Shown here: one piece after another, positions 1 to 64,000 of the stretch
Position numbering within the stretch: the first letter of the stretch is position 1
How the letters are laid out: every line of letters starts with the position of its first letter
NCBI GenBank assembly: GCA_028280285.1
Contig: JANQMA010000042.1
Location: forward strand, 3,572 to 67,571
Length of the DNA: 64,000 bases
Direction of reading: 5' to 3'
From: Candidatus Omnitrophota bacterium
GTDB lineage: Bacteria; Omnitrophota; Gorgyraeia; Zapsychrales; Zapsychraceae
Translations under genes and position numbers: made by a program
The notes under the pieces: generated by a model
Told to the model about the DNA's origin: nothing
Seen by the model: only the letters and a program-made list of their open reading frames with translations
The model's database searches: none

Positions 1-969
1 TCGATTGAATTGGTGCGTTTTGTTAACTCCGGGACAGAGGCGACGATGAGTGCGATAAGACTTGCGCGAGGGTTCACCGGTCGTGATATTGTGGTTAAAT
101 TTGACGGTTGTTATCACGGGCACTTTGATGATTTACTGACGGTTGCCGGCTCCGGCGTGGCTGAGCTCGCTGAGTCATCGTCCAAGGGTATCCCGCACAA
201 ACATATTGAAAACACCATCAGTCTCCCATTTAACGATACTGAAAAGGTAAAAGCTGTTATTGAAGAAAATAAAGATAAAATTGCCTGTGTTATTTTGGAA
301 CCCGTTGCCGGTAATATGGGCGTTATTCCGGGTACAAAAGAATTTTTACAAATATTGCGTGATGTAACACAAAAGCACGGCATTGTTCTTATTTTTGATG
401 AAATCATGACGGGCTTTAGGACTTCTTCCGGGTGTGTGCAAAGCGATTACGGGATTATCCCGGATATGACGTGTTTGGGTAAGATCATTTCAAGCGGGTT
501 TCCGATCGGGGCCTATGGGGGGCGGAAAGATATTATGGAGTGTTTGGCGCCTTTAGGAAGTGTGTATCAAGCAGGCACGTTTTCAGGTAATCCGGTGGTG
601 ATGAAGGCAGGTTTGGCAGGGTTAAAGCAGCTTAATGATCAAGTGCATGCAAAACTAAATCAAAAATGTGAAAATTTTGCGAATGAATTGAATGCACTTT
701 TTGTTGAACAGGGTGTGGATGCGCACTTGGCGCATTATAAGTCGATGATGAGTCTGCGTTTTAGAAAAGAGCCGGTGCTTAATTACAAAGATGCGCAGGA
801 TGCGCAGGGTCATGAAAGGTACAAAGAGCTCTTTCACTTTTTGCTTAACCGCGGTATTTATCTGCCGCCGGCGGATTTAGAGGCGTTTTTTGTTTCAACA
901 GTTCATTCCAAGAAGGATCTTGCTGAGCTGTCGGATGCGTTGAAGGAATATTTTACAGGCCTTCGTTAG
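1..969 (+). CDS. hemL: Glutamate-1-semialdehyde 2,1-aminomutase, C-terminal ~322 aa (5' end lies upstream of the window)
   Basis: The frame is open from base 1 and starts ...ELVRFVNSGTEATMSAIRLARGFTGR. It carries the PLP class-III aminotransferase motif FDEIMTGFR and a GSA-aminomutase-like C-terminus. No in-window start codon is needed. Confidence 0.85.
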   Translation, partial: SIELVRFVNSGTEATMSAIRLARGFTGRDIVVKFDGCYHGHFDDLLTVAGSGVAELAESSSKGIPHKHIENTISLPFNDTEKVKAVIEENKDKIACVILEPVAGNMGVIPGTKEFLQILRDVTQKHGIVLIFDEIMTGFRTSSGCVQSDYGIIPDMTCLGKIISSGFPIGAYGGRKDIMECLAPLGSVYQAGTFSGNPVVMKAGLAGLKQLNDQVHAKLNQKCENFANELNALFVEQGVDAHLAHYKSMMSLRFRKEPVLNYKDAQDAQGHERYKELFHFLLNRGIYLPPADLEAFFVSTVHSKKDLAELSDALKEYFTGLR

Positions 970-977
970 GCTTCTGC

Positions 978-1367
978 ATGAAAATAAAATTATTTATATT
1001 GCTCTTTATTGTTGCCTTTACCACAACCGGCTGTTTTGCGCTTCTCATCGGTGCCGGTGGGTATGCCGGTTATCAGTATGTTAATGGGGTTCTTTTCTAT
1101 GATGTCAAACACCCGGTTTCCCAAGTTCATGAAGCCGGACTTAAGGCATTGCGTGATCTTGATGTGTTGATTGTCGATGATGACGTGGCCCGTCATGAGG
1201 CGGTGCTCAAATTTGAATATGATGACGGCAAATGGGGGCGCATTCATATTAAGGCCATAACCGAGCGTGTTGCGTCTGTCAAAATACGTATCGGCACCTT
1301 TGGTGACGAAGAGCGTGCCATGACTGTTAGGTGGGCTCTTGGAAAATATTTGGAGGAAAAAATCTAA
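978..1367 (+). CDS. Small lipoprotein, hypothetical (DUF3568-like)
   Basis: Has a signal peptide with a lipobox (FTTTGC). It is 129 aa and starts 9 nt after the hemL stop. Confidence 0.45.
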   Translation: MKIKLFILLFIVAFTTTGCFALLIGAGGYAGYQYVNGVLFYDVKHPVSQVHEAGLKALRDLDVLIVDDDVARHEAVLKFEYDDGKWGRIHIKAITERVASVKIRIGTFGDEERAMTVRWALGKYLEEKI

Positions 1368-1371
1368 AATA

Positions 1372-1428
1372 GGTTTTAGGGGTTAGGTTTTAGTGGACTA
1401 ACACCCAACACCTAGCACCTAACACCTC
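1372..1428. repeat. Intergenic hairpin built from tandem GGTGTTAGG-like units
   Basis: ggttttaggggttaggttttagtgg / cacccaacacctagcacctaacacc. Confidence 0.5.
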
Positions 1429-1430
1429 TT

Positions 1431-2129
1431 ATGAACAACACACCTCACATTTCTGTCATCATTCCCGTTCATAATGAAGAAAAATCACTGCCGCAGGTCA
1501 TTAGTGATCTTCCCCGCGATATTATCAGTGAAATCATTGTTGTCGATAATGCCAGTACGGATAATACACACACCGTAGCTAAAAAGGCAGGGTGTCGTGT
1601 TATTTTTGAATCGCAAAAAGGCTATGGCAAGGCTTGCCTAGCGGGCATTGCGTGTCTAAACCCTAAAACAGATATCGTTGTTTTTGTCGATGGCGACTAC
1701 AGTGATCACCCGGATGAAATGCCGCGTTTGATTAATCCGATTGTAGAAGGACATTATGACTTTGTGATCGGTTCGCGTATTATGGGTGAGAGGGAAAAAG
1801 GGGCTATGGCACCGCAGGCTTATTTCGGCAATAAATTAGCCTGCTTTCTGATTAAATTATTTTGGGATATTCAGTATACGGATCTAGGGCCTTTTCGCGC
1901 TATTACACGCAAAGCGTTAGATGATCTGATCATGACAGATGAAGATTTTGGCTGGACGATTGAAATGCAAATCAAAGCTATTCGCGCCGGTCTGCGTGTT
2001 AAAGAAATCCCTGTCGCTTACCGCAGGCGTATCGGTCAGTCGAAAATTTCCGGAACATTGGTAGGCACTGTCTTGGCCGGGGGAAAGATACTTTGGACGA
2101 TATTTAAATATAAATTTTTAAAAAAGTGA
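1431..2129 (+). CDS. Family-2 glycosyltransferase (polyprenyl-phosphate sugar synthase / DPM-synthase-like)
   Basis: N-terminal ISVIIPVHNEE, a DGD motif (VDGDYSD), and ~230 aa length typical of GtrB/ArnC-like enzymes. Confidence 0.7.
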   Translation: MNNTPHISVIIPVHNEEKSLPQVISDLPRDIISEIIVVDNASTDNTHTVAKKAGCRVIFESQKGYGKACLAGIACLNPKTDIVVFVDGDYSDHPDEMPRLINPIVEGHYDFVIGSRIMGEREKGAMAPQAYFGNKLACFLIKLFWDIQYTDLGPFRAITRKALDDLIMTDEDFGWTIEMQIKAIRAGLRVKEIPVAYRRRIGQSKISGTLVGTVLAGGKILWTIFKYKFLKK

Positions 2130-2184
2130 TCTGTGGCCTGTGGTCAGTGGTCATTGATCACAGACCACAGAACACGGACCACAT
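2128..2184. repeat. Intergenic hairpin built from GTGGTC/GTGTTC units
   Basis: ctgtggcctgtggtcagtggtc - attgat - cacagaccacagaacacggaccac. Confidence 0.55.
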
Positions 2185-2189
2185 AAACT

Positions 2190-3731
2190 ATGTCTATTAA
2201 TAAGTTGCTTATCACCATAGGTTCGGTTTGTGCTTTGCTTTATGTCATGATCACCTGGATGTCTTTTGGTCTGCCGCTTGAGGTTTGTCACTTCCTCAAT
2301 ACTTTAACCTTTAACCTTTCATCTGAAACCTTTCTAGAATTACAAAACGGTTTTCATTATGACAATCCCAACAATGATATGCCGACCGGGATTTATCTTT
2401 TTATCTTCTTTATTATTTTTGTTCTTGTCTTTTATGCCTTTAAAAAAGTAGAGCATGCGGCCTTTAACCAAAAAACGCTTTTGATTATTATTGTTTTTTC
2501 CATATTATTCAGGCTGCTTTCGTTCTGGGGGACGATGATTCATGAAAATGATATCTATCGCTATATGTGGGATGGAAAGACGGCGTTAGCCGGCATCAAT
2601 CCTTTTAAGTATGCTCCGTCGGATCTTTTTCTTTATGATAATGATATTGATTATGATTATTATGATGCGACGCACGATGTAACACTTAAGTTTACAAATT
2701 GGGACGAAAGAAGCAAGGCCGAGTTAGGTCAGCTGCTTGTCCTGCGTGATCAAGACCAAACGCTTTACAATCGTATCGGTCATTGGCAGGTGCCGACCAT
2801 TTATCCGCCGGTGGCCCAGATCCTATTTGCCGTGCCGATGCTCGCTGCGCCGGGTTCGGATATTGTGATGCGGGCCTTTTTTATGTTATTTGACATCGGT
2901 GTTATTTTTCTTATTATTGCCTTACTTAAAACGTTCGATTGTAATCCACTGTGGGTTATTCTCTACGGATGGATGCCGCTTGTTGTGATTCAGTTGACCC
3001 ATTCCGGGCATTATGATGCGATTGTTATTTTTCTGATGATGTTGAGCCTTTATTTATATATTAAGGGAAGAGAAAACATGGCGTGTATGGTTTTAGCACT
3101 GGCAACGTTAAGTAAGTTTTTCCCGGCGGTGTTATTTTTGTTTATGTTTCGCAAGGACTTTATCCGTAAAGGTATTTTGTTTACGGCGGTCATTGCTTTA
3201 TTTTATATTCCGTTTTTTCTTTGGGGGAGTACGGGCATTGCAGGAGTGTTTGAAGGGTTTATGACTTATAACCGTGATTGGTCGTATCATGCGAGCATTT
3301 TTGATATTGTCTATTATACGCTTGAGGTGATATCAACCGATTGGGTTAAAGATTTATATCCGGCGAAAGTCATTGTGGGGCTAATGTATCTTGGTGTAAT
3401 TGCTTTTTTATTTTTTAAACAAAACCATAGGTCACATGCCCTAAGCCTTATTCAAAACTGTTTTTTTGCAATAGCGACGCTTTTTATTTTGAACCCAGTA
3501 GCTGACCCATGGTACTATTGTTGGGTTATGCCGTTTTTATGTATTTTCAGATACCGTTCATGGATTTTACTATCGGGGCTGCTTATGCTAAGCTATCTTA
3601 ATTTTCATACAGATATTCCCTGGACACAGGTGAGGTTTCTTAATCTGAAACTGATTGTGTGGCTGACCTATTTGCCGTTTTTTATTTTACTCGGATCGGA
3701 ATTTTTAAATCGATATTTTAGGACGCGATGA
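2190..3731 (+). CDS. Polytopic membrane protein, putative GT-C fold glycosyltransferase (DUF2029/PMT-like)
   Basis: 513 aa with more than 10 predicted TM helices and a large loop rich in D/Y/W. It directly follows the DPM-synthase-like GT2, the same arrangement as ArnC/ArnT. Confidence 0.4.
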   Translation: MSINKLLITIGSVCALLYVMITWMSFGLPLEVCHFLNTLTFNLSSETFLELQNGFHYDNPNNDMPTGIYLFIFFIIFVLVFYAFKKVEHAAFNQKTLLIIIVFSILFRLLSFWGTMIHENDIYRYMWDGKTALAGINPFKYAPSDLFLYDNDIDYDYYDATHDVTLKFTNWDERSKAELGQLLVLRDQDQTLYNRIGHWQVPTIYPPVAQILFAVPMLAAPGSDIVMRAFFMLFDIGVIFLIIALLKTFDCNPLWVILYGWMPLVVIQLTHSGHYDAIVIFLMMLSLYLYIKGRENMACMVLALATLSKFFPAVLFLFMFRKDFIRKGILFTAVIALFYIPFFLWGSTGIAGVFEGFMTYNRDWSYHASIFDIVYYTLEVISTDWVKDLYPAKVIVGLMYLGVIAFLFFKQNHRSHALSLIQNCFFAIATLFILNPVADPWYYCWVMPFLCIFRYRSWILLSGLLMLSYLNFHTDIPWTQVRFLNLKLIVWLTYLPFFILLGSEFLNRYFRTR

Positions 3732-3863
3732 ATCGCGTCCCTACGATATTTCTATTAATTTTATTAAAAGTGATAGACATATTGTAGGGGCGCCATTTAT
3801 GGCGCCCTAAGTATAGCGAATATTTTATGTTGTTGGATTGTTATAATTAGCGAAAGGGGCAAG

Positions 3864-4622
3864 ATGAAAAAATTAGCATTATTAATCGCAACACTTAGCA
3901 TTATGTTAACTTCCCACACAGTTAATGCGGCATCAGTTGATTACGGCCCGTACGCAGAAATTCTTAAGACCTATGTTGATAAAAAAGGGCTTGTGGATTA
4001 TGTCGGGCTTAAGGAAAACCGCGAGGCCTTTGATGAGGTGATTGCGGCCTTTACTGATACCGATATCGATGCGCTCAGTCCTGTTGAGCAAAAGGCCTTT
4101 TGGATTAATGCTTATAATGCCTACACGCTTAAATTAATTATCGACCGTTATCCACTTAGATTTGGCGGTATATTGACGATTAACTGGGGTCGTCCGTGGA
4201 ATATAGAGATGAAGGTGGCCGGCCGTGATATCACTTTAGGGGAAATTGAACATGAAATTTTGCGTAAATTAGATCCCCCTGATCCGCGTATTCATTTTGC
4301 GATTAATTGCGCTTCTATCGGTTGTCCAATCTTACCGCAAACACCATTTTATGTTGAAACGCTGGATGCACAATTAGATGAAGAAGCGCGTAAATTTATC
4401 AACAATCCTGATAAAGTGCGTTTAGACAGGGAAAAACAAATGTTATATCATTCGGCTATTTTTAAATGGTTTGAAGAGGATTATTTGATCGATGGCCACA
4501 CATTAAAGAGCTACATTGCACAGTATATGACCGAAGCAGATCAAACATATTTGAATAATAATGAAGTGAAACTTAAGGACTTACGTTATGATTGGGGACT
4601 TAATAAACAAGAAAAACAATAA
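3864..4622 (+). CDS. Secreted DUF547-family protein
   Basis: Signal peptide ending VNAAS; contains the conserved DUF547 motif FWINAYNAYTLKLI. Confidence 0.5.
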   Translation: MKKLALLIATLSIMLTSHTVNAASVDYGPYAEILKTYVDKKGLVDYVGLKENREAFDEVIAAFTDTDIDALSPVEQKAFWINAYNAYTLKLIIDRYPLRFGGILTINWGRPWNIEMKVAGRDITLGEIEHEILRKLDPPDPRIHFAINCASIGCPILPQTPFYVETLDAQLDEEARKFINNPDKVRLDREKQMLYHSAIFKWFEEDYLIDGHTLKSYIAQYMTEADQTYLNNNEVKLKDLRYDWGLNKQEKQ

Positions 4623-4623
4623 G

Positions 4624-4693
4624 GGTGGTCTGCGGCCCGTGGTCTGTGATCGATAATTTTTTGATAGACCACAGAGCACAGAGCACAGATCAC
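4624..4693. repeat. Intergenic hairpin built from GTGGTCTGTG units
   Basis: ggtggtctgcggcccgtggtctgtgatc ... gatagaccacagagcacagagcacagatcac. Confidence 0.55.
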
Positions 4694-4713
4694 TTAGATT
4701 AAGGAGTAAGTAT

Positions 4714-5763
4714 ATGCCAACAAAAACTCACAAAGACGTTTCTGAATATTATGGGAAAGTTTTACAAACGAAAAAAGATTTAAAAACAAGTGCGTGCTGT
4801 TCTTTGGAAAAAGTTTCTGACTATGTCCGTGAACCGCTTAAGATGATCGAAGACGAGATCCAGACCAAATTTTACGGATGTGGTGCGCCGATACCGCTTG
4901 TGCTCGACGGGATGAAGGTTCTTGATTTGGGTTGTGGAACAGGTCGTGATTGTTTTGTGATTTCCTATTATGTTGGGGATAAAGGTGAGGTTGTTGGGAT
5001 TGATATGACGGATGAACAATTGGATGTGGCCAATAAATATCTTCCTGTTCAGATGGAGAGATTCGGTTTTAAACGGCCGAATGTCCGGTTTATCAAAGGT
5101 TATATCGAAGATTTAAAGTCGCTTGATCTGCCGGATAATTATTTTGATGTTGTTGTATCCAACTGTGTTGTTAATTTGTCACCCGATAAAGAATCTGTTT
5201 TAAGTGAGGTATTTCGTGTTCTTAAAGAAGGGGGTGAGTTCTTTTTCTCCGACGTCTATGTGGACCGCCGTTTGCCGGATTGGTGCAAGGAGGCCCCTAT
5301 TCTTTTAGGGGAGTGTTTGGGTGGAGCGTTTTACTGGAAAGATTTTGAGCGCCAGGCAAGCAAGACGGGTTTTCATGATCCGCGTGTTTATGCTTGCTCT
5401 AACATAGATTTATTAGATCAGGAGACGATCGATAAGGTGGGATTTGCTCATTTTAATTCCATTACTTATCGTTTATTCAAGCTCGCACAGTTGGAAGATG
5501 CGTGTGAAGATTATGGGCAGGTTGCCTATTATAAAGGAACGATTGAGCATAGCCCGCACAAATTTGTCTTGGATAACCATCATATATTTGAAAAAGACAA
5601 GCCTATGCTTGTTTGTGCGAATACAGCGGCGATGCTGCAGGACACGCGTTTGACCAAGCATTTTGTGATTAAGGGTGATACTTCAGTTCATTATGGGATT
5701 TTTGCAGGCTGTGGAGAGTTGCCGCCGGCTGATGATGATAAGCCGATTGGAGGATGTTGTTAA
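4714..5763 (+). CDS. arsM: Arsenite S-adenosylmethionine methyltransferase-like (ArsM/AS3MT family)
   Basis: SAM-binding motif VLDLGCGTGRDCF. Family-typical cysteines are present: SACCS, FYGCGAP, NCVVNLS and GECLGGA. The C-terminus ends in Cys-rich GGCC. Confidence 0.65.
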   Translation: MPTKTHKDVSEYYGKVLQTKKDLKTSACCSLEKVSDYVREPLKMIEDEIQTKFYGCGAPIPLVLDGMKVLDLGCGTGRDCFVISYYVGDKGEVVGIDMTDEQLDVANKYLPVQMERFGFKRPNVRFIKGYIEDLKSLDLPDNYFDVVVSNCVVNLSPDKESVLSEVFRVLKEGGEFFFSDVYVDRRLPDWCKEAPILLGECLGGAFYWKDFERQASKTGFHDPRVYACSNIDLLDQETIDKVGFAHFNSITYRLFKLAQLEDACEDYGQVAYYKGTIEHSPHKFVLDNHHIFEKDKPMLVCANTAAMLQDTRLTKHFVIKGDTSVHYGIFAGCGELPPADDDKPIGGCC

Positions 5764-5766
5764 ATC

Positions 5767-5853
5767 GGTGTTCAGTGTTCGGAGTTCAGTGTTCGTTTAT
5801 GATTGAACACAGAACACCAGGTGGTTCGTTACTCAGCTAGAACACCGAACACG
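5767..5853. repeat. Intergenic compound hairpin built from GTGTTCAGTGTTC units
   Basis: gtgttcagtgttcggagttcagtgttcg - tttatgat - tgaacacagaacacc ... gaacaccgaacacg. Confidence 0.6.
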
Positions 5854-5892
5854 CGATGTACTTTATCTGGGTAATTTGCTATAATCCCCTCC

Positions 5893-6531
5893 ATGCTTTC
5901 GATCATCATCCCGATTTATAACGAAGCAAAGATTTTAGTTGAAAAACGTGATTACTACCTCAGTCTTAAAAATAAGGCTGAGGTTCTTTTTGTTGATGGG
6001 GGCAGTACCGATGATTCGGCTGTGATCGCAGCGGAATATGGTAAGGTTATTGCTTCCCCACAGGGACGGGCTGTTCAAAAAAACCGGGGCGTTGTCGAGG
6101 CACCGGGCGATATGTTTTTGTTTCTTCATGTCGACTCATTTATTAGCGATGAAGCCCTTAAGCGGCTTAAAGGATTAAACGGGACTCATGCCGGCTGTTT
6201 GACAATGGCGATTGAAGATAGGCGACTTATTTTCCGCTTATATGAAAGGGTGGTTAATAACCGTGCTATTAAAAAAGGTTTGGTTGATGGGGATTTGGGG
6301 TTATTTGTTACACGTGCTATCTTTAATCAACTCAATGGATTTAAAGAATTAACGATTATGGATGACATTGAATTTTCCGAGCGTTTAAGAAAAATATGTA
6401 CTTTATCGGTTTTGCCCGAGAAAATCTATGTGTCATCGCGCAGGTGGGATGAGCATGGATTTATTTCGACCTTTTGGCGCTACACGCTTGCCTATATTCA
6501 ACATTATACGGGGTGGAGGATATTTAAATAG
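5893..6531 (+). CDS. Small family-2 glycosyltransferase, rSAM/selenodomain-associated 'transferase 2' type (arsenosugar-cluster GT-like)
   Basis: MLSIIIPIYNE and DGGSTDDS motifs; ~210 aa. It sits between the ArsM-like gene and a DUF2064 gene, the synteny described for TIGR04283/TIGR04282 pairs. Confidence 0.5.
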   Translation: MLSIIIPIYNEAKILVEKRDYYLSLKNKAEVLFVDGGSTDDSAVIAAEYGKVIASPQGRAVQKNRGVVEAPGDMFLFLHVDSFISDEALKRLKGLNGTHAGCLTMAIEDRRLIFRLYERVVNNRAIKKGLVDGDLGLFVTRAIFNQLNGFKELTIMDDIEFSERLRKICTLSVLPEKIYVSSRRWDEHGFISTFWRYTLAYIQHYTGWRIFK

Positions 6532-6594
6532 TGTTCGGTGTTCCGTGTTCGGTGTTCAGTCATAAACGAACACTGAACTCTGAACACAGAACAC
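6531..6594. repeat. Intergenic hairpin built from GTGTTCGGTGTTC units
   Basis: gtgttcggtgttccgtgttcggtgttcagtc - ataaa - cgaacactgaactctgaacacagaacac. Confidence 0.6.
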
Positions 6595-6609
6595 TATTAT
6601 AGACTAATT

Positions 6610-7221
6610 ATGAACAATAGTGCCCTAGTCATATTTGCCCGCGAACCAAAGCTGGGCAAGGTCAAGACACGATTGGCCAGAGATGTGGGTGAGGCCGAGG
6701 CCTTGCGTTTATATAAATCTTTTGTCCGTCAGACATTGAAGCTTGCGTCTTCACTCAAAAATCTTGACCGCTATATCTATTATGCCGGCTCCAATGCCTC
6801 CATGCCGTTTTTAAGGCAGTTTAAAAACAGATTTATATTAAAGCAGCAAAGGGGTGGCAATTTGGGCACGCGTATGTATAATGCGTTTGACCATTTATTT
6901 AAGGCAGGGTATCAGAAAGTTATTATTATTGGCACTGATTGTTTGGAAATCACAAAAAAAGACATTCAAACTGCTTATAAAAGATTAGATCGCGCGGATT
7001 ATGTCTTAGGGCCTACTTATGATGGAGGGTATTATTTGATAGGCGCTAAGTTAGCCCACAGGAGTGTGTTTCAAGGTATTACTTGGGGAACAAAAACGGT
7101 GTTTAATCAAACAAAGGCAAAGATTGTAAGGTGTGGGAAGTCATTAAAGGTGATACCCAAAAAGAGCGATATCGATTATTTAGCGGATTTACAGAGATTT
7201 TATAGACAAAAAAAGTTATGA
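6610..7221 (+). CDS. DUF2064 nucleotidyl/glycosyl-transferase-like protein (rSAM/selenodomain-associated 'transferase 1' type)
   Basis: N-terminal LVIFAREPKLGKVKTRLA, IIIGTDCLEI and GPTYDGGYYLIG motifs characteristic of DUF2064/CofC-like proteins. Confidence 0.6.
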   Translation: MNNSALVIFAREPKLGKVKTRLARDVGEAEALRLYKSFVRQTLKLASSLKNLDRYIYYAGSNASMPFLRQFKNRFILKQQRGGNLGTRMYNAFDHLFKAGYQKVIIIGTDCLEITKKDIQTAYKRLDRADYVLGPTYDGGYYLIGAKLAHRSVFQGITWGTKTVFNQTKAKIVRCGKSLKVIPKKSDIDYLADLQRFYRQKKL

Positions 7222-7238
7222 TGGCGGTATAATTTTCT

Positions 7239-8027
7239 ATGAATATTGTGCAAAAACAATATGCTTTCTGGCCAAGTGTCGTTCGGATTATCGCGACGTT
7301 TTTGATATTTTATTTCCATTTCGGAGGGTTAACTGGTGCATATCCCGTGACTATGCTAGACCGCTTTGCCATTTTACTGTTTTTATTGATATCTGGGTTT
7401 TTTGCTTATCCGCCACATGGCAATGAACTTAGATGGCTTGAACGCAGGTTTAAACACATTCTTTTTCCTTACTGGCCTATCGTGCTGACGGCCATTATTA
7501 CAAATCATGTTATTAACTATAAAGATAGTACTTTGCTGCATGATGTATTAGTGTTTTTCGGATTCAGCCTGTTTTTAGAAAATCCAATCTACATTATTTC
7601 CTGGTTTATCACCCTCATTTTATTTTTCTATCTCAATCTATTTCTTTTTCGTCTAATTAAAAACAAATTAGTAAAAACAATATTTTGGGTCTTAAGCTTT
7701 TATTTGTTCTATGCTTATTTTAAGGTTTCTGCATTTTATTATGTTAGCTTTTATTTGGGTTATTTTTTGCGTTCACGTAATTTTTTAATCAACGAGCCTT
7801 ATTTAAATACAGCTGTGATGAAAAACGTGAATAATCTAATCTTTAAGATTCAGAGTTATTGCTATGTATTTTTCCTGTTGCACGGTGCGATTATTTTATT
7901 TCATGTAAAGGTCCTTCAATGGAGTAATCCAGTTATGTTTGTTAGTGCTTTCTTGAGTTCAGGAGGGCTAACATATATTTATAAACAAATCGTTGACCGG
8001 ACAATCATGCGGATAAAGATTGGATAG
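7239..8027 (+). CDS. Integral membrane protein, possibly a short Acyltransferase-3 family member
   Basis: Highly hydrophobic 262-aa ORF with 7-8 TM helices and no recognisable catalytic motif. Confidence 0.3.
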   Translation: MNIVQKQYAFWPSVVRIIATFLIFYFHFGGLTGAYPVTMLDRFAILLFLLISGFFAYPPHGNELRWLERRFKHILFPYWPIVLTAIITNHVINYKDSTLLHDVLVFFGFSLFLENPIYIISWFITLILFFYLNLFLFRLIKNKLVKTIFWVLSFYLFYAYFKVSAFYYVSFYLGYFLRSRNFLINEPYLNTAVMKNVNNLIFKIQSYCYVFFLLHGAIILFHVKVLQWSNPVMFVSAFLSSGGLTYIYKQIVDRTIMRIKIG

Positions 8028-8030
8028 TTT

Positions 8031-9005
8031 ATGCGTGTCCTTCATATTTACACTGAAAACGGTAAAAATTTACTAGAACGTACAGTACAAAATCTCGTTA
8101 AGGGGCTTGATTTTAATGGGGTTGAATCCCAAGTGTGTTGTCTAGATGCATCGTCTGATTTTTCTTCCATTTTAAAAGCATCAAAAGCATCTGTTATTCA
8201 CCTGCACTCTGGAGCAACGTTTAAACAATGCTTGCTGCCAGCCAAGCTTTCTGGTCGTAAGATTATTGTGACAGCCCATCAAGCTAATCAGTCCATTCCT
8301 TATAGTAATCAACATTGGCTTTATAAAAAGGTTGCCAGCTCTGATTTTGTCAATGAAGAGGTCTTTAGTTCTAAAGCGGAGGTGATTTATGATGGGATTG
8401 ACTTAGAAGATTTTGATGCGCAGGCGCGGACAGTTGATGGCGATACGCTTCGCCAAACATATGGAATTGATAAGAATGTTTTCATTATCGGGGCTATCGG
8501 GCCTTTAATTTTGGAAAATGATTATGAAAGTTTGTTTAAAGCTTTGCGTAATGCTGTAGCGAAAGAGATGAATGCGATTGTCCTTATTTCCGGTGAAGGC
8601 CCACTGCGTGCGGATTTGCTTAAAAGTGCAGAAGCTTTGAATATAGCAGATAGAGTGAAGATCATTAACGCAACAGATTATGTGTCTTTGTTTTGTTTGT
8701 TTGATGCCTATGTGGTATCTTCTTTTACAGAAGGTTACTTAAGTAGTATTTTAGGTGCGATGGCAGCGTCTAAGCCTGTGATTGCAACCAAAATCGGTGC
8801 CAATCCTGAGATGGTTGTGCAGGGTAAGACAGGGTTTTTGGTGCCTTGCGGATTTCCGGAGAGGATCGATAATGTGATTATGCGCTGGAGGGCGAATCCG
8901 CAGTTGGCTAAGGATATTGGTTCAGCAGGACGTCAACATGTGGAGGAAAAATTTAGCCTTCCCGTGATGGGAAAAAAGTATAAAGAGTTCTATGGGAAGT
9001 TATAA
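8031..9005 (+). CDS. Family-4 glycosyltransferase (GT-B)
   Basis: C-terminal GT4 signature: EGYLSSILGAMAASKPVIATKIGANPEMV...GFLV. Confidence 0.6.
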   Translation: MRVLHIYTENGKNLLERTVQNLVKGLDFNGVESQVCCLDASSDFSSILKASKASVIHLHSGATFKQCLLPAKLSGRKIIVTAHQANQSIPYSNQHWLYKKVASSDFVNEEVFSSKAEVIYDGIDLEDFDAQARTVDGDTLRQTYGIDKNVFIIGAIGPLILENDYESLFKALRNAVAKEMNAIVLISGEGPLRADLLKSAEALNIADRVKIINATDYVSLFCLFDAYVVSSFTEGYLSSILGAMAASKPVIATKIGANPEMVVQGKTGFLVPCGFPERIDNVIMRWRANPQLAKDIGSAGRQHVEEKFSLPVMGKKYKEFYGKL

Positions 9006-9015
9006 AGGAGAATAT

Positions 9016-9372
9016 ATGGACATTTCAATCAATATTGAACATCGCCCTTGGGGATTTTATATTAAACTTTTTCAAGAGTCGGGTGTGTGGGTTAAGCGTG
9101 TAGAGGTCAAGCCTGGCTGCCGGTTAAGTTTGCAAAAACATGAACACCGTTCAGAAAAGTGGAATATTGTCACCGGAATCGGATTAATCAATCTTGATGA
9201 TCAAGAAATCAAAATAGGCCCTGGTTCGGTTATTGACATACCACTTGGGGCTGTGCATCGTATAGCTAATACCGGGGATGCGCCTCTTGTTTTTATTGAA
9301 GTGGCCTGCGGAGATAACTTGACCGAAGAAGATATTATTCGTATTGAGGATGACTATAAGAGGGATGCTTAA
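9016..9372 (+). CDS. Cupin-domain protein (mannose-6-phosphate isomerase type II C-terminal-like)
   Basis: Strong SD (aaggag) 8 nt upstream of the ATG at 9016. Cupin motifs GCRLSLQKHEHRSEKW and GAVHRIAN. Confidence 0.5.
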   Translation: MDISINIEHRPWGFYIKLFQESGVWVKRVEVKPGCRLSLQKHEHRSEKWNIVTGIGLINLDDQEIKIGPGSVIDIPLGAVHRIANTGDAPLVFIEVACGDNLTEEDIIRIEDDYKRDA

Positions 9373-10315
9373 AAATTTCCTAATTACAGGCGGCGCAGGT
9401 TTTATTGGTTCTCATTTTATCCGGCATCTTTTTCGTAACTATCCTTCCTATCAAATCAACAATCTCGATATTCTTAATTATGCTTCTAATCTTCACTTTT
9501 TAGAAGAAGCTGCCTTATCTGATCGGTACCGGTTTGTAAAAGAGGATGTTTGCAAAACACATAACTATTATTCTTTACTAGGAGAAGTTGATTGTATTGT
9601 GCACTTTGCCGCCCAGACACATGTTGACCGTTCGTTTAATGTGGTCGATGAGTTTATCCACGACAATATTGAGGGAACAGAGAAGTTGCTGGCGGCGATA
9701 CATAATTTAGAAAATATCAAACGTTTTGTGTATATTTCGACTGACGAAGTTTATGGGCCAATCGAACAAGGGTATGTTGATGAAAATGCAGTATTTAATC
9801 CAACTAATCCTTATGCGAAGACAAAGGCGACGGCAGATGCGGCTGTTCAGGAGTTTATAAAGCAGACTAATGTCCCTGCCATCATTATAAGACCGTCAAA
9901 TAATTTTGGTCCTAATCAGCACTTTGAGAAATTCATTCCAACTGTTATCACTAAAGCACTTAATCATTTTAGTGTTCCTGTTTATGGAGATGGGCACTAT
10001 TACCGTGAGTGGATTTATGTGGAAGATTGTGTGCGGGCCATTGATTTAATTATCCATAAAGGGCAGCCGGGGGAAATCTATAATGTAGGATCCAACAATA
10101 TTTGGAGTAATCTTGATTTAGCGAAAAAGATTATTAAGTTATGTGACAGGTCCGAAGGATTAATCGAGTTTGTCAGGGATCGTCCTGTACACGACAGACG
10201 CTATGCAATGGATTGCCGTAAACTTGCTAAACTTGGGTTTGAAATCAAAAGCGACTTTGAATTCTGCCTGCTGCGGACAATTGATTATTATTTGGATAAG
10301 ATCAGCAGGGGGTAG
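9344..10315 (+). CDS. NAD-dependent sugar nucleotide 4,6-dehydratase/epimerase (dTDP-glucose 4,6-dehydratase-like)
   Basis: Rossmann motif TGGAGFIGSH, STDEVYG and PYAKTKA (YxxxK). The start could be the internal Met at 9365. Confidence 0.6.
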   Translation: MRMTIRGMLKNFLITGGAGFIGSHFIRHLFRNYPSYQINNLDILNYASNLHFLEEAALSDRYRFVKEDVCKTHNYYSLLGEVDCIVHFAAQTHVDRSFNVVDEFIHDNIEGTEKLLAAIHNLENIKRFVYISTDEVYGPIEQGYVDENAVFNPTNPYAKTKATADAAVQEFIKQTNVPAIIIRPSNNFGPNQHFEKFIPTVITKALNHFSVPVYGDGHYYREWIYVEDCVRAIDLIIHKGQPGEIYNVGSNNIWSNLDLAKKIIKLCDRSEGLIEFVRDRPVHDRRYAMDCRKLAKLGFEIKSDFEFCLLRTIDYYLDKISRG

Positions 10316-10321
10316 TATCTT

Positions 10322-11686
10322 TTACTGCTTGCGCAAGTGCGACGGGAGGATATTTAGCTCTTTGCGGTATTTGCTTACGGTGCGGCGGGCAACTTTCATT
10401 TTTCTTTTCTCTAATATCTCTAAAATTTCTTGATCAGAAAAAGGTTGTTGTTTATTTTCCTCTTGGACAATCATACGCAGTTCTTCTTTAACGCTGCGGT
10501 TTGATATACTTTGATGGTTTCCATTTTTGGATACAGCTTGTGAAAAGAAATATTTAAGAGGAAATATGCCTTGAGGGGAATCCACGTATTTATTGCAAAT
10601 TGCGCGTGAAACTGTAGATTCATTGCGTCCTATTGTTCGGGCAATGTCGGCCAAGACCATTGGTTTAAGCGCGCTATAGCCTTCTTTAAAAAATTCCTGT
10701 TGATTGTTAACAATATAATCAGCGATCTCTTTAATGGTACTTTGTCTTTGTTCAATGCTTTTAATAAAGAGAAGGGCGCTTTTGATTTTGTCTTTGATGA
10801 ACTGCGTTTCTTCTGTGGTGCTGTTTGGCCGGTTGAGCATATTTTTATAGGCGGCGCTTACACGCAGCTGTGGGATGTACTCATTGGTGACGGTGGCCAC
10901 AAAATGATCATCCTGCTCAGTAATGATGATATCCGGTTTAATATAAAGATTGGCCGGTACTTCACTGAATTTTCTAGCCGGTTTTGGTTCCAGGGTCGCG
11001 ATTTCTTTAGCGTAAAGTCTGACATCCTCAGGACTGATTTTTAGTTTGCGTGCAATCGTATCAAACCTTTTCATGGCAAGGTCATCCAGATGGTCACGAA
11101 TGATAGATTGTATCATCTCACTATGTCCGTTAAAACGAAAGGGGATTTGTGCCAAAAGGCATTCTCTTAAATGGCGTGCCCCGATGCCCACAGGATCAAA
11201 AGTTTGAATTTGTTTCAGGATATTTTCCAGTTTATCGATATCAGCGATATTTAGCTCTTTTGCGATCTGTTGCATATTGCCCTCAAAGTAGCCGTCATTA
11301 TTGATGTAACTGATCAACAATTCCCCGATAGCAATATCCTGTGGATTATTCATTTCCACACGTAGTTGTTTAAGAAGATGTTCCTCAATGCCGATTGGTT
11401 TGGCAATGGGTTTTTCATCAGCGGTGTCATCATCACTGAAAAATGTGTCATTGACCGGTGTGATTGAATTTTGCTCGAAATTCTTTTTATTGTGGATGAT
11501 ATCGTTAATATAGCGGCTCAGTGTGGCTTCAACGTCCTCGGATTCAAGGACTGGGTTGGACTCCATTTCTGCCTCAATGGCTGTGCCCAGTTCAGCGATA
11601 GGTAGTTGCAGAACCTCGATTGATTGCTTCATCACAGGGGCAAAAATCTGCTTTTGGACTTGTTTTGTATTTTGTCTTAATTTCAT
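10322..11686 (-). CDS. rpoN: RNA polymerase sigma-54 factor
   Basis: Region I MKLRQ...QKQ...LQL. C-terminal HTH and RpoN box ARRTVSKYRKEL. 454 aa. Confidence 0.85.
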   Translation of the reverse strand: MKLRQNTKQVQKQIFAPVMKQSIEVLQLPIAELGTAIEAEMESNPVLESEDVEATLSRYINDIIHNKKNFEQNSITPVNDTFFSDDDTADEKPIAKPIGIEEHLLKQLRVEMNNPQDIAIGELLISYINNDGYFEGNMQQIAKELNIADIDKLENILKQIQTFDPVGIGARHLRECLLAQIPFRFNGHSEMIQSIIRDHLDDLAMKRFDTIARKLKISPEDVRLYAKEIATLEPKPARKFSEVPANLYIKPDIIITEQDDHFVATVTNEYIPQLRVSAAYKNMLNRPNSTTEETQFIKDKIKSALLFIKSIEQRQSTIKEIADYIVNNQQEFFKEGYSALKPMVLADIARTIGRNESTVSRAICNKYVDSPQGIFPLKYFFSQAVSKNGNHQSISNRSVKEELRMIVQEENKQQPFSDQEILEILEKRKMKVARRTVSKYRKELNILPSHLRKQ

Positions 11687-11916
11687 AGCTCGCAGCCTTG
11701 AATTTATTTATGCAAGAAGTATACCACATTTTGATAGGGGGGCAAATTTTTTTCAGTCAGGCTGTAACTTACTAATATATATGTAAATATAAGAATTATT
11801 TTTTAGATGAATTCATTTCGTTCATAAAATAGCTTGCGATCGGCACTGTTTATTAAAATAGACATTGTTCTAACTTGTTGCTATAATGCCTTTTCCAGGA
11901 ATGTCCGGGTATGTCC

Positions 11917-11934
11917 TGGACACAGATGTTTAAT
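11917..11934. promoter_or_regulatory. Perfect 18-bp palindrome TGTTTAATCATTTAAACA, candidate enhancer/UAS
   Basis: Lies about 115 bp upstream of the sigma-54 promoter at 12045, the position expected for an NtrC-type activator site. Confidence 0.35.
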
Positions 11935-12044
11935 CATTTAAACAATCGGAATGTGTGGGTGGGTTAGTTAAGCAGTACGGCACATCATTACAAGTTGTTT
12001 TATACCAGCTATTTATGTATTTAAAAGTGACTATCTGAGGTAGT

Positions 12045-12060
12045 TGGCATGTTATTTGCT
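12045..12060 (+). promoter_or_regulatory. Sigma-54 (-24/-12) promoter
   Basis: TGGCATGTTATTTGCT matches the TGGCAC-N5-TTGCW consensus, with GG and GC spaced exactly 12 nt apart. It precedes the HTH gene and the Wza-Wzz-ATPase-kinase operon. Confidence 0.7.
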
Positions 12061-12130
12061 TATGTTGGAGGTAAGAGATTCGGGGGGAGCCGAACACAAC
12101 AAGGAAGAATATAAACTAAGGAGAATAATA

Positions 12131-12319
12131 GTGAATAAGCGAATGACTATCACAGAAGTGGCTGAGCTTGTCGGGATCAGCCCAAAGACCATTGTCCGTT
12201 GGGAGAAGGTCGGAAAGGTTAAGAAAGCAAAACGCGACTGGAGAGGATGGCGTGTTTATGATGAAAGCGATTTGACCGATATCCGCCAATTCCGCGAGAC
12301 CATTGTTGAAGTAAACTAA
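12131..12319 (+). CDS. Small excisionase/MerR-family HTH DNA-binding protein
   Basis: aaggag SD, then a GTG start at 12131. MTITEVAELVGISPKTIVRWEKVGKV matches the excisionase-family HTH. The 5' part of the longer ORF overlaps the promoter and is unlikely to be coding. Confidence 0.5.
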   Translation: MNKRMTITEVAELVGISPKTIVRWEKVGKVKKAKRDWRGWRVYDESDLTDIRQFRETIVEVN

Positions 12320-12330
12320 CCTTTTTATTT

Positions 12331-13086
12331 GTGGAGTGTAACGAAATGAGATTATTGATGAATAAATATAGTTGCTCTGTCCTGATAGTTGTGTTTGTCC
12401 TATTGTTTTGGACAACATCAGCCGGGGCACAAACGAATTTTGGCGATGTCATCGAAAGCGAAGAGACCTTAAGCGGGCAAGAATTATTACCACAACCAAG
12501 TAAATTATATACACTTGGTATTGATGATGTCATTGCAATAAACGTGTTAAGGCATCCAGAGGTGAGCGGCGAGTATATGGTTAATAATGAAGGTAATATT
12601 CAGTACGAATTCGTTGGAGATCTTTCTATTAAAAATAAAACAAAAAAGGAAGTGAAAGAGATCATTGAGCAGGCTTTGGAAAAATATATTATAGCGCCGG
12701 AGGTGACGGTTAAAATTATAGGGTATAACAGTAAAGTTGTTTATGTGATCGGAGAGGTTGGTCGACCCGGTAAAATATTTATTAGGGGAGATACGATTAC
12801 AATCCGTGAGGCACTTGTGCAGGCAGGGTTACCTACATTAAGTGCAAAGGCATCAAACAGTATGCTTATTACGCCAACGGAAGATGGCAAACCGGTTCAA
12901 ACCAAAGTTAATGTTAAGAAGCTTTTATTTGAAGGGGATTTAAGGGAAAATCTAGTTATGAAGCCCGGCGACACACTTTATGTGCCACCAACAGCGATGG
13001 CCAAGGCTATGCGGGTGATTCAACCAATTACAGCTCCGATTACAAATGCTGGTGGAGCTGCGCGTACGGTGACAACAGGATTTTAA
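12331..13086 (+). CDS. Periplasmic polysaccharide export protein (Wza/EpsE-like, Poly_export + SLBB)
   Basis: Signal peptide. YTLGIDDVIAINV... and VYVIGEVGRPG motifs typical of Wza-family export proteins. Confidence 0.75.
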   Translation: MECNEMRLLMNKYSCSVLIVVFVLLFWTTSAGAQTNFGDVIESEETLSGQELLPQPSKLYTLGIDDVIAINVLRHPEVSGEYMVNNEGNIQYEFVGDLSIKNKTKKEVKEIIEQALEKYIIAPEVTVKIIGYNSKVVYVIGEVGRPGKIFIRGDTITIREALVQAGLPTLSAKASNSMLITPTEDGKPVQTKVNVKKLLFEGDLRENLVMKPGDTLYVPPTAMAKAMRVIQPITAPITNAGGAARTVTTGF

Positions 13087-13088
13087 AT

Positions 13089-13146
13089 TTAGTTGTTTGT
13101 TGTTAGGGGAATTTTTTTCAACAACTAACAACCGACAACAAACAAC
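13089..13146. repeat. Intergenic hairpin built from TGTTGT units
   Basis: agttgtttgttgttagggg ... ctaacaaccgacaacaaacaact. Confidence 0.5.
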
Positions 13147-13167
13147 TAATAAATAAAGGACAAATTA

Positions 13168-14451
13168 ATGAGCGAAACACCAACAATATCACCAATGAAT
13201 TATTTGAAGATTTTCTTTAGACGCAAAGAGATGCTGATCATTCCGGCCATACTTGGTCTTGTGGTGGGAATTTGTACCAGTATGGTTCTTCCTAAAAAAT
13301 ATGTGTCATCTACGGTTTTACTGGTTGAAGATGGAAAGACGGATAATCCTTTATTTGCCCAGATCGCTGTTTCAACAACAATTCAACAGCGTTTGGCAAC
13401 CATTCGTGAATCGATGCTCGGCTGGAATAGTGTGGTTAAGTTAGTTAAACGACTCGGAATGGATAAAGAAATTAAGACACAGAAAGAGTTCGAAAGCCTT
13501 ATTTCCAAAATACGAAGAAATATTATTATTAAATTAAAAAGCAATAATATCATTAATCTGTCCTACGTAGGGGATGAGCCCAAGCAGACACAGTTAGTTG
13601 TTAAAAATATTACCGATATATTTATAGAACGCAACGTAGATATTCAAAATGAAGATACGACGGATGCTGTTGTTTTTATTGAAGAGCAATTAAAGGTTTA
13701 CCGCAGTAAGATTAAATCCTCTGAAATTGCTAAATTAAAAGAAAGTCTTAACACGCTTCTTGTTGATTCAACCGAAGCCCATCCGCGTGTTAAACAATTG
13801 AGAGAATTAATTAAAGCAAAGCAAAATGAGCTAAAAAAAGAAAATCTCGAATATATTGAAACCACACCGACGGATTTTGATAAAGATAATCCTATTATTT
13901 CTGAAATTAAAAAGACATTGGATACGATGGAACAAAAAACAGAAAGCAATGTAAAAAAAGAAGGAATTGATGAGCAAAATCTGTATAAGGTTATGTTGAT
14001 AGATAAGTTAGACAATGCGATGGCGCGTGATGAAAATGTAAACAATAAGATTTATAATATGTTGCTAGAGAGATTGGAGACTGCCAAAATCACACAACGT
14101 TTGCAATCGTCCAAAGAAGGAACGCGCTACACGGTTCTTGATCCGCCACGTGTACCGCTGACTCATTCAAAACCAAATAAAAAGGTCGTGGCTGCTGCCG
14201 GTCTTGCCATTGGACTGGGAATCGGTATTGGATTGATTTTTATCAGTGAATTTTTGGACAAATCCTTTTTGGATGTTGAAGAGGCTAATCACTTTTTTGG
14301 ACAACCTTTGCTTGGAGCGATTTCAAAAATTACAACGGAAGATAATATTAAAAAAGAACGTGAAAAGGCGATATGCCTTTATACGATAACTCTTATAGTC
14401 GGCATCGCTGCCGTCATGATTACAAAGGCTGTTGTTAATTTTCAAGGATAA
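13168..14451 (+). CDS. Polysaccharide chain-length determinant protein (Wzz/GumC-like, PEP-CTERM locus type)
   Basis: N-terminal TM, long coiled-coil periplasmic region, and a C-terminal TM (GLAIGLGIGIGLIFI). Confidence 0.7.
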   Translation: MSETPTISPMNYLKIFFRRKEMLIIPAILGLVVGICTSMVLPKKYVSSTVLLVEDGKTDNPLFAQIAVSTTIQQRLATIRESMLGWNSVVKLVKRLGMDKEIKTQKEFESLISKIRRNIIIKLKSNNIINLSYVGDEPKQTQLVVKNITDIFIERNVDIQNEDTTDAVVFIEEQLKVYRSKIKSSEIAKLKESLNTLLVDSTEAHPRVKQLRELIKAKQNELKKENLEYIETTPTDFDKDNPIISEIKKTLDTMEQKTESNVKKEGIDEQNLYKVMLIDKLDNAMARDENVNNKIYNMLLERLETAKITQRLQSSKEGTRYTVLDPPRVPLTHSKPNKKVVAAAGLAIGLGIGIGLIFISEFLDKSFLDVEEANHFFGQPLLGAISKITTEDNIKKEREKAICLYTITLIVGIAAVMITKAVVNFQG

Positions 14452-14463
14452 GAGGTAGTTAAT

Positions 14464-15330
14464 ATGTATGATTCATTTTATAAATTTAAAGAGCCGCCAT
14501 TTAATTTAACGCCGAATTCACGCTTTTTCTTTGAAAGTGATCGGCATACAGAGGCACTCAGTACACTTTATTATGCGATTGAACAGCGTAAGGGTTTTGT
14601 TGTTATAACCGGGGACATTGGATCGGGCAAAACAACTGTTTGCCGTGCACTTATCAATAAATTAAGTGCCAACACGCAAGTAGCGCTTGTGACTAATACC
14701 CATTTAAGCGGTAAAGACCTTTTGGTAAGTATTTTAGATGATTTGGAAGTTGATTATAAGCCGGGCTCAAAAGCTAAGCTGCATGGACAACTTAATGATT
14801 ATTTGATTCAGCAGTTATCAAGAGATAATAATGTTGTTCTAATCATCGATGAGGCGCAGAATTTAACACCGTCTGTTTTAGAAGAGGTCCGCATGCTTTC
14901 AAACCTTGAGACAGAGAATGAAAAACTGATCCAGATTTTGTTTTTAGGACAACCCGAGCTTAAGAAAAAGTTATCGCTTGGAAAACTTGAGCAGTTGCGT
15001 CAACGTATAGCGGTATATTATGAGTTGGCTCCACTTTCGGCGGACGATACACGCAAGTATATTAAACACCGTTTACAAGTTGCGAGTGAAAGCGACCGTG
15101 AATACTTTACAGAAGGGGCGATTGCGCGGGTGTGCGAATTCTCCGGCGGTGTGCCGCGGCTTATTAATAGCACGTGCGACAATGCGCTTTTAACAGGATT
15201 TGCCGAAGGAAAGGATAAGATTGGATTAGATATTATCGAAGAGGTTATTGCCGAGTCCCCAATGACACAGTTGGCACCCAAAATACCTAAGACAAAAATA
15301 AAAGAAGAAGAGTTAAGAGATATTAAATAA
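14464..15330 (+). CDS. ExeA-like AAA ATPase (putative secretion ATPase, PEP-CTERM locus subfamily)
   Basis: Walker A GDIGSGKTT and Walker B LIIDEAQNL. Conserved position after the chain-length determinant. Confidence 0.7.
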   Translation: MYDSFYKFKEPPFNLTPNSRFFFESDRHTEALSTLYYAIEQRKGFVVITGDIGSGKTTVCRALINKLSANTQVALVTNTHLSGKDLLVSILDDLEVDYKPGSKAKLHGQLNDYLIQQLSRDNNVVLIIDEAQNLTPSVLEEVRMLSNLETENEKLIQILFLGQPELKKKLSLGKLEQLRQRIAVYYELAPLSADDTRKYIKHRLQVASESDREYFTEGAIARVCEFSGGVPRLINSTCDNALLTGFAEGKDKIGLDIIEEVIAESPMTQLAPKIPKTKIKEEELRDIK

Positions 15331-15356
15331 GCTTAAGAAGAAGATAGAGGTTAAAT

Positions 15357-16142
15357 ATGGGAAAAATTACCAATGCACTTAAAAAAGCGGCTGAAGAGCG
15401 CATGGAACACCTCGATAAAAAGGTGAAACTTAAAGAACGCGAACGCTTTATTGTAAAAAAGGTAAGTGAATCGTCGGTTAATCCGGCAATTATTACACAT
15501 TTTGATCCAAAAGCTCTTGTCTCCGAGCAGTTCAAAGTACTTAGAACAAATATTCTCTCGATGAATAAAGGTGTGCCGCCAAAGGTGTTTGGTGTCACAA
15601 GTTCTATTCATGCCGAAGGAAAGACGGTGACATCGCTTAATTTGGCTGTCTCACTTTCTCAAGCGATGCATAAACCAAAGGTTCTTTTGGTTGATGCGGA
15701 TATGCGTAAAGGAAAAATGGCCAAATACCTTGGAGTCGATCAAAAGATCGGCTTGTCTGATATCCTGGAAGGTAAGGAAGGAAGTAAAGAAGCAATATTT
15801 AATATCGAAGATGAAAATTTAGCATTTATTGCATCAGGAGAAGTTCCGGAATATCCATCAGAACTATTGTCTTCGAAAACATTCAAGAATTTCCTAAGTG
15901 ATATGCGCAACCAATTTGATCATGTGATTATCGATACTCCGCCTATTGTGCCGGTAACAGATGCTGGTATTATTGGAGCCCAGCTTGATGGGTTAATTCT
16001 TGTTGTTCAAGCCGGACGTACACAAAGAGGGGTTGTAAGGCGTGCGGAGGAACTACTTTATCAATCACATTCAAAGGTGCTAGGGCATGTGTTGACGAAT
16101 ATTGAGTACCATTTACCGGAGTATATTTACCGGTATCTGTAG
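15357..16142 (+). CDS. Exopolysaccharide tyrosine autokinase (CpsD/CapB-like P-loop)
   Basis: Walker A' SSIHAEGKTVTS. DADMRKG and VIIDTPP motifs. Tyr-rich tail YHLPEYIYRYL. Confidence 0.7.
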   Translation: MGKITNALKKAAEERMEHLDKKVKLKERERFIVKKVSESSVNPAIITHFDPKALVSEQFKVLRTNILSMNKGVPPKVFGVTSSIHAEGKTVTSLNLAVSLSQAMHKPKVLLVDADMRKGKMAKYLGVDQKIGLSDILEGKEGSKEAIFNIEDENLAFIASGEVPEYPSELLSSKTFKNFLSDMRNQFDHVIIDTPPIVPVTDAGIIGAQLDGLILVVQAGRTQRGVVRRAEELLYQSHSKVLGHVLTNIEYHLPEYIYRYL

Positions 16143-16151
16143 AGATTATGT

Positions 16152-17009
16152 ATGGCACGTAAATTTTATAATGACTGGATTGAAAGTGCACTCGATATCC
16201 TGCCCAAATGTTTTTTGACAGATTTGTTTTATTCCTATTGGAGGTTTACGGCCATTAATAAACGTATGCCGAATTTTTTTTCCCCGAAAGGGATAAATGA
16301 AAAAATTCATTATATTAAGCTTTTTAACAGAGCAAATGTTAATTGTGATTGGGCTGATAAATATTTGGTAAGAGAATATGTGAAACAAAAAATTGGTGAA
16401 CACTTTTTAGTACCTTTGTTAGGAGTTTATGAGTCGGTTGATGACATAAATTTTAATGAACTGCCGGATCAGTTTGTTTTGAAATGTACGCATACATCGG
16501 GATACAATGTTCTTTGCCGAAACCGAAAAGATTTTGATGTTGAGCATGCAAAGAAAAAATTACAAGAAGGGTTGTGTTTAAATTATTACGATAAAAGAAG
16601 AGAGTGGGTGTATAAAAATTTAAAACCCCGTATTGTGTGCGAAAAATATATTGGAGATATGTGGGATTACAAATTTTGGTGTTTTCACGGGGAGCCCCGA
16701 TTTTTGCAAGTTGATATGGGTAGATTTACCAACCATACAAGAAATTTTTATGATACCGATTGGGTGAGGCAGCCTTTTAAACAAGTTATGTACGATACTG
16801 GCGATGATTGTTTGAAGCCTGAAAATTTTGATAATATGGTTGAAATTGCAAAAAAATTGTCCAAGGGAACAAAATTACTTAGAGTCGATTTGTATTCGAT
16901 AAATGATAAAATTTATTTTGGAGAATTAACTTTTTATCCCGGGAATGGCTTGGAAAACTTTGAACCGCAAAAATATGAAAATATTTTAGGTGATTTATTA
17001 GTTGTATAA
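16152..17009 (+). CDS. ATP-grasp fold protein, TupA-like
   Basis: Length and motifs (LKCTHTSGYN, FWCFHGEP, LRVDLY) resemble the teichuronopeptide TupA-like ATP-grasp family found in EPS loci. Confidence 0.45.
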   Translation: MARKFYNDWIESALDILPKCFLTDLFYSYWRFTAINKRMPNFFSPKGINEKIHYIKLFNRANVNCDWADKYLVREYVKQKIGEHFLVPLLGVYESVDDINFNELPDQFVLKCTHTSGYNVLCRNRKDFDVEHAKKKLQEGLCLNYYDKRREWVYKNLKPRIVCEKYIGDMWDYKFWCFHGEPRFLQVDMGRFTNHTRNFYDTDWVRQPFKQVMYDTGDDCLKPENFDNMVEIAKKLSKGTKLLRVDLYSINDKIYFGELTFYPGNGLENFEPQKYENILGDLLVV

Positions 17010-17094
17010 ATATTAAATTCAAGGGGAGCAGGCAATATTTAAAGATTTAAAATATTATCTGCTCTCTTTTTTTACATAATTTATTAATATTAAT

Positions 17095-18309
17095 ATGAAT
17101 ATATTACATATTACAACTGCCGGTGAGTTTAGCATACTAGGTGCGAGAGATCCCAAAGATGATTTCGGAGGCGGGGTTACCAAGAATATGTTGGAGTGCG
17201 CGCGCTATGCCCGAAATAATGACCACTATAAGAGCTATATTGTTTGTGTCAATGAGTGCGGGTTTGTTCAACAAGCAAAAGAATATGGTTTTACGGTTAA
17301 TGTTATTTCGTCGTTCTGGATTAAGCTATTTGGGCGGCCGATTACTGTATGGATTAATGTTAAGCATCTCAAGGAAATTATTCGCAAGTATAAAATTGAT
17401 GTTGTTCATGCTTATAATTTTGCTGCCGGTTTAAGCGGTGGTATCGCGGCTAAACAATGCCGTGTGCCTATGGTTACAAGCGTTCATCAAGACATTAGTG
17501 ATTATGTTACTACAAGTAATAATATTATTATTAAAATTCTGAGTTTTTTAAGAAAATCTATTATTCTAAGTCTATGGCGATGGGGTACGGCACCCTTATC
17601 TAACAAAATACTTCCCGTTTCCAACTCAGTTGGGGATGAGGTTAAACAAATCGGTATAAACCATCAAAAAATTCAAACAGTATATAATGGGCTTGATTTT
17701 GAAAAATTGATGCAACAGGAAGATGCGATAGCAGGTATACGGAAGGAATTTAATATCACACATAATGATTATCTAATAGGATCGGTAGGACGCTTATCCC
17801 CTGTTAAGGGGTATGAATATCTAATCAGAACTGTATATGAGATTAAAAAAAACCACTCTAATGTCAAATTGATTTTAATAGGTGAGGGAGAAAAAAGAGT
17901 AGAACTTGAAAGTTTAATTAAAAAATTAAATATGGAAAATGATATGTTTTTGCCTGGATTTCGCATGGATGTAAATAAATGCATTAAGGAATTTGATTGT
18001 TTTGTCTTGCCTTCGTTGATGGAGGGCATGCCAACAGTCCTTTTAGAAGCTATGTATGCGAAGGTGCCTGTGGTGGCAACGGCGGTGAGTGGAACGCCGG
18101 AAATTGTTAAGGATTTAAAAACCGGACGTTTGGTGAGTCCAAAAGATGTAGCAGACCTGAAAGAAAAGATTGAGTATGTTTTAACAAGTCACTCGCAAGT
18201 TAAAGAAATGGTGGCGGCAGCCTATGAGATGACGGTTAATCATTTTAGCCTTGATAAGAAGGTTGCAACCTTAGCCCAAATATATAGCACAGCGAAAGGT
18301 AATCAATAA
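17095..18309 (+). CDS. Family-4 glycosyltransferase
   Basis: GT4 C-terminal motifs: LPSLMEGMPTVLLEAMYAKVPVVAT and GRLV. Confidence 0.7.
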   Translation: MNILHITTAGEFSILGARDPKDDFGGGVTKNMLECARYARNNDHYKSYIVCVNECGFVQQAKEYGFTVNVISSFWIKLFGRPITVWINVKHLKEIIRKYKIDVVHAYNFAAGLSGGIAAKQCRVPMVTSVHQDISDYVTTSNNIIIKILSFLRKSIILSLWRWGTAPLSNKILPVSNSVGDEVKQIGINHQKIQTVYNGLDFEKLMQQEDAIAGIRKEFNITHNDYLIGSVGRLSPVKGYEYLIRTVYEIKKNHSNVKLILIGEGEKRVELESLIKKLNMENDMFLPGFRMDVNKCIKEFDCFVLPSLMEGMPTVLLEAMYAKVPVVATAVSGTPEIVKDLKTGRLVSPKDVADLKEKIEYVLTSHSQVKEMVAAAYEMTVNHFSLDKKVATLAQIYSTAKGNQ

Positions 18310-19422
18310 GTGAGAATTTTGGTTTTAAATATTGAAGTCTCTGGGATGAATAAATACTTGTTTGCGCAGTTGCGTCAAGCGGGGCATGAATTAATTATAT
18401 GGGATGTGCCTCTTCCTAAACGTTTGCGTTATTGGGCGCTTTTGATTTCATTTGTGCCGCATATGCGCACATGGAAAAAGCGGTTTGATTATCATTTGAA
18501 TAAACTTTATAAGTCTTCCTGGTGTTTTCGCTGGAGGACTAAGCAATGTGAGAAAATCATTAAACAGTATCAAGGGCAGTATGATTTAGTTATTAACATG
18601 ACCGGGATGAATGCTCCTGTTGTGGATTATACACGGTTTTCTGAACTAAAATACGTGGTTATAACGTCTTATAATATGTTCCTCGCTCAAAAATATGATG
18701 AGTGGTGCACATATGAGCATGAGTTTAAGCATTGGTTTGATTTAGAAAAATCGCTTTATCAAAATGCGCAAATAATTTTTACAACTAATGATAATGTTAG
18801 AGAGTCCTTGATTAAGGATTATACGGTTGACAGTTCTCGTTTATTGAAAATGGGCTATGGTCTGACATTCGATGGTGTTGAAGACTATACAAAAGTATAT
18901 GATGGTAAAACAATCTTATTTGTTGGTTTTGATTTTAAACGTAAAGGCGGCTTTACACTGCTTAAAGCTTTTGAAAAAGTCCGCCAGACAAAGCCGGACT
19001 CCAGACTGGTTATTATTGGACCGAATAAGGACATGTATAAAATCGAACAAGAAGGCGTTGAATTTTTAGGACCGGTTAAAGATCGTGAAAAGGTAAAAGA
19101 CTATTATAAGCAAGCTTCCGTTTTTGCTATGCCGTCTGTCTGTGAACCATTCGGTTTAGTATTTCTTGAAGCTATGGCCTATAAGGTGCCGTGTGTAGGC
19201 TCAATGGTGGATGCTATGAATGAAATTATTGAAGATGGAAAGACGGGTTATTTGATTGAACCGAATGATACGGATATGTTGGCCGAGAAAATACTGGCCT
19301 TATTGAATGATCAAAAATTGAATCAGAAAATGGGTGAACAAGCACGTATTAGTTCGATGAATATGTTTTCTTGGGAAGATGTTGGTCAGAATTTGGATAC
19401 GCATATAAGGAAATTATTATGA
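18310..19422 (+). CDS. Family-4 glycosyltransferase (GTG start)
   Basis: PSVCEPFGLVFLEAMAYKVPCV...GYLIEP. Its start abuts the previous stop. Confidence 0.6.
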   Translation: MRILVLNIEVSGMNKYLFAQLRQAGHELIIWDVPLPKRLRYWALLISFVPHMRTWKKRFDYHLNKLYKSSWCFRWRTKQCEKIIKQYQGQYDLVINMTGMNAPVVDYTRFSELKYVVITSYNMFLAQKYDEWCTYEHEFKHWFDLEKSLYQNAQIIFTTNDNVRESLIKDYTVDSSRLLKMGYGLTFDGVEDYTKVYDGKTILFVGFDFKRKGGFTLLKAFEKVRQTKPDSRLVIIGPNKDMYKIEQEGVEFLGPVKDREKVKDYYKQASVFAMPSVCEPFGLVFLEAMAYKVPCVGSMVDAMNEIIEDGKTGYLIEPNDTDMLAEKILALLNDQKLNQKMGEQARISSMNMFSWEDVGQNLDTHIRKLL

Positions 19423-20519
19423 AACTGGCAATTATCCTTTCGGAAAGAGAGCCATACTCAAAGCAAGGTGGGGCATTTTCCGCAAAATCGTTTCAACTGA
19501 CGAGTCGATTTAAAAGATTTACGAAAGTAACGGTTTATTCAAAAGCCACTAAAGAGGAGATTTTTAGAGTTCCGGGTGTAAAACACATTAGTATATCATT
19601 AGGAAAGTATTTAAAGAAATTTCAAAAAGAAGGATTTGGATACTTTTTAGAAGTATGTTTTAGGATTTTGTTATCATCTGATAATATTTTTTTGATATTT
19701 AATAGACCTCATTATGTGTCATTTATACGCAAAATTAAACCAAATAGTAAGATTTATCTATACATGGGCAATGATCATATTGTTTTTCAAAAAGAAACAA
19801 TAATTCGCAAAATGTTAAATGACAGTACAAAAGTAGGATGTGTGAGTAATTATATTGGAGGCGAAATAGTTAAAAAATATCCGGAATATGCGCATAAAGT
19901 TGAAACATTGTATCATGGTGTGAATATTACAAAATTTTCACCAGGAGTTTTTTCTGAGAAAAAAGATCTTACGATTCTTTTTGTTGGGCGTCTTAGTTAT
20001 GATAAGGGGGTCCATGTTCTACTAGAAGCTTTTCGTAGGTTATGTGATAATTATCCGAATATATTGCTTAAAATTGTTGGTTCATCTTGGTTTGGATCTA
20101 ATGCGCAAACGGATTATACCAAACAGTTACAAGATTTGGCAAAAGGCTTAGAGGATAGAATTATTTTTACAGGATTCGTGTTAAATGATCGTATGGGCGA
20201 TGTGTATCGAACAGCAGACATTTTTATAGGGCCCTCCATTTTTCAAGAACCTTCGGGGAATATGAATTTAGAAGCTATGGCAAGTGGGATCCCTGTTATT
20301 AGTACGAAGGTTGGTGGTATACCTGAATTGGTTGGTGAAGCGGGTTTATTGATTTCGTCAGAAAATGTTGATGAGCTTTATGATGCTCTTAAGAAATTAT
20401 TGGATAACTCTCACCTAAGAAAAGAACTTTCAGTAAAAGGGCGAGAGCGTACCGAAAAAGTATTCGATTGGGATAAAGTAATTCATAATTGGGAAAATGC
20501 GTTGATTGGTGGGTATTAA
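19419..20519 (+). CDS. Family-4 glycosyltransferase, paralog 1 of a tandem pair
   Basis: MKLAIILSEREPY start, parallel to MKLGVILAEKEPF of its neighbour. EPSGNMNLEAMASGIPVI motif. Confidence 0.7.
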   Translation: MKLAIILSEREPYSKQGGAFSAKSFQLTSRFKRFTKVTVYSKATKEEIFRVPGVKHISISLGKYLKKFQKEGFGYFLEVCFRILLSSDNIFLIFNRPHYVSFIRKIKPNSKIYLYMGNDHIVFQKETIIRKMLNDSTKVGCVSNYIGGEIVKKYPEYAHKVETLYHGVNITKFSPGVFSEKKDLTILFVGRLSYDKGVHVLLEAFRRLCDNYPNILLKIVGSSWFGSNAQTDYTKQLQDLAKGLEDRIIFTGFVLNDRMGDVYRTADIFIGPSIFQEPSGNMNLEAMASGIPVISTKVGGIPELVGEAGLLISSENVDELYDALKKLLDNSHLRKELSVKGRERTEKVFDWDKVIHNWENALIGGY

Positions 20520-20548
20520 AAATCGAGTGAATATACTAGGAGATTTTT

Positions 20549-21652
20549 ATGAAGTTAGGTGTGATATTAGCTGAAAAAGAGCCATTTTCACCTAAGGGTG
20601 GAGCGTTTGCCATAAAATCTTATGAGTTAAGTAAACGGCTAAAAGGGTTTGACAAAATTGTTATTTTTTCAAAGGCTCCTATGCAAGAGGCTTTCAAAGT
20701 TCCAGGGGTAAAACATGTTTCCATTTTTTTTGGTAGAGTTTTAAACCAGTTTCCCAAAATGGGGATGCGGTATTTATTGGAAGTTTGCATGAAACTGTGT
20801 TTTTCTCGTTTTGATGTATTTTTGATATTTAATAGGGTGAATTATGTGGATGTGCTACGCAAAATAAAACCGAAAAGTAAAATTTATTTATATATTGGAA
20901 ATAGTCATATAGTGAATGAAAAAAAGGAAATTGCTGAGAAAATGTTAAAAGCTGTTTCAGGTGTTTTGTGCGTTAGTGGTTTCATTAAAAAAGAAATTGA
21001 TAATAAATACCCACAATTTTCTCATAAAACGTTTTTTTTGCCGCAAGGAATTAATATAAATGAATTTTCACCAGGCTCAGGTGGCACTAAAGACTGTTTG
21101 ACTATTTTATTTGTTGGACGCCTTAATCATGATAAAGGGGTTCATATTTTGCTTGAAGCATATCGTAAAATTATTAAGAAATATCCCCATACGAAGTTGA
21201 AGATTGTTGGATCTTCTTGGTTTGGATCTAATGAAAAAACTGAATATACGGAGAGTCTTCAGGAATTAGCACAAGGACTAGAGGAAAATATTATTTTTAC
21301 CGGATTTGTTCCAAATAACAAAATAAGCGAAGTGTACAAAACGGCTGATATTTTTGTTGCGCCTTCTATTTTTTTGGAACCTGCAGGAATGATGAATATG
21401 GAAGCAATGGCCAGTGGTATCCCGGTCATTACCACTTTGGTGGGGGGAATACCTGAACTTGTGAAAGATGCTGGAATTCTGGTTGATTCTGATAATGTTG
21501 AAGCTACTTATAATGCTTTAGTTATGTTAATTGAAAACCCTTCTTTGAGAGAAGAGTTATCAAAAAAAGGCCGGTATAGGGTAGAAAAAAAGTTTGATTG
21601 GGATAAAGTAATTCATAATTGGGAAAATGCGTTGATTGATTATGAAAAATAA
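20549..21652 (+). CDS. Family-4 glycosyltransferase, paralog 2 of the tandem pair
   Basis: About 65% identical to the previous gene, and shares a 43-nt identical 3' end (FDWDKVIHNWENALI). Confidence 0.7.
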   Translation: MKLGVILAEKEPFSPKGGAFAIKSYELSKRLKGFDKIVIFSKAPMQEAFKVPGVKHVSIFFGRVLNQFPKMGMRYLLEVCMKLCFSRFDVFLIFNRVNYVDVLRKIKPKSKIYLYIGNSHIVNEKKEIAEKMLKAVSGVLCVSGFIKKEIDNKYPQFSHKTFFLPQGININEFSPGSGGTKDCLTILFVGRLNHDKGVHILLEAYRKIIKKYPHTKLKIVGSSWFGSNEKTEYTESLQELAQGLEENIIFTGFVPNNKISEVYKTADIFVAPSIFLEPAGMMNMEAMASGIPVITTLVGGIPELVKDAGILVDSDNVEATYNALVMLIENPSLREELSKKGRYRVEKKFDWDKVIHNWENALIDYEK

Positions 21653-22565
21653 AATTAAAAAAATACCACTTTTAGGTCCATTTTTACTGTTTGTGAAAAA
21701 AACAGTAGATCATGCTTTTTATTTCTTTTCGTCATTGATTTTCTCCATTAAAGCAGTGTTGAAAATGGGCAGTAGTTTAAATCAAAACCAACGAGAAAAA
21801 TTAATTATTGTGAGTTTAACAAGCATCCCTCAACGTTTAAAAAGTATACATTTAACAATTGAATCAATTTTGTCACAAGAATTTAAGCCAGACAAAGTTA
21901 TTCTTTGGTTATCTGAAGATGATAACAATGGGAATAAAGTGATAAATGAGGATAATTTACCGCATAGTTTAAAACGTTTAGTTGATGTTGGCTTGGAAAT
22001 ACGGTTTTGTGATAATGTGCGTTCTTTTAGAAAGCTGATTTATACATTAAAAGAATATTCAGATGACATCATTGTAACGGCCGATGATGATGTGATTTAC
22101 CCACGATTTTGGCTCAAACATTTGTACTCGGCCTATCTCACCTATCCTAAAGTTGTTCATTACTACAGAGGAAGAAAGATCTTAATGAGAGAGGATGGCA
22201 CATTTGAACCTTATAAAAAATGGCCTTATATGAGTGATGAGGGTGTAACGATGATGGCTATGCCGACAGGTAAAGATGGCATCCTTTATCCTCCCGGATC
22301 ACTGCATGAAGAGGTATTTGATGAAAATAAGTTTATGCAATTATGTCCAACAGCCGATGATATATGGTTTAAGGCGATGGCCATAAAAAACGGCTATCCG
22401 TGTAAATTGGTATCATCCCAAATCAAAGATTTTAAATTGATTGCAGGTTCGCAGTCAACAAACCTTTATAAAGATAATGTGTCCAAAAATGATACACAGA
22501 TGGAAAATGTTTTTGACCATTATGGTTTAAAGAAAATGTTAAATGTGCAGGTGACCAATGGCTAA
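21636..22565 (+). CDS. Putative GT-A fold glycosyltransferase (DXD-type), family unassigned
   Basis: Motifs SLTSIPQRL and TADDDVIYP. N-terminal hydrophobic anchor. Confidence 0.4.
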   Translation: MIMKNKIKKIPLLGPFLLFVKKTVDHAFYFFSSLIFSIKAVLKMGSSLNQNQREKLIIVSLTSIPQRLKSIHLTIESILSQEFKPDKVILWLSEDDNNGNKVINEDNLPHSLKRLVDVGLEIRFCDNVRSFRKLIYTLKEYSDDIIVTADDDVIYPRFWLKHLYSAYLTYPKVVHYYRGRKILMREDGTFEPYKKWPYMSDEGVTMMAMPTGKDGILYPPGSLHEEVFDENKFMQLCPTADDIWFKAMAIKNGYPCKLVSSQIKDFKLIAGSQSTNLYKDNVSKNDTQMENVFDHYGLKKMLNVQVTNG

Positions 22566-24081
22566 TAGAGGGCAGCGGGTAATAGTCGGTTTTATTATGC
22601 GCAATTTATATACAATTATAAATATTGTGATTGCCTTTTATATGATGCCGTTTATGTTGCATCATTTAGGCGACCGCATGTATGGGCTGTGGATTCTTAT
22701 GGGGTCTTTTGTCGGCTATTTCGGTTTTTTGGATTTAGGGTTTTCAAGTGCGGTGTCGCGTTATGTTGCAAGGGCTATTGGCAAGAATGATAAAGATGAA
22801 ATCAATGAAATCGTTAACACCGCATTTGTTGTATTTGTATGTCTCAGTATTATTTTAGTGATAGTTGTCAGTACTCTTGTTGTCAGCGCGGAACATATTT
22901 TTAAAGATTTTGAAGAGATAAAAGTTCTTCAAATTCTTCTTATATGTGTAGGGGTAAACCTTACATTCAGTTTCCCGGTGCGAGCGTTTACCGGCGTTAT
23001 AAACGGCAACCTTCAGTATAAAGTTTCAGAGACTATTATCCTTTCTGAGCTGCTTTTGAGGTATGGTTTAATATATATTTTCTTTAAACTAGGCTTCGGT
23101 ATTATATCACTTGGTGTAATTGTTTGTGCGGTGGCGCTTATTACACATGTGGCATGGATTATTAGTGCTTTTAAAGTCGATTCGAATCTTAAGCTTAATT
23201 TAAAATTATTTAATAAAGCGAGACTTAAGGAATTAACTTCGTTTAGTATTTATTCATTTATAAGCAGGATGGGCGACTTGCTCATTAACAAAACGGATGC
23301 TTTTGTTATTGCCGCCTTCTTGGGGCTAACGTTTAATGCTCACTATGCTATTCCTATTGTGCTAATGAGTTATATCAGCAATTTTATAAGCAAAATAGTG
23401 GGATTAATTGGTCCGGTTATTAGTCAAGATGATGGGCGCAATGACATCGAATCTATTAAACAAAAAATGTTTTTAACCATCAAAATAGTCGTTATTTTTG
23501 TCGTCTTTTTTACATCTTTGGCTGTATTCTATGGAGAGCATTTTATTGTTAGATGGGTGGGAAGTGAATACCGGGATGCTTATCCGGTTCTTGTTGTTCA
23601 TGCGATTACAGTGTTGGCATCAAATATTATGATGCCTGCGAATACAGTTTTATTCAACACATCACGGCATAAATATTTGGCAATTATTAAATCGATTGAA
23701 GCGGGATTTAATTTGATCTTAAGCTTAATCCTTGTGACTCGTTTAGGAATGGTGGGGGTTGCCCTTGGAACCTTAATACCGGTTTTGGTCATGAGATTAA
23801 TATTCCAGCCGGTCTATTTATGTAAGGAGTTTTCTATTTCATTTAAAAAGTATTATGTGGATACATTATTAAAAAATATGGTCATAGCGGCAGCACCTAT
23901 AGTAATAACATATTTTATTCTCAAAGATTTTGCAAAAGCTCAGTATCTCACATTGATTTTTATCGGGGCTATTCATGGGATCATTTATGCTGTATTTATT
24001 TGGTTTAAAGGGTTTAGTAATACAGAGCGCGGGTATTTCATGAAATATTTAAAGTTTCAAAAAACAGTTTCATCTGGGTAA
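22558..24081 (+). CDS. Wzx-type polysaccharide flippase (MOP superfamily)
   Basis: 507 aa with 12-14 TM helices and polysaccharide-biosynthesis-protein-like loops. Confidence 0.7.
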   Translation: MANRGQRVIVGFIMRNLYTIINIVIAFYMMPFMLHHLGDRMYGLWILMGSFVGYFGFLDLGFSSAVSRYVARAIGKNDKDEINEIVNTAFVVFVCLSIILVIVVSTLVVSAEHIFKDFEEIKVLQILLICVGVNLTFSFPVRAFTGVINGNLQYKVSETIILSELLLRYGLIYIFFKLGFGIISLGVIVCAVALITHVAWIISAFKVDSNLKLNLKLFNKARLKELTSFSIYSFISRMGDLLINKTDAFVIAAFLGLTFNAHYAIPIVLMSYISNFISKIVGLIGPVISQDDGRNDIESIKQKMFLTIKIVVIFVVFFTSLAVFYGEHFIVRWVGSEYRDAYPVLVVHAITVLASNIMMPANTVLFNTSRHKYLAIIKSIEAGFNLILSLILVTRLGMVGVALGTLIPVLVMRLIFQPVYLCKEFSISFKKYYVDTLLKNMVIAAAPIVITYFILKDFAKAQYLTLIFIGAIHGIIYAVFIWFKGFSNTERGYFMKYLKFQKTVSSG

Positions 24082-24086
24082 AGATT

Positions 24087-25223
24087 ATGGCAAAGCAAAA
24101 ACATATATTATTTTTACAACCGTATTTTTATAATCCAACGTTACCGAATTTTAAAGATCGGTTTGTTATGTTGTCTGAACAATATAGCGGACATATTATC
24201 TCATCTAATGAAGATCCATCCGGATATAATAAGTTGACTTTTGACAATTTCGTTTACCATTCTTTTCCCCGGGGGCAAAATAAAATAATTAAACACATTA
24301 AGAGAATTCTGTTTGCCTGTAAACTTGTTAAAAAGCTTCATGCAAAACATGAATTTGACTATATTCATGCTTATGATCCGCTATTTTTAGGGTTGGTTAG
24401 TGTCTTAGTTAAAAAGGCTACCCGGGCAAAACTGGTAGTTGAGATCAATGGCCATTTAAAGACGGCAGGGTTTTTACAAAAGAAGGGTTTATTGAGTTGG
24501 TTTAAAAAAATCGCTTATATTCAAACTGTCAAATATGTTATCAAGCATGCAGATATGATTAAATTTCTTAATGCCGATCAAATGGCAGAATGGAAAAAGG
24601 TTGTTAAGAATAAAAAAACAGTTATTTACCATGATTTTGTTCCGACCCATTTATTCGATCCATCACAATCAAAGGACGATCATTATGTCTTGCTCGTTGG
24701 ACATCCATTTCATATAAAAGGTGTTGATATTTTGATTAAAGCCTTTAATCAGATTTCATCAGAGTTTCCCAAAATAAAGCTGAAAATTGTGGGGTTTTGT
24801 CCCAATATACAGGAACGCAAAAAATACGTTGATATGACCGAAGGTAATGCGAATATTGAAATATTGAAACCGGTTGATTACGGTGCAGTAATGACATTGT
24901 TTCAACGCTGCACATTTTTTGTTTTACCGTCACGTACGGAGGCTATGGGACGTGTCCTTATTGAAGCCATGGCATCGGGCAAATCTGTTATTGGCTCGAG
25001 GACAGGAGGTATTCCCAGGTTAGTCAAAGACGGTGAGAACGGTTTTTTATGCCAAAAAGAAAATATAGCAGAGTTGGCCCAAAAGATGAAAGAATTATTG
25101 CAGAATAATGGGTTACGGCAAAATATGGAAAACAAAAGCGTTGCATTAGTTAAAGAGCAGTTTTCCTCTGAACGATATGTGGGCTGTTTTAACAGCATGA
25201 TTGAGGAGTTAGGCCATGCGTAA
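24087..25223 (+). CDS. Family-4 glycosyltransferase
   Basis: LPSRTEAMGRVLIEAMASGKSVIGSRTGGIP...GFL. Confidence 0.7.
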   Translation: MAKQKHILFLQPYFYNPTLPNFKDRFVMLSEQYSGHIISSNEDPSGYNKLTFDNFVYHSFPRGQNKIIKHIKRILFACKLVKKLHAKHEFDYIHAYDPLFLGLVSVLVKKATRAKLVVEINGHLKTAGFLQKKGLLSWFKKIAYIQTVKYVIKHADMIKFLNADQMAEWKKVVKNKKTVIYHDFVPTHLFDPSQSKDDHYVLLVGHPFHIKGVDILIKAFNQISSEFPKIKLKIVGFCPNIQERKKYVDMTEGNANIEILKPVDYGAVMTLFQRCTFFVLPSRTEAMGRVLIEAMASGKSVIGSRTGGIPRLVKDGENGFLCQKENIAELAQKMKELLQNNGLRQNMENKSVALVKEQFSSERYVGCFNSMIEELGHA

Positions 25224-26481
25224 TTTAAATACAATCGAAAAAAGCAAGACGCCTGTTCAGAATTTTCTATTTATCACGTTTTTGTTTTTTTTATATGTGC
25301 GTATTTATGAAAATTTCTTATTTCTTATTCCATTTCAATTAACGCGTATTTTTATGCTGCTGGCAATGGCCGGTTTTATTATGAAAGCAGGCAACAGTGC
25401 GTTTCATAAAAAACCTTTGATTAAAGAAAACACAATGAAATGGTTTTTGATTTTGCAATTAATGACGATCGCATCGGTTGTTTATTCTGTATGGGCGGCG
25501 AACACTATTAATAAGTTTATAGCGACCAATGTCCGTATTATTATTACATTTGTTTTGTTTGCCAGTTTACTTTATAACAAAAAACAGGTGCAGCTTTTTG
25601 TGAAGACGATTTATTTCTGCATGTTCTTTTTTTCAATTCGCATATTTTTAGCCTTTAAAGCTGGCAGCTATATTTTTGACAGTGGCACTAAACGGATTGT
25701 TGGCGTCGGGACGCTTGCTTCGTCTGACCCTAACGATGTAGCGCTTGTTATGGGAATGACAATACCGCTTGGCCTGCACTATCTTATTGTGAAAAAAGGA
25801 ATGAAACGAATTTTTTATCTGGGATTATTTTTAAGTATATTGTGCGCCCTTGTTGTGACCGGTTCCAGAGGAGGATTGTTGGGGCTTGGTATGGGAACTA
25901 TTACCTTTTTTGCCATGCTTTACCGCAAACAAAAAGCAAAATTTGTTGGCATAATAGCATTATTGTTGATGGTTGCTGTTGTGTTTTTGCCGCAGCAATA
26001 TAAAAATAGGTTTATGTCTATGTTTAATGAACAAGAATATTCGCATACAGATCAGCGGCATGGACGTGTTGCTGTGTGGAAAAGAAGTTTTAATGCATTT
26101 ATGAAACGCCCGATCGGATATGGAGGAGCCAATTCTGTTATCGCGGAAGGGGGCGTTAAGCGGGCACAGGGGGTTACAGGAAAATGGATGGTTATACACA
26201 ATTCCTATTTACAAATGGGCTTAGAGATTGGTGTTTTGGGGCTGATCATCTATTTGATGTTTCTTAAATCCGGTTTTGATAATCTCAGGTATGTGATTAA
26301 TAAAACGGGTGCAAATAAGGACCGGGAAAGTGAAGTCCTCGCGTGTGCATTAATTGGCGGTTTGACAGCTTTTTTGGTGTCAGGAATGTTTTTATCGCAG
26401 GCCTATAATTGGAATCCTTATATTTATATTGTCCTTGCGATGGGACTTAAACGGAGTATTGAGCAGCAATATGGAAAATAA
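25216..26481 (+). CDS. Wzy-type polymerase / O-antigen-ligase-like membrane protein
   Basis: About 10 TM helices and a Wzy_C-like loop TGSRGGLLGLG...HNSYLQ. Confidence 0.55.
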   Translation: MRNLNTIEKSKTPVQNFLFITFLFFLYVRIYENFLFLIPFQLTRIFMLLAMAGFIMKAGNSAFHKKPLIKENTMKWFLILQLMTIASVVYSVWAANTINKFIATNVRIIITFVLFASLLYNKKQVQLFVKTIYFCMFFFSIRIFLAFKAGSYIFDSGTKRIVGVGTLASSDPNDVALVMGMTIPLGLHYLIVKKGMKRIFYLGLFLSILCALVVTGSRGGLLGLGMGTITFFAMLYRKQKAKFVGIIALLLMVAVVFLPQQYKNRFMSMFNEQEYSHTDQRHGRVAVWKRSFNAFMKRPIGYGGANSVIAEGGVKRAQGVTGKWMVIHNSYLQMGLEIGVLGLIIYLMFLKSGFDNLRYVINKTGANKDRESEVLACALIGGLTAFLVSGMFLSQAYNWNPYIYIVLAMGLKRSIEQQYGK

Positions 26482-27619
26482 TATGCAAAAAACGAATGTT
26501 CTTTTTATGCTGCCGAATTTTGATACGGGCGGATCTGAAAAATTGGTTGTCGATATCGTTTCTCGTCTTGACCGCAGTAAATTTTCACCGGTTGTGTGTG
26601 TGTTCTTTTCCGGGTTTTATGAAAATAAGATCAGAGAACTAAATATTCCGTTTTATGTCATTCATAAGGACAAGATTCGCTCAAAACTGGCAACGGCCCT
26701 GTTTATTAACGATATCATCAAAAAACATAAGGTTGATGTTGTGAATACTCATCATGCCAGTCCGCTTATCCAGGGTATTATTCCATTTAAGCTGCTTAAT
26801 CGTGTTAAGTGGATTCACACCGAACACACACGTTTGGATCTTGATCCGAATATTACACCGTGGATTTTGATGATTGAAAAAATATGTCTTAGGTTCGTTG
26901 ATATTTGTTTGGGTATTTCAGATGGTGTGTGTGATTACTTTGCAAACGAACTTAAGGTCAATAAAGACAAAATCAAAAAAATTTATAACGGGGTTGATGT
27001 CAGTCGTTTTATTTGGGATGCAAGTGAGTCTAATATGTTAAAAGAAAAATACCGCAAAGATATAAATATTGATGCACAGAAAGTTGTTATTGGAACTTTT
27101 GCTAATTTTCGCGAACAAAAAAACCATAAATGTCTAATCGAGGCCATACACAAGATAACGGAGACAGGATGCAATAACTTCCACCTGGTGCTTCCAGGTA
27201 GTGGTCCTGAAAAAGAAAAAATTGAACAACAAGTGTGTGACTTAAAGCTTGCATCAAAGGTGAGTTTTCTAGGTCCACGATCAGATATTCCTGAACTAAT
27301 GAATATGATAGATATTTATTGCCTGCCGTCTTTTTTTGAGGGGCTGCCATTTAGTTTGATTGAGGCGGCTGTTGCCGGCAAACAGGTTATTGCGACTGAT
27401 GTGATCGGTAACAGAGATGTTGTTAAGGCTATGGGGCGTGGTCAGCTGGTCCCATCTGATGATTCCAAAATGCTGGCCGATGTTTTGGTTGCGGCTATTC
27501 ACACCCATGGTGAAGAGAAACCAAATACTGATTGGCGGCCGGATAAACAATACACAATGGATGGGATGATGGAATCCTACGCGGCGTTGTTTAAAGGGGA
27601 GTTTACTAATGGTTTATAG
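26471..27619 (+). CDS. Family-4 glycosyltransferase
   Basis: LPSFFEGLPFSLIEAAVAGKQVIATDV. The likely start is MENNMQK at 26471; the ORF is open from 26429. Confidence 0.6.
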   Translation: MENNMQKTNVLFMLPNFDTGGSEKLVVDIVSRLDRSKFSPVVCVFFSGFYENKIRELNIPFYVIHKDKIRSKLATALFINDIIKKHKVDVVNTHHASPLIQGIIPFKLLNRVKWIHTEHTRLDLDPNITPWILMIEKICLRFVDICLGISDGVCDYFANELKVNKDKIKKIYNGVDVSRFIWDASESNMLKEKYRKDINIDAQKVVIGTFANFREQKNHKCLIEAIHKITETGCNNFHLVLPGSGPEKEKIEQQVCDLKLASKVSFLGPRSDIPELMNMIDIYCLPSFFEGLPFSLIEAAVAGKQVIATDVIGNRDVVKAMGRGQLVPSDDSKMLADVLVAAIHTHGEEKPNTDWRPDKQYTMDGMMESYAALFKGEFTNGL

Positions 27620-28586
27620 CCTTGTCTTTGTTAGAATTTTAGCGATAGTTTTAATTGTCAACGAGCATCTTTCTTCTTTTTATCCGGATCCGCGTTTTGC
27701 TTGGGGAGGGTATATCGGTAATGGTCTTTTTTATCTTATATCAGGCTACGGACTCACCTTAACGCAAATGCGAAAACCTCTTAACGTTTTTAACTGGTAC
27801 AAAAAGCGGCTTTTAAAAATCCTTATCCCATTTCTTTTTTATATATTTGTCCTTCATTTCGGTGATTGGGCGAAAATCATTTGGACGATTAAACATAACT
27901 TGATTATCACAAGCGTCGAGCAGCTAGGTTATTTTTTCGGGGTGCTCTGGATTTTGTATCTTTTATTTTTGCCGCTTAATCAACTGAGTACAAAAAATTT
28001 AATACGTGGATTAGGATTGTTTGCGGGGTATGTCCTTATTTCTATGATCTTTAAGATTCAACAGATCGAAGGCGTTGTTCCGAAAAACTTAGCAACAACT
28101 GAACTTAACTTTCTGTATAGCGGTATTATCTGTTTTATGCTGGGAATGATTAGTGCGCGAAAAAAAGTGGATCAGATCTTTTCCGATAATCCGCGGCTAT
28201 ATGGATTATTAGCCGTTGTATTTATATTGGGTACACAGATTTTGCACCGTATTTTATATAAGATTAATGATCATTTAATCTTTTTCAATTTTTTCTTAAG
28301 TATAATGTGTATCTTTGGGGTTTACATGCTTTTTAGTCTGCCGTGGACGCATATTTTTGAAAAAATAATTCAGCCACTTCATGCTATTGCTGGTTCATCA
28401 TTGGCGGTCTATTTTGTGCATTTTTTTATGATGAAAACAGTCGCACATTTAGGGATTGCCTTTCCCTATAATGTGATCGCTGTTTTTATGTATTCATTTA
28501 TTTTTGCGTATCCTTTAACACGCATAGCAGTGGCTATTTCTGACTGGGTTTTGGGCGGTTTGGATAGAATGAAGCGAGAGAACTAA
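27609..28586 (+). CDS. Acyltransferase-3 family membrane O-acyltransferase (OafA-like)
   Basis: N-terminal FVRILAIVLIVNEHL...GGYIGNGLFYLISGYGL and about 10 TM helices. Confidence 0.6.
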   Translation: MVYSLVFVRILAIVLIVNEHLSSFYPDPRFAWGGYIGNGLFYLISGYGLTLTQMRKPLNVFNWYKKRLLKILIPFLFYIFVLHFGDWAKIIWTIKHNLIITSVEQLGYFFGVLWILYLLFLPLNQLSTKNLIRGLGLFAGYVLISMIFKIQQIEGVVPKNLATTELNFLYSGIICFMLGMISARKKVDQIFSDNPRLYGLLAVVFILGTQILHRILYKINDHLIFFNFFLSIMCIFGVYMLFSLPWTHIFEKIIQPLHAIAGSSLAVYFVHFFMMKTVAHLGIAFPYNVIAVFMYSFIFAYPLTRIAVAISDWVLGGLDRMKREN

Positions 28587-28587
28587 T

Positions 28588-29709
28588 ATGAAAATTCTAT
28601 GTATATTTTCAAAGGTATTAGGTGGTAAGACCGTTTCAGCGTATTTCCAAAATATTTTGGATAATATGACCGGTGTTAAACCAACCTATTTTTTTCTGGA
28701 GCCTGGAGATTATAGCAAATACAAGGTATCATCCATTAGCAAAGTGTTGGGCAGTACGGCTGAGACGCTGAGTGTGTTTAAACAAAAATGGCGTGCAGAA
28801 GGCATTGATACCAGCGGTTATGATGCGCTTTTCTTTCAAAGCTATGAACTGACTGCTCTTTTTCGAAAAGAAATTCAATCAATGCCTACTCTGATGCGTG
28901 TGGATACAACGCCGGTGTTGGCTCAAGGGTTAGTGCGTCAGGAGACTGATTCATTGTTTAAAAAATTGAGATCTCATGTGGCCCAGGTTTGGATGAATAG
29001 TGTTTACGGAAATATTTTCACACATATCGATCATATTTTAACCGCCACAGAGTGGGCAAAATCGTCTTTTGTTAGAGATTACAAAATTAATCCTGAAGCT
29101 GTTACTGTGTCTTATCCGGCGAGGGATTTGGATATTTGGAAGCCGCTTGCTAATAAGCCGGTTAACGGGCCTAAGGTACTTTTATTTGTCGGTAATGATT
29201 TTAAGCGTAAAGGAGGCGAATTTTTAATTAAACTTTATCAAAAGCATTTAAAAGGAAGATATAAATTGAGGATTATATCCAATGATGCCATGCTTACTAA
29301 GTTTGAGCAGATAGAAGGTGTTGAGATTCTGCGGGGGATAGGGCACCAGGATTTAGGGCATTTTATCAAACAATATCAAACAGCCGATGCCTTTATTTTT
29401 CCAACATTAAGAGAACAATTAGGCATAGTCTTAACCGAGGCATTATCAGCCGGCCTGCCTGTTGTGGCACGTAATGTTGGTGGGGCGGGGGATGTGGTAA
29501 AAAACGATTATAATGGCTATTTGCTTGATTATGAGGCAGACATAGATCAATGGGCGCGGGTGATCGATGCTGTATGTGAAAATGAGCAAAAACACCAGGA
29601 AATGTCAAAAAATAGCAGAAAATTGGCAGAGCAGATGTTTAATCGCAAAACTAATGCTGAAAATATTTGTCGGATAGTGTATTCTTTAGCAGGATACAAA
29701 GATGATTAA
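28588..29709 (+). CDS. Family-4 glycosyltransferase
   Basis: FPTLREQLGIVLTEALSAGLPVVARNVGG...GYLL. Confidence 0.65.
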   Translation: MKILCIFSKVLGGKTVSAYFQNILDNMTGVKPTYFFLEPGDYSKYKVSSISKVLGSTAETLSVFKQKWRAEGIDTSGYDALFFQSYELTALFRKEIQSMPTLMRVDTTPVLAQGLVRQETDSLFKKLRSHVAQVWMNSVYGNIFTHIDHILTATEWAKSSFVRDYKINPEAVTVSYPARDLDIWKPLANKPVNGPKVLLFVGNDFKRKGGEFLIKLYQKHLKGRYKLRIISNDAMLTKFEQIEGVEILRGIGHQDLGHFIKQYQTADAFIFPTLREQLGIVLTEALSAGLPVVARNVGGAGDVVKNDYNGYLLDYEADIDQWARVIDAVCENEQKHQEMSKNSRKLAEQMFNRKTNAENICRIVYSLAGYKDD

Positions 29710-30493
29710 AGAAGGTCTGAAAAATTTGTTATGGCTTCTGCCTTATGAGATAAGGCGTTCGATAAGTATTCTTAAGAATTACGAATACTACCAGCTTTTA
29801 CAAACAAGACGTAAAACAGTTTACGCGGAAGGGTATTCCCTTAAAGGTTTTGATGAAAATAAGTGCATTTTTATTCATATCCCTAAAACGGCAGGCATAT
29901 CTTTATGTCAAAGTTTGTTTGGTAATTTTGGTCCCGGTCATTTAAATATTCAAACCTATCAACTCATATATAATAGAAATGAATTTGACAAATATTTTAA
30001 ATTTACTTTTGTAAGAAACCCATGGGATAGAGTTGTTTCTGCCTATTATTTTCTTAAAAAAGGTGGGCGGAGTGCTGCAGATCAAAAATGGGCAGATGAA
30101 AATTTAGCGCAATACAAAGACTTTGAGTCTTTTATCCTGGGTTGGCTTAATGCTGAAAATATTGATACATTTGCGCATTTTGTTCCTCAATACAAATATC
30201 TATGCAGTCCTTTAAGCAAGCATCCTATTGTAGATTTTCTTGGTTATTATGAGCATTTAGCGAGTGATTTTAAATACATATGCAATAAGATTGGAATTAA
30301 AGTTGACCTGCAAGAGTTGAATACTACCAAAAATGATCGGCGAGATTACAAAAATTATTATACAAATGAGACGAAACAGATTGTTGAAAAATTATACAAA
30401 AATGACATTGAGTTATTTGGTTACACATTTGATAATGCGTCACTACCGAGCCAACTAGCAAAGCGGGATAAGTTATATGTGGATAGAAATTAA
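29702..30493 (+). CDS. Sulfotransferase (Sulfotransfer_2/3-like, PAPS-dependent)
   Basis: 5'-PSB motif IFIHIPKTAGISL and 3'-PB motif FTFVRNPWDRVVSAYYF. Confidence 0.65.
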   Translation: MIKEGLKNLLWLLPYEIRRSISILKNYEYYQLLQTRRKTVYAEGYSLKGFDENKCIFIHIPKTAGISLCQSLFGNFGPGHLNIQTYQLIYNRNEFDKYFKFTFVRNPWDRVVSAYYFLKKGGRSAADQKWADENLAQYKDFESFILGWLNAENIDTFAHFVPQYKYLCSPLSKHPIVDFLGYYEHLASDFKYICNKIGIKVDLQELNTTKNDRRDYKNYYTNETKQIVEKLYKNDIELFGYTFDNASLPSQLAKRDKLYVDRN

Positions 30494-33359
30494 GCGCATC
30501 ATACAAGTTTTATTAGTCGGAGCCGTTGTTTGTTTTGCGACAAACGCTTCTGCCCAAGGGTCGCAAAAAGCTGTTATTCAGTTTACGGTTAACGGAAAAA
30601 GTGATCCGCGCATCTTAAATACGGGTAATCCTATTACATTGTACCGTGTTGAAAATTCTAAAAGGGTCTCAACAGGTATAAAATCTCCGATTTCACCTAA
30701 ATCGTCTGTTGAATTTGATTTACCGGATACAAAAAGCAAATACCTGCTGCAATTTTCCATTGCGGGAAGTAGTACACCCGTATTCAGTAAGCCTATTCAG
30801 CCCGGGTTTCAAAAACTTGATTTGCCCATTGCGCATATTAAATTACAGGGTGATCAATCTACTCTGAGTGAATATGTGAATAAAAACGTCTATCTATTTA
30901 CCAAAGATAGCGGTAAGTACAAAAATTTATGGCAGAAATCTAAAATATTTAAGACGGGTGAGTTTTTTATTTATCTTCCCGGTGATGCTGATTATGTAGC
31001 AGGGGTTGAGCTTAAACACCGCCAATACCTGTATTCCGGGCCGCTTAAGGCCGGGGTTCAAAAGTGGGATCCTAAGGCAAACCGTCCTCCTGTGATCAAT
31101 ATTATTGAAAAACAGACTATTCATGCTGATGATAAGGTTAACATTAAATTAACCGCATCTGATATAGATAAAGACACACTTGAGCTGAAACTTTTACAAG
31201 CCCCGGACTTTGTTTTACTCAGGGATTGGCATGATAACGCAGGCTCTTTAGTTTTTCAACCAAAGGTCAAGGATAAGGGTAAATTTGAAATAATATATGG
31301 GGTTTCTGATGGAGAGCATTTAACAAAACATAGTTTTGAGCTTGTTGTTAGGGGGGCTCAAAATACAATCGCTGAAACGATTAATGATACTTTTTCCAAT
31401 ATTGTTGGCAAGAAAGAAAAGCATGGTCCGGCAATTTCAGCGATATGGGTTAATAATGGAGAAGACAAGGTAACACAAGATGAACTACGCAAATCAAAAG
31501 GGTATGATGTTACGAGTAGTGTGTGGGATGGCACAAACATTAAATTATTCGGCGCGCGTAATGAAATGGTTAATTTTAATCTTATTATCGAGGCCGCTAA
31601 GCACGATGCTGAAGAGGTTAGTGTTGAGCTTGATGGTTTAATTGGACCGGAAGGATTTGTTATTTCATCACGTCAAGCTAATAAAGATGACCCGTTTGAT
31701 TTTATTAATCGTAATATCGAATTATTTTTTGTCCGCTATCTACAAATTCTGGGTGTCAGCCAACTGGCGTATAATCCGCAGTACGATGAGCGGCATGTGC
31801 CGGCAAAATTACGGCTTCCTTTTTCCAGTAAAAATGGGAAGTCCAGAGGGAAATGGGAAAATAGGCCTAACGCCAATAAGTATTATCCCGATATTGCTGT
31901 TCCTTTAGAGGTGATAGGAAGTTTTCCTATTGCGGCCAAATCTAATCAAAGTATTTGGGCGGATATTTACATTCCGCGCAATGCGCCTGCAGGTACTTAT
32001 CACGGGACGGTTAAAGTATTTGAGTCCAATAAGCAATTTAAAGAAATTCCTCTTGCGCTTAAGGTCATTGATTTTACACTACCGGATGAATCGACAGCCA
32101 AAACAATGGTTTATTTTAATGAAGAAAATCTCAATGACAGATATTTTGGAAAAAAGTGGCCGATATTTGATCAAGAGCCGCTTGTACGCCAAAAACAAAT
32201 GGCCCAGGTTTGGTATAATCATCATAAGGTTGCCCATAGGCATAAGATTTCTTTAATTGATGATGGCAAGTCAATCAATCCCGGACGTATAGGTGATCAC
32301 CTGCCGTGGGGTAATGCAAAATGGATGCCGGTACTAAACGGGGAGCTTTTTACCGATCAGTATGGTTATCAAGGTCCCGGGGAAGGTGTGTCGAGTGGTG
32401 TTTACTCGATCGGAACATACGGAGGATGGAAAAGAGGCTGGGATGAAGAAAATAAAGAAGATCTGTGGAAAAAGTCTGACCTTTGGGTAACATGGTTTGA
32501 TGAGGTTTTTCCGAATGTGGAATATTTTCTCTATTTACTGGATGAGCCCAAAAGAGGCGCTTATGAAAAAGTTGAGCGTTGGGCTCGTTGGATTGATGAG
32601 AATCCTGGTCCAGGGAGGAGGCTTAAAACTTTAACAACGGGAAAACTGCAAGAAGTCTATTATCACATGCCGTCGGTTGATATTGCTTTTACATGGTGGG
32701 GTGATAAAGAAAAATATGCGCCTATTGTTATGGATTATTTAAAGAGCGGTAAGCCGTACTGGGCCTATAATGGGCACCGTCCGTGGGCGGGCAGTTATGC
32801 GATTGAAGATGAAGGTGTTGCTATGCGGACATGGGGATGGATTCAGTTTAAACATACAGTGGCCCGTTGGTTTTATTGGCAGGCAACGCATTACAAAAAT
32901 TCTTCCTATATCCGAGAAGAGACAAATGTGTTTGAAACGGCTTGTACATTCGGTCGTTGTAATGATAGTTGGAAAGATAAGTATGGCAAAACCGGGCATA
33001 ATTATAATAACGGGGACGGTGTTTTGTTTTATCCGGGGATTGAAAGGCGCTATCCGCAGGATAGTTATGGACTGTTAGGTCCGATTACTAGTTTGCGCCT
33101 TAAGCATTGGCGACGGGGTATTCAGGACCATGATTATTTAACTATGGCGGCACAATATGACCCTCAAAAAGTGAAGGGTATTGTGCAGCGCATAATCCCT
33201 AAGGTGCTTTGGGAAGTGGGTGTAACTGATCCCAAAGATCCCTCTTATGTGCATGCAGATATTAGTTGGTCGATTAATCCGGATGTATGGGAAAAAGCTC
33301 GACGTGAACTAGCAGAAATTATTATTAAAGGGCAAAGCAAGGATAATAAAAATGGATAA
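30477..33359 (+). CDS. Large secreted multidomain protein of unknown function; cadherin-like Ig domain plus a W/Y-rich C-terminal region that may be glycoside-hydrolase-like
   Basis: Signal peptide ending NASAQG. Ig-like segment [35 protein letters not shown]. The C-terminal region is rich in conserved W/Y/G: [23 protein letters not shown]. Confidence 0.45.
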
Positions 33360-33969
33360 AGAAATACAAAAAAATATCATTCCTCATGATGCAATTATTA
33401 ATAAGAACCATCGACGGAAATTAAATCATCATGGATCAGCGGTATTATGGTTTACAGGATTATCAGGTTCGGGTAAATCTACCATCGCACATAATTTAGA
33501 GTCAGCTTTGTATGAACGTGAAGTAAGAACATATGTTTTGGATGGAGATAATGTGCGTACCGGGCTTAATAAGGGTTTGACTTTTTCTCCCGAGGACCGT
33601 AAAGAAAATATACGCCGTATTGGTGAGGTATCAAAATTATTTATGGATTGTGGAATCTTTTTGCTGACGGCATTCATATCACCCTATAGGGAAGACAGGC
33701 AATTTGTACGGTCCCTGGTTGAGTCAGGAGAGTTTATTGAGATTTATGTTAAGTGTCCAGTTGAGGTGTGCGAAAAACGTGATGTCAAAGGTCTTTATAA
33801 AAAGGCACGTGATGGTGAAATCAAGAATTTTACCGGAATCAGTGCGCCATATGAAGAGCCTGAGTCTGCTGAAATCTTAATCGATTCGGATGCGATGACA
33901 CTTGAAAAAAGTGTGGAAGTGATTATTGAATATCTGGAGCAGAATGGCTACTTGGAAATAAAGGGATAA
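33352..33969 (+). CDS. cysC: Adenylyl-sulfate (APS) kinase
   Basis: P-loop [16 protein letters not shown] and [11 protein letters not shown]. 205 aa. Confidence 0.85.
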
Positions 33970-34032
33970 AGGGATATTGGGTTAAAGGGTTGAGGGAATT
34001 TAAATTCTGTAGCCCTTAAGTCCTATTTTATT

Positions 34033-35148
34033 ATGAATATATTACATTTAAGAAGTAGTGGCGGGATGTTCGGCGCTGAGGGTGTTATTTTAAATCTTTC
34101 GCGTGAACTAAATGAGTTTGGACATAAAAATCATATTGTCTGCCTGCGTAATACCAAAAACCCACACACCGAACTGGTTGATGCGGCACACACCCTGGGT
34201 TTAAATGCTGAGGCTGTAGACTGCAAAGGGCGTATTGATTTTAAGGCGATTAAAGAAATACGTGCGATTATTGATGAGAAAAATATTCAGGTTATTCATT
34301 GTCATGATTATAAAGCAAATATGCACGGCGTTTTGGCGGCACCGGCCAATGTTAAAAAAATAGCGACGAATCATTTATGGACCAGTGAAACAATGCTTCT
34401 ACGGTTATATGAAATCATCGATGGTGTGATGGCCAATAGCTTTCATCGTGTGATCGGGGTATCTGATAAAATTACTATACAAGTAAGGCGGTATTTACTT
34501 GATAAAAAAAGAGCACAGACAATATATAATGGCATTGACCTTGATTACTATAGAAGCGATGGTAAGGCTACAGGAGTGTTGCGTACACAATCGGCCTTGA
34601 CCGATAAGCACTTTGTTTTAGGTGCGGTTGGGCGGTTGTCGGTGCAAAAAGGCTATCCTTATTTATTACAGGCTCTTAAATTATTAAAAGAGGAGTTTCC
34701 TCAATTAAGACTTATTTTTGTGGGTGATGGGGACCAGCGTGAAAAATTACAAGCTGAGGTGAAGCGTCTAGGGCTTGAAAACATGGTTTACTTTGCGGGG
34801 ATACAAAAAAATATGTTGGATGTCTATAGATCGGTTGATGTTTTAACGATGTCATCTATTGCCGAAGGGCTGCCGCTTGTATTGCTTGAGGCCTTGGCTA
34901 TGCGGTTGCCTGTTGTAGCAACAAAAGTTGGTGCTATCGGGAAAGTTATAGATAATCGGGTGACTGGCCTGTTGTGTGAGGCCGCAGATGTAAAGGTCCT
35001 TGCACAACAGATTAGATGTGTTATCCTTGATGAAAATTTACGCCAAACAATCACAGCAAATGGCCGCAAGCTTATGGAAGAAAAGCTGTCCTCAGAGGCC
35101 ATGGCGAGACAATATGAGCAGGTATATAATGAAGTATTGAACAATTAA
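34033..35148 (+). CDS. Family-4 glycosyltransferase
   Basis: MSSIAEGLPLVLLEALAMRLPVVATKVG...GLL. Confidence 0.7.
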   Translation: MNILHLRSSGGMFGAEGVILNLSRELNEFGHKNHIVCLRNTKNPHTELVDAAHTLGLNAEAVDCKGRIDFKAIKEIRAIIDEKNIQVIHCHDYKANMHGVLAAPANVKKIATNHLWTSETMLLRLYEIIDGVMANSFHRVIGVSDKITIQVRRYLLDKKRAQTIYNGIDLDYYRSDGKATGVLRTQSALTDKHFVLGAVGRLSVQKGYPYLLQALKLLKEEFPQLRLIFVGDGDQREKLQAEVKRLGLENMVYFAGIQKNMLDVYRSVDVLTMSSIAEGLPLVLLEALAMRLPVVATKVGAIGKVIDNRVTGLLCEAADVKVLAQQIRCVILDENLRQTITANGRKLMEEKLSSEAMARQYEQVYNEVLNN

Positions 35149-35151
35149 CTT

Positions 35152-35253
35152 GTGTTCAGTGTTCTAGATAGGCAAACCGATGAATGGTGTTCAGTGTTCT
35201 GATAGAGCACTGAACACGAAATTTCTAAATTTGGTAAGAACACAGAACACTAT
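35152..35253. repeat. Intergenic cluster of GTGTTCAGTGTTC / GAACACAGAACAC units (two direct copies plus inverted copies)
   Basis: tgtgttcagtgttc ... ggtgttcagtgttc ... gcactgaacacg ... gaacacagaacac. Confidence 0.6.
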
Positions 35254-35264
35254 TTCTATATATT

Positions 35265-36458
35265 ATGAATATTTTATTCGTTACAAAAGAACTGCCGCAT
35301 CCGGTCAACAATGGCCATCGTATGCGTTCGATCAATATCTTAAAGGGTATTGCCGAAGGTAATACGATCGATATTGTCTGTATGGGGCAAGAAGATCAAA
35401 TGAGTGAGGCAAAAGTGGCATTAAAATCTTATTACCGCAATTTAATCGTTGTGCCGATGCGGCCGGATGATTTGCCCTATAAGCTGTGGACATTGATTAA
35501 AAGCATTTTCAGTTATCGCGCTTATTCTGTGCTACTGCGTCATTGCCAAAAAATGCGTACACTCATAGAAGAGCTTTGTGAGAATAATAATTATGATTGC
35601 ATTGTCAGCGATGGTATTCACATGATGGTTAATATTCCCAATACAGGGACAAAGACTATTTTATCCGAGCATAATATTGAATCGATGATTATTAAACGTT
35701 ATGCAGACGTGGCAACCGGTATTAAAAAATGGTTTGCTGATTTTGAACACCGTAAGATGAGTTCATACGAGGAGCTTACCTGGGCGCGAAGCGACGCTGC
35801 GTTTGTCTGTTCTGAAGATGATAAAAAATATGTGTGTGAGGTTATGCCGAGTGATGAGGTTTTTGTTGTGCCTAATGGAGTAGATGTTGACAATTATGAA
35901 ATCCGTAAAGGTGTAACAAAGGTAGCGAATAGTCTTATTTATACCGGTCTTATGGGATGGGCGCCGAATGAAGATGCTGTGTGTTATTTTGCCGAAGAGA
36001 TTTATCCGCTTATTAAGAAAGAAATACCGGATGCCCGGTTTTCGATTGTCGGGAAAGGGCCGAAGGAGCGTGTCATGGCTTTGGCCAATAAGGATCGGTC
36101 TATTCATGTTACAGGCTTTGTCGATGATATTCAAAAATATATGTGTGAAGCGGATGTATTTGTTGTGCCTATTCGTATCGGAAGCGGGACGAGACTAAAA
36201 ATACTTGAGGCTTTATCCCTTCAAATGACAATTGTTTCTACGTCAATAGGGTGTGAAGGTATAGAAGTTACTAACGGAGAAAATATTCTTATTAAAGACT
36301 CCCCACAGGGATTTGCCGATGCGGTGGTAGATGTTTTTAAAAACAGAGATAAATATAAAGATTTAGGCGTTAACGGACGAAAGCTAGTTGAAAAAAAATA
36401 TAGTTGGACGAAAGTCCGTCAGGATTTAAGTGAATATTTAAGACAATTAAATAATTAA
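35265..36458 (+). CDS. Family-4 glycosyltransferase
   Basis: VPIRIGSGTRLKILEALSLQMTIVSTSIG...ILI. Confidence 0.7.
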   Translation: MNILFVTKELPHPVNNGHRMRSINILKGIAEGNTIDIVCMGQEDQMSEAKVALKSYYRNLIVVPMRPDDLPYKLWTLIKSIFSYRAYSVLLRHCQKMRTLIEELCENNNYDCIVSDGIHMMVNIPNTGTKTILSEHNIESMIIKRYADVATGIKKWFADFEHRKMSSYEELTWARSDAAFVCSEDDKKYVCEVMPSDEVFVVPNGVDVDNYEIRKGVTKVANSLIYTGLMGWAPNEDAVCYFAEEIYPLIKKEIPDARFSIVGKGPKERVMALANKDRSIHVTGFVDDIQKYMCEADVFVVPIRIGSGTRLKILEALSLQMTIVSTSIGCEGIEVTNGENILIKDSPQGFADAVVDVFKNRDKYKDLGVNGRKLVEKKYSWTKVRQDLSEYLRQLNN

Positions 36459-36469
36459 GGAAAAAACTA

Positions 36470-37828
36470 ATGAATATATGTATTGTTGGAACAGGTTATG
36501 TGGGTTTGGTTACAGGGACATGTTTGGCCGATTTTGGTCACACTGTTGTCTGTGTTGATAACAATAAAGAAAAAATTGATATGCTCAACAATGGCGGCAT
36601 TCCTATTTATGAAATCGGTCTTAAGGAACTTATCGATCGTAATGTTAAAGAAAAACGTTTAAGTTTTACAAATGATTTAAAAAAAGCGGTTGAACAGTCG
36701 ATTGCTGTTTTTATTGCCGTAGGGACACCGCCGAAGCAAGATGGTTCGGCTAACCTAGAATATGTTTTTGATGTTGCCCGGGAAGTAGCGCAGCACATTG
36801 ACGGATATAAAGTTGTAGTAACAAAAAGCACTGTGCCTGTTGGGACGGGCAAAAATGTTTATAAGATTATCAGTGAAGAATTGGACAAACGCACATCAGC
36901 TGACTACTTAAAAGACCATCCTGAGGAGTCGGGCAAGAAATTTAGATTTGATGTTGTCTCCAATCCTGAATTTTTGCGTGAGGGTTCAGCCATTGAAGAT
37001 TTTATGCGTCCGGATAGAGTCGTTATTGGATCAGAGTCGGATAGTGCGATCGCGATTATGCAGGATATTTACCGCCCGCTTTATTTATTTGAAACGCCGA
37101 TGGTTATAACGAACATTGAGACATCGGAATTAATTAAATACGCGGCGAATGCGTTTTTAGCGACGAAGATTTCATTTATTAACGAAATGGGACATTTATG
37201 CGAGCGGCTTGGCGGTACGATTGATGATTTGGCTAAAGGGATGGGGCTTGATAAACGGATTGGATCTAAATTTTTACATGTTTCGCCGGGTTATGGGGGC
37301 TCATGTTTCCCTAAGGACACAACGGCGGTTGTTGATATTGCTCGGAATGTCGATTTCGATTTAAAGGTGGTTCAGGCGGCTGTCGAAGCCAATCAGCGCC
37401 AGAAAGAGATGATGGTTGATAAAATTGAAGCGGCAATGGGCGGAAGCCTTGATGGCAAGACCATCGGTATCCTCGGACTTGCGTTTAAACCTAATACTGA
37501 TGATATGCGCGAAGCGGCCAGTATTACTATTATCGAGGGACTGAAGGAAAAAGGCGCTAAGGTGCAGACCTTTGATCCGGTGGCAATGGATGAGGCAAAA
37601 AAATGCATTGGGGACATTGATTATCTGGAAGATGCCTATGCTGTGGCGAAAGATGCTGATGCTATTGTACTTTTGACCGAGTGGAATGAATTTCGCATGC
37701 TTGACTTAGGTAAAATTAAGGAGCTTCTCAAAACTCCTGTTTTTGTGGATTTAAGAAATGTTTATGATGCTGAACGCATGAAGGCTTTAGGATTTGTTTA
37801 TGAATCTTTGGGGCGGGGGAAGATATAA
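36470..37828 (+). CDS. ugd: UDP-glucose 6-dehydrogenase
   Basis: MNICIVGTGYVGLVTG Rossmann motif and catalytic GGSCFPKD. 452 aa. Confidence 0.85.
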   Translation: MNICIVGTGYVGLVTGTCLADFGHTVVCVDNNKEKIDMLNNGGIPIYEIGLKELIDRNVKEKRLSFTNDLKKAVEQSIAVFIAVGTPPKQDGSANLEYVFDVAREVAQHIDGYKVVVTKSTVPVGTGKNVYKIISEELDKRTSADYLKDHPEESGKKFRFDVVSNPEFLREGSAIEDFMRPDRVVIGSESDSAIAIMQDIYRPLYLFETPMVITNIETSELIKYAANAFLATKISFINEMGHLCERLGGTIDDLAKGMGLDKRIGSKFLHVSPGYGGSCFPKDTTAVVDIARNVDFDLKVVQAAVEANQRQKEMMVDKIEAAMGGSLDGKTIGILGLAFKPNTDDMREAASITIIEGLKEKGAKVQTFDPVAMDEAKKCIGDIDYLEDAYAVAKDADAIVLLTEWNEFRMLDLGKIKELLKTPVFVDLRNVYDAERMKALGFVYESLGRGKI

Positions 37829-37836
37829 ATTACGCT

Positions 37837-39012
37837 ATGCCGGTACTTATCAATACATTTTGGACATTACTTGGCCTCATTGTCTATTGTTATTTTGGCT
37901 ATCCATTTTTAGTTAAGGCTTTATCTTATATTGTTGCCAAGCCGGTTGCCAAGGACGATTTCGAACCGGAGGTTTCTATCCTCATTTCTGCTTGGAATGA
38001 AGAAGATGTGATTAAGGGCAAGATTAATAATTTACTTGCGCTTGAGTATCCAAAAGAAAAGCTTGAAATTATCATCGGTGCCGACGGGTGTACCGATAAA
38101 ACGGTTGAGATCATTAACGCTGTAAACGATCCGCGTGTGCGCTGCATTGAATATGATCAGCGTCGGGGAAAGATGACCACACTGAATAAACTAGTTAAAG
38201 AAGCTAAATATGACTATATTGTTTTTACCGATGCTCGTCAGTTTTTTGATAAAAATGCGGTCAGACAACTTTTAGCGAATTTTTCTGATAAAAAAGTCGG
38301 TTGTGTTAGTGGGGAATTGCGTTTTTGGGAAAAAGAGGGCGCAACGGCTAAGGGAGTTAATTTGTATTGGCAATATGAAAAATTTATTCGCGCGCAAGAA
38401 AGTAAGCTTGGTTCGATGCTCGGGGCAACAGGTGCTATTTATGCGATCCGCAAAGAATTATTTAGAGAAATTCCCGAAAATATTGTTTTAGATGATATGT
38501 ATGTGCCTTTTAAAATAATTGAACAAAAATACCGTGCTATTTTTGATGAATCGGCTTTTGTGTATGATGAGGTTGCCGATAATCCAAACGAAGAATACCG
38601 GCGTAAAGCACGGACATTATACGGTAATTATCAGATGTTCGGTCAATTTGCCCATATGTTTAATCCGTTTACCAGCCCTATTGCTATTCAGTATTTTTCA
38701 CATAAACTGCTTAGGGTTTTGGTGCCCATATTTATGATCGTTTTGTTTGTGATTAACTTTTTTATGCTGAGTGAACCTCTTTACTGGATGATGATGGGGT
38801 TGCAAATTTTGTTCTACACAATGGCCGGGCTAGGTGTCTTGGCAAGAGGTAAAAAGCATGTTATCCTTAAAGTCATTTTAAAAATAGTGTACGTGCCTTA
38901 TGTATTTTGTTTATTGAATTTTTCAGCGCTTTCAGGATTGCTGCGATTTCTAAGAGGGCGTCAAGAGGTGACATGGAAAAAAGCGAGAACAGTTAATGCA
39001 AGGAATAGGTAA
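37837..39012 (+). CDS. Membrane-bound family-2 glycosyltransferase (processive/cellulose-synthase-like architecture)
   Basis: N-terminal TM, then SILISAWNEE, GADGCTD, FTDAR and a C-terminal TM bundle. Confidence 0.65.
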   Translation: MPVLINTFWTLLGLIVYCYFGYPFLVKALSYIVAKPVAKDDFEPEVSILISAWNEEDVIKGKINNLLALEYPKEKLEIIIGADGCTDKTVEIINAVNDPRVRCIEYDQRRGKMTTLNKLVKEAKYDYIVFTDARQFFDKNAVRQLLANFSDKKVGCVSGELRFWEKEGATAKGVNLYWQYEKFIRAQESKLGSMLGATGAIYAIRKELFREIPENIVLDDMYVPFKIIEQKYRAIFDESAFVYDEVADNPNEEYRRKARTLYGNYQMFGQFAHMFNPFTSPIAIQYFSHKLLRVLVPIFMIVLFVINFFMLSEPLYWMMMGLQILFYTMAGLGVLARGKKHVILKVILKIVYVPYVFCLLNFSALSGLLRFLRGRQEVTWKKARTVNARNR

Positions 39013-39017
39013 TTTTT

Positions 39018-39836
39018 ATGATTAATGCTGCCAAAAAAAATTCAACACTCATTTTCATTTTTATCATTTTTCTTTTGGCCTATGTCCCGACGCTGCAGTG
39101 GATGTGGGATCGCTGGTGGGCGGCTGATTCCTATTATAGTCATGGGGTTTTAGTTCCTTTTGTGACCGCGTATCTTATTTGGCAGCTTAAAGATGAATTA
39201 GCTAACATAAAACAAAGTGAATCTAAATGGGGCATCGTTTTTATTATTATTGGTGTTTTGTTGCATTTAGTAAGTGCGCTATTTCGAGTATATTTCAGCT
39301 CAGGATTTGCGATGTTGATCGTTTTTATCGGGATAGCGTTATATTTTTATGGTTACGAAATTTGTAAAAGGCTTGCTTTTCCGATCTTTTTTCTTGCGTT
39401 TATGCTGCCCTTGCCAGAGGTTGCCATTGTTAATATCAGTTTTAAACTGAAGATGTTTGCTGCCGAGCTTGCAACTGTTGCACTTAATGGAATGAATATT
39501 CCGGCTATCCGTGAAGGAAGTTTAATTAAAATGCCGCATGCCTTTGTTGTTGTTGACGACGTGTGTAGTGGGCTCCGTTCACTTATTTCCTTAACCGCCT
39601 TAGGAAGTATTTTTGCCTATTGGCTTAAAGGACCGATATGGAAACGCGCCATTGTTTTTTTAACAACAATTCCGATTGCGATTATAACAAATATGCTGCG
39701 AGTGATTTTTTTGGCATTTGTCAGCGAAGTGTGGGGGGCTGAATATATCGATGGTTTTATTCATGACGCATCAGGCTTTGCTGTTTTCGCTATTGCATTT
39801 GTGATGTTGTATGTGGTTAATAAAGTGATTGAATAA
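39018..39836 (+). CDS. Exosortase (EpsH-type, probably XrtA-like)
   Basis: Eight-TM protein with exosortase motifs around DDVCSGLRSLISL (Cys) and ITNMLRV (Arg). It is followed by epsI and PEP-CTERM genes. Confidence 0.8.
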   Translation: MINAAKKNSTLIFIFIIFLLAYVPTLQWMWDRWWAADSYYSHGVLVPFVTAYLIWQLKDELANIKQSESKWGIVFIIIGVLLHLVSALFRVYFSSGFAMLIVFIGIALYFYGYEICKRLAFPIFFLAFMLPLPEVAIVNISFKLKMFAAELATVALNGMNIPAIREGSLIKMPHAFVVVDDVCSGLRSLISLTALGSIFAYWLKGPIWKRAIVFLTTIPIAIITNMLRVIFLAFVSEVWGAEYIDGFIHDASGFAVFAIAFVMLYVVNKVIE

Positions 39837-40468
39837 TGAATAAAAATGTTATCACCACAACTATCATCATTTTACTTTTAGCTTTTTCAGGCTATATTTC
39901 ATGGAATTTCTATTTCAAGGAATATAATGCTGCCGATACCGTTAATATCCATCTTTTTCCGAAAACAATTGGTGAATGGGAATCGACTGAGTTGGTCGTA
40001 ACAGAAAAAGAAAAAGCCATTTTAGAGACCGATAATGTGTTCGTGCGAAATTATTTGACAAAATCGGGGAAAAAAGTACAATTGTTCATAGTTTATTCCC
40101 AGAGCAACCGCAAGGTTAGCCATCCGCCTGAAGTTTGCTATACAGGTGGAGGGATTTCGATCTTAGAAAAAAAGAAGACTCCGCTTCAAACAGGTGAAAC
40201 AAACTTTAACGCAATCCAAATGCTCATGGAGCAAGGACCAAATAAGCAGTATGTGTACTATTGGTTCAAAGTAGGAGACTCCTTTACGCCTAATTATTGG
40301 CAACAACAATTATTGATTGCCACTAAATCGCTTTTGAAACAGCCTTCAAGTAGTGCGCTGATCCGCGTTTCGGCGTATATTGGTAATAATGGTGGAGAAA
40401 AGGCGAAAAAAGACGTTGAGGAATTTATCCAGTTAATTCAGCCTGAATTAGCTACATATCTGCCCTAA
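39836..40468 (+). CDS. EpsI-family exosortase-associated protein
   Basis: N-terminal TM, motif KTIGEWES, about 200 aa. Its start overlaps the exosortase stop, consistent with translational coupling. Confidence 0.65.
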   Translation: MNKNVITTTIIILLLAFSGYISWNFYFKEYNAADTVNIHLFPKTIGEWESTELVVTEKEKAILETDNVFVRNYLTKSGKKVQLFIVYSQSNRKVSHPPEVCYTGGGISILEKKKTPLQTGETNFNAIQMLMEQGPNKQYVYYWFKVGDSFTPNYWQQQLLIATKSLLKQPSSSALIRVSAYIGNNGGEKAKKDVEEFIQLIQPELATYLP

Positions 40469-40536
40469 GTGACCAAAAGTAGTGGACTTACACGTTAAAA
40501 AGCCAAATAAATATTGTTGATTCAATGCGACAAATG

Positions 40537-40562
40537 TCTAGGAAAGTGAACACCTTTCTAGA
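40537..40562. promoter_or_regulatory. Near-palindrome TCTAGGAAAGTGAACACCTTTCTAGA, candidate UAS
   Basis: Lies about 135 bp upstream of the sigma-54 promoter at 40697. An AT-rich tract suited to IHF binding lies in between. Confidence 0.3.
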
Positions 40563-40696
40563 TAAATAATAGGGAGAGAGCCTTCTTATTTTTTTACAAA
40601 ATACCCTAATTTAGGAATTTATTTTTAAGTTACTGTAAATAATATAGTTATATAAAATATATAGTAATGTAAACTATATGTGAATTATAAGGAATT

Positions 40697-40712
40697 TGGC
40701 ACGCTTATTGCT
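40697..40712 (+). promoter_or_regulatory. Sigma-54 (-24/-12) promoter
   Basis: TGGCACGCTTATTGCT is a perfect match to TGGCAC-N5-TTGC with 12-nt GG/GC spacing. It sits 75 bp upstream of the 40786 start. Confidence 0.75.
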
Positions 40713-40785
40713 CTGTTAATGGGTAATGTTGCGATTTTGATAGCGTTTTCTCGCTATCGGCTAATTCCAAAAGAATATGTGAAAA

Positions 40786-41631
40786 ATGATGCAAAGAAAA
40801 GCCAAACAAATTAAACGAATCTCATTCGCTATGCTAATTGCTGTAGTTGGGTTGTATTGTACAGCAACAGCCTGGGCTGCTGTGTCCTATGTGCAGCCGA
40901 AAGATGCTGTTACTGCTCATAAGGTTACAACTCCAATTCCTGCAACAATTTCTGATGAGAACAAGTCGCGTGCGCCAGAACCGACAAGTTTGGCCCTGTT
41001 TGGGACAGGATTTTTTGGAATGGTCTTAAGCTTCATCCAACGAACCTATAGAGCAGCAAAGCGTACATTTGATGTTATTGCAGCCATTTTAGGCCTCATA
41101 GTTCTGTCTCCTCTTCTTCTTCTCGCAGCTGTGCTTGTGAAGGCGACGTCTAGGGGGCCTATTATTTACTCACAAACGCGTGTGGGAAAAGGTGGCGAGC
41201 TATTTGAGATATATAAATTCCGCACTATGCGTACAGATGCGGAAAAAGACACTGGTCCTGTGTGGGCCCAAACAAATGATAACCGTCTAACACCGGTTGG
41301 CGGTTTCTTAAGGAAAGCGCATATTGATGAGCTGCCACAGCTGATCAATATATTAAAGGGAGAGATGAGCCTTATCGGTCCACGTCCCGAAAGACCTGTC
41401 TTTGTGGAAGATTTCAAAGAACAGATTACAGATTACGAAAGACGTTTAGATGTTAAGCCAGGTTTAACTGGGTTGGCGCAAGTGTTTCATCGTTATGATG
41501 AAACCATTAATGATGTGCGTAAAAAGGTGAAGTACGATCTTCTTTATATTAAGAGGGTATGCTTTATGAGTGATATCCGCATCTTACTTCGCACCGTCCG
41601 TGTTGTATTTACGGGTGAAGGGGCTAAGTAG
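40786..41631 (+). CDS. Priming polyprenyl-phosphate sugar transferase (WbaP/EpsB C-terminal domain) with an N-terminal signal peptide and a PEP-CTERM-like motif in the same reading frame
   Basis: Residues ~90-280 are a bacterial sugar-transferase domain: KRTFDVIAAILGL...PVWAQ...LPQLINILKGEMSLIGPRPERP. Residues 1-80 read as signal peptide (MLIAVVGLYCTATAWA), ~35 aa, then APEPTSLALFGTGFFGMVLSFIQRTYRAAKR, a PEP + TM + basic sorting signal. There is no stop codon between the two parts. Confidence 0.7.
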   Translation: MMQRKAKQIKRISFAMLIAVVGLYCTATAWAAVSYVQPKDAVTAHKVTTPIPATISDENKSRAPEPTSLALFGTGFFGMVLSFIQRTYRAAKRTFDVIAAILGLIVLSPLLLLAAVLVKATSRGPIIYSQTRVGKGGELFEIYKFRTMRTDAEKDTGPVWAQTNDNRLTPVGGFLRKAHIDELPQLINILKGEMSLIGPRPERPVFVEDFKEQITDYERRLDVKPGLTGLAQVFHRYDETINDVRKKVKYDLLYIKRVCFMSDIRILLRTVRVVFTGEGAK

Positions 41632-41652
41632 GCGGAAAAGTGTCAAGGGCTT

Positions 41653-41696
41653 GTAAGAAGCCTATTTATATAGATGTAAGAAGATTGGCTTCTTAC
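41653..41696. promoter_or_regulatory. Inverted repeat GTAAGAAGCC...GGCTTCTTAC (10-bp arms, 24-nt spacer) upstream of the PEP-CTERM gene
   Basis: Seen directly in the sequence. There is also a direct repeat of gtaagaag. Confidence 0.3.
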
Positions 41697-41745
41697 CGGG
41701 GGTAATTTAGAAAAAGGTATAACTTAAACAAAAAAGGAAAGAAAA

Positions 41746-42573
41746 ATGAAAAAACTTTCAATTGTACTCATTGCGATGACATTTATTGCAAGTGCTGCAA
41801 CTGCATCTTGGGCTATTCCTTTTAGTCAAGATACAGGGTTTGACACCACTACAGTACTATCTAATGATGGTATTGCTAATGACCAAACAAATGATGTCAG
41901 ATGGAACACAACGATACCTACATTACCAGTAGATCTTCCTGCTGGTTACAGTATTGTTAGTCCAACTGATGCGGATAGCGTTAATACGCTAACTTGGGGT
42001 TTGGTTAATGATGCAGGTGGAGCCGGTGGTGATACTGGTGATAACTGGGGCAACAGCAACTTCAGCGGTCTAAGAGTATTAGGTTTTGCTGGGGATGTTA
42101 CACCAAATGAATGGACAACAATTTCACGTGTTTATCACCAAAACAATCAGATTCCTAGTGGTGTTGCATCATTGTTATCTGCAACAATCAAATCTACTCT
42201 TACAGTAGGTACTGTAGATCTTAATACTGTACCGTTTACTTTTGAGGAAACAAACAATAGTAATAGTCCTTGCGATGGTCCTGGTGGTCTTGGATCATGT
42301 CCAGATGTGTTTGCATTCAGTGCATTAGATTTCACACCTGTACATTTTACTTACAACTTCGTTCCATATGTTGCAGAGTTTCGACTTGCAAACTTTGTTG
42401 ATTCAACTCTAGTAATTGATGGAACTGATTTTGAACTTTGGACTAGAGAAGGTGTTACAAGTGCTGTGGATGTTGAGTTTAAATTGACTAGTACTGTTCC
42501 AGAGCCAGCATCAATGGTTCTTTTCGGAACTGGTCTTTTAGGCGCAGCTGTTAGACGTAAATTCATCGGCTAA
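41746..42573 (+). CDS. PEP-CTERM sorting-domain secreted protein (exosortase substrate)
   Basis: Signal peptide MKKLSIVLIAMTFIASAATASWA. T/N/G/S-rich body. C-terminal VPEPASMVLFGTGLLGAAVRRKFIG. Confidence 0.8.
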   Translation: MKKLSIVLIAMTFIASAATASWAIPFSQDTGFDTTTVLSNDGIANDQTNDVRWNTTIPTLPVDLPAGYSIVSPTDADSVNTLTWGLVNDAGGAGGDTGDNWGNSNFSGLRVLGFAGDVTPNEWTTISRVYHQNNQIPSGVASLLSATIKSTLTVGTVDLNTVPFTFEETNNSNSPCDGPGGLGSCPDVFAFSALDFTPVHFTYNFVPYVAEFRLANFVDSTLVIDGTDFELWTREGVTSAVDVEFKLTSTVPEPASMVLFGTGLLGAAVRRKFIG

Positions 42574-42596
42574 TTTATTAGTTGATTGATTATATA

Positions 42597-42650
42597 AAAT
42601 CCCCCGGTTGCTTCGCTTATGCGACAAAGCGGCCGGGGGTTTTTTATTAC
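42597..42650 (+). terminator. Rho-independent terminator
   Basis: GC-rich stem CCCCCGG...CCGGGGG followed by TTTTTTATT, immediately after the PEP-CTERM gene. Confidence 0.65.
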
Positions 42651-42697
42651 TTCCATTTGTTGCAACATATTAAAAAATCATTTAAGATGATTTTCTC

Positions 42698-43465
42698 ATG
42701 AAATTTAGATACAAAAATAAGAAGTTTGATATTAGCGGCACCTCTAAAGGGGATCATATTTATAAAAGCATTTGTAATGACCGGGTGTTTTATGAAATCG
42801 ATCTCTTGGAATATGCTGCACAATTGGTCAAAGGCCCAAACAAACCGGATAGCCTGGCCATAGATGCCGGGGCGAATATCGGTAATCATTCTATATTCTT
42901 TCAATCATTTATTGTTGAGCATCTCATCGCGGTTGAGCCTAATCCGGATACATTGCCGATACTGAAAAGTAATTTAGAAAAAAATATTCAGCATTACACT
43001 ATATATGAAAATGGTCTTGGCGAATCGTTCGGGCAGGGTTCGATTATTTTACCTGACTGCGATAAAGGTAATAAAGGGATGGCGCAAATAGGCCTTGGGG
43101 AAGGTGAGATTCAGGTGATTACACTCGATGCATTGGTCAAGGATTGGCAGGACAAAAATAATTTAAATGGACATGTGGCACTCATTAAAATTGATGTTGA
43201 AGGGATGGAGCTGGCGGTGCTTAAAGGGGCAGTCGAAACACTTAAAAAATACAGGCCCCACTTGCTGATCGAGGCGACGACCCCTCCGAAATTAGAAGAG
43301 TTTAAGGAGTTTTTAAGTGAGTTTGGATACGGTCCTATCTGTCATTTTGCGGCTACACCTGTCTATCATTTTTGCCATAAACCTACACAATACGCCCGTC
43401 TTAAAGCTGCGTTTATGAAACTGTATTTGAAAATAAAAAGAAGGCTTCTGAAAATCTTTTCCTGA
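42698..43465 (+). CDS. FkbM-family SAM-dependent methyltransferase
   Basis: AIDAGANIGNHSIFF and HLIAVEPNPD motifs typical of FkbM-family methyltransferases. Confidence 0.55.
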   Translation: MKFRYKNKKFDISGTSKGDHIYKSICNDRVFYEIDLLEYAAQLVKGPNKPDSLAIDAGANIGNHSIFFQSFIVEHLIAVEPNPDTLPILKSNLEKNIQHYTIYENGLGESFGQGSIILPDCDKGNKGMAQIGLGEGEIQVITLDALVKDWQDKNNLNGHVALIKIDVEGMELAVLKGAVETLKKYRPHLLIEATTPPKLEEFKEFLSEFGYGPICHFAATPVYHFCHKPTQYARLKAAFMKLYLKIKRRLLKIFS

Positions 43466-43471
43466 TGAGCC

Positions 43472-44914
43472 ATGTTTTTTAATTCTTTTGAATATGCCGT
43501 ATTTCTGCCAGTTGTTTTTTTGATTTACTGGTTTATTTTACGTGAAAATCTTAAGCTCCAAAATATTTGGATTATCGCGGCGAGCTATTTTTTTTATGCC
43601 TGTTGGGATGTGCGGTTTCTTTCCTTAATTGTTATAAGTTCAACCGTCGATTATTCTGTTGGTTTAGCTTTAGGGCGCGCGACTACCTGCTTACGACGCA
43701 AACTCCTTCTTTGGATCAGCATTTTAACCAATCTAGGTATTCTTGGAATTTTTAAATACTACAATTTTTTTATTGATTCGCTTTTGCATTTAACCCCTGG
43801 TTTGCAGGATATTTTAGGACATACCACATTAAATATTGTCCTTCCCGTAGGAATTAGCTTCTATACTTTTCAGACTTTAAGTTATACGATTGACGTTTAT
43901 AAAGGTAAACTTCAACCGACCAAAGACATCGTAGCGTTTTTTGCTTTTGTAAGCTTTTTTCCTCAGCTTGTGGCCGGCCCGATTGAGCGCGCCACAAATT
44001 TACTACATCAATTTTCGCATAAACGGCAATTCGATTATGAAAAAGCGGCAGATGGGATGCGGCAGATTTTATGGGGTTTATTTAAAAAGACTATGATTGC
44101 CGATATCTGTGCGGTTTATGTCGATGATATTTTTTCCAATTGGACCGGATATTCCGGAAGCACATTACTGATTGGGGTGGTACTGTTTGCTGTTCAAATT
44201 TATTGCGATTTTTCTGGGTATTCTGATATCGCGATCGGAACAGCACGCCTTTTTGGCTTTAATTTAATGCGTAATTTTGCTTATCCTTATTTTTCTCGTG
44301 ACATAGCTGAATTTTGGCGAAGGTGGCATATTTCTCTGTCAACATGGTTTCGCGATTATCTTTATATTCCGCTTGGAGGAAGCCGTGTCTCTTTTGGGAA
44401 AAAAATCAGAAATGTCTTTATTGTTTTTATCCTGAGCGGGCTTTGGCATGGGGCCAATTGGACTTTTGTCTTTTGGGGGCTCATTAATGCGCTATTTTTC
44501 TTACCCTTAATTTTAGCAGGAAAGAATCGAACGCACACGGATCTTCCTGCAGAAGGACGAATGTTTCCTGGTTTGAGAGAATGCTTTCAAATCAGCGGCA
44601 CTTTTTTCATTACAAATATTGCTTGGATATTTTTTAGAGCCAATGATTTGAATCATGCTTTCGGGTATTTAAAACGATTATTTAGTATTAGTTTGTTTTC
44701 CAGGCCAGATGTGATTCCTCTAACCTCTTTTCTTGCGACGCTGGGAATCTTTATCATTATTGAATGGATACAAAGAGAAAAGAATCATGTCCTTGAGATA
44801 GAACATTTCGCATTGCCAAAGGTTATCAGGTGGTCTATTTATTCTCTACTCATTTGTGTGATGGGAGTGGGAATGCGCACCACAGAAACGGCGTTCATTT
44901 ATTTCCAATTTTAA
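43472..44914 (+). CDS. MBOAT-family membrane O-acyltransferase (AlgI/DltB-like)
   Basis: MFFNSFEYAVFLPVVFLIYW start and catalytic-His region RRWHISLSTWFRDYLYIPLGG. 480 aa. Confidence 0.85.
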   Translation: MFFNSFEYAVFLPVVFLIYWFILRENLKLQNIWIIAASYFFYACWDVRFLSLIVISSTVDYSVGLALGRATTCLRRKLLLWISILTNLGILGIFKYYNFFIDSLLHLTPGLQDILGHTTLNIVLPVGISFYTFQTLSYTIDVYKGKLQPTKDIVAFFAFVSFFPQLVAGPIERATNLLHQFSHKRQFDYEKAADGMRQILWGLFKKTMIADICAVYVDDIFSNWTGYSGSTLLIGVVLFAVQIYCDFSGYSDIAIGTARLFGFNLMRNFAYPYFSRDIAEFWRRWHISLSTWFRDYLYIPLGGSRVSFGKKIRNVFIVFILSGLWHGANWTFVFWGLINALFFLPLILAGKNRTHTDLPAEGRMFPGLRECFQISGTFFITNIAWIFFRANDLNHAFGYLKRLFSISLFSRPDVIPLTSFLATLGIFIIIEWIQREKNHVLEIEHFALPKVIRWSIYSLLICVMGVGMRTTETAFIYFQF

Positions 44915-44916
44915 CT

Positions 44917-45855
44917 ATGCATCTACACTTTACTAAAAAAATCAGTTTTTTTCTCTTATTTGCAGGATTATTCTATGTTATTTTCTTAGCTGTTTGTGTG
45001 AAATTTTTTCCTTCCTTTGCTAAAAATGTGAATTATAGAATAGGCTCATATGGTCATATGTATTCTCGCATCCAAGATTTAAAATCATATGGAAAAGTCG
45101 ACGTTCTATTTTTGGGATCTTCGCATGCTTATAGAGGATTTGATCCGAGAATTTTTAAAAGTAACGGTATCCGTTCTTTTACCCTTGGATCCAGTTCCCA
45201 AACTCCTATTCAAACAGAGATTTTGGCCCGTAGATATGTTGACATTTTGCAACCAAAATTAGTGATCTTTGAAGTTTTTCCTGACGTTTTCGAGGCCGAT
45301 GGTGTCGAGTCATCATTAGACTTAATAGCTAATGACACAATTGGATGGGATACGTTCAAGATGGCCTTAACACTGAAGCACCTTAAGACATTTAATACTT
45401 TGTTATATGGTTTGTTTCGACAAATTTTTCTATTGGATAGTAACTTTGTTGAAGAAAAAAAGAGAGGGGAAGATGAGTATATTAGTGGAGGTTTTGTTGA
45501 AAAAAGCATGTCCTATTTTGATAATTCCGAAACCTTTAAAGAAAAAAAATGGGAATTTAGGTCCTATCAAAAAGAAGCTTTTGAAAGAAGTTTGTTTTAT
45601 TTCAAAGGGAAGGATATAGATGTTGTGTTAGTGACGGCTCCGGTGACGAAAGAGCTTTACCGGTCTTATACTAACAATGAAGAAATAGATTCTTATTTTG
45701 AGAATATATGTGCGAAAAATTCATTGTGTAAGGGGTATTATAACTTTAATGAGATATTAGATCTCGATTCACATCTTAATTTTTACGACAAGCATCATTT
45801 AAACCAAAGAGGTGTAGAAATTTTTAATAAAAGTTTAATAGATAATGTTATCTAA
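44917..45855 (+). CDS. AlgI-partner protein, putative periplasmic O-acetyltransferase (AlgJ/AlgX/DltD-like)
   Basis: Starts 3 nt after the algI-like stop. N-terminal TM anchor, then DVLFLGSSHAYRGFDP (SGNH/DltD-like). Assigned mainly on synteny. Confidence 0.4.
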   Translation: MHLHFTKKISFFLLFAGLFYVIFLAVCVKFFPSFAKNVNYRIGSYGHMYSRIQDLKSYGKVDVLFLGSSHAYRGFDPRIFKSNGIRSFTLGSSSQTPIQTEILARRYVDILQPKLVIFEVFPDVFEADGVESSLDLIANDTIGWDTFKMALTLKHLKTFNTLLYGLFRQIFLLDSNFVEEKKRGEDEYISGGFVEKSMSYFDNSETFKEKKWEFRSYQKEAFERSLFYFKGKDIDVVLVTAPVTKELYRSYTNNEEIDSYFENICAKNSLCKGYYNFNEILDLDSHLNFYDKHHLNQRGVEIFNKSLIDNVI

Positions 45856-47288
45856 ATGTATTTAAACTTCCGTTCGTAATCAATTTCCATGCCCCAGCGG
45901 AAGCGGGCGTAGGGCTCGACGATGATGTCGATGTCGCGTGAGGTGAGTTTTCCTCTGAAATAATCGAAGAAAGCATCAGCACACATGTTTTGAAACTGAT
46001 GCTTGTCATGTGTGGTGACCGGCCCTTTTTTAATCTGAATCTCAAGTTTTGGTTTACGATCCCGGTCACTTAGATGAAAGTAGCCGGTGGTACGCTTGGC
46101 GATTTCCGGATGCGTGTAGATAATATCCTGAACCTGGGCAGGATAAATTTTTATATCATTCACTGCTAAAAATTCGACTTTCCCAAAGGCCAGCACTAAA
46201 GGCGAGTTAAAATGGGGTAGAAGTTTTTCGGTATTCAAGGCATCTTCCGCAAGGATCTGATTTAGTTTCGAATAAGGAATAATGTGCCCGGCATCTTTTG
46301 TATTATAGCGTATCAAAGGTAGCTGAGACTTTTTATTGAGTGTTGTGACGACAATCTCACCCTGCACCTCTTCGACATAAAAGGCCTGAGGAAAATAATT
46401 AAAGCACATCGGAAGGTAGGGAGGAGCATCTTTGCCTAAAAGCTCTTTACGCAGTTTTTCATTTTTCTGAAGGATTTTACGCAGACGGATTGTCTCCATA
46501 CTTTCAAAAAATAGATTAAAACCAAATTCCGACATGCCCATCGAAGAAAGGATTGAGCCTGTGGCCGGATCAGTCGGATTGATTTTTAAAAGACCTGAAA
46601 GGTATTCACGCAGACTCTCCGGCAGATAAACCCCGCCCAATACTAAATGTAGTTTGAGCGGATTTAAATCAATGCCGGCACTGATCGCCTCTTCCAGCGA
46701 GTTTTTGATAAAATAATTATCGCCGATAATAACGGTCTGATCATAATGATGCGACATGGTTTGGATCAGATAGAGCAAAGAGTCGGTACGCGGGCCAATT
46801 TCGGCAAACGTACAATCAATAAAACTCGGCACTTTGACGGAAAGGCAATTAATAATAAGTGTTTTTTCAGAGAGAATGTTGTAATAATGATCAAGAATAA
46901 GTTCCAGAAAACGCGTATTGCGTCTGATCTCCTCATGCGAGTTAATACCAAAAGAAAATGAGCCGGTTGCCCCGGATGACAGTAAAACAGAATTTACATC
47001 TTCGATATTCATTTGCTCGAGGATATTGCCAATATCCCCATAAATTAAACCTTTATCCGTTAACGGCACATTGGTTTTAAATGATTCGATTGATGTAACA
47101 TCGATGCTTTCAATATCTGTCTTTTTACTTAAAAAATCTTTGTAAGGTTGCACATGACGGAAGGCGTGGTAAAACATCTGGAGTGCACTGTCCTCAGAGG
47201 TGCCGAGCAAATGATCAGGGTTAACCGTACGGCAGTTTTTGATAATGCTATTATAGCGATTTTTTTTGATTCTTTTTAAAAGTACCAT
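45852..47288 (-). CDS. Adenylate-forming enzyme (LuxE/PaaK/CapK-like acyl-protein or acyl-CoA synthetase superfamily)
   Basis: 478 aa with LLSSGATGSFSFGI (an AMP-binding-like P-loop variant) and a LuxE-like N-terminal region. Confidence 0.35.
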   Translation of the reverse strand: MVLLKRIKKNRYNSIIKNCRTVNPDHLLGTSEDSALQMFYHAFRHVQPYKDFLSKKTDIESIDVTSIESFKTNVPLTDKGLIYGDIGNILEQMNIEDVNSVLLSSGATGSFSFGINSHEEIRRNTRFLELILDHYYNILSEKTLIINCLSVKVPSFIDCTFAEIGPRTDSLLYLIQTMSHHYDQTVIIGDNYFIKNSLEEAISAGIDLNPLKLHLVLGGVYLPESLREYLSGLLKINPTDPATGSILSSMGMSEFGFNLFFESMETIRLRKILQKNEKLRKELLGKDAPPYLPMCFNYFPQAFYVEEVQGEIVVTTLNKKSQLPLIRYNTKDAGHIIPYSKLNQILAEDALNTEKLLPHFNSPLVLAFGKVEFLAVNDIKIYPAQVQDIIYTHPEIAKRTTGYFHLSDRDRKPKLEIQIKKGPVTTHDKHQFQNMCADAFFDYFRGKLTSRDIDIIVEPYARFRWGMEIDYERKFKYI

Positions 47289-48427
47289 TGGATTTGCAAA
47301 TAATAAAGATCGTTGTAGCTGTCGAACTCGCTTAAAGATTTGCCCCAGAAAAATTGTCCGCCGACAGTCAAATCAAGACTTTCCGAGAGGCTATATTTCA
47401 CCTCCGGGTTTAAAGCCAAACTTTCACCTTCCCAATCATAGATAAGATATGTGTTAAAGTCAATCAGAGGTGTGAATTTATACTGCACCCAGAGCGATGT
47501 CAGGTGTTTTTTAAGAGATAGCAATTCGCGTGCGGTGTTAAAGTCGCCCAAAAAAGAGGCGGCATCATTATCATCCGCACCGCCATTGTAGAAATGCTCC
47601 ATTAAAATATAAATCTTGTCATTGACGTTATAATCTACGCCGATACTTGCCCGGGCAAACTCACGGTTATTATCAAAAATATTGTGTGTAATTTCCCCGC
47701 GCAAGCCTGCCTGTTTGATGTACCCATCAAAGGCAATGCCGAAAGAGACATTATGACGGACTTCAGCGGCGATGAGCGAGATATCATAGGTGCCGATAGT
47801 CTTATATATCTTGGCGCCATAGCTTTGTTTACTATTATGATCACCGGGGATATAAATCAGATTAATGCCAGAAAAATCGGAAATCGCATAGTTAAGGTTG
47901 ATGGCGTCCGCCCCGACGCGCTCGTCATGTTCAATATCAATTGGTCCTGGCGTATTAAATAAGTCGATGGGGGAGTAAAAGCGCATCTTACCCCAATCGA
48001 TGGCTTGCTTACCGATGACGGCTTGAAGCTTAGGGCTATAGTATTTGATGTAGGCGCGGTAAACAGCATGGCGGGAATAACGGTGGCCGGTGTCACTGGA
48101 CACCTTATCCCAATCCAGTGTGGCGGTATTATCTTGCATCTTAGAACGGGTAAAGGCAAAGTCGGATGTATTGCCGGCATCACTTAAGATAAGTTCATTA
48201 TCAAGGGCCACATACACTTGCCAATTGTCATTAAAGGCGTGATTGTATTTGATACGCAGACGATTGGTTAAAGCAAAGAGTTCTTCTTGCGTAGATGTTG
48301 ATTGTGTGCTGACCAGAAGCGACTTGTAATAGCCGGTGAGATTATGCCTGCCATCATGCTCATCAGCGTGAGCAATACCGGAGGCAAGAAGGTAGATCAG
48401 AACAATAACCGTTATTGTGCGTTTCAT
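47276..48427 (-). CDS. Outer-membrane beta-barrel protein (putative porin/export channel)
   Basis: Signal peptide ...GIAHA. Alternating amphipathic strands. C-terminal aromatic ...QIQWYF. Confidence 0.45.
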   Translation of the reverse strand: MKRTITVIVLIYLLASGIAHADEHDGRHNLTGYYKSLLVSTQSTSTQEELFALTNRLRIKYNHAFNDNWQVYVALDNELILSDAGNTSDFAFTRSKMQDNTATLDWDKVSSDTGHRYSRHAVYRAYIKYYSPKLQAVIGKQAIDWGKMRFYSPIDLFNTPGPIDIEHDERVGADAINLNYAISDFSGINLIYIPGDHNSKQSYGAKIYKTIGTYDISLIAAEVRHNVSFGIAFDGYIKQAGLRGEITHNIFDNNREFARASIGVDYNVNDKIYILMEHFYNGGADDNDAASFLGDFNTARELLSLKKHLTSLWVQYKFTPLIDFNTYLIYDWEGESLALNPEVKYSLSESLDLTVGGQFFWGKSLSEFDSYNDLYYLQIQWYF

Positions 48428-49095
48428 GATTGAATTTGTCCGTCTTTAAGCAGGATAAGCCGCTTGGCACGATCCATTATATCTTTGTCATGGGTTGAAA
48501 AGATAAATGTTGTTGTATGTTCTTCATTGAGTTTGAGCATCAGTTCAATGAGAGAGGCTGAGGTTTTTGAATCAAGGTTTGCTGTCGGTTCATCGGCCAT
48601 AATCACTTTCGGTTTTGTCACAATCGAGCGGGCAACCGCAACACGCTGTTGCTGTCCGCCGCTTAATTGATTAGGGAAGCGCGTTAAATAATCGCCAAGT
48701 CCAACTTGTTCCAGTATATCAATGGCGCGCAGCCGGCGTTGTTTAGCCGATATGTTTTGCAATAGTAAAGGATACTCGACATTTTCAATTGCCGTTAGGG
48801 TATTGATTAAATTATAGGCCTGAAAAATAAAACCGATGGTATGGAGACGAAAATAAGACAGCTGTTTTTCATTAAGTGTTGAGAGATTCTCTTCATTAAA
48901 GATCACCTCACCGCTGCTCGGTGCATCTAGTGCACTGAGGATATTAAGCAAAGAAGATTTGCCGCTTCCTGACGGGCCGGCGATCGCCGTGAATTCACCG
49001 CGTTCAATGGTAAAACTAACATCATTAAGCGCAGGCGTTGTTATGCCGCCAGAGGTCTTGTAGGTTTTGGTTAAATTATTAACTTGAATAAGCAT
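48424..49095 (-). CDS. ABC transporter ATP-binding protein (LolD/MacB-type)
   Basis: Walker A GPSGSGKSS, signature LSGGQQQRVAVAR, Walker B VIMADEPT. Confidence 0.85.
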   Translation of the reverse strand: MLIQVNNLTKTYKTSGGITTPALNDVSFTIERGEFTAIAGPSGSGKSSLLNILSALDAPSSGEVIFNEENLSTLNEKQLSYFRLHTIGFIFQAYNLINTLTAIENVEYPLLLQNISAKQRRLRAIDILEQVGLGDYLTRFPNQLSGGQQQRVAVARSIVTKPKVIMADEPTANLDSKTSASLIELMLKLNEEHTTTFIFSTHDKDIMDRAKRLILLKDGQIQS

Positions 49096-49099
49096 AGTA

Positions 49100-50060
49100 A
49101 TTAAAAAGTAAAAAAGAAAAATTAAAAGAGAAAATTAAAAAATTAAAATTGAAAAATGTATTTGGTCGTTAGTAATTGGTAATTATGTTAAACGGTTAAG
49201 TTTAAAAAAGTTGAAAATTTTACTAATATTATATTTTTCAAGTATATTTTTAAGACAGCCTTTAATTCCAAGTACTAATTACCAAGGCTCTAGACTAGCA
49301 GGGTAGTATCTGATAGTCTGGAAGCCTATGTTAAATAATAAGTTAACAAAATATAAGATTAAAAAAATTATACGTTGCTTTTGCTTCGATATTAATGCAA
49401 CTAAAACAGCTCTTTTACTCAATGTCAATCGTAATACAATTAACCGATACTTTAATCTCTTTCGGCAAAAAATATTTGAACACCAAACCAAAGAGTTTAA
49501 ACGTATACTTGGTAGTGTTGAAATAGACGAAAGTTACTTTGGTGCCAAGCGCCCACGCGGAGTTCCATCAAAATGCGGTCGTGGCACTCATCGTCAACCA
49601 GTATTCGGCATCTATGATCGTAATGGTCGTGTTTATACTGAAATAATACCAAACTGTAACCGTAAAACACTACGAAATATGATCTTAGGAAAAATAGACT
49701 CAAAGAGCGAAATTATTTCTGACTGCTGGAGCGGTTATGATGGCCTTGTTGATCTTGGATATAATAAGCATTTCCGTATTAACCATGATAAACACTTTTC
49801 AGCAAATAAAGCCCATATAAATGGCATCGAATCTTTTTGGAGTTTTACAAAAAGACGGCTATCTCAATTTAACGGTTATAAAGTTAATTTTCACCTCCAT
49901 CTCAAAGAATCAGAATGGAGATTTAATAAAAACCATGATATGTTAATCAAAGAGCTTGAGGCTTTAGTTTTTTAATTTTTGCTAGTCTAGAGCCTTACCA
50001 ATTACCAAATACAATTTTTATTTTTTCATTTTCACTCTTATTTTTTTACTTCTCATTTTT
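49100..50060 (+). mobile_element. IS1595-family insertion sequence (~0.96 kb) with imperfect terminal inverted repeats of about 50 bp
   Basis: Left end ...gtaaaaaagaaaaattaaaagagaaaattaaaaaattaaaattgaaaaatgtatttgg. The reverse complement of the right end is gtaaaaaaataagagtgaaaatgaaaaaataaaaattgtatttgg. Inner inverted repeat AAGGCTCTAGACTAGC at 49289-49304 and 49992-50007. Encloses a DDE transposase. Confidence 0.65.
49328..49975 (+). CDS. IS1595-family DDE transposase
   Basis: DDE triad context EIDESYF, ISDCWSGYDG, INGIESFWS. N-terminal HTH. 215 aa. Confidence 0.75.
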   Translation: MLNNKLTKYKIKKIIRCFCFDINATKTALLLNVNRNTINRYFNLFRQKIFEHQTKEFKRILGSVEIDESYFGAKRPRGVPSKCGRGTHRQPVFGIYDRNGRVYTEIIPNCNRKTLRNMILGKIDSKSEIISDCWSGYDGLVDLGYNKHFRINHDKHFSANKAHINGIESFWSFTKRRLSQFNGYKVNFHLHLKESEWRFNKNHDMLIKELEALVF

Positions 50061-51282
50061 AAATTGTCCTTATAGCCTCAACAGGCCTCAACTTTGATGC
50101 GTACCACGCCGGATAAATCGAGACGAGGCAGCTTATCACCAGGGTAACGGCCGTACAAATCATGGTAAATCCTAAATGAAACCTAGGTTTAATCACTGCA
50201 TCCATATAAAAAGATGTCAGGGCACTTGTAAAAGAAGAGAGATCCACCCCAGCCTGGGCAAAATACACGGATGTAAAATAACCTAAACTAACACCAAAAA
50301 CACATCCTAATAGTCCTAGTAAAAATGACTCTAAGCCGATCATTTGAATGATCTGTGGTGGGCGCGTCCCGACGGCAAGTAAGATGCCGAATTCGCGTGT
50401 CCGTTCAAGCACACCCATTAGCACTGTATTAAGAATACCGATCGCCACAACAATCATCACAATAATTAAGATCACGAAGACAAAGGCATTATCGAATTCG
50501 ATCCATTGTTTAAGAGACGGCGATATCTTTGACCATGGTAAAACTTCGAGTTCAGGGTTGTTTAGTTTATCTTGAATGGTTTGAGCTTTAGTTTCAGCGG
50601 TGCTGATATCCTCGACACGCAGACCGATATCGGTTACGCCACTCAGCACAAATAATTCTTGCGCGGCTTTAAGATGAATGACCGCAAGGCTTTTATCTAC
50701 TTCGTCCACTCCAGAATTAATAAGCCCCTTAATATAATAAGCGCCGGCCGCAATACTCCCGTCAATGGCCTGCGACATGATTACTACCTTTTCATCAAGG
50801 CCGATATTAAGATTTTGAGCGAGCCCCTTGCCGAGCACAATATCTTTAGCATTATTTTCTTCTAAAAATGATCCTTCTTTAACATGTTTATGCAGCTTGC
50901 TGATATTTTTTTCTTCGATAGGATCAACACCTAAAATCATCACCCCATGAGAACTTTCCGATGAGCTAATCAAACCGGCCGCACGGATACGTTTCGATAA
51001 ATGCACCGTAGGATTTTGAGTCTTGATGGTTTGTATAATCGCATTACTATCGGAAATATAGTTTTCAATCTTGGGATTATCGTGAAAACCTTTTTGGGAT
51101 ATTTCGATTTGGCTGGTAGTCAGCGCCGTGTAGTTGCGGATCATCGCTTCATGCGCACCTTCAATAAAAGACCAGATAAAAATAATCGCACCCAAGCCAA
51201 AACCGATGGCGGATATGGTGATCAGAGATCGTTTTTTATTACGCATGATATTACGCCATGCAATCCGGATAAAGGTAGTCAT
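50059..51282 (-). CDS. ABC transporter permease (FtsX/LolE-like)
   Basis: N-terminal TM, large periplasmic domain, C-terminal 3-TM FtsX bundle. The probable start is MTTFIRIAWRNI. Its stop overlaps the right end of the IS. Confidence 0.75.
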   Translation of the reverse strand: MTTFIRIAWRNIMRNKKRSLITISAIGFGLGAIIFIWSFIEGAHEAMIRNYTALTTSQIEISQKGFHDNPKIENYISDSNAIIQTIKTQNPTVHLSKRIRAAGLISSSESSHGVMILGVDPIEEKNISKLHKHVKEGSFLEENNAKDIVLGKGLAQNLNIGLDEKVVIMSQAIDGSIAAGAYYIKGLINSGVDEVDKSLAVIHLKAAQELFVLSGVTDIGLRVEDISTAETKAQTIQDKLNNPELEVLPWSKISPSLKQWIEFDNAFVFVILIIVMIVVAIGILNTVLMGVLERTREFGILLAVGTRPPQIIQMIGLESFLLGLLGCVFGVSLGYFTSVYFAQAGVDLSSFTSALTSFYMDAVIKPRFHLGFTMICTAVTLVISCLVSIYPAWYASKLRPVEAIRTI

Positions 51283-51439
51283 AGTAAAGGAAAAATTTGA
51301 TAAGCCTGTGTAAAGTTTAATGTTTAGTGTTTGAAACAAGTAAACCTTTTTTAAACTTTAAACTATAAACATTAAACAGAATTGTCTACATTACTCTTAC
51401 TATTAATATTGTATATCATCCCGTTGTCTTGAAAACGCA

Positions 51440-52198
51440 TTATTGAACTTTTTTTAAGTAAGGTAGAGAAAAGATATTATCTTCGATAGGTGTATTATAG
51501 GTGACATCGATTAATTTGATAATGGTTTGATGGCCTTCTTTGACCATTGATTTCATGGTCCATGTCTTAGGGATCATGCGGTCTGATACTTGTGCGATAT
51601 CGGAATATTCCAAGATTTTGATGAGCTTACCCCGCTCATTGTAGTACTCTTCTTTGAGCGGCACATAATCATTTTTACGGATAACCCTGATCAATTTTCC
51701 CCAGATAACCGGGGCATCCTCTTTGGGGGTAAATTCCACTGTGTAGGCATCATCTGTCTCAGCAATAATGGCATGGGTATAATCATTGATTATGCTGCTT
51801 TCGCGCACCAAGTCATCATTGGCAAAATCGCTGCCCATCCAGGGCTGAAGCATCATCGAAGGGGGGATTTTGATGATTCGCTCGACTTTGGGTAGATAAT
51901 TCCACATTTCATTTTCGATCCTAAGTGTCCCAATACCAGCCTCTTTGGGAGGATTGAGGATACGAATAAATGCCTTATCGCGGTTTTTCATGTATACTTG
52001 TAATGTGAGTTGCCGTTGCCACTTAGGGGTGATCACCTGCATGGTATAGGTGCCCTGATTTGTGTGGCCGCGCATTAGGTCATCTGAGGCCTTAACAATG
52101 TCGCGGGCAGTTAAAGGGCCCTGTGCAAAGCCCGCTGAAGGGAGGATCAAAAGACCTGAAATAAGGATAAAAATTTGTGCTATCTTCATAATTGACAT
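51440..52198 (-). CDS. LolA-like outer-membrane lipoprotein-sorting/carrier protein (exporter-associated)
   Basis: Signal peptide, then a beta-rich domain of about 230 aa resembling LolA-like proteins. It is co-oriented with the ABC exporter. Confidence 0.5.
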   Translation of the reverse strand: MSIMKIAQIFILISGLLILPSAGFAQGPLTARDIVKASDDLMRGHTNQGTYTMQVITPKWQRQLTLQVYMKNRDKAFIRILNPPKEAGIGTLRIENEMWNYLPKVERIIKIPPSMMLQPWMGSDFANDDLVRESSIINDYTHAIIAETDDAYTVEFTPKEDAPVIWGKLIRVIRKNDYVPLKEEYYNERGKLIKILEYSDIAQVSDRMIPKTWTMKSMVKEGHQTIIKLIDVTYNTPIEDNIFSLPYLKKVQ

Positions 52199-52233
52199 AG
52201 TGTTACGGTTATGTTAACATAGCACCAACTATT

Positions 52234-52950
52234 ATGCAAACTTTTATCTTCAAAAAAGTAGACCACTCGGACAGGGCCTTGATGGATGCCATTTTTCACC
52301 TGCGTTACCAAGTATATGCCCACGAGTGCGGGTTTATTAATCCGGCTGATTATGTGGATCAGCGCGAAGTAGACAAATACGATGCGCAATCCGTACATTT
52401 TGCCGCCATCAATCAGGATGATGATGTGGTTGGGACTATGAGAATTATTTTACCGGGTGAATATCCGCTTCCGATCCAAACACATTGCCCCGATATTCAA
52501 ATCGATCAAGATCCGCGTGAGCAATTGCCGCAAATCCAATTTGGCGAAATTTCAAGGCTTGTTATTAGCAAGCACCTGAGAAGGCGTAAAAATGATGGAC
52601 AGTACTACGAGCCGCAAATTGAAGATAAAGAAGTAGAGAATGCCTCTGGAGAGAAGTTTCTGCGTCGTTCAAAACCAATGGCGTTCGGATTATACCGGGA
52701 GATGTATCAAGAGTCCAAACGTTTAGGTATCACACACTGGTACACACTTATGGAAAAAAGCCTTTGGTTACTTTTACGCATCCATGGATTTACATTTGAG
52801 TGCATTGGCGAGACGGTAGATGTGTATGGTCCGGTTAATCCTTATATTGGTAAAGTTGAAAGCATTGAATTAGAAATCCAAAGAAAATTTCCTCAATTTT
52901 ATGAATATCTCTTGCAAGAGCAGGACGCCGAGAGAGATACAATTATTTAG
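52234..52950 (+). CDS. N-acyl amino acid synthase-like GNAT (FeeM/autoinducer-synthase fold; PEP-CTERM/exosortase-associated type)
   Basis: FHLRYQVYAHECGF and GTMRIILPGEYPLP motifs. 238 aa. Divergently transcribed from the LolA-ABC operon. Confidence 0.55.
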   Translation: MQTFIFKKVDHSDRALMDAIFHLRYQVYAHECGFINPADYVDQREVDKYDAQSVHFAAINQDDDVVGTMRIILPGEYPLPIQTHCPDIQIDQDPREQLPQIQFGEISRLVISKHLRRRKNDGQYYEPQIEDKEVENASGEKFLRRSKPMAFGLYREMYQESKRLGITHWYTLMEKSLWLLLRIHGFTFECIGETVDVYGPVNPYIGKVESIELEIQRKFPQFYEYLLQEQDAERDTII

Positions 52951-52963
52951 CCGTTAGGGTTTT

Positions 52964-55558
52964 ATGGCCACTTTGCCACAAGACATTTTTACTGTCTTTC
53001 GCGATTCTGCGCAAACATGTTCCAACCAAGCGGCGCTTACATTTAAAGACGCCGACCATAGTTATACAAGCTATTCCTACCAAGAGCTTTCGATTAAAAT
53101 TCAAAATTTTGTCGCCACCTTAAACGAATATGGGATTGGGAAAGGAGACAAGGTCGCGCTTCTTTTATCCAATCAACCGGAATTCCCCATTGCTTTTTTT
53201 GCGCTTATGTCGCTTGGGGCCATTGCCGTGCCCATAGATGTGCAATACTCACCGAAGCAGGCCGCAGGCATTATGGATCATTGTGAGGCCAAATTGCTTT
53301 TATCAACTACCCATCTCTATAATAATGTTCATGAGAGACTTCATATTGATGTTTGCTTAATCGATCAGCTTAATTGGAAAGACAATGTCCAACCGATTGA
53401 CCATATTGATGTCGATCCGGATGACACGGCCGTGATCTTTTATACATCAGGGACAACCTCAGCTCCGAAAGGAGTGCAGCTTTCGCATCATAATATCTTG
53501 ACGAACTATCAGGCGTTGGCCCGGTTTGGGCTTATGAGCCAGAGGGACGTGTTTATCTCAATTTTGCCACTTCACCATGCCTACGCGTTTACAACGACAA
53601 TGTTGTCCCCCCTTTTAATGGGGGCCCATATTGCTTTTGTTAAAGGTCTTTCTTCAAAAGAACTTTTAGAATGTATGAATGCTGTCGGTGTGACTGTGTT
53701 TATCGGTGTTCCGCAGTTATTTATGTTATTGCATCGTTCTGTTTGTGAGCAGCTCAACAAGTTAGGCTTTTTCCAAAGGTCGTTGGTTGAATTGACCGGC
53801 CTTTTTAAAAGGAAACTCAAAAAGAAATTTGGCGGGAGTTTACGTATTATGGTGTGTGGCGGAGCGAAAATTGATACCCAGATTGCCCGGGATTTCGATG
53901 CGTGGGGATTCAGCTTTTTAGAAGGTTATGGATTGACAGAGACCGCGCCGGTGGTCAGTTTTAATACAATTGCGGAAAGAAAGTTTGGGTCGGTGGGCAG
54001 ACCGTTAGAAGGGGTTGAGGTGAAGATCGAAAGTCCTGATGATGAGGGGATCGGCGAGGTCCTTGTACGCGGAGGCAATGTAATGCAGGGGTATTATAAG
54101 GACCAAAAGAAAACCGATCAGGTGATTATCGACGGATGGTTTCATACGGGAGATTTGGGGTATTGCGACAAAGATGGATTTTTGTTTTTAACTGGACGTA
54201 AGACGGAAATGATTGTCTTGCCGTCGGGTAAAAATATTTTTCCTGATGAAGTGGAGCAAGAGTACGGCACAACGCCCTTTGTAAAGGAAATAGGGGTGTT
54301 GGAATATGCGGATGAAATCGTTGCGCTTATAAAACCGGATGAAAGCTATTTTAAAAAGCAAGGTGTTGTTCAAATTCGCGACCGTCTTAAATGGGAGATT
54401 GATAATATCTCCGAGGGACTCCCATCATATAAACGGTTAAAAGGATTTAAAGTTATAACCGATGATTTGCCACGCACGCGTCTGGGAAAATTAAAAAGAT
54501 ATGAGTTGGTTGGTATTTATGCACAGGAGCAGGACAGGGCCTTAGAAAAAAATACAGAGTTATCCAAAGCAGATAAGAAAATATTAACATCGCTTAAAGA
54601 GCGCGCGCTTGTCATTATGGTCGAGAAAATGAAAAGAGAGGTTAAATTATCTGATCATCTTGAATTAGATTTGGGGCTTGACTCGTTAAATAGGGTTGAA
54701 TTTCTTCTGGAATTACAAGAAGGGCTCAACCTGACGCTTGATGATGAAATGATGGAAAAGTTTTTTCGTTGCATGACTATCGGTGAGCTTCTTGAAACAT
54801 TGGAAGAGTGTGTCGGAGAAAATTTTAATGATAATAAGGCTTCTTCGCAACGCGTTCAGTGGCATGCCCTTCTCGATGAGGAATTAGCAGAAGATACAAA
54901 GTGTAAGATAAAGCTTAAATTTGGCTTTTTCAGTACTTTTTTTAATTTTGTTCTGGTTATATTGATTAAACTGCTTTGTCGAATTTTCTTTTCTTTAGAG
55001 GTCCATGGTCGTGAACATTTGCAAAAAGATAGGCCTTTTGTTTTGTGTCCCAATCATGTGAGCTATCTTGATGCACTTTTATTGGTTGCGGCTTTACCGA
55101 TGAGTGTTGTTATGCAAACATACTTTTTAGGTTTGAATATGTTTTTTGAAAATGCATTGATCAGGCCGTTTATATCAGTAATGCGGCTTATTCCGATTGA
55201 GATTAATTATAATTTGGTTGAGGCGCTTAAGTCGTGTGTATACGTTTATAAATCTGATAAAAATATTTGTTATTTTCCGGAGGGGCAGCGTTCAATCGAT
55301 GGGGAAGTGCAGGACTTTAAAAAGGGAATAGGCATTCTTGTATCAGAATTTCAGATACCGGTTATCCCGGTTTTTATCAAAGGGGCTTTCGAGGTTTGGC
55401 CCAGGACGCGCAAATGGCCGCAGCCTGGCAAGGTGACGGTTACATTTGGCTCTGTTCAGGATTATGGTAGGCAGTGTTCGGCAGCAGAGGCAGCGGATGA
55501 GCGCTATGTGGATATTGCCCGTCGACTGCGTAATGAAGTTCTTAGCTTGCGTGGATGA
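52964..55558 (+). CDS. Tridomain acyl-CoA/ACP ligase (AMP-binding) - acyl-carrier-protein - lysophospholipid acyltransferase (PlsC) fusion
   Basis: Domain 1 (AMP-binding): FYTSGTTSAPKGV, YGLTET, TGDLGY. Domain 2 (ACP): phosphopantetheine site LDLGLDSLNRVEF. Domain 3 (PlsC): HX4D PNHVSYLD and FPEGQRS. Confidence 0.8.
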   Translation: MATLPQDIFTVFRDSAQTCSNQAALTFKDADHSYTSYSYQELSIKIQNFVATLNEYGIGKGDKVALLLSNQPEFPIAFFALMSLGAIAVPIDVQYSPKQAAGIMDHCEAKLLLSTTHLYNNVHERLHIDVCLIDQLNWKDNVQPIDHIDVDPDDTAVIFYTSGTTSAPKGVQLSHHNILTNYQALARFGLMSQRDVFISILPLHHAYAFTTTMLSPLLMGAHIAFVKGLSSKELLECMNAVGVTVFIGVPQLFMLLHRSVCEQLNKLGFFQRSLVELTGLFKRKLKKKFGGSLRIMVCGGAKIDTQIARDFDAWGFSFLEGYGLTETAPVVSFNTIAERKFGSVGRPLEGVEVKIESPDDEGIGEVLVRGGNVMQGYYKDQKKTDQVIIDGWFHTGDLGYCDKDGFLFLTGRKTEMIVLPSGKNIFPDEVEQEYGTTPFVKEIGVLEYADEIVALIKPDESYFKKQGVVQIRDRLKWEIDNISEGLPSYKRLKGFKVITDDLPRTRLGKLKRYELVGIYAQEQDRALEKNTELSKADKKILTSLKERALVIMVEKMKREVKLSDHLELDLGLDSLNRVEFLLELQEGLNLTLDDEMMEKFFRCMTIGELLETLEECVGENFNDNKASSQRVQWHALLDEELAEDTKCKIKLKFGFFSTFFNFVLVILIKLLCRIFFSLEVHGREHLQKDRPFVLCPNHVSYLDALLLVAALPMSVVMQTYFLGLNMFFENALIRPFISVMRLIPIEINYNLVEALKSCVYVYKSDKNICYFPEGQRSIDGEVQDFKKGIGILVSEFQIPVIPVFIKGAFEVWPRTRKWPQPGKVTVTFGSVQDYGRQCSAAEAADERYVDIARRLRNEVLSLRG

Positions 55559-55644
55559 TGATCTAGGTGTCTATTCAATTGACACTTAATATAAGGCGTG
55601 ATAGCCTTATATGAAATAATTTTAGTATTAAAGGGAGAAATTTT

Positions 55645-56511
55645 ATGGGAAATAAAAAGATATTTCAGAGCTTACGTAATGCGCTTTTAACGCTTGTCAG
55701 TTACCCGCCTGTTTTTATTCCATTTGTTGTTATTGCCTTTGTTCAGCTTGTTGTTTTGGAAATCCTTTATTTTGTACCACGTTACCCGCTTAATATTTTC
55801 TTTGAGCCTATTATTGCTAAGCTTTGGGGAGAGCACTTTCTCCATTACCCATTTAATATTGCTCTTTTACCCAAATTATTTCAATATACGCAGGCCCCAA
55901 TTTATCTATTTGTTACTAGTTTTCTCATAGGGGTTGGAATTAATACTATTTGCAAAATTAACAATGATGAGAAGGTAACATTTGGTGGCGTGTTTAAAGA
56001 TACACTTAAGCATTATGTGCATATTTTTACCGCTGCATTTATTGCGTTTGCCTTGGTATTGGTGTTTTCCGAAGTCTACGAGCTTCTTATCAGAAAGGCG
56101 CTAACAATTGATCCAAGGATCGGAAATAAATATAAACTTAAACTTATTGTTAAAATTTTGATTTTAGAAGGAGCCCCTTATTTTAATCTTTTAGCGAGCG
56201 TCTTTATAACAACTTTGTTTGCCTATGTTATCCCGGTGATTGTTATAGCCAACAAGAAAGTTTTTCCGGCTATAGCAGAGAGTTTTAAAACGTTGTTTGG
56301 TGCCCCGTGGTTTACTTTTATGGTTGTTTTTATTCCTACACTTATCTATGTTCCAATTTTGATGTTGCGTGGGGGGGCAGGTTTAAGTTTTTCTATTCCG
56401 GAAATGAGTATTGTTTTGCTCGTTATTAGTATATTCGCCATGGTATTTATTGATGCGATTATCTATACAACTCTTTCAACATATTATCTAACGAAAAAGG
56501 AACAATCATGA
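55645..56511 (+). CDS. Integral membrane protein, hypothetical
   Basis: 288 aa with 6-8 TM helices and no recognisable motif. Confidence 0.4.
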   Translation: MGNKKIFQSLRNALLTLVSYPPVFIPFVVIAFVQLVVLEILYFVPRYPLNIFFEPIIAKLWGEHFLHYPFNIALLPKLFQYTQAPIYLFVTSFLIGVGINTICKINNDEKVTFGGVFKDTLKHYVHIFTAAFIAFALVLVFSEVYELLIRKALTIDPRIGNKYKLKLIVKILILEGAPYFNLLASVFITTLFAYVIPVIVIANKKVFPAIAESFKTLFGAPWFTFMVVFIPTLIYVPILMLRGGAGLSFSIPEMSIVLLVISIFAMVFIDAIIYTTLSTYYLTKKEQS

Positions 56512-57482
56512 AAAAAATTATAATTGTATTTATCATTATCTTGGCCGCTATTTTTGCTGTTTTGACCTTTATGGGAAAAGAGGGAGGGCATGATGCTGAG
56601 AAGGAATTGTGGAACATAGCCCAAGAATTTAATAAAATAGCTGCCGATCCAGAGGCGACCCCGGATAATGCCTATGATGCGCTTGAGGAAAGGTATGAAC
56701 AGTTTATTAAAAAATATTCTAAGGCAGAAATTGCACCTCAGGCCTATCTTACCTATGCACGGTTAAAGGTACTGCGTAAAGATTATACGGAAGCCAAAAG
56801 ATTGTATGAAGAGCTCATTGCAAAATATCCTGACAATAAAGCCGCTAGTTTGGATGCATTGCTTGAAATCGGTAAAATTCAGACTATTGAAAAAGATGAT
56901 TTGGGTGTTTTGGATACCTATCAACGTGTTATCCGTGATTATCCGACAACAGAGATTGGTCTTAGAACACCGCTTTTGGTAGCGCAGTATTATCTGGACC
57001 GTAAGCAAAACAATCTTGTCGAAAAATCATTTAAAGAAGCGGCGGCGCATTATGAAAAATTGGCTGAGAAGGAAAAGGGCAAGCCCTCAGGATTCTATGC
57101 TCTTCAATACTTAACTGTTTGCTACATTGCGCAACAAAATTGGGATAAGGCCTTGGAAACGTATGAAGCCTCACTGCTGGGATACGCTGATTTAAATGTA
57201 TGGACACCGGAGAGTTTGTTAAAATTGGTCCGTGCCTTAAATACGATTTCGGCTACACAAAAGAAATCTCTAGACTATCCAATTAATCTTTACAGTAAAT
57301 TTATTGAAGAAAAACCAGAGCACCCCTTTACGCCAATTCTTCAAAAGGTCATTGAAACCTTAAAGCAGTTAAAAGCGAAAGGAGCCATTTCTCCTGATAC
57401 GACGGTTGAGTCTTTAAAGCAGGCAGTTGAAGATGCTGCCAATGAAGCGGCGGCGGAAGTTGTCCCTCAAACAACGGAGTAA
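56508..57482 (+). CDS. Membrane-anchored TPR-repeat protein
   Basis: N-terminal TM. TPR-like helical repeats (YLTYARLKV, AKRLYEELIAKYPDNKAA...). A/E-rich tail. Confidence 0.5.
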   Translation: MKKIIIVFIIILAAIFAVLTFMGKEGGHDAEKELWNIAQEFNKIAADPEATPDNAYDALEERYEQFIKKYSKAEIAPQAYLTYARLKVLRKDYTEAKRLYEELIAKYPDNKAASLDALLEIGKIQTIEKDDLGVLDTYQRVIRDYPTTEIGLRTPLLVAQYYLDRKQNNLVEKSFKEAAAHYEKLAEKEKGKPSGFYALQYLTVCYIAQQNWDKALETYEASLLGYADLNVWTPESLLKLVRALNTISATQKKSLDYPINLYSKFIEEKPEHPFTPILQKVIETLKQLKAKGAISPDTTVESLKQAVEDAANEAAAEVVPQTTE

Positions 57483-57483
57483 T

Positions 57484-58788
57484 ATGGAGGATTTGGGCCA
57501 GTCTTATTTATCGCGGCTTTCACAGACTGAGCTTTTTCAGGAAATTGCCACCATATGTGCTGCGGTCAATACGGTCGTATCAACCAATGAGTTGCTCGCT
57601 GTGTCTTTAGAAAATGTTCTTAAGCTTTTTAAAGCGCAAAGAGGCTCTATATTTATTCTTAATGATAAAGAAGATGAGTTAGAATTACGAGTTGCCGTTG
57701 GACTTGGCGGAGATGAACAAAAGGCTATTGTTAAACGTATGGGTGAGGGGTTTGTTGGGCAGGTTGCCCAAACAAAAGAGCCGATTATTGTTGATGATAT
57801 CGCACAGGATAAACGTTTTAAGGATCACAAAAGTAAAAATGGCTATAAAACATCTTCCTTTATTTGTGCTCCACTTCTTCTTAAAGATCAGCTTATCGGT
57901 GTTATCAATATTACGGATAAAGATTCCGGACACAAGTTTCTTACCAATGAATTGCAGTTGCTTGATTTTATCGCTTCACAAATTGCGCTTAATTACCGCC
58001 GGATTATTCTGTACCGCAAGTTTCAAACAGTCGTTAAGGAGACACAATCTCTGAAAGATAAGCTGGGTGAAACCGGCGAAGAAACTGCTCATTTAAAAAA
58101 GCAAATTATGATTCAGGAAAAGCTAGCGACGATCGGAAAGTTGGCTGGCGGCATTGCGCATGAATTTAATAATCCGCTTGACGGGGTTATGCGCTACACC
58201 AATCTTTGTCTTGATCAGATTCAAGATGATGAAGTGGTGCGCGGGTATCTGATGGAAATCAAGCAGGGGCTCAACCGTATGGCGATTATTGTGCGCAATC
58301 TTTTGCGGTGTTCACGCGACGATGTTTTGAGTCAGGAGAAAGTCAATTTAAAAAGTGCTTTGGGCCGGGCGCTTTATAATTTGCAAACGGACTTTTCACG
58401 CAAAGATATTGAAATCGTCGATGAAGTGCCGGATGAATTGCCGGACTTGATTGATCTTGGGCTTGAAAGGATCCTGGTTAATTTAATTCGTAATGCCATT
58501 GATGCCATCGAAGAGAAGGGCAAGATCTCGATTACGGCTCAATTTGAAAATGATGTGTTGATGTTTAATGTGGCGGATAACGGCATCGGCATTGCTCAAA
58601 CAAAAATTAATGAGATCTTTGAGCCGTTTTATACAACTAAAGATATTGATAAAGGCTGTGGCTTAGGATTAACCATTATTGGTGAGATAGTTAAAAGTTA
58701 TGATGGTAAGATCGATGTAGAGAGTCAGCCGGACTGCGGAACAACGTTTACCGTGCGCATTCCCCTGGAAAGAGAAGACAATGAGTAA
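57484..58788 (+). CDS. Soluble GAF-domain sensor histidine kinase
   Basis: GAF domain: GSIFIL...GQVAQTKEPIIVDD...VINITDK. HisKA IAHEFNNPLDGV. HATPase N/G boxes LIRNAIDA, DNGIGI, GLGLTI. Confidence 0.75.
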   Translation: MEDLGQSYLSRLSQTELFQEIATICAAVNTVVSTNELLAVSLENVLKLFKAQRGSIFILNDKEDELELRVAVGLGGDEQKAIVKRMGEGFVGQVAQTKEPIIVDDIAQDKRFKDHKSKNGYKTSSFICAPLLLKDQLIGVINITDKDSGHKFLTNELQLLDFIASQIALNYRRIILYRKFQTVVKETQSLKDKLGETGEETAHLKKQIMIQEKLATIGKLAGGIAHEFNNPLDGVMRYTNLCLDQIQDDEVVRGYLMEIKQGLNRMAIIVRNLLRCSRDDVLSQEKVNLKSALGRALYNLQTDFSRKDIEIVDEVPDELPDLIDLGLERILVNLIRNAIDAIEEKGKISITAQFENDVLMFNVADNGIGIAQTKINEIFEPFYTTKDIDKGCGLGLTIIGEIVKSYDGKIDVESQPDCGTTFTVRIPLEREDNE

Positions 58789-60187
58789 TGATAAAGACTA
58801 TAAATTGTTAATTGTTGATGATGAACCGCTGATCCGTGAATCACTTTTTGAGATTCTGCGCATTCAAGGTTATAGTGTGCGTATTGCGGCAACTGCTGAA
58901 GAGGCGCTCGAGCTTATGGCGCAGGAGCCGAGCGATATTATTTTAACCGACATGAAGCTTCCTAAAATGAGCGGTATTGAGTTGCTTGAAGCGGTTAAGG
59001 AAAAGTACCCACAAACAGGTGTTATATTGATCACCGGATACGGGTCGATTGAAACAGCTGTTGATGCCATGAAAAAAGGTGCGTTTGATTATATCACCAA
59101 GCCAATCAATGATAACGAAATTAAGCTGACGATCAGACGCATTATTCAACAACATCAACTGATTGCCGAAAATACGCAGCTTAAAACCATGATTGCCAAT
59201 GAAGGCCGTGGTTCTTATGGTGATATGATCGGCTCAAGCCCTAAAATGCAGAAGATTTACCATGTGATTGACTCGGTTGCCAGTACCAATGCAACGATAT
59301 TGATTAGTGGAGAGAGTGGAACGGGAAAAGGTCTTATTGCAAGAGCTATTCATGCCGCCGATAAAACACGCCAAGAAAAGCCTTTTGTCGAGGTGAGTTG
59401 CGGGGCTTTATCGGAAACCCTCCTGGAGAGTGAACTATTTGGCCATGTTAAGGGGTCTTTTACCGGGGCTATTAAAGATAAGCAAGGACGATTTGAATAT
59501 GCCGATGGAGGAACTATATTTTTAGATGAGATCGATGCTTTTTCTTTGAGTCTACAGGTGAAACTATTACGTGTTCTTCAGGACGGAGTGTATGAACGTG
59601 TGGGGGATAATGTGACGCGCACCAGCAATGCGCGTATTATTGTGGCCACCAATAAAAATTTGCTGGACTTAATTGATCGGGAGGAGTTCCGTGAGGACTT
59701 ATATTACCGCATTAATGTGATTGCTATTCAACCGCCGCCGCTTAGGGAGCGCAAAGAAGATATTCAATTGATTGTTGATTATTATCTGAAAAAATATAGT
59801 AAGGCGAATAATAAATCCATTTCCGGTTTATCGGATGAGGTTGCTCAGATGTTTCAGGCCTATGATTGGCCGGGTAATATACGGGAACTTGAGAATGTGA
59901 TTGAAGGGGCTGTTATTATGGCGTGTGATTCTATTGTTGAAAAGGATGATATTCCTCATGCTGCCAAATTTGAAGGCAAAGAAACGCGCAGTGCTGATGA
60001 GGTGTTGAAAGAGCAGTCTTTGAAAAAATTTGTCGAGATGCCGGAGAAGGAACACATTATCACAGTCCTTGATAGCTGCAATTGGAATCGTAACAAAGCA
60101 GCGGCAATCCTAGGTATTAACCGGACAACTCTTTATAATAAAATGAAAAAGTACGATATTTTAGAAAAGTCGTCCAATAATGGCTGA
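58781..60187 (+). CDS. Sigma-54-dependent response regulator (NtrC family; PrsR-like PEP-CTERM-box regulator type)
   Basis: Receiver domain LIVDDEP...TDMKLP. AAA+ sigma-54 interaction domain GESGTGKG with GAFTGA-like HVKGSFTGA. C-terminal Fis-type HTH NRNKAAAILGINRTTLYNKMKKY. Confidence 0.85.
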   Translation: MSNDKDYKLLIVDDEPLIRESLFEILRIQGYSVRIAATAEEALELMAQEPSDIILTDMKLPKMSGIELLEAVKEKYPQTGVILITGYGSIETAVDAMKKGAFDYITKPINDNEIKLTIRRIIQQHQLIAENTQLKTMIANEGRGSYGDMIGSSPKMQKIYHVIDSVASTNATILISGESGTGKGLIARAIHAADKTRQEKPFVEVSCGALSETLLESELFGHVKGSFTGAIKDKQGRFEYADGGTIFLDEIDAFSLSLQVKLLRVLQDGVYERVGDNVTRTSNARIIVATNKNLLDLIDREEFREDLYYRINVIAIQPPPLRERKEDIQLIVDYYLKKYSKANNKSISGLSDEVAQMFQAYDWPGNIRELENVIEGAVIMACDSIVEKDDIPHAAKFEGKETRSADEVLKEQSLKKFVEMPEKEHIITVLDSCNWNRNKAAAILGINRTTLYNKMKKYDILEKSSNNG

Positions 60188-61199
60188 TCCAAAGAAAAAA
60201 CTTAAAGCCAAAGAGCTTATCAATAAAGACAAATGGTGGGACATGTTATCCCGCATGATTGATGTTCTTCAGATCAATTTGTTTATTGTTGATGATCTCG
60301 GTCAGATTGTTTTACCGCCTGAGGAATCTCGTTTCGGTGGAAAACTTATCGTCGGGAATTTTTTTGATATAGATTTTCTGGCCCATCAGGTTATTATTCC
60401 TGAAGCTTTTAAAAAGTATGGAAAATATTTTGAGTATGAAACCTCTTTTGGGCTTAAACTTTTTGCACTGCCGATTGTTGCAAAGGAGCGCACCATTGCT
60501 TATTTAATTGCCGGCCCACTTATCCTTAACCGTCGTCCGTCGATTCAAGAATCTGAAGATTTAGCCGCCCGGTTAGGTGTTGACAGTAATACCATTGTTG
60601 ATCAGTTCAGCACATTACGTGTTACGTCAAATGTCATGATTAATTCTATATTGGATTTACTTTCGGAAGTTCTGAACAATACCGTTGCGCTGACTTTGAC
60701 CGAAAGAGTTTTAGAGAGGGAAGAAAACGAGCATTTAATCACCCATGCGCAGAAGTTGGAAGCTGAAGAGATTTATGCGCGTGTCGGTTTTGATGAAATG
60801 CTTATTACACTTCTGGATGTTGCACTTAAGATGACGGATACGGAGTGTGGCTCAATTATGCTTTTGGATGAGGCTAATAATGTGTTGATGGTTAAAGCGG
60901 CGCGTGGGCTTAAATCTGAGGTTGTCAATACGGGCAGGACACGCTTAGGTGAAGGTATTGCCGGTATAGCGGCCGAGCACAATGAATCCTATTTTATTCG
61001 AGGGGTCGAGTCTAATAATAATCGTATTGCGCATCTGCTTAAACGGGGCGATATTAAAAATGCCCTGGTTATGCCGCTGGTTACCGAAAATCGTGTTTTC
61101 GGGGTGCTTAATCTTCACACCAAGCGTGAAAACGATAAACTTGAATCTAATATTGAAAATCTGCAGTATTTATCCCAATTAATTTCTTCCGATAGTTGA
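60180..61199 (+). CDS. GAF-domain protein, putative regulatory partner
   Basis: C-terminal GAF-like region: GSIMLLDEANNVLMVKAARGL...LGEGIAGIAAE...VMPLV. Its start overlaps the regulator stop (ATGGCTGA). Confidence 0.45.
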   Translation: MADPKKKLKAKELINKDKWWDMLSRMIDVLQINLFIVDDLGQIVLPPEESRFGGKLIVGNFFDIDFLAHQVIIPEAFKKYGKYFEYETSFGLKLFALPIVAKERTIAYLIAGPLILNRRPSIQESEDLAARLGVDSNTIVDQFSTLRVTSNVMINSILDLLSEVLNNTVALTLTERVLEREENEHLITHAQKLEAEEIYARVGFDEMLITLLDVALKMTDTECGSIMLLDEANNVLMVKAARGLKSEVVNTGRTRLGEGIAGIAAEHNESYFIRGVESNNNRIAHLLKRGDIKNALVMPLVTENRVFGVLNLHTKRENDKLESNIENLQYLSQLISSDS

Positions 61200-61244
61200 T
61201 ATTTTTCAATAAACATATTGTTGATATATTTATAATAAAGAATT

Positions 61245-61337
61245 GGCAGATAGTATTCCCGAGCGAGTTACGGTGTACACCTTTTTCTATAGAAAAAGGT
61301 AGCGCAGCGTTTGTTTGAGCGAAGAATACTATCTGCC
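61245..61337. repeat. Nested inverted repeats: outer 14-bp arms GGCAGATAGTATTC / GAATACTATCTGCC enclosing the perfect palindrome ACCTTTTTCTATAGAAAAAGGT
   Basis: Seen directly, inside the 350-bp non-coding region upstream of galE. Confidence 0.5.
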
Positions 61338-61548
61338 AAACAAAGGCTCTCGTTAGGCTTCTGCATTGGTTGCTCTGCTCCGTGCGCCGTGGATTTTCAC
61401 TCTTCGCAAGCGGCTTAAGTCGCATTGCAATCCAATGCAAACGGCTAACTCGAGTCGGTATAATAGATAGTTGCCATATTAGATATATATATTATACTTA
61501 TTATTAATATTCATTAAAGTAAGATAACCTTATGTAAGGGAATATTTT

Positions 61549-62580
61549 ATGAAAAAATCGATTATGGTTACAGGTGGTGCCGGGTATATAGGCTCACACA
61601 CGGTCGTGGCATTGGTTGAGGCCGGGTATGAGCCGGTGATTGTGGATAATTTTTCCAATGCGGATCATACTGCCATAAAAGGACTTAAGACGATTTTAGG
61701 TTTTGACGTTAAGTTGTATGAAGGCGATTGCACTGATATGGCCTTTATGCGCTCGGTGTTTGCAGCAGAAAAAGACATTGTCGGGGTTATTCATTTTGCC
61801 GCGTTTAAAGCGGTCGGAGAGTCGGTTCAAAAGCCGGCTATGTATTATGAAAACAATCTTGACTCTTTACTGACGGTTATAAAAGCTATGGGGGAGGCAG
61901 ATGTGTCTCATTTTGTCTTTTCTTCATCCTGTACGGTTTATGGGCAGCCGGAAAGTTTGCCGGTGACAGAAGATACGCCAAAGCAGCCGGCCGAGTCGCC
62001 TTATGGGGCAACCAAATTAATGTGTGAACAGATTATTGAAGACCATTGTAAAAGTGGGGCGGCTTTTAAGGCGGTTGCGCTAAGATATTTTAATCCAATC
62101 GGTGCACATCCGTCAGCAGTTATTGGGGAATTGCCTTTAGGGGTTCCGGCTAATCTCGTGCCTTTTATTACACAAACGGCAGCGGGGATACGCGAGCAAT
62201 TAACTGTTTTTGGCAATGATTATGATACACAAGACGGATCGTGTATAAGGGATTATATTCACGTCATGGATTTAGCGGATGCCCATGTTAAGGCCCTAAG
62301 CTATTTGGATGAGCAGACAAATACCAGTTTTCATGATGTTTTTAATGTGGGTACCGGTCAGGGGAATACGGTACTTGAGGTTGTTGGCGCGTTTCAAAAG
62401 GTTAGTGGGGTTAAATTGAACTATGTTATTGGCAGCAGACGCCCAGGGGATATTGAGAAAATTTATGCCAATGCGGATAAGGTTAATACTGTTTTAAAAT
62501 GGCAGGCTAAACGCAGTTTAGAAGAGGCCTTGTGTGATGCTTGGGCCTGGCAAGAGCATTTAGGAAGGGTGAAAGCGTAA
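61549..62580 (+). CDS. galE: UDP-glucose 4-epimerase
   Basis: TGGAGYIGSH, SSSCTVYG, YGATKLM (YxxxK). 343 aa. Confidence 0.8.
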   Translation: MKKSIMVTGGAGYIGSHTVVALVEAGYEPVIVDNFSNADHTAIKGLKTILGFDVKLYEGDCTDMAFMRSVFAAEKDIVGVIHFAAFKAVGESVQKPAMYYENNLDSLLTVIKAMGEADVSHFVFSSSCTVYGQPESLPVTEDTPKQPAESPYGATKLMCEQIIEDHCKSGAAFKAVALRYFNPIGAHPSAVIGELPLGVPANLVPFITQTAAGIREQLTVFGNDYDTQDGSCIRDYIHVMDLADAHVKALSYLDEQTNTSFHDVFNVGTGQGNTVLEVVGAFQKVSGVKLNYVIGSRRPGDIEKIYANADKVNTVLKWQAKRSLEEALCDAWAWQEHLGRVKA

Positions 62581-63555
62581 ATGGCAAAGACGATTCTTTT
62601 AACAGGTGCAGCTGGTTTTGTGGGGGCGGCTACAGCCCAAAAGCTTCTTGCACGCGGCGTGCATGTTGTTGGTGTTGATAATATGAATGACTACTATGAC
62701 GTGCGTCTTAAAAATCATCGTTTAAAAACACTCAAAGGGCAGCATAATTTTACGTTTCATAGACTAGACATTGAAAATTTAAAAGCTCTTAAAAGAATTT
62801 TCAAAAAATACACATTTAATGCGGTCATCAATTTAGCCGCACGCGCCGGGGTTCGCTATAGTCTGGTTAATCCGCATGTGTATTATTCAACCAATACGCA
62901 AGGTACGGTTAATTTGCTTGAACTTTGCAAAGATTTTGATGTTAAAAAATTTGTTCTAGCTTCAACGTCTTCTCTTTATGCTGGTCAGAAAATGCCTTTT
63001 GTCGAAACGCTTGAAGTCAACAGGCCGATTTCGCCCTATGCGGCAAGCAAGAAGGGGGCGGAGGTAAGTTGTTATGCCTATCATTATATCTATGGGATTG
63101 ATGTGACGGTGCTGCGTTACTTTACTGTTTATGGACCGGCCGGTCGACCTGATATGTCTGTTTTAAGATTTATTAAATGGGTTGAAGAGGGTGTGCCCAT
63201 TAAGCTTTTCGGTGATGGCTCACAAAGCAGGGATTTTACTTATATTGATGATATTGCCAACGGAACAGTTAAGGCCCTTAAAAGAGTCGGGTTTGAGGCC
63301 ATTAACTTAGGAGGAGGTAATAATCCCTATACACTTAAATCTCTTATCCGAATTATTGAACAAAATTTGGGTAAACAAGCAAAAATTAAAAAGCTTCCCT
63401 TTTCTAAGGTTGATATGAAAACAACGTGGGCCGATATTACCAAAGCTAAAAAGCTGCTTAAATGGCAACCAAAAATCGGATTGGAAGAGGGTATTGGCAA
63501 ATCAGTTCAATGGTATTTGGCCAACAAAAAGTGGCTTAAGCACCTTGAGGTATGA
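62581..63555 (+). CDS. NAD-dependent nucleotide-sugar epimerase, UDP-glucuronate 4-epimerase-like
   Basis: LTGAAGFVGAATAQKLLARGVHVVGVDNMNDYYDVRLK resembles the N-terminus of UDP-GlcA 4-epimerases. YAASKKG motif. Fits a pathway with ugd. Confidence 0.6.
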   Translation: MAKTILLTGAAGFVGAATAQKLLARGVHVVGVDNMNDYYDVRLKNHRLKTLKGQHNFTFHRLDIENLKALKRIFKKYTFNAVINLAARAGVRYSLVNPHVYYSTNTQGTVNLLELCKDFDVKKFVLASTSSLYAGQKMPFVETLEVNRPISPYAASKKGAEVSCYAYHYIYGIDVTVLRYFTVYGPAGRPDMSVLRFIKWVEEGVPIKLFGDGSQSRDFTYIDDIANGTVKALKRVGFEAINLGGGNNPYTLKSLIRIIEQNLGKQAKIKKLPFSKVDMKTTWADITKAKKLLKWQPKIGLEEGIGKSVQWYLANKKWLKHLEV

Positions 63556-63732
63556 GTATGACATTGGCTTATAAGCGCGCGCCATAATCTATGACCGCAA
63601 TGGTCAGATAATCGCAAAAAAGACAACGCAGCAACCATAATTTTTAATCCAAAACAAATTCTATCCAATCACTAGCATAAAAAAGAGAGGTGCTTTTATT
63701 TCAATTAGGCATTGCAGCAGATCTATCCATAG

Positions 63733-63793
63733 GTTATTATGAGCATATGCTCATAATAAAGCATGGTTTATTTTAAGCATATGCTCATAAATA
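63733..63793. promoter_or_regulatory. Two copies of a palindromic operator-like site (TTATGAGCATATGCTCATAA and TAAGCATATGCTCATAA), about 40 bp apart
   Basis: The first is a perfect 20-bp palindrome. The second shares 16 of 20 positions. They sit 25-85 bp upstream of the DUF134 gene start, which has a strong SD (AAGGGAGG). Confidence 0.5.
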
Positions 63794-63817
63794 ATAGACG
63801 TTTGAAGGGAGGTTTAA

Positions 63818-64000
63818 ATGGATAAAGGGCGCAGAAAAAAGGTCCGTTTTGTACAAAAAATGCCGGCGATTAAAACATTTTCCCCGCGTGGAAAGGCCGG
63901 CCGGCCGGATGAAGTGTTGTTGACGATTGATCAATTTGAAGCGATTAAGCTGGCCGATTATCAAGGGTATAATCAGGCTGAAGGTGCTGTGGCTATGGGG
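63818..64000 (+). CDS. DUF134 (UPF0251) family predicted DNA-binding protein, N-terminal part (runs off the window)
   Basis: MDKGRRKKVRFVQKMPAIKTFSPRGK...VLLTIDQFEAIKLADYQGYNQAEGA matches the conserved DUF134 N-terminus. Confidence 0.5.
   Translation, partial: MDKGRRKKVRFVQKMPAIKTFSPRGKAGRPDEVLLTIDQFEAIKLADYQGYNQAEGAVAMG

Follow-up and report, generated by a model that had tools for sequence, protein, structure and literature searches.

Ten intercistronic hairpins with arms built from tandem 7-nt units were found in the window (the whole stretch of 64,000 nt that was analysed), and from their sequence they appear to be STRR-type heptanucleotide SSR palindromes, a class described before in cyanobacteria and Xanthomonas. 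An earlier note on this DNA had reported tandem-unit inverted repeats in seven spacers, and these were present at all seven coordinates, with RNA-fold z scores of -3.6 to -7.4 against dinucleotide shuffles. Its 'at least seven' was borne out by three more members (49158-50012, 51305-51379 and an inner hairpin nested in the 35152 element), while its range of 1372-35253 was too narrow for the first two.

Anatomy of the heptamer hairpins

The elements, with their folds and immediate neighbours, are as follows.

1370-1429, plus strand: hp1, 5' arm (TAGGTTT/TAGGGGT)x3.4 at 1370-1394, 3' arm (CTAACAC)x4.3 at 1398-1429; fold (1368-1430) -22.5 kcal/mol, z -3.6; DUF3568 gene upstream (stop 1365-1367), GT2 downstream (start 1431)
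2125-2184, plus strand: hp2, 5' arm GTGATCT GTGGCCT GTGGTCA GTGGTCA, 3' arm GATCACA GACCACA GAACACG GACCACA; fold (2125-2189) -35.3 kcal/mol, z -5.8; first unit includes the upstream TGA stop (2127-2129), downstream start 2190
4624-4693, plus strand: hp3, 5' arm GTGGTCT GCGGCCC GTGGTCT GTGATCG, 3' arm GACCACA GAGCACA GAGCACA GATCAC; fold (4623-4695) -31.3 kcal/mol, z -5.3; begins 1 nt past a TAA stop and is followed by AAGGAG and an ATG at 4714
5767-5853, plus strand: hp4, 5' arm GTGTTCA GTGTTCG GAGTTCA GTGTTCG, loop TTTATGATT, 3' side with inner arm GAACACA GAACACC, an interruption of ~21 nt and outer arm GAACACC GAACACG; fold (5764-5856) -36 kcal/mol, z -4.4
6530-6595, plus strand: hp5, four GTGTTCN units overlapping a TAG stop (6529-6531), loop GTCATAAAC, four NGAACAC units; fold (6529-6597) -36.3 kcal/mol, z -7.4
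13089-13149, plus strand: hp6, (TTAGTTG TTTGTTG TTAGGGG) ... (CAACAAC TAACAAC CGACAAC AAACAAC); fold (13087-13150) -20.6 kcal/mol, z -6.2; between a Poly_export gene and a Wzz/GNVR gene
35151-35251, plus strand: hp7, outer arms GTGTTCAGTGTTCT (35151-35165) and AGAACACAGAACAC (35237-35251) enclosing the inner hairpin 35186-35218 (GTGTTCAGTGTTCT GAT AGAGCACTGAACAC); fold (35149-35255) -38.9 kcal/mol, z -5.8
49096-50058, minus strand: hp10, long IS-interrupted hairpin filling the FtsX-to-ABC-ATPase spacer, outer parts an (AATTAAA)n array opposite a T-rich stretch, inner arms TTGGTCG TTAGTAA TTGGTAA (49158-49187) against TTACCAA units (49271-49285, 49995-50012); fold reconstructed without the IS -49.6 kcal/mol, z -4.6
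49286-49994, plus strand: IS1595-family insertion sequence of 709 bp (PF12762 match) bounded by terminal inverted repeats of 15 bp (GGCTCTAGACTAGCA), its 7-bp target TTACCAA being duplicated (49279-49285, 49995-50001)
51305-51379, minus strand: hp8, on the gene strand (TGTTTAA TGTTTAT AGTTTAA AGTTTAA) ... (CACTAAACATTAAACTTTACACAG), unit TGTTTAA/TTAAACA; z -3.0; between a LolA-like gene and an FtsX permease gene, both on the minus strand

Every arm of the seven listed spacers was a period-7 array by TRF, so that the unit size, previously given as 6-8 nt, is always 7 nt. Each arm holds 2-4 tandem copies, and the unit versions (GTGTTCN, GTGRYCN, TAGGKKT and NNNGTTG) are all exactly 7 nt long, with at least five unrelated units within the single 64-kb window. 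In a period census of the window 17 arrays had period 7, where block shuffles gave 1.15; other periods were just 2-3 fold above shuffles. The units were above chance as well: allowing up to two mismatches, GTGTTCNGTGTTC matched 26 times in the window against 2.9 expected, a number equalled in none of 100 shuffles. A G-rich period-8 array at 33955-34032 was considered as a member and rejected, its hairpin being not significant (z -1.35).

The earlier view of a repeat family rather than independent terminators was upheld. Five of the ten hairpins share the frame G-T-G-n-T/C-C-n, unit positions 1-3 and 5-6 being conserved and positions 4 and 7 variable, and hp4 (5775-5818) is identical to the reverse strand of hp5 (6538-6587) at 40 of 44 nt, including the loop and the rare variant unit GAGTTCA. 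The G/T-rich arm lay 5' in all ten hairpins, on both DNA strands. Loops separating the arm arrays measured 3-83 nt, and arm mismatches (8 G.T, 7 A.C and 17 other) carried no sense-strand G.U bias. Unit variants were not mirrored between the arms past the unit level (0.867 in the best register, 0.824 in other registers), and exact pairing is therefore not visibly selected. An Rfam search at gathering thresholds gave no match to the hairpins, and I agree with the earlier note that they are not CRISPR. Its link from the GAACAC core to a palindrome at 40537-40562 did not hold up, however: the hexamer matched 42 times in the window, 22 of these inside hairpins, and the match at 40548 is a chance one among ~20 background hexamers against 19.6 expected.

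Insertion into tight gene junctions

All ten hairpins belong to a PEP-CTERM/exosortase polysaccharide cluster, where they occupy spacers that separate co-directional genes; they start -2 to +4 nt, or in round terms 0-5 nt, from the upstream stop codon and end 2-39 nt before the next start. Six of eight consecutive junctions in the 1-7 kb region are occupied. The matching junctions in syntenic Omnitrophota relatives measure 0-10 nt or overlap, which identifies the hairpins as clean, lineage-specific insertions. The hp3 junction, for example, spans 91 nt in the window and reads 'TAA aggagaaggt ATG' in relative L123, and the GT2b to DUF2064 junction spans 78 nt against 6 nt or an overlap in five relatives. 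Protein ends at the junctions holding hairpins were intact in comparison with the relatives. No heptamer arrays were found in relatives L120-L123, while L117 and L119 had arrays at two matching junctions, but with other units. Because most relatives lack the elements in this operon, any function they have would be dispensable.

A T-run was absent 3' of every hairpin, as had been noted before, and a terminator scan called none of them; canonical T-run terminators occur in the same contig at 17010-17094 and 42574-42697.

Heptamer repeats in other genomes

A search of a genome collection listed at least 116 loci with the GTGTTCNGTGTTC...GAACACNGAACAC hairpin in many phyla, where an arithmetic estimate forecasts fewer than one exact hairpin locus by chance. 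Among the cross-phylum loci listed, a stop codon lay within -6 to +12 nt of 59 of 114 hairpin edges, and an in-frame ATG followed 0-25 nt 3' of the hairpin in 46 of 120 cases. About 20% of other-phyla hairpins were between convergent genes, and crude ORF calls placed 22 between divergent and 21 between convergent genes. The G/T-rich arm also came first in 14 of 17 hairpins of other units at the fetched loci. For the GTGTTC unit, the AC-first version numbered just 26 loci across the complete metagenome collection and the G/T-first version at least 116 in the genome collection, a comparison across different databases. Loops were unconserved among copies in other genomes, where the arrays flank unique central stem-loops, and a search of the metagenome collection with a loop-specific pattern brought up no additional copies. 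Effects on mRNA stability, attenuation and recombination, named in the earlier note, are candidate roles; the sole DNA-level flipping seen was in another phylum, where two Phaeodactylibacter genomes have the centre of an orthologous hairpin in opposite orientations.

The tandem-unit arms, described as unusual in the earlier note, are in fact the defining feature of a described class (STRR, PMC2670836; Xanthomonas GGGAATC, PMC4692102). Cyanobacterial STRR form 7-bp hairpins between hupS and hupL, with proposed roles in transcript stability or translational coupling (PMC2670836). Tandem 7-nt units, hairpin-capable inverted arrays, intercistronic placement in operons and many units per genome are common to STRR and the window; documented in addition for the window are the insertions, as judged from syntenic relatives, and the strict adjacency to stop codons. 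STRR units reportedly described by Mazel et al. in 1990 are CCCCAGT, TTGGTCA and CAACAGT, and the hp10 unit TTGGTAA is identical to the second of these at 6 of 7 positions. Most units differ, however, and the window comes from another phylum (probable Omnitrophota, with sigma-54).

The Xanthomonas GGGAATC and Nostoc GGGGAYT heptamers are 89-93% intergenic, lie ~28 nt from the upstream ORF end and form 70-75 convergent array pairs per genome, each an inverted repeat; their unit positions 1-4 and 6 are conserved, and arrays are unconserved between related species (PMC4692102, Rehm et al. 2015). The window arrays resemble those of Xanthomonas in being convergent, intergenic and nearer the upstream ORF end, but lack G-tract units with G-quadruplex potential, save the weak period-8 GGG array at 33955-33995. 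TAACTGA heptamers occur patchily in Beggiatoaceae, Cyanobacteria and Bacteroidetes a few nt upstream of starts, in 169 direct sets and one inverted, and indels between Cyanothece strains come in 7-nt steps (PMC4679880, MacGregor 2015). Their sense-strand ACTGA core is the core of the TGAACAC 3' arm (ACTGAAC) at the cross-phylum loci, in the same orientation toward the downstream start; unlike these nearly all direct repeats, the window arrays form hairpins, and the seventh position (A of TCAGT) is unconserved.

REP/BIME of Enterobacteria and Pseudomonas have effects on mRNA stability (PMC2817692, PMC3733652). Like the window hairpins they are multi-copy, extragenic imperfect palindromes 3' of stops inside operons, and REPs are transcribed. 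According to Liang, Rudd and Deutscher in 2015, a REP within ~15 nt of a stop is said to affect translation of the upstream gene. The suggested REP/BIME likeness thus stands for extragenic, stop-proximal placement but fails on structure: each REP is one palindrome of 20-40 nt, its sequence conserved in a single version or a few, and is GTAG/CGTC-tagged, RAYT-linked and free of 7-nt tandem substructure, and the window has neither such a conserved palindrome nor a RAYT gene.

Origin and possible role in the operon

The explanation favoured here, with modest confidence, is that these are duplicating, slippage-prone STRR-type palindromes, transcribed in operons and with a REP-like role as intercistronic stems. 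Two convergent arrays of one 7-nt unit were inserted into junctions once 0-10 nt long or overlapping, directly 3' of the stop codon and ahead of the ribosome-binding region of the gene that follows. They would spread via duplication, hp5 being an inverted copy of hp4, and their length probably shifts in 7-nt steps through slipped-strand mispairing. Given the co-directional gene runs and the lack of T-tails, the hairpins are probably transcribed within polycistronic mRNA. The transcript would fold to an imperfect stem of 21-28 bp, with 6-bp helices split by mismatched seventh positions, and folding may restore the normal effective spacing of 6-42 nt from stop codon to next start, which would explain the tolerance of large insertions in tightly packed operons. 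Such a stem could, REP-like, block 3' exonucleases, serve as a substrate of RNase III or modulate translational coupling. Slippage by itself fails to account for either the hp4/hp5 copy or the strict post-stop placement, and the favoured explanation gives no reason for the strong polarity and the 7-nt preference.

It is unlikely, though worth weighing, that the hairpins are non-autonomous mobile elements of MITE- or REP-like type, with a Y1/RAYT-type or other transposase copying the ssDNA hairpin and inserting it 3' of stops, and RNA effects being incidental. Clean insertions, the inverted hp4/hp5 copies, lineage-specific proliferation and the flipped Phaeodactylibacter centre fit this reading, as does the dense filling of the 1-7 kb junctions, which suggests targeting. 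A Y1_Tnp gene is present in relative L120, yet L120 has no hairpins, and the window has no Y1/RAYT gene. The diversity of units, the unconserved loops and the unsuccessful search for further loop copies speak against it, and the REP hallmark GTAG/CGTC tags (PMC3733652) are missing. The earlier MITE comparison fails because there are no target-site duplications and no conserved body framed by terminal inverted repeats, the only conserved termini being the arrays themselves.

Duplex-DNA arrays that serve as operators or centromere-like sites, with an RHH-type protein binding as one dimer to each 7-bp heptad, are very improbable. Heptad-periodic binding is established for pSM19035 omega (ParB), with contiguous direct and inverted 5'-WATCACW-3' units of 7 bp, four or more being needed (PMC9499535); the ATCAC core resembles GATCACA and GACCACA of hp2 and hp3, and the pattern of conserved and variable unit positions is recognition-motif-like. 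Omega heptads, however, lie contiguously over plasmid promoters as duplex DNA bound by an RHH protein encoded alongside, whereas the window arrays are split by loops, stand between cistrons, and have no RHH gene among the window ORFs (Pfam). One protein could not read all arrays, since units within the genome differ completely (TAGGTTT, TGTTTAA, TTGGTAA, GTGTTCN), and the identical unit recurs in many phyla in unrelated contexts.

Still more doubtful are ordinary factor-independent or U-tract-less ('I-shaped') terminators or attenuators, repetitive by accident. Strong stems immediately 3' of stop codons and the convergent-gene cases in other phyla agree with termination, but T-runs and terminator calls are lacking, canonical GC-stem and T-run terminators are used elsewhere on the contig, and in other phyla divergent placement is as common as convergent by crude ORF calls. 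In conserved-operon junctions that overlap in relatives, termination would also silence downstream biosynthetic genes.

The least probable reading, drawn from geometry, is that of DNA-end scars, with G/T-rich heptamers added or selected at both 3' ends of a dyad-centre break in a telomere- or Chi-like manner: it would suit the G/T-rich strands converging 5'-to-3' on the centre with the same polarity on both strands, the independently heterogeneous arms, the unique central stem-loops of other phyla and the centre flip, but no enzyme for break-end heptamer addition is known or was found, a unit common to many phyla cannot be the Chi site of each, the hp4/hp5 copy takes in the loop, and AC-first examples exist.

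Two details concern the minus-strand elements. The hp8 hairpin overlaps a mechanically called TTG start at 51339, and the real start is therefore probably further downstream. The IS1595-family element landed within a single heptamer unit of hp10; it is a later passenger outside the hairpin family.

Heptamer arrays and hairpin anatomy

The earlier note had described at least seven intergenic hairpins with arms made of tandem 6-8-nt units. A strong hairpin was present in every spacer it listed, and the unit size was narrowed by TRF, which gave a period of 7 for every hairpin arm. The window contained 17 period-7 arrays compared with 1.15 in block shuffles; at other periods the excess was just 2-3 fold. 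Thirteen of these 17 arrays were intergenic, in a window with an intergenic share of ~5%, and GTGTTCNGTGTTC with at most two mismatches matched 26 times, with 2.9 matches expected.

Heptamer-repeat hairpins of the window
hp1, 1370-1429: unit TAGGKKT
hp2, 2125-2184: unit within the common GTG frame
hp3, 4624-4693: unit within the common GTG frame
hp4, 5767-5853: unit within the common GTG frame
hp5, 6530-6595: unit within the common GTG frame
hp6, 13089-13149: unit NNNGTTG
hp7, 35151-35251: unit within the common GTG frame; a nested inner hairpin is counted as a separate member
hp8, 51305-51379: unit TGTTTAA; between minus-strand genes, beyond the range of the earlier note
hp10, 49096-50058: unit TTGGTAA; fills this spacer, divided by an IS1595-family element, beyond the range of the earlier note

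The frame G-T-G-n-T/C-C-n was common to five hairpins (hp2-hp5 and hp7), with the units GTGTTCN and GTGRYCN, and the remaining units fell outside it. Beyond the hairpins, GTGTTC/GAACAC hexamers occurred 20 times versus 19.6 expected, so that the GAACAC within the palindrome at 40537-40562, previously taken as a link to the hairpins, is a chance occurrence.

Folding of the listed hairpins as RNA bore out their stability, with predicted energies of -20.6 to -38.9 kcal/mol and dinucleotide-shuffle z-scores of -3.6 to -7.4 (-3.0 to -7.4 across the set). Each arm has 2-4 units and aligns with its partner at 76-100% identity, resulting in stems of ~21-28 bp. The seventh unit position is mostly mismatched between arms in the window, which leaves 6-bp helices separated by 1x1 internal loops. 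Across all arms there were 160 Watson-Crick oppositions, 8 G.T, 7 A.C, and 17 others; sense-strand G.U wobbles were therefore not enriched in the arms (8 vs 7) and leave no signature there. A search for unit variants mirrored between arms was weak to negative, the best register reaching an identity of 0.867 versus 0.824 in other registers. All ten window hairpins are convergent, with the G/T-rich arm 5' and the A/C-rich arm 3' (G/T-first), and since the reverse complement of a hairpin is again that hairpin, this order holds on either strand. Stop codons in all three frames of the 3' arm were considered as a general rule, which is true for TGAACAC-type arms and fails for hp2 and hp3.

A G-rich period-8 array (ATAAAGGG x4) at 33955-33995 straddles the stop codon of an APS kinase gene, and its five GGG runs give it G-quadruplex potential, as with the GGGAATC arrays of Xanthomonas. 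Its complementary partner is weak, and 33955-34032 was not significant as a hairpin (z -1.35).

Operon junctions in the window and its relatives

The window has a GC content of 39% with nearly all genes on the plus strand, and Pfam assigned its gene content to a PEP-CTERM/exosortase polysaccharide cluster and sigma-54 components. The methyltransferase at 4714-5763 matched one database entry, on a 73.6-kb contig, at 100% identity. Its relatives at 75-83% identity are named Candidatus Omnitrophica or Omnitrophota by their sources, which makes an Omnitrophota MAG the most likely origin of the window. Six syntenic relative loci (within L117-L123) were compared, all with the gene order of the window.

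Shared gene order
aminotransferase, DUF3568, GT2, GT87, (DUF547), methyltransferase, GT2, DUF2064

Heptamer arrays were entirely missing from L120-L123, where the junctions are tiny. The DUF547-methyltransferase junction reads 'TAA aggagaaggt ATG' in L123 versus 91 nt in the window (hp3, then AAGGAG), the GT2-GT87 junction has 10 nt in L123 versus 60 nt in the window, and where the window has 78 nt between GT2b and DUF2064, five relatives have 6 nt or an overlap. L117 and L119 carry arrays of different units (TAGCTCA/TGAGCTA and CAGTGRT/ACTGAAY) at two junctions common with the window, which indicates that junctions are re-used while their sequences turn over. In the syntenic relatives, arrays were thus absent or of a different unit (L117 and L118 are identical), and on this comparison the hairpins are insertions into operon junctions. 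They start -2 to +4 nt relative to the stop codon and leave 2-39 nt before the next start, and the protein C- and N-termini at hairpin junctions are intact. After folding, the effective distance from stop to start is predicted to be 6-42 nt, which is ordinary. To my knowledge, heptamer (STRR-like) hairpins had not been seen before in a genome of probable Omnitrophota origin, and the signs of recent insertion are clear here.

Copying was seen for hp4 and hp5, inverted copies that flank the GT2b gene on either side. Positions 5775-5818 of hp4 matched the reverse strand of hp5 (6538-6587) at 40 of 44 positions, and the match takes in the loop (GTTTATGAYT) and the rare variant unit GAGTTCA, so that the two are copies and not the product of local slippage alone. 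The loop pattern GTGTTCGTTTATGAYTGAACAC had no match in metagenome_contigs, and further copies of this subfamily were not evidenced.

The hp10 array carries a passenger that sits exactly in one of its TTACCAA units.

IS1595-family element
49286-49994, 709 bp: insertion sequence
49328-49975: transposase ORF (PF12762)
49279-49285 and 49995-50001: flanks, a 7-bp target duplication TTACCAA

The element is bounded by terminal inverted repeats of 15 bp that match perfectly (GGCTCTAGACTAGCA). Its target duplication is as long as the repeat period, which may be a coincidence; as a source of the heptamers, such duplications have a single insertion as their basis and are incompatible with the diversity of units.

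Other features were seen at or near these junctions. In the related Omnitrophota MAG L117, the hairpin at 8551-8618 (heptamers TCAGTCA/TCTGATG) straddles the GT87 stop codon (8606), which places its 5' arm within annotated coding sequence. L120 has a Y1_Tnp gene at 14988-15677 (PF01797; IS200/IS605 or RAYT-like) and no heptamer hairpin in the 21 kb examined. The GT87-DUF547 spacer of the window contains two related GC-rich palindromes of 20-24 nt without heptamers, namely GGACGCGAT-GA-ATCGCGTCC at 3721-3740, within which the GT87 gene has its TGA stop, and AGGGGCGCCAT-TT-ATGGCGCCCTA at 3786-3809.

Class of the hairpins and their recurrence across phyla

The window elements fit the structural definition of STRRs, the heptamer hairpins of cyanobacteria, and of convergent heptamer LSSRs in general: the tandem unit is exactly 7 nt, two convergent arrays of the same unit can form a stem-loop, and the position is intergenic and near where the upstream ORF ends (start -2 to +4 nt relative to its stop). 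Their unit sequences differ from those of the described families compared (CCCCAGT, TTGGTCA, CAACAGT, GGGAATC, TAACTGA), the nearest being the hp10 unit TTGGTAA with 6/7 positions of TTGGTCA; no other window unit comes that near. Unit identity is seldom taken as defining for the heptamer-repeat class. Knowledge of STRR hairpins goes back to 1990, and CCCCAGT, TTGGTCA, and CAACAGT are reportedly the units described by Mazel et al. in that year.

Published heptamer systems share several of these traits. Among long SSRs of bacteria, heptamers are the class with the strongest over-representation (Mrazek 2007, in the summaries of PMC4679880 and PMC4692102). The GGGAATC arrays of Xanthomonas are 89-93% intergenic, lie ~28 nt from the upstream ORF, and form 70-75 convergent inverted pairs per genome (PMC4692102). 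Cyanobacterial 7-bp STRR hairpins lie between hupS and hupL, where a role in transcript stability or translational coupling was proposed (PMC2670836). In Beggiatoaceae, Cyanobacteria, and Bacteroidetes, TAACTGA direct repeats stand directly 5' of start codons and show inter-strain indels in 7-nt steps (PMC4679880).

The earlier reading as a repeat family distinct from terminators and CRISPR was upheld, and heptanucleotide-repeat (STRR-like) hairpins is the proper name for what had been likened to REP/BIME or MITE elements, the defining sequence features of which were missing. The several unrelated units do not form a conserved 20-40 nt palindrome with a GTAG/CGTC 5' tag as in REP/BIME, and Pfam found no RAYT (Y1 transposase) gene among the window ORFs. 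As to MITEs, the hairpin borders lack TSDs, and the only IS of the window has unrelated ends. For omega-type RHH heptad operators or parS sites, the compared class (PMC9499535), loops interrupt the arrays and the location is between cistrons, not over a promoter; Pfam detected no RHH gene in the window. Intrinsic terminators were rejected, as no hairpin is followed by a T-run (tails were CTCTTATG, ATAAACT, TTAGATT, and similar), a terminator scan called no hairpin in 1-18000, and sigma-70 promoter and terminator scans stayed at chance level without flagging a hairpin; canonical GC-stem and T-run terminators do occur at 17010-17094 and 42574-42697. CRISPR arrays have 24-48 nt repeats with unique spacers, not contiguous 7-nt units in inverted arrays. 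Rfam, which had been proposed as a check and was run at gathering score, gave 0 matches in the window, and the window has no tRNA or tmRNA genes. For annotation, such spacers are neither terminators nor CRISPR nor REP elements.

The pattern GTGTTCNGTGTTC-N3-33-GAACACNGAACAC was then run on a collection of species-representative genomes, and this G/T-first order was found at no fewer than 116 loci with <1 expected by chance (arithmetic, uniform composition). Among the matches listed, loci came from Planctomycetota, Verrucomicrobiota, Kiritimatiellae, Chloroflexota, Bacteroidota, Actinomycetota, Abditibacteriota, Armatimonadota, and Desulfobacterales, ranged from 29 to 74% GC, and contained 388 period-7 arrays and 134 inverted pairs, part of them with very different units (AGTGAGG, GGTGGAG, GCGGATA, TGAAACG). 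By crude ORF calls on the matches listed, hairpin edges lay -6 to +12 nt from a stop codon in 59/114 cases and an in-frame ATG followed 0-25 nt past the hairpin in 46/120, so that the 'stop - hairpin - start' layout is not specific to the window. A TCAGT/ACTGA core, which is also that of the Beggiatoaceae TAACTGA repeats, was present in 28 of 164 non-seed arrays of the matches listed versus 1.4% expected, these arrays not being independent.

Polarity was likewise skewed for pairs without the seeded unit, 14 being G/T-first and 3 of the opposite order (AC-first) among the matches listed. Across the metagenome collection as a whole, the AC-first pattern had only 26 loci, mainly of the units GAACACG and GAACACA and in two cases junctions of neighbouring hairpins, and 0 loci in the viral collection, versus 2 viral and at least 116 genome loci for G/T-first; as these counts come from different databases, the comparison is a lower bound only. 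Two Phaeodactylibacter genomes (L020 4326-4336 and L079 2557-2567) with ~96% identical flanks differ in the centre of a GTGTTCG hairpin, where 11 nt are flipped as an exact reverse complement (GTTGCGAACCG vs CGGTTCGCAAC), which shows that the arms interact at the DNA level.

Actinomycetota contributed palindromes of 36 nt that form a separate, tight class, GTGTTCGGTGTTCGGT-nnnn-ACCGAACACCGAACAC, with one per locus (L002, L003, L008, L024, L033, L045, L046, L054, L067, L086, L094, L096, L100, L104, L114, and others). They adjoin a homologous flank (72-77% identity) in at least four taxa, an arrangement closer in appearance to a conserved operator than to an SSR hairpin, and Pfam gave nothing on candidate ORFs next to them.

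Possible origin, and other structures in the window

The reading I favour, by a modest margin over its negation, is that the hairpins are STRR-type palindromes that duplicate, slip, and are transcribed in operon mRNA. Heptamer palindromes would spread via duplication and alter via slippage; within the mRNA they would fold into long imperfect stems, and because folding would regain the native stop-to-start geometry, the insertions would be tolerated. The outcome of such stems may be REP-like, through protection from 3'-exonucleases, a possible RNase III target, or modulated translational coupling. The absence of the hairpins in relatives and of a compensatory pattern between arms means that any function is dispensable and not tied to exact pairing.

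As the heptamer period and arm polarity have no explanation in the STRR account, a further reading was considered, in which a single very widespread process writes 7-nt G/T-rich units convergently around a dyad just past stop codons. Candidates would be a property of polymerase, primase, or repair, or a dedicated enzyme. This is improbable; if true, it would account for the TCAGT-core unit GTGTTCA with its constant polarity and recurrence across phyla (Planctomycetota, Verrucomicrobiota, Chloroflexota, Bacteroidota, Actinomycetota, and others), for the ten hairpins gained within 64 kb by an Omnitrophota lineage, and for the invariant period of 7 and the rarity of AC-first. The cross-phylum unit, the strict order of stop codon, hairpin, and start codon, and the strong arm polarity are rules that any mechanism must meet. 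The origin and function of STRR hairpins are not understood though they are long known, and the window offers a compact natural case, a conserved operon with junctions that are empty in relatives and of which six are filled here, including an inverted-copy pair.

Besides the hairpins, the spacer 61200-61548 upstream of an epimerase gene (-107 kcal/mol) holds a long, very stable structure at 61243-61340, with 16-nt arms TTGGCAGATAGTATTC / GAATACTATCTGCCAA around further hairpins and no match in Rfam. Regulatory and PEP-CTERM/exosortase features were as follows.

10322-11686, minus strand: rpoN
12045-12060: sigma-54-type promoter, GG-N10-GC spacing, TGGCATGTTATTTGCT, upstream of MerR-like/Poly_export genes
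39018-39836: EpsH
39836-40468: DUF3485
40697-40712: sigma-54-type promoter, GG-N10-GC spacing, TGGCACGCTTATTGCT, preceding the sugar transferase at 40786
41746-42573: PEP-CTERM protein
56508-60187: TPR protein, GAF histidine kinase, and sigma-54-dependent response regulator, consecutive

The palindrome at 40531-40562 may be an activator site for the 40697-40712 promoter, and the trio at 56508-60187 is reminiscent of PrsT/PrsK/PrsR, regulators that accompany PEP-CTERM/exosortase systems.

Follow-up and report, generated by a model that had tools for sequence, protein, structure and literature searches.

An arsenic-methylation and sugar-transfer gene module of an uncultured Omnitrophota bacterium, probably belonging to an arsenosugar-type pathway

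Major organoarsenicals of aquatic food webs include arsenosugars and arsenosugar phospholipids (PMC7345539). In a 64-kb stretch of DNA from an uncultured Candidatus Omnitrophota bacterium (the window), an ArsM-type methyltransferase gene is followed by genes for a family-2 glycosyltransferase (GT2) and a DUF2064 protein, and the pathway enzyme ArsS is missing. This raises the question of whether the genes serve an arsenosugar-type pathway, and whether they form an acquired cassette. The reading that we favor, and hold to be somewhat probable, is that positions 4714-7221 encode the ArsM, TIGR04283 GT2 and TIGR04282 components of an arsenosugar-type organoarsenical pathway, vertically inherited, with ArsS encoded elsewhere and the genes forming part of a larger unit at 1431-7221.

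The three ORFs lie on the plus strand where a sequence-only reading had placed them. The first (4714-5763, 349 aa) encodes an ArsM/AS3MT-type As(III) S-adenosylmethionine methyltransferase, as that reading had proposed. It matched the solved structure of Chlamydomonas ArsM (5evj) end to end (residues 8-334, E = 4e-106) and that of CmArsM (4fs8) over residues 8-331, C-terminal domain included (E = 3e-86), compared with 1e-9 for the best non-ArsM methyltransferase match. Its class I SAM-dependent methyltransferase domain scored 122 bits with Pfam Methyltransf_31 and 68 to 69 bits with Methyltransf_11 and Methyltransf_25. C28, C56, C151 and C201 align to C44, C72, C174 and C224 of CmArsM, and these four catalytic Cys residues are kept in 97 to 99 of 99 homologues. 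The intact catalytic residues suggest that the enzyme methylates As(III). A UbiE-type quinone methyltransferase was rejected, with 48 bits compared with 177 for ArsM and with PDB matches in agreement. The protein scored under the curated NCBIfam cut-offs of NF008823 (177 vs 263 bits), NF038099 (arsenosugar ArsM, 110 vs 400) and NF040538 (134 vs 500), and its relatives are named by NCBI merely as "methyltransferase domain-containing protein".

Both transferases reached the profiles predicted for them. The GT2 (5893-6531, 212 aa) scored 188.9 bits with TIGR04283, a narrow margin over the cut-off of 182, and keeps 35 of the 37 family-conserved residues, the remaining two being conservative changes; the columns were defined by at least 85% conservation and include the N-terminal NE, DGGS.D and H.D. 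The DUF2064 protein (6610-7221, 203 aa) scored 208.4 bits with TIGR04282 (cut-off 134) and 113.5 bits with Pfam DUF2064, and keeps 29 of 30 family-conserved residues. The preservation of these residues indicates that the two genes are not decaying. The DUF2064 protein also matched, over its full length, PDB 3cgx, a structural-genomics DUF2064 protein annotated as a "putative nucleotide-diphospho-sugar transferase" (E = 6e-30), and weakly the model for CofC, 2-phospho-L-lactate guanylyltransferase (TIGR03552, E = 3.6e-7). These matches suggest an NTP-transferase fold, and the protein is a probable nucleotidyltransferase; unlike CofC, it belongs to a distinct family and has no F420 context. Together the three genes are a real module, probably for arsenic methylation and sugar transfer.

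TIGR04283 is titled "arsenosugar biosynthesis glycosyltransferase" in NCBIfam, and TIGR04282 and TIGR04283 are also titled "rSAM/selenodomain-associated transferases 1 and 2". Like the set TIGR04167/TIGR04282/TIGR04283 described in NCBIfam/TIGRFAMs, the window has both transferases above their cut-offs and next to each other, with GT2 before DUF2064 as is usual. Unlike that set, it locally lacks the defining partner TIGR04167 and adds a GT-C glycosyltransferase, a DPM-like GT2 and a DUF547 protein.

The absence of ArsS from the window, already noted in the sequence-only reading, was borne out by every search. No CxxxCxxC motif occurred in six-frame ORFs of at least 80 aa across the 64 kb, phmmer with two confirmed ArsS proteins gave no match in the window, and Pfam scans of ORFs of at least 120 aa found no radical SAM protein and no ars genes; shorter ORFs were covered by the motif and phmmer searches. 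Neither an MTAP-like phosphorylase nor an arsenic transporter was detected in the 64 kb. Like the ArsM and ArsS arsenosugar pathway of Synechocystis sp. PCC 6803, the locus has an ArsM-type enzyme with the same four Cys residues, and a genuine ArsS (TIGR04167) lies between the same genes in its close relatives. Unlike that pathway, it lacks ArsS, both in the window and in the surroundings of the module in 11 related species, and its host is an uncultured, non-photosynthetic member of the Omnitrophota.

The gene order of the relatives is informative on this point. One sister locus (L024) reads MsrB-ArsM-GT2-ArsS-MsrA-DUF2064, its ArsS scoring 442 bits on TIGR04167 (cut-off 300), and another type (L174/L175) reads MsrB-ArsM-GT2-PHO4-ArsS-DUF2064-MsrA. 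Both have the order of the window with ArsS, with or without PHO4, inserted between GT2 and DUF2064. Identities of the window proteins to those of the sister loci are 68 to 69% for ArsM, 41 to 50% for GT2 and 36% for DUF2064, and the ArsM of L024 nests in the ArsM clade of the window. The window module is orthologous to genes of an ArsS-containing cluster. The most likely place for ArsS is another locus of this genome.

Four independent fusions link the families concerned: GT2 with DUF2064 (L011), ArsS with DUF2064 (P0159), GT-C with a TIGR04283-like GT2 adjoining DUF547-ArsM-PHO4-ArsS (L179), and a DPM-like GT2 with GT-C beside ArsS, DUF547 and DUF2064 (L099). Such fusions argue that GT2, DUF2064, ArsS and GT-C act together. 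Loci with ArsS alone also exist in the same clade, for example an orphan ArsS (L178) that is 76% identical to that of L024 and has no partner within 10 kb on a 608-kb contig, which suggests that the gene set of the pathway is split over several loci. In the window-type genome JACKFL01, the ArsM module (L016) is on contig 6 and an MsrB-DUF547-DedA-FAD reductase locus (L176) is on contig 5. ArsS is common in Omnitrophota, and a metagenome search with Omnitrophota ArsS returned at least two close relatives; its other matches were used for general statistics on gene neighbourhoods. Three contigs (9041, 5671 and 37864 bp) were common to the ArsM and ArsS matches listed, and each belongs to the sister type that contains ArsS. 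In an accession-range comparison of ArsM and ArsS proteins from one study, MCA9398455 and MCB9772195 lay outside the ranges expected for ArsM-bearing MAGs.

These observations bear on the strongest rival explanation, in which the clade has lost ArsS and PHO4, ArsM alone detoxifies or volatilises arsenite, and GT2, DUF2064, GT-C and DUF547 make an envelope glycoconjugate unrelated to arsenic. No ArsS was found around the module in the 11 related species, in flanks of up to 10 kb (shorter where contigs are short; six loci span the full 10 kb on both sides). As weak evidence, the 120 top-ranked Omnitrophota-type ArsS matches listed include none on either of two JACKFL01 contigs (1.63 Mb and 2.0 Mb). 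ArsM is 70 to 81% identical across the 11 species compared with 41 to 59% for its neighbours, so that it could have an independent role, and elsewhere ArsM is solitary or accompanied by an aquaporin (L009, L026). However, the four fusions, the orphan ArsS loci of the same clade, the order ArsM-GT2-[ArsS]-DUF2064 kept in sister loci, the same gene families accompanying ArsS in several phyla, and the preserved TIGR04282 and TIGR04283 residues all speak against a role apart from ArsS, and we regard this alternative as unlikely.

The pathway could also act on antimony, selenium or another soft metalloid or chalcogen instead of arsenic, in which case the "arsenosugar" family names would mislead for this clade. 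Selenoproteins are frequent in the ArsS family, the clusters contain MsrA, MsrB, thioredoxin and MerA-like reductases, and the window ArsM scores under the curated ArsM cut-offs. All four As(III)-binding Cys residues are nevertheless kept, similarity to ArsM enzymes that have been studied biochemically extends along the whole protein, and the PHO4 transporters of the sister clusters fit arsenate uptake; we find such a substrate distinctly improbable.

Under the favored arsenosugar-type reading, a larger co-directional unit at 1431-7221 is proposed, in which ArsM, GT2 and DUF2064 are joined by three upstream genes, all on the plus strand, whose families recur in ArsS clusters elsewhere. The first (1431-2129) encodes a GT2 resembling polyprenyl-phosphate sugar synthases (GtrB/DPM1/AglJ-like). 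It scored 89.8 bits with Pfam Glycos_transf_2, 72.7 bits with dolichyl-P hexose transferase and 143 bits with its best NCBIfam match, AglJ TIGR04182, under the cut-off of 325. Its homologue lies immediately 5' of GT87 in eight related loci (65 to 70% identity) and forms part of the L099 fusion (229 bits). The second (2190-3731) encodes a polytopic GT-C membrane glycosyltransferase (GT87/MptA_B-like; Pfam GT87 33.4 bits, cut-off 25) with at least nine hydrophobic segments. The window GT-C is 28% identical to the L179 fusion over 498 aa (E = 3e-49), matches the L099 fusion with E = 4e-13, and shares with both the loop motif D-x-[YW]-R-Y-x-W-[DE]-G. Near DUF547 elsewhere, GT-C is present as a remnant in L108 and as a weak relative in L081. 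The GtrB/DPM-like GT2 proteins adjacent or fused to this GT-C suggest that its donor may be a polyprenyl-phosphate sugar.

The third gene (3864-4622), overlooked in the sequence-only reading, encodes an exported DUF547 protein (Pfam 86 bits) that is a member of the module. Its N-terminus, read straight off the sequence, is signal-peptide-like (MKKLALLIATLSIMLTSHTVNA), and H144, C149, C154 and P155 of its His/Cys..Cys-Pro motif are invariant across homologues. DUF547 has an ArsM, ArsS, GT2 or DUF2064 gene as its neighbour in 15 or more loci from several phyla, and at least 17 close homologues were taken to lie on the same contig as window-type ArsM matches because the lengths of their longest contigs are equal. 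Its AlphaFold2 model has a pLDDT of 92.9 and found no match in a PDB fold search. Downstream, a GT4 glycosyltransferase (8031-9005, plus strand, Pfam Glycos_transf_1 83.5 bits) is a conserved neighbour of uncertain membership in the unit; it also follows DUF2064 in L013, L016, L017, L019 and L020 (34 to 50% identity). The module had been described as lying inside an EPS locus. Its immediate neighbours are indeed glycosyltransferases, but rpoN, on the opposite strand, separates it from the exosortase/PEP-CTERM EPS locus (Wza/Wzx/Wzy/exosortase), which starts at 12.3 kb and ends at about 45 kb.

Hairpins of tandem 7-nt units occupy all three gaps around the genes, as had been claimed, and were the basis for the suggestion of a horizontally inserted cassette. 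They lie in the DUF547/ArsM gap (4624-4693, -32.1 kcal/mol, z = -5.1), in the ArsM/GT2 gap (5765-5853, unit GTGTTCR, -36.0 kcal/mol, z = -4.7) and at the GT2/DUF2064 junction (6531-6595, -38.7 kcal/mol, z = -8.6), and for each of them 0 of 200 shuffles folded as well. Upstream, hairpins of the same type occur at 1370-1427 and at 2125-2183, and others lie far off at 13089-13142, 35152-35255 and 51310-51382. The hairpins have no T-tracts; when the whole window was scanned with Rfam for the hairpins or for riboswitches, no family matched, and promoter and terminator consensus scans gave no excess over shuffles. The GT2/DUF2064 junction is the site at which PHO4-ArsS (L174) or ArsS-MsrA (L024) is inserted in the sister loci. 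The 78-bp gap there was considered as the scar of a recent ArsS deletion and this was rejected: all window-type relatives, whose genes abut or overlap, have no ArsS at the junction, which indicates that the absence of ArsS predates the hairpin.

ArsM-GT2-DUF2064 is found in the 11 related species (mostly Omnitrophota), mostly after GT2-GT87(-DUF547), with no such hairpins between the genes and none at the DUF547/ArsM junction. The proteins closest to the module are all from Omnitrophota. When the module was compared with its flanks, its GC, GC3 and codon usage departed from those of the other genes in the window by no more than about 1 SD, the exception being codon usage of the short DUF2064 gene (z = 1.6), and the module was not deviant. 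Horizontal acquisition of a three-gene cassette with the hairpins as its ends, although each gap holds one, is very improbable, since composition is flank-like, relatives keep the gene order without hairpins, the same hairpins sit in unrelated gaps, and no integrase or transposase is nearby (the sole transposase of the window is at 49328-49975). By these comparisons the module appears to be vertically inherited within a Candidatus Omnitrophota clade, and the heptamer hairpins are intergenic elements specific to the lineage; they do not mark the ends of a cassette and have no connection with the origin of the module.

In the pathway that we propose, ArsM would methylate As(III) to dimethylarsenite, as its intact catalytic residues suggest. 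ArsS, the radical SAM enzyme that forms the C-As bond, has no gene in the window; it reportedly converts dimethylarsenite to DDMAA by adenosylation (PMC13598754) and would then add a 5'-deoxyadenosyl group to yield 5'-deoxy-5'-dimethylarsinoyl-adenosine. Adenine may be removed by an MTAP-like phosphorylase, the genes for which (TIGR01694 285 bits) are present in the clusters L011, L041, L050 and L056, to give arseno-ribose 1-phosphate. This could be activated with a nucleotide by the CofC-like DUF2064 protein, and the TIGR04283 GT2 could move the arseno-ribosyl group, possibly onto polyprenyl-phosphate or a lipid. Since GT-C is fused to either type of GT2 in two ArsS loci, a lipid-carrier step with transfer at the outer face may follow, in which GT-C would hand the arseno-ribosyl group to an outer-face acceptor with the help of the exported, Cys-containing DUF547 protein, as fusions and neighbourhoods suggest. 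Only ArsM and ArsS are characterised enzymes in the searchable literature, which holds no characterised step beyond DDMAA in any organism, and searches on TIGR04282/TIGR04283/DUF2064, on DUF547 with arsenic and on Omnitrophota with arsenic returned nothing on function.

Three-component lipid-carrier glycosylation systems consist of a GtrB-like GT2, a flippase and a GT-C, as in ArnC/ArnT and CsbB/YfhO. Like these, the window has a cytoplasmic polyprenyl-phosphate-type GT2 adjoining a polytopic GT-C, and the sister clusters repeatedly carry DedA/VTT genes. To our knowledge, no such system carries an organoarsenical sugar as its cargo, and unlike in those systems the link in the window is suggested by fusions and neighbourhoods. 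The location beside membrane glycosyltransferase genes hints that an arsenic sugar is passed to the cell envelope. The earlier suggestion of an arseno-sugar decoration of an envelope polymer or lipid seems to gain indirect support from the GT-C fusions, and it would concern the upstream GT-C and GT2 and not the EPS locus. We offer as a tentative idea, doubtful as it stands, that arseno-ribose is not released in soluble form: DUF2064 would activate it, GT2 would load it onto polyprenyl-phosphate or a lipid, and GT-C would transfer it to an outer-face envelope acceptor, with DUF547 as a new component. The acceptor might, for instance, be a glycan, or else phosphatidylglycerol, whose glycerol head group would take up the sugar to form an arsenosugar phospholipid.

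A widespread Omnitrophota ArsM clade is left unnamed under current annotation cut-offs. Because genes of the pathway are often scattered, a missing ArsS beside ArsM should not be read as a missing pathway. Should the clade truly have no ArsS, TIGR04282 and TIGR04283 would together serve a role independent of ArsS, and the family names would be in question. The locus and its relatives provide a candidate set for the late steps, namely MTAP-like phosphorylase, DUF2064 nucleotidyltransferase, TIGR04283 GT2, GT-C, DUF547 and DedA, and transfer to the envelope, if true, would fill in the late part of arsenosugar and arsenolipid biosynthesis that is still missing.

The module comprises three plus-strand genes, as the sequence-only reading had described: an ArsM/AS3MT-type enzyme (4714-5763, 349 aa), a TIGR04283 family-2 glycosyltransferase (GT2; 5893-6531, 212 aa) and a TIGR04282/DUF2064 protein (6610-7221, 203 aa). 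In a PDB comparison, residues 8-334 of the first protein matched Chlamydomonas ArsM (5evj) with E = 4e-106 and residues 8-331 matched Cyanidioschyzon ArsM (4fs8) with E = 3e-86, while the top non-ArsM methyltransferase reached only 1e-9. The catalytic cysteines C44, C72, C174 and C224 of CmArsM aligned with C28, C56, C151 and C201 of the window protein, and these are kept in 97-99 of the 99 ArsM homologues collected. With full-length matches and all four catalytic cysteines aligned, the suggested ArsM-like identity holds: judged by its sequence, the 349-aa protein belongs to the ArsM/AS3MT type. Five further cysteine positions (C29, C264, C301, C333 and C348-C349), which include a Cys-Cys pair at the extreme C-terminus, are retained in 90-97 of the 99 homologues.

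The window ArsM scored 177 bits on NF008823 (NCBIfam curated cut-off 263) and 110 bits on NF038099, the arsenosugar-type ArsM model (cut-off 400). Because the ArsM clade lies under the curated cut-offs, relatives are named at NCBI only as "methyltransferase domain-containing protein". Both other families were assigned as proposed, narrowly for the GT2 (TIGR04283, 188.9 bits; cut-off 182) and comfortably for the DUF2064 protein (TIGR04282, 208.4 bits; cut-off 134), and nearly all family-conserved residues are present in the two proteins. The DUF2064 protein also matched the structural-genomics protein 3cgx (E = 6e-30); its CofC match was weak.

No arsS gene had been seen in the window, and our searches agree. 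The CxxxCxxC motif was absent from all six-frame ORFs of at least 80 aa in the 64 kb, and phmmer searches of the window gave no match to either of two ArsS queries (verified by TIGR04167 scores of 428 and 451 bits), to an MTAP-like phosphorylase or to an aquaporin. A Pfam scan of the other long window ORFs found no radical SAM, ArsR, ArsC, Acr3, ArsB or PHO4 domain. In two sister arrangements whose ArsM is 68-69% identical, ArsS lies at the GT2/DUF2064 junction. One of these comparison loci, L024, has the order MsrB-ArsM-GT2-ArsS-MsrA-DUF2064, with an ArsS scoring 442 bits on TIGR04167 (cut-off 300), and falls within the window's ArsM clade in a neighbour-joining tree. The other, L174/L175, has the order MsrB-ArsM-GT2-PHO4-ArsS-DUF2064-MsrA. 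On a related Omnitrophota contig (L018), a 343-aa ORF without an NCBIfam match (2763-3794) lies between GT2 and DUF2064, in the same position as ArsS in the sister loci.

ArsS is abundant in Omnitrophota, and the gene set is often scattered over separate loci. On one 608-kb contig (L178), an ArsS 76% identical to that of L024 has no partner genes within 10 kb. In JACKFL01 (GCA_020632495.1, with contigs of 2.0 and 1.63 Mb), a relative's assembly carrying a window-type module, contig 6 bears the ArsM module (L016) and contig 5 an MsrB-DUF547-DedA-FAD-disulfide-reductase locus (L176). Orphan ArsS loci are frequent in other phyla too. ArsS is probably encoded elsewhere in the window's genome. A genuine absence, the less probable reading, has a weak signal in its favour: for the two megabase contigs of JACKFL01, no ArsS was among the best 120 matches listed.

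Three genes directly upstream of the module encode a DPM-like GT2 (1431-2129), a GT87-like GT-C enzyme with at least nine hydrophobic segments (2190-3731) and a DUF547 protein with a signal-peptide-like N-terminus (3864-4622). In the DUF547 protein H144, C154 and P155 show no variation and C149 almost none. At least 15 loci, spread over several phyla, have a DUF547 gene adjoining ArsM, ArsS or the transferases. For at least 17 close homologues the longest contig equals in length that of a window-type ArsM match, which is taken to mean a shared contig. Two distant ArsS clusters encode fusion proteins that include a GT-C homologue. In the first (L179), a 713-aa protein located between DUF547 and ArsM-PHO4-ArsS matches the entire window GT-C over its N-terminal 470 residues (28% identity, E = 3e-49) and the window TIGR04283 GT2 over its C-terminal 200 residues (33% identity, E = 1e-24). 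In the second (L099), the fusion is a 648-aa protein encoded between ArsS-DUF547 and DUF2064; one part is homologous to the window's DPM-like GT2 (229 bits) and the other is a GT-C domain (E = 4e-13). A GT-C remnant lies between DUF547 and ArsM-ArsS in L108, a weak GT-C relative adjoins DUF547 in L081, and fusions of GT2 with DUF2064 (L011) and of ArsS with DUF2064 (comparison protein P0159) also occur. These fusions and the DUF547 neighbourhoods make it plausible that 1431-7221 is a single functional unit.

The nearest proteins to the module are all from Candidatus Omnitrophota. Scanning species-representative genomes gave 11 related species (ArsM identity 70-81%), mostly Omnitrophota, some records carrying other submitter labels. 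ArsM is followed by GT2 in all 11, and DUF2064 comes next wherever the contig reaches far enough. Upstream of the trio there are usually the DPM-like GT2 and GT87, sometimes together with DUF547, and GT4 is often downstream. The neighbours of ArsM are merely 41-59% identical in these relatives, so the gene order has outlasted substantial divergence.

Tandem-unit hairpins had been noted in the gaps before and between the three genes, and they are real. Their arms are tandem 7-nt units, e.g. GTGTTCR and its complement, and they were far more stable than dinucleotide shuffles at 4624-4693 (z = -5.1), 5765-5853 (z = -4.7) and 6531-6595 (z = -8.6), none being matched in stability by any of 200 shuffles. 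Similar intergenic hairpins were found at 1370-1427, 2125-2183, 13089-13142, 35152-35255 and 51310-51382. Across the window sites the arms have 3-4 unit copies, z ranges from -3.6 to -8.6, and the unit varies (GTGTTCR, GTGGTCW, GGTTTTA/TAACACC, GTTGTTT); the element at 35152-35255 is nested, a hairpin within a hairpin. None has a T-tract or matched an Rfam family, and they are missing from the corresponding junctions in related genomes, where genes abut or overlap. The heptamer hairpins are intergenic elements specific to the lineage of this genome. A strong hairpin of a different kind, with a 28-bp non-heptamer stem, lies at 3717-3811 between the GT-C gene and DUF547.

The sequence-only reading had taken these elements as possible boundaries of a horizontally inserted cassette. 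In GC, GC3 and codon usage, the three genes deviate by no more than about 1 SD from the 58 long window ORFs; the one exception is the codon distance of the short DUF2064 gene (z = 1.6). Since the order is conserved in relatives without hairpins, the hairpins recur at unrelated sites and composition is ordinary, a recently transferred or hairpin-delimited cassette is contradicted.

Nor does the module lie inside the EPS locus, where it had been placed. Its plus-strand row runs hemL, DUF3568, GT2, GT87, DUF547, ArsM, GT2, DUF2064, acyltransferase_3, GT4, cupin and NDP-sugar dehydratase, and minus-strand rpoN (10322-11686) intervenes before the EPS locus proper begins at about 12.3 kb. That locus (12331-45855) is a complete exosortase (EpsH)/PEP-CTERM system with Wza, a GNVR chain-length protein, a ParA-like kinase, eight GT4 enzymes, Wzx, Wzy, a sulfotransferase (29702-30493), APS kinase (33352-33969), EpsH exosortase, DUF3485, a priming transferase and a PEP-CTERM protein. 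The sulfotransferase and APS kinase suggest a sulfated polysaccharide. Downstream are a PrsK/PrsR-like sensor kinase and sigma-54 response regulator (57427-60187). An IS1595-family (ISXO2-like) transposase ORF (49328-49975), with an A-rich tandem-repeat tract ahead (49099-49157), splits a lolA/FtsX/ABC transporter region.

Omnitrophota-type ArsS clusters (L024, L093, L174-L176, L179) recurrently carry MsrB, MsrA, a PHO4 phosphate transporter, a DedA/VTT membrane protein, thioredoxins and a MerA-like FAD disulfide reductase, none of which is in the window. An MTAP-like phosphorylase (TIGR01694, 285 bits; cut-off 275) occurs in the ArsM/ArsS/GT2-DUF2064 clusters L011 (7730-8572), L041, L050 and L056. 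In L011 a second, distinct radical SAM protein of 463 aa (8569-9960) adjoins ArsM; its top matches, TrsS and tetraether-synthase-like models, are far under cut-off. In Thermodesulfovibrionia, Deferribacter and related loci (L028, L030, L044, L047, L055, L061, L063, L073, L076, L080) the ArsM frame is about 2 kb (about 660 aa), which may be an N-terminal fusion or else an ORF-calling artefact.

ArsS converts dimethylarsenite to 5'-deoxy-5'-dimethylarsinoyl-adenosine by adenosylation (PMC13598754). Natural arsenosugar phospholipids and an isoprenoid-linked (phytyl) arsenosugar are known (PMC7345539). The MTAP-like phosphorylase is a natural candidate for stripping adenine from the ArsS product, which would release arseno-ribose-1-phosphate. 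The CofC-like DUF2064 protein might then form a nucleotide sugar, from which the TIGR04283 GT2 would transfer the arseno-sugar, possibly onto polyprenyl phosphate, and the GT-C may complete the transfer at the outer face of the membrane. The DedA family has a carrier-flipping role, and the recurring DedA/VTT proteins could flip this carrier. A role in keeping thiols or arsenicals in the reduced state would fall to MsrA, MsrB, thioredoxin and the MerA-like reductase. The observations behind this scheme are family membership, intact catalytic and conserved residues, orthology to ArsS-containing clusters, and the fusions; a literature search gave no publication on what TIGR04282, TIGR04283, DUF547 or a GT-C does in arsenic metabolism.

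The core trio belongs to the gene set that NCBIfam labels "arsenosugar biosynthesis", which agrees with the arsenosugar reading and is ordinary at that level. In contrast to that set, ArsS is locally missing across a whole clade, the trio is embedded in a conserved GT2/GT-C/DUF547 context, and the ArsM clade scores too low for the naming cut-offs now in use. A lipid-carrier step, or a genuine absence of ArsS, would, if confirmed, be a finding of greater interest.

Follow-up and report, generated by a model that had tools for sequence, protein, structure and literature searches.

Predicted sulfation genes in an exosortase-linked Wzx/Wzy polysaccharide locus of a Candidatus Omnitrophota bacterium

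Gene content and architecture of the locus

The window, a 64-kb stretch of Candidatus Omnitrophota DNA, carries a polysaccharide locus with the following features (window coordinates).

12331-16142, + strand: export/chain-length module comprising a Wza-like exporter, PCP, PEP-CTERM-locus ATPase and tyrosine autokinase (profile matches)
22558-24081, + strand: Wzx-type flippase (Polysacc_synt/MatE)
25216-26481, + strand: Wzy-type polymerase (Wzy_C, 89.7 bits)
27609-28586, + strand: Acyltransferase-3 O-acyltransferase, an accessory decoration gene in a variable slot (PF01757, 69.8 bits)
28588-29709, + strand: GT4 glycosyltransferase directly 5' of the sulfotransferase gene (Glycos_transf_1, 96.9 bits)
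29702-30493, + strand: Sulfotransfer_2 sulfotransferase (ST), 263 aa (Pfam PF03567, 76.2 bits against a cut-off of 22, E 5.8e-21)
30477-33359, + strand: GH123-type beta-N-acetylhexosaminidase-like protein, predicted to be secreted, 960 aa (Pfam, PDB profile, Foldseek)
33352-33969, + strand: adenylyl-sulfate (APS) kinase CysC, 205 aa (Pfam APS_kinase, 232.5 bits)
34033-36458, + strand: two GT4 glycosyltransferases 3' of CysC, backbone genes (Pfam; synteny)
36470-37828, + strand: UDP-glucose 6-dehydrogenase, uronic-acid precursor supply (three UDPG_MGDP_dh domains; TIGR03026, 461.7 bits)
39018-40468, + strand: exosortase and EpsI (Exosortase_EpsH, 224.9 bits; DUF3485/EpsI, 128.1 bits)
40786-41631, + strand: priming polyprenyl glycosylphosphotransferase (Bac_transf, 228.7 bits; TIGR03025, 308.1 against a cut-off of 295.55)
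41746-42573: PEP-CTERM proteins
42698-43465: FkbM methyltransferase (family-level match)
43472-44914: MBOAT protein (family-level match)
44830-45855: 341-aa ORF following the MBOAT gene, matching no Pfam or NCBIfam family

An earlier, sequence-only reading had placed ST and CysC within a glycosyltransferase cluster. This setting holds, and the cluster is more specifically a Wzx/Wzy locus linked to an exosortase/PEP-CTERM system. In common with PEP-CTERM/exosortase EPS loci, as represented by the TIGRFAM/NCBIfam models of the XrtA system, it contains an exosortase, EpsI, PEP-CTERM proteins and a locus-type ATPase, together with a chain-length determinant, a tyrosine kinase, an exporter and a sigma-54 regulator pair. 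NCBIfam cut-offs were exceeded at 39018-40468 (TIGR02602, 172.6 against 105.55; TIGR02914, 110.8 against 42.8), and the exosortase scored under every subtype cut-off (XrtA, 181 against 208; XrtD, 202 against 400). The Acyltransferase-3, FkbM and MBOAT proteins and the UDP-glucose dehydrogenase named in the earlier reading were confirmed at the family level, whereas its "AlgJ-like" label for the 341-aa ORF found no support in Pfam or NCBIfam.

Stop and start codons of consecutive genes overlap by 8 nt between GT4 and ST, by 17 nt between ST and the GH123-like gene, and by 8 nt between the latter and CysC. Such overlaps point to co-translation of the four genes.

The sulfotransferase, the APS kinase and the GH123-like protein

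The assignment of ST as a Sulfotransfer_2-type enzyme with PAPS-binding motifs was borne out by its Pfam score and by the motifs HIPKTAG (residues 59-65) and RNPWDR (residues 105-110). A PSB lysine and a PxxRxxS motif are the defining features of this family, and the PF03567 members characterized so far are carbohydrate-polymer sulfotransferases (PMC11625862). Both the PAPS-binding lysine in HIPKTAG and the PxxRxxS motif (RNPWDRVVS) were invariant in an alignment of 38 homologues, with K62, G65, S67, P107, R110 and S113 unchanged throughout. Homologues in which all PAPS-binding residues are invariant share 43-53% identity. Members of the subfamily are named in databases only as "hypothetical protein" or "sulfotransferase family 2 domain-containing protein".

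The AF2 model of ST (pLDDT 94.3) was compared with the PDB using Foldseek, and the top 50 matches were, with no exceptions, PAPS sulfotransferases, HS6ST among the fold matches. The model is a confident one of the sulfotransferase fold, with weak TM-scores (0.3-0.4) to solved sulfotransferases. A PDB sequence search with ST gave no match, because identity to the eukaryotic Sulfotransfer_2 enzymes is too low. With these enzymes (the chondroitin/dermatan CHSTs, HS2ST and HS6ST) ST shares the Pfam family, the PSB lysine and the PxxRxxS 3'-phosphate-binding motif; they are Golgi type-II membrane proteins acting on finished chains, whereas ST is a small soluble bacterial protein. Neither a transmembrane segment (maximum KD19 1.22) nor a signal peptide was found in ST, which is predicted to be a soluble, cytoplasmic enzyme that O-sulfates the repeat unit with PAPS as donor.

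CysC contains the Walker A motif GLSGSGKST and exceeded the cut-offs of two NCBIfam models (NF003013, 295.5 against 163; TIGR00455, 271.9 against 138.7). By its family membership at the equivalog level, it is a canonical APS kinase, which would convert APS to PAPS. The earlier description of a stand-alone CysC with no adjacent ATP sulfurylase stands: among ORFs of at least 150 aa in the window, there was no match to ATP sulfurylase, CysD/CysN, PAPS/APS reductase, CysQ or a sulfate permease. That CysC exists solely to supply PAPS for the polymer does not follow, as a missing neighboring sulfurylase is insufficient to show exclusivity. The nearest relatives of CysC (73-81% identity) are stand-alone genes within or beside polysaccharide genes (L090, L091, L172 and L173); no sulfurylase was in view in L090, L091 or L172, and the flank of L173 was partly searched.

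The gene between ST and CysC accounts for two thirds of the interval 29702-33969 (2883 of 4268 bases) and was absent from the earlier account of that interval. In its product, a signal peptide is accompanied by three Ig-like beta-sandwich domains (one of them Big_9/cadherin-like) and by a GH123-type module that combines a beta-sandwich with a TIM barrel. Pfam matched Glyco_hydro_123_N_2 (36.8 bits) and Big_9, and a profile of the protein matched PDB entry 8k2f (E 3.7e-21). For the AF2 model (pLDDT 85.6), the top 22 Foldseek matches were all GH123-type enzymes, including NgaCa (8k2g; E 1.2e-30, target TM 0.75). The fold is that of GH123-type beta-N-acetylgalactosaminidases, especially the Group 1 enzyme NgaCa (Sumida et al. 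2024, PMC11087588), and a consecutive Asp-Glu pair, common to NgaCa-type enzymes (PMC11087588), is invariant here in 32 homologues (D689-E690). Unlike the known GH123 enzymes, which are catabolic, this protein is encoded and conserved in a biosynthetic EPS cluster, and it has the three additional N-terminal Ig-like domains. It probably acts outside the cytoplasm, trimming the polymer or cleaving it at a beta-HexNAc linkage.

Conserved backbone and accessory genes

A backbone of Wzx-GT4-Wzy-GT4-[variable]-GH123-like-GT4-GT4-GT2-exosortase-EpsI is common to loci L004-L009, L092 and L094-L101. Wzx is syntenic in L006, L008 and L095 (42-45% identity), the GT4 gene at 28588-29709 has a 38%-identical counterpart at the matching position in L095, and counterparts of the two GT4 genes at 34033-36458 come directly after the GH123-like gene in related clusters. 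Neither ST nor CysC occurs in any of these syntenic clusters, and a set of 80 metagenomic loci collected around the GH123-like gene contains neither of them. A SAM methyltransferase fills the slot of ST in L095, the closest cluster (61% identity), and L005-L007 carry a methyltransferase, a pyruvyl transferase and a GT2 at this variable position. Since they are absent from clusters that share the backbone, ST and CysC are, by this gene-order comparison, accessory "decoration" insertions, while the GH123-like gene is a conserved core gene of the cluster type that lies outside the sulfation chemistry. The "dedicated sulfation branch" is accordingly not one contiguous module; two single-gene insertions flank a conserved gene. 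The UDP-glucose 6-dehydrogenase gene is likewise an accessory insertion relative to L008, and nothing equivalent to the acyltransferase at 27609-28586 is present in L008 or L095, both of them syntenic loci.

Among 80 genome loci of the ST family, 50 have a glycosyltransferase or polysaccharide gene within 10 kb, and co-location with CysC is rare (2/80). In a Desulfomicrobium MAG (L012), a Sulfotransfer_3 gene, Wzy, GT4, an ST homologue (43% identity), a CysQ-like gene and a Sat-CysC fusion adjoin exosortase/EpsI. In an Anaerolineales MAG (L022), GT2, GT4 and an ST homologue occur with a TauE/SafE-family transporter, a candidate sulfate/sulfite carrier, and a Sat-CysC fusion. These two MAGs are unrelated, and both pair an ST homologue with a sulfurylase-CysC fusion. 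ST relatives also occur in Vibrio and Cobetia genomes (L020 and L080).

A proposed sulfation route, its alternatives and known systems

We propose, with a probability of roughly 0.65, that the two inserted accessory genes together sulfate the polymer of this exosortase/PEP-CTERM-linked Wzx/Wzy EPS locus. APS would come from an ATP sulfurylase encoded elsewhere, outside the window, and CysC would phosphorylate it to PAPS. ST would then place a sulfuryl group donated by PAPS on a sugar hydroxyl of the undecaprenyl-diphosphate-linked repeat unit under construction, at the cytoplasmic face and before flipping; a lipid-linked cytoplasmic acceptor is favored because PAPS is confined to the cytoplasm and ST has neither a signal peptide nor a transmembrane segment. 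Wzx would flip the unit and Wzy polymerize it, with export of the chain by the PCP/tyrosine kinase and Wza-like proteins. Gene content thus indicates that the secreted polymer is probably sulfated. This core of the sequence-only reading is supported by family membership, invariant motifs, the fold model and gene overlaps, and further by the absence of both genes from syntenic clusters that carry other decorating enzymes, by ST homologues beside Sat-CysC and by the polysaccharide loci of the closest CysC relatives.

A narrower explanation retains ST as a polysaccharide-decorating enzyme and takes CysC as the ordinary, sole APS kinase, also serving assimilatory sulfate reduction, which would leave a dedicated branch of one gene. 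As the window encodes neither a sulfurylase nor CysQ nor a permease, CysC could simply be the genome's only copy. In the clusters whose supply is clearly dedicated (L012, L022, Vibrio and Cobetia), a sulfurylase is present too, PAPS is made elsewhere for 78/80 ST homologues, and the closest CysC relatives are likewise stand-alone at various loci, so a stand-alone CysC is normal for the lineage. We nevertheless regard this explanation as unlikely, given that CysC is translationally coupled into the cluster by its 8-nt overlap, is missing from every syntenic cluster lacking ST, and has its nearest relatives repeatedly among polysaccharide genes. By a rough, inferred estimate, in a genome of a few Mb a single-copy gene would fall within 3 kb of one particular gene by chance in about 0.2-0.3% of cases.

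It is rather improbable that ST acts instead on a different acceptor, such as a glycolipid, a glycan on PEP-CTERM proteins, a nucleotide sugar used elsewhere or a small molecule. The acceptor sugar and sulfation position are not readable from sequence, some ST homologues lie in non-polysaccharide contexts (L002 and L003), and PEP-CTERM proteins, which are thought to be glycosylated, are encoded nearby. Bacterial sulfotransferases of known acceptor also include the glycolipid enzymes NodH and Stf0 (PMC11625862). Against this, ST overlaps a GT4 gene and occupies the slot that methyl, pyruvyl and acyl decorating enzymes take in syntenic clusters, most of its homologues lie near glycosyltransferase or polysaccharide genes, and its characterized family members act on carbohydrate polymers. 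The uninformative database names of the subfamily would also allow an ST-like protein that is inactive or catalyzes another reaction, with the adjacency of CysC meaningless; the intact ORFs, the PAPS-binding residues invariant at 43-53% identity, the high-confidence ST model and the equivalog-level CysC make this highly improbable.

In the rhizobial nodPQ-nodH system, a dedicated ATP sulfurylase/APS kinase adjoins the sulfotransferase that consumes PAPS. The window would share this design principle of a second, pathway-dedicated sulfate-activation gene co-located with its sulfotransferase; NodPQ, however, includes a sulfurylase, and the NodH acceptor is a lipo-chitooligosaccharide signal rather than a polymer. 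NodH, the comparator chosen earlier, also belongs to the wrong family, Sulfotransfer_3 (PF13469) and not PF03567 (PMC11625862). For the capsules of Vibrio sp. KMM 8419 and Cobetia marina KMM 1449, sulfate is chemically proven, and their clusters, with extra cysDNC and sulfotransferases, led to sulfotransferases and PAPS genes within a cluster being called a hallmark of sulfated polysaccharide synthesis (PMC11641403, PMC11766843). The window shares the sulfotransferase and PAPS-synthesis gene, but these capsules use ABC-transporter (Kps) export rather than Wzx/Wzy with an exosortase, and their supply comprises cysD, cysN and cysC, plus cysQ and a permease in Cobetia (PMC11641403, PMC11766843). 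Of the PAPS turnover enzymes, the window encodes CysC only, unlike L012, L022, Vibrio and Cobetia. The Synechocystis xss cluster for synechan, compared by description, is also a Wzx/Wzy-dependent EPS system with embedded sulfotransferases, for which sulfation on the lipid-linked repeat unit is proposed, as here; PF03567 is one of the families in cyanobacterial EPS clusters (Maeda et al. 2021, PMC8205485). Unlike the window, xss is cyanobacterial and plasmid-borne and has neither an exosortase nor a GH123-like gene; the description consulted mentions no PAPS-supply gene in it (PMC8205485). No paper tying a sulfotransferase to a PEP-CTERM locus was found in the literature searched. The arrangement of a sulfotransferase and a PAPS gene in a polysaccharide cluster is already known in other bacteria, and the window provides a new example of it.

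Predicted sulfation genes within the polysaccharide locus

The polysaccharide locus runs as a single plus-strand array from ~12.3 to 45.9 kb. Judged by its predicted gene content, it belongs among the Wzx/Wzy loci of exosortase/PEP-CTERM type.

Gene order of the plus-strand polysaccharide locus
Wza-like exporter, chain-length determinant, PEP-CTERM-locus ATPase, tyrosine autokinase
TupA-like ATP-grasp protein, four GT4 glycosyltransferases
Wzx, GT4, Wzy, GT4
Acyltransferase-3, GT4, sulfotransferase, 960-aa protein, CysC
Two GT4 genes, UDP-glucose dehydrogenase, GT2
Exosortase, EpsI, priming glycosylphosphotransferase, PEP-CTERM protein
FkbM methyltransferase, MBOAT acyltransferase

The exosortase and EpsI matched TIGR02602 (172.6 against a cut-off of 105.55) and TIGR02914 (110.8 against 42.8), respectively, and the PEP-CTERM protein (ORF 41746-42573) matched PF07589 (33.6 against 20.7). 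The exosortase fell below the cut-off of every named subtype, XrtA (181.3 against 208), XrtD (202.4 against 400) and XrtW (187.9 against 425) included. Exosortase, EpsI and priming transferase are 55-61% identical to an Omnitrophota-labelled contig. The priming glycosylphosphotransferase (40786-41631) is short (281 aa), and its residues 63-81 carry a near-threshold PEP-CTERM motif (20.0 bits against 20.7), a faint match shared by its homologue in a syntenic cluster (L009). ORFs of 341, 478, 383, 309 and 288 aa had no Pfam match (44830-45855; 45852-48427, minus strand; 21636-22565; 55645-56511). The first of these, which follows the MBOAT gene, had been called AlgJ-like, a label for which Pfam offers no match; the 309-aa ORF has the same position as weak GT-like proteins in syntenic clusters.

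The sulfotransferase sits between Wzy and the exosortase in the same-strand array, where it is followed by two further genes:

29702-30493 (+), sulfotransferase, 263 aa, Sulfotransfer_2 (PF03567)
30477-33359 (+), GH123-like gene, 960 aa, secreted GH123-type beta-N-acetylhexosaminidase-like protein
33352-33969 (+), CysC, 205 aa, adenylyl-sulfate (APS) kinase

The sequence-only reading had described the interval 29702-33969 as a sulfotransferase plus CysC. Both are present, with Sulfotransfer_2 and APS_kinase matches above cut-offs, but the third same-strand ORF between them had been left out. Adjoining genes overlap (upstream GT4 and sulfotransferase, 8 nt; sulfotransferase and GH123-like gene, 17 nt; GH123-like gene and CysC, 8 nt), a pattern typical of co-translated operon genes. 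At 0.324, the GC content of the sulfotransferase gene is lower than that of its two neighbours (0.39 and 0.41); since this value falls inside the spread of the cluster (0.32-0.44), nothing can be concluded from it on horizontal transfer.

The sulfotransferase matched PF03567 with 76.2 bits (gathering cut-off 22; E = 5.8e-21). A database search returned 2514 relatives; among the best 120, all carry PF03567 and the closest non-self match is 55% identical. Sulfotransfer_2 proteins are defined by a 5'-phosphosulfate-binding strand-loop-helix with a conserved lysine and by a 3'-phosphate-binding PxxRxxS motif (PMC11625862). In an alignment of 38 sequences, H59, K62, A64, G65 and S67 are invariant in the phosphosulfate-binding loop (IHIPK62TAGIS), as are R105, N106, P107, W108, R110 and S113 in the PxxRxxS motif (RNP107WDR110VVS113). 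An AlphaFold2 model generated from this alignment (mean pLDDT 94.3, pTM 0.90) places the phosphosulfate site on strand 55-58, a loop and helix 65-73, and the 3'-phosphate site on strand 99-104 and then helix 107-119. Searches of PDB sequences with the single sequence and with the 38-sequence profile gave no meaningful match. With a maximum 19-residue Kyte-Doolittle mean of 1.22 and no stretch able to span a membrane, the protein is taken to be cytoplasmic. By family membership, and with its binding motifs intact, it is a predicted PAPS-dependent carbohydrate sulfotransferase; NodH is assigned to another Pfam family (PMC11625862).

CysC and the supply of PAPS

CysC scored 232.5 bits against Pfam APS_kinase and exceeded, at equivalog level, the cut-offs of two NCBIfam adenylyl-sulfate kinase models (NF003013, 295.5 against 163; TIGR00455, 271.9 against 138.7). 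Its P-loop is intact as read from the translation ([14 protein letters not shown] and AFISPY). The firm part of this analysis is that the sulfotransferase and CysC belong to their families, retain their catalytic motifs and are both built into the operon.

Every ORF of at least 150 aa across the 64-kb window was scanned with Pfam, and no ATP sulfurylase, CysD/CysN, APS/PAPS reductase, CysQ-type phosphatase or sulfate permease was found among them. CysC is accordingly the only PAPS-biosynthesis gene of the cluster, and the observation that no ATP sulfurylase adjoins it extends to the whole window. What had been concluded from that observation, namely that CysC likely exists solely to supply PAPS for polymer sulfation, does not follow, because sulfurylase-free neighbourhoods are normal among CysC relatives. 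The best named database match is 73% identical (Omnitrophota), and the closest relatives (73-81% identical) are stand-alone genes. Four relatives were examined in their gene context.

Gene neighbourhoods of four CysC relatives
L090: adjoins GT4 and methyltransferase genes
L091 (Omnitrophica MAG): surrounded by WecG, epimerase and CapK-like genes; a CysQ-like gene lies 2.6 kb off
L172: directly follows priming transferase, exporter, Wzz and cupin genes
L173: one of a tandem kinase pair, adjoining a sugar nucleotidyltransferase and a cupin gene

The annotated flanks of L090, L091 and L172 contain no sulfurylase; that of L173 is covered in part. A stand-alone CysC without an adjoining sulfurylase is therefore normal for the lineage, and sulfurylase absence alone is no evidence of dedication. 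The four neighbourhoods themselves favour a polysaccharide-linked role for the CysC clade. Examples of a second, pathway-dedicated APS-kinase copy are nodQ and the extra cysC of Vibrio KMM 8419. A small cupin (MannoseP_isomer/Cupin_2, ~125 aa) lies directly beside the closest CysC relatives on two metagenomic contigs (L172, 7108-8140; L173, 5891-7481), and the L173 stretch holds its two APS-kinase genes in tandem.

The GH123-like gene and the adjoining slot

The 960-aa protein consists of a signal peptide, three Ig-like beta-sandwich domains (one of them a Big_9/Cadherin_5 match), a linker and a 640-residue module. When the model of this module (pLDDT 85.6) was compared with the PDB using Foldseek, the best match was NgaCa (8k2g; E = 1.2e-30, target TM 0.75) and the top 22 matches were all GH123-type. 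The matched fold is that of GH123-type beta-N-acetylgalactosaminidases, an N-terminal beta-sandwich plus a (beta/alpha)8 barrel. The gene also matched PF22680 (36.8 against a cut-off of 27), and a profile of 32 homologues matched 8k2f among PDB sequences (E = 3.7e-21). GH123-type enzymes have a consecutive catalytic Asp-Glu (DE) motif, and one solved relative prefers GalNAc-4-sulfate (PMC11087588). D689-E690 (in LLDEP), invariant in the 32 homologues and located directly after predicted barrel strand 682-688 in the model, is consistent with a catalytic DE pair and is our candidate for it; the HMM alignments leave this region uncovered. The best named match is 58% identical (Omnitrophota).

Syntenic clusters that combine Wzx/Wzy with an exosortase occur as one type in several phyla (L004-L009, L092, L094-L101), with the GH123-like gene in their conserved core. 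This gene exists in two lengths, ~945-960 aa for the long form, which has three Ig-like domains at the N-terminus, and ~650-700 aa for the short form. Its catalytic module is ~47-61% identical across Desulfovibrionales, Omnitrophota, Chloroflexota and even a Bathyarchaeia-labelled protein, and many relatives of 48% identity have surroundings without a match to any window cluster protein.

Homologues of this gene lie in clusters that keep one backbone order: Wzx, GT4, Wzy and GT4, then a variable region, then the GH123-like gene, GT4, GT4, GT2, exosortase, EpsI and priming transferase. Such clusters were found on an Omnitrophota-labelled contig, in Pseudodesulfovibrio mercurii and in several metagenomes, and none of them contains the sulfotransferase or CysC. 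A part for the GH123-like gene in the sulfation chemistry was rejected because the gene is kept in all syntenic clusters that lack sulfation genes. The three genes were likewise rejected as a conserved trio: with the GH123-like gene as anchor, neither the sulfotransferase nor CysC occurs at any of 80 metagenomic loci, and with the sulfotransferase as anchor, the GH123-like gene is found at 0/80 loci listed.

Contents of the variable region between the GT4 gene that follows Wzy and the GH123-like gene
Window, 27609-30493: acyltransferase-3, GT4, sulfotransferase
L095 (closest relative cluster, 61% identity), 5303-7957: SAM-dependent methyltransferase exactly at the sulfotransferase position; second methyltransferase-like ORF at the acyltransferase-3 position
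L005-7 (L005, 4726-7620): methyltransferase, pyruvyl transferase, GT2
L008, 7905-10023: GT2, GT4

As the contents differ between clusters, the sulfotransferase occupies a position used elsewhere by other polysaccharide-decorating enzymes, and this region is an exchangeable decoration slot. CysC was inserted separately, as one gene, beyond the conserved GH123-like gene.

Homologues of the sulfotransferase were also located in species-representative genomes, yielding at least 80 loci from many phyla, the best of which is 48% identical among the matches listed. A glycosyltransferase or other polysaccharide gene lies within 10 kb at 50 of 80 loci, and at 39 of the 54 loci that span at least 15 kb (raw counts from tblastn with window proteins). 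General co-location of the family with CysC was rejected, an APS kinase being near the homologue at 2/80 loci listed (L012 and L022). At L012 (Desulfomicrobium sp. MAG JBFWJY010000013.1, 6551-16202), Sulfotransfer_3, Wzy and GT4 genes are followed by the homologue, a CysQ-like phosphatase and an ATP-sulfurylase/APS-kinase (Sat-CysC) fusion; past the fusion come one opposite-strand gene and then exosortase and EpsI. This locus is an exosortase-linked Wzx/Wzy cluster with a complete sulfation set, which includes one sulfotransferase from each of the Pfam families Sulfotransfer_3 and Sulfotransfer_2. At L022 (Anaerolineales MAG), GT2, GT4 and oxidoreductase genes precede the homologue. Behind it come a transporter of the TauE/SafE family, which is a candidate carrier of sulfate or sulfite, then a universal stress protein and a sulfurylase/kinase fusion. 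Both loci are independent instances of this arrangement, and each has a more complete supply set than the window.

Proposed sulfation, precedents and surroundings

To our knowledge, bacterial sulfated polysaccharides are few, with a handful of clusters tied to a chemically defined sulfated polymer. Chemical analysis has established sulfated capsule structures for Vibrio sp. KMM 8419 and Cobetia marina KMM 1449, and the clusters of these strains contain sulfotransferases and extra cysD/N/C genes, with cysQ and a permease also in Cobetia (PMC11641403, PMC11766843). PAPS genes together with a sulfotransferase are a hallmark of sulfated polysaccharide synthesis according to the authors of the Vibrio paper (PMC11641403). 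The window agrees in having a sulfotransferase within a polysaccharide cluster, whereas its PAPS supply is CysC alone. A putative sulfotransferase-containing EPS cluster has been reported from Pontiella (PMC7356697).

We propose that APS would be made elsewhere and converted to PAPS by CysC, and that, ahead of flipping by Wzx, the cytoplasmic sulfotransferase would add sulfate to a hydroxyl group on the repeat unit carried by undecaprenyl diphosphate. A beta-HexNAc linkage would be the target of the secreted GH123-like enzyme at a later step outside the cytoplasm. Experiments have established cyanobacterial EPS clusters with sulfotransferases, and the model proposed for the synechan cluster matches the sulfation of a lipid-linked repeat unit suggested here (PMC8205485).

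A full-text search for literature combining sulfotransferase, exopolysaccharide and PEP-CTERM found no paper. Sulfated-polysaccharide clusters with PAPS genes and a sulfotransferase are already published, and the window locus is therefore a further example of a documented arrangement, distinguished by its link to an exosortase, its lone CysC and a host that is uncultured. With it, the signature of a sulfotransferase plus a PAPS gene covers Wzx/Wzy clusters linked to exosortase/PEP-CTERM systems, as well as an uncultured lineage. The conserved backbone with its exchangeable slot for methyl-, pyruvyl-, acyl- or sulfate-adding enzymes provides a practical handle for both mining and engineering decorated polysaccharides. 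Current understanding is not overturned by any of these results.

It is conceivable, and in our estimation improbable, that the product of the cluster is a sulfated polymer resembling glycosaminoglycans, composed of hexosamine, uronic acid and sulfate, and that its maker is an uncultured anaerobe, possibly Omnitrophota-related. The ingredients are a PF03567 sulfotransferase, UDP-glucose dehydrogenase, GalE and a conserved secreted beta-N-acetylgalactosaminidase-type enzyme, and the family of the sulfotransferase includes chondroitin/dermatan sulfotransferases. Sulfated glycosaminoglycan-like material has been reported from anaerobic granules and sediments, where its producers are unknown (PMC7356697); if such a polymer were made here, exosortase-linked clusters with a plug-in slot beside the GH123-like gene would be a possible source.

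A sigma-54 gene (10322-11686, minus strand) lies just upstream of the locus, and a GAF-histidine kinase and sigma-54-dependent response regulator lie downstream (57427-60187, plus strand); these are likely cluster regulators. The response regulator scored 410 bits against the PEP-CTERM-box regulator model (cut-off 502). An IS1595-family transposase ORF (49328-49975) is located between the EPS locus and a MacB/LolA-like ABC export module (48424-52198). Also downstream (52234-55558), a FeeM-like GNAT of the N-acyl amino acid synthase type precedes an 864-aa fusion of AMP-binding enzyme, carrier-protein domain and acyltransferase, and the two may form a lipid or acyl-modification module. Upstream of rpoN, a second glycan-related gene set (1431-10315) comprises GT2, a GT87-like membrane protein, DUF547, a methyltransferase and a truncated-looking GT2, along with DUF2064, acyltransferase-3, GT4 and a dTDP-glucose 4,6-dehydratase-like SDR.
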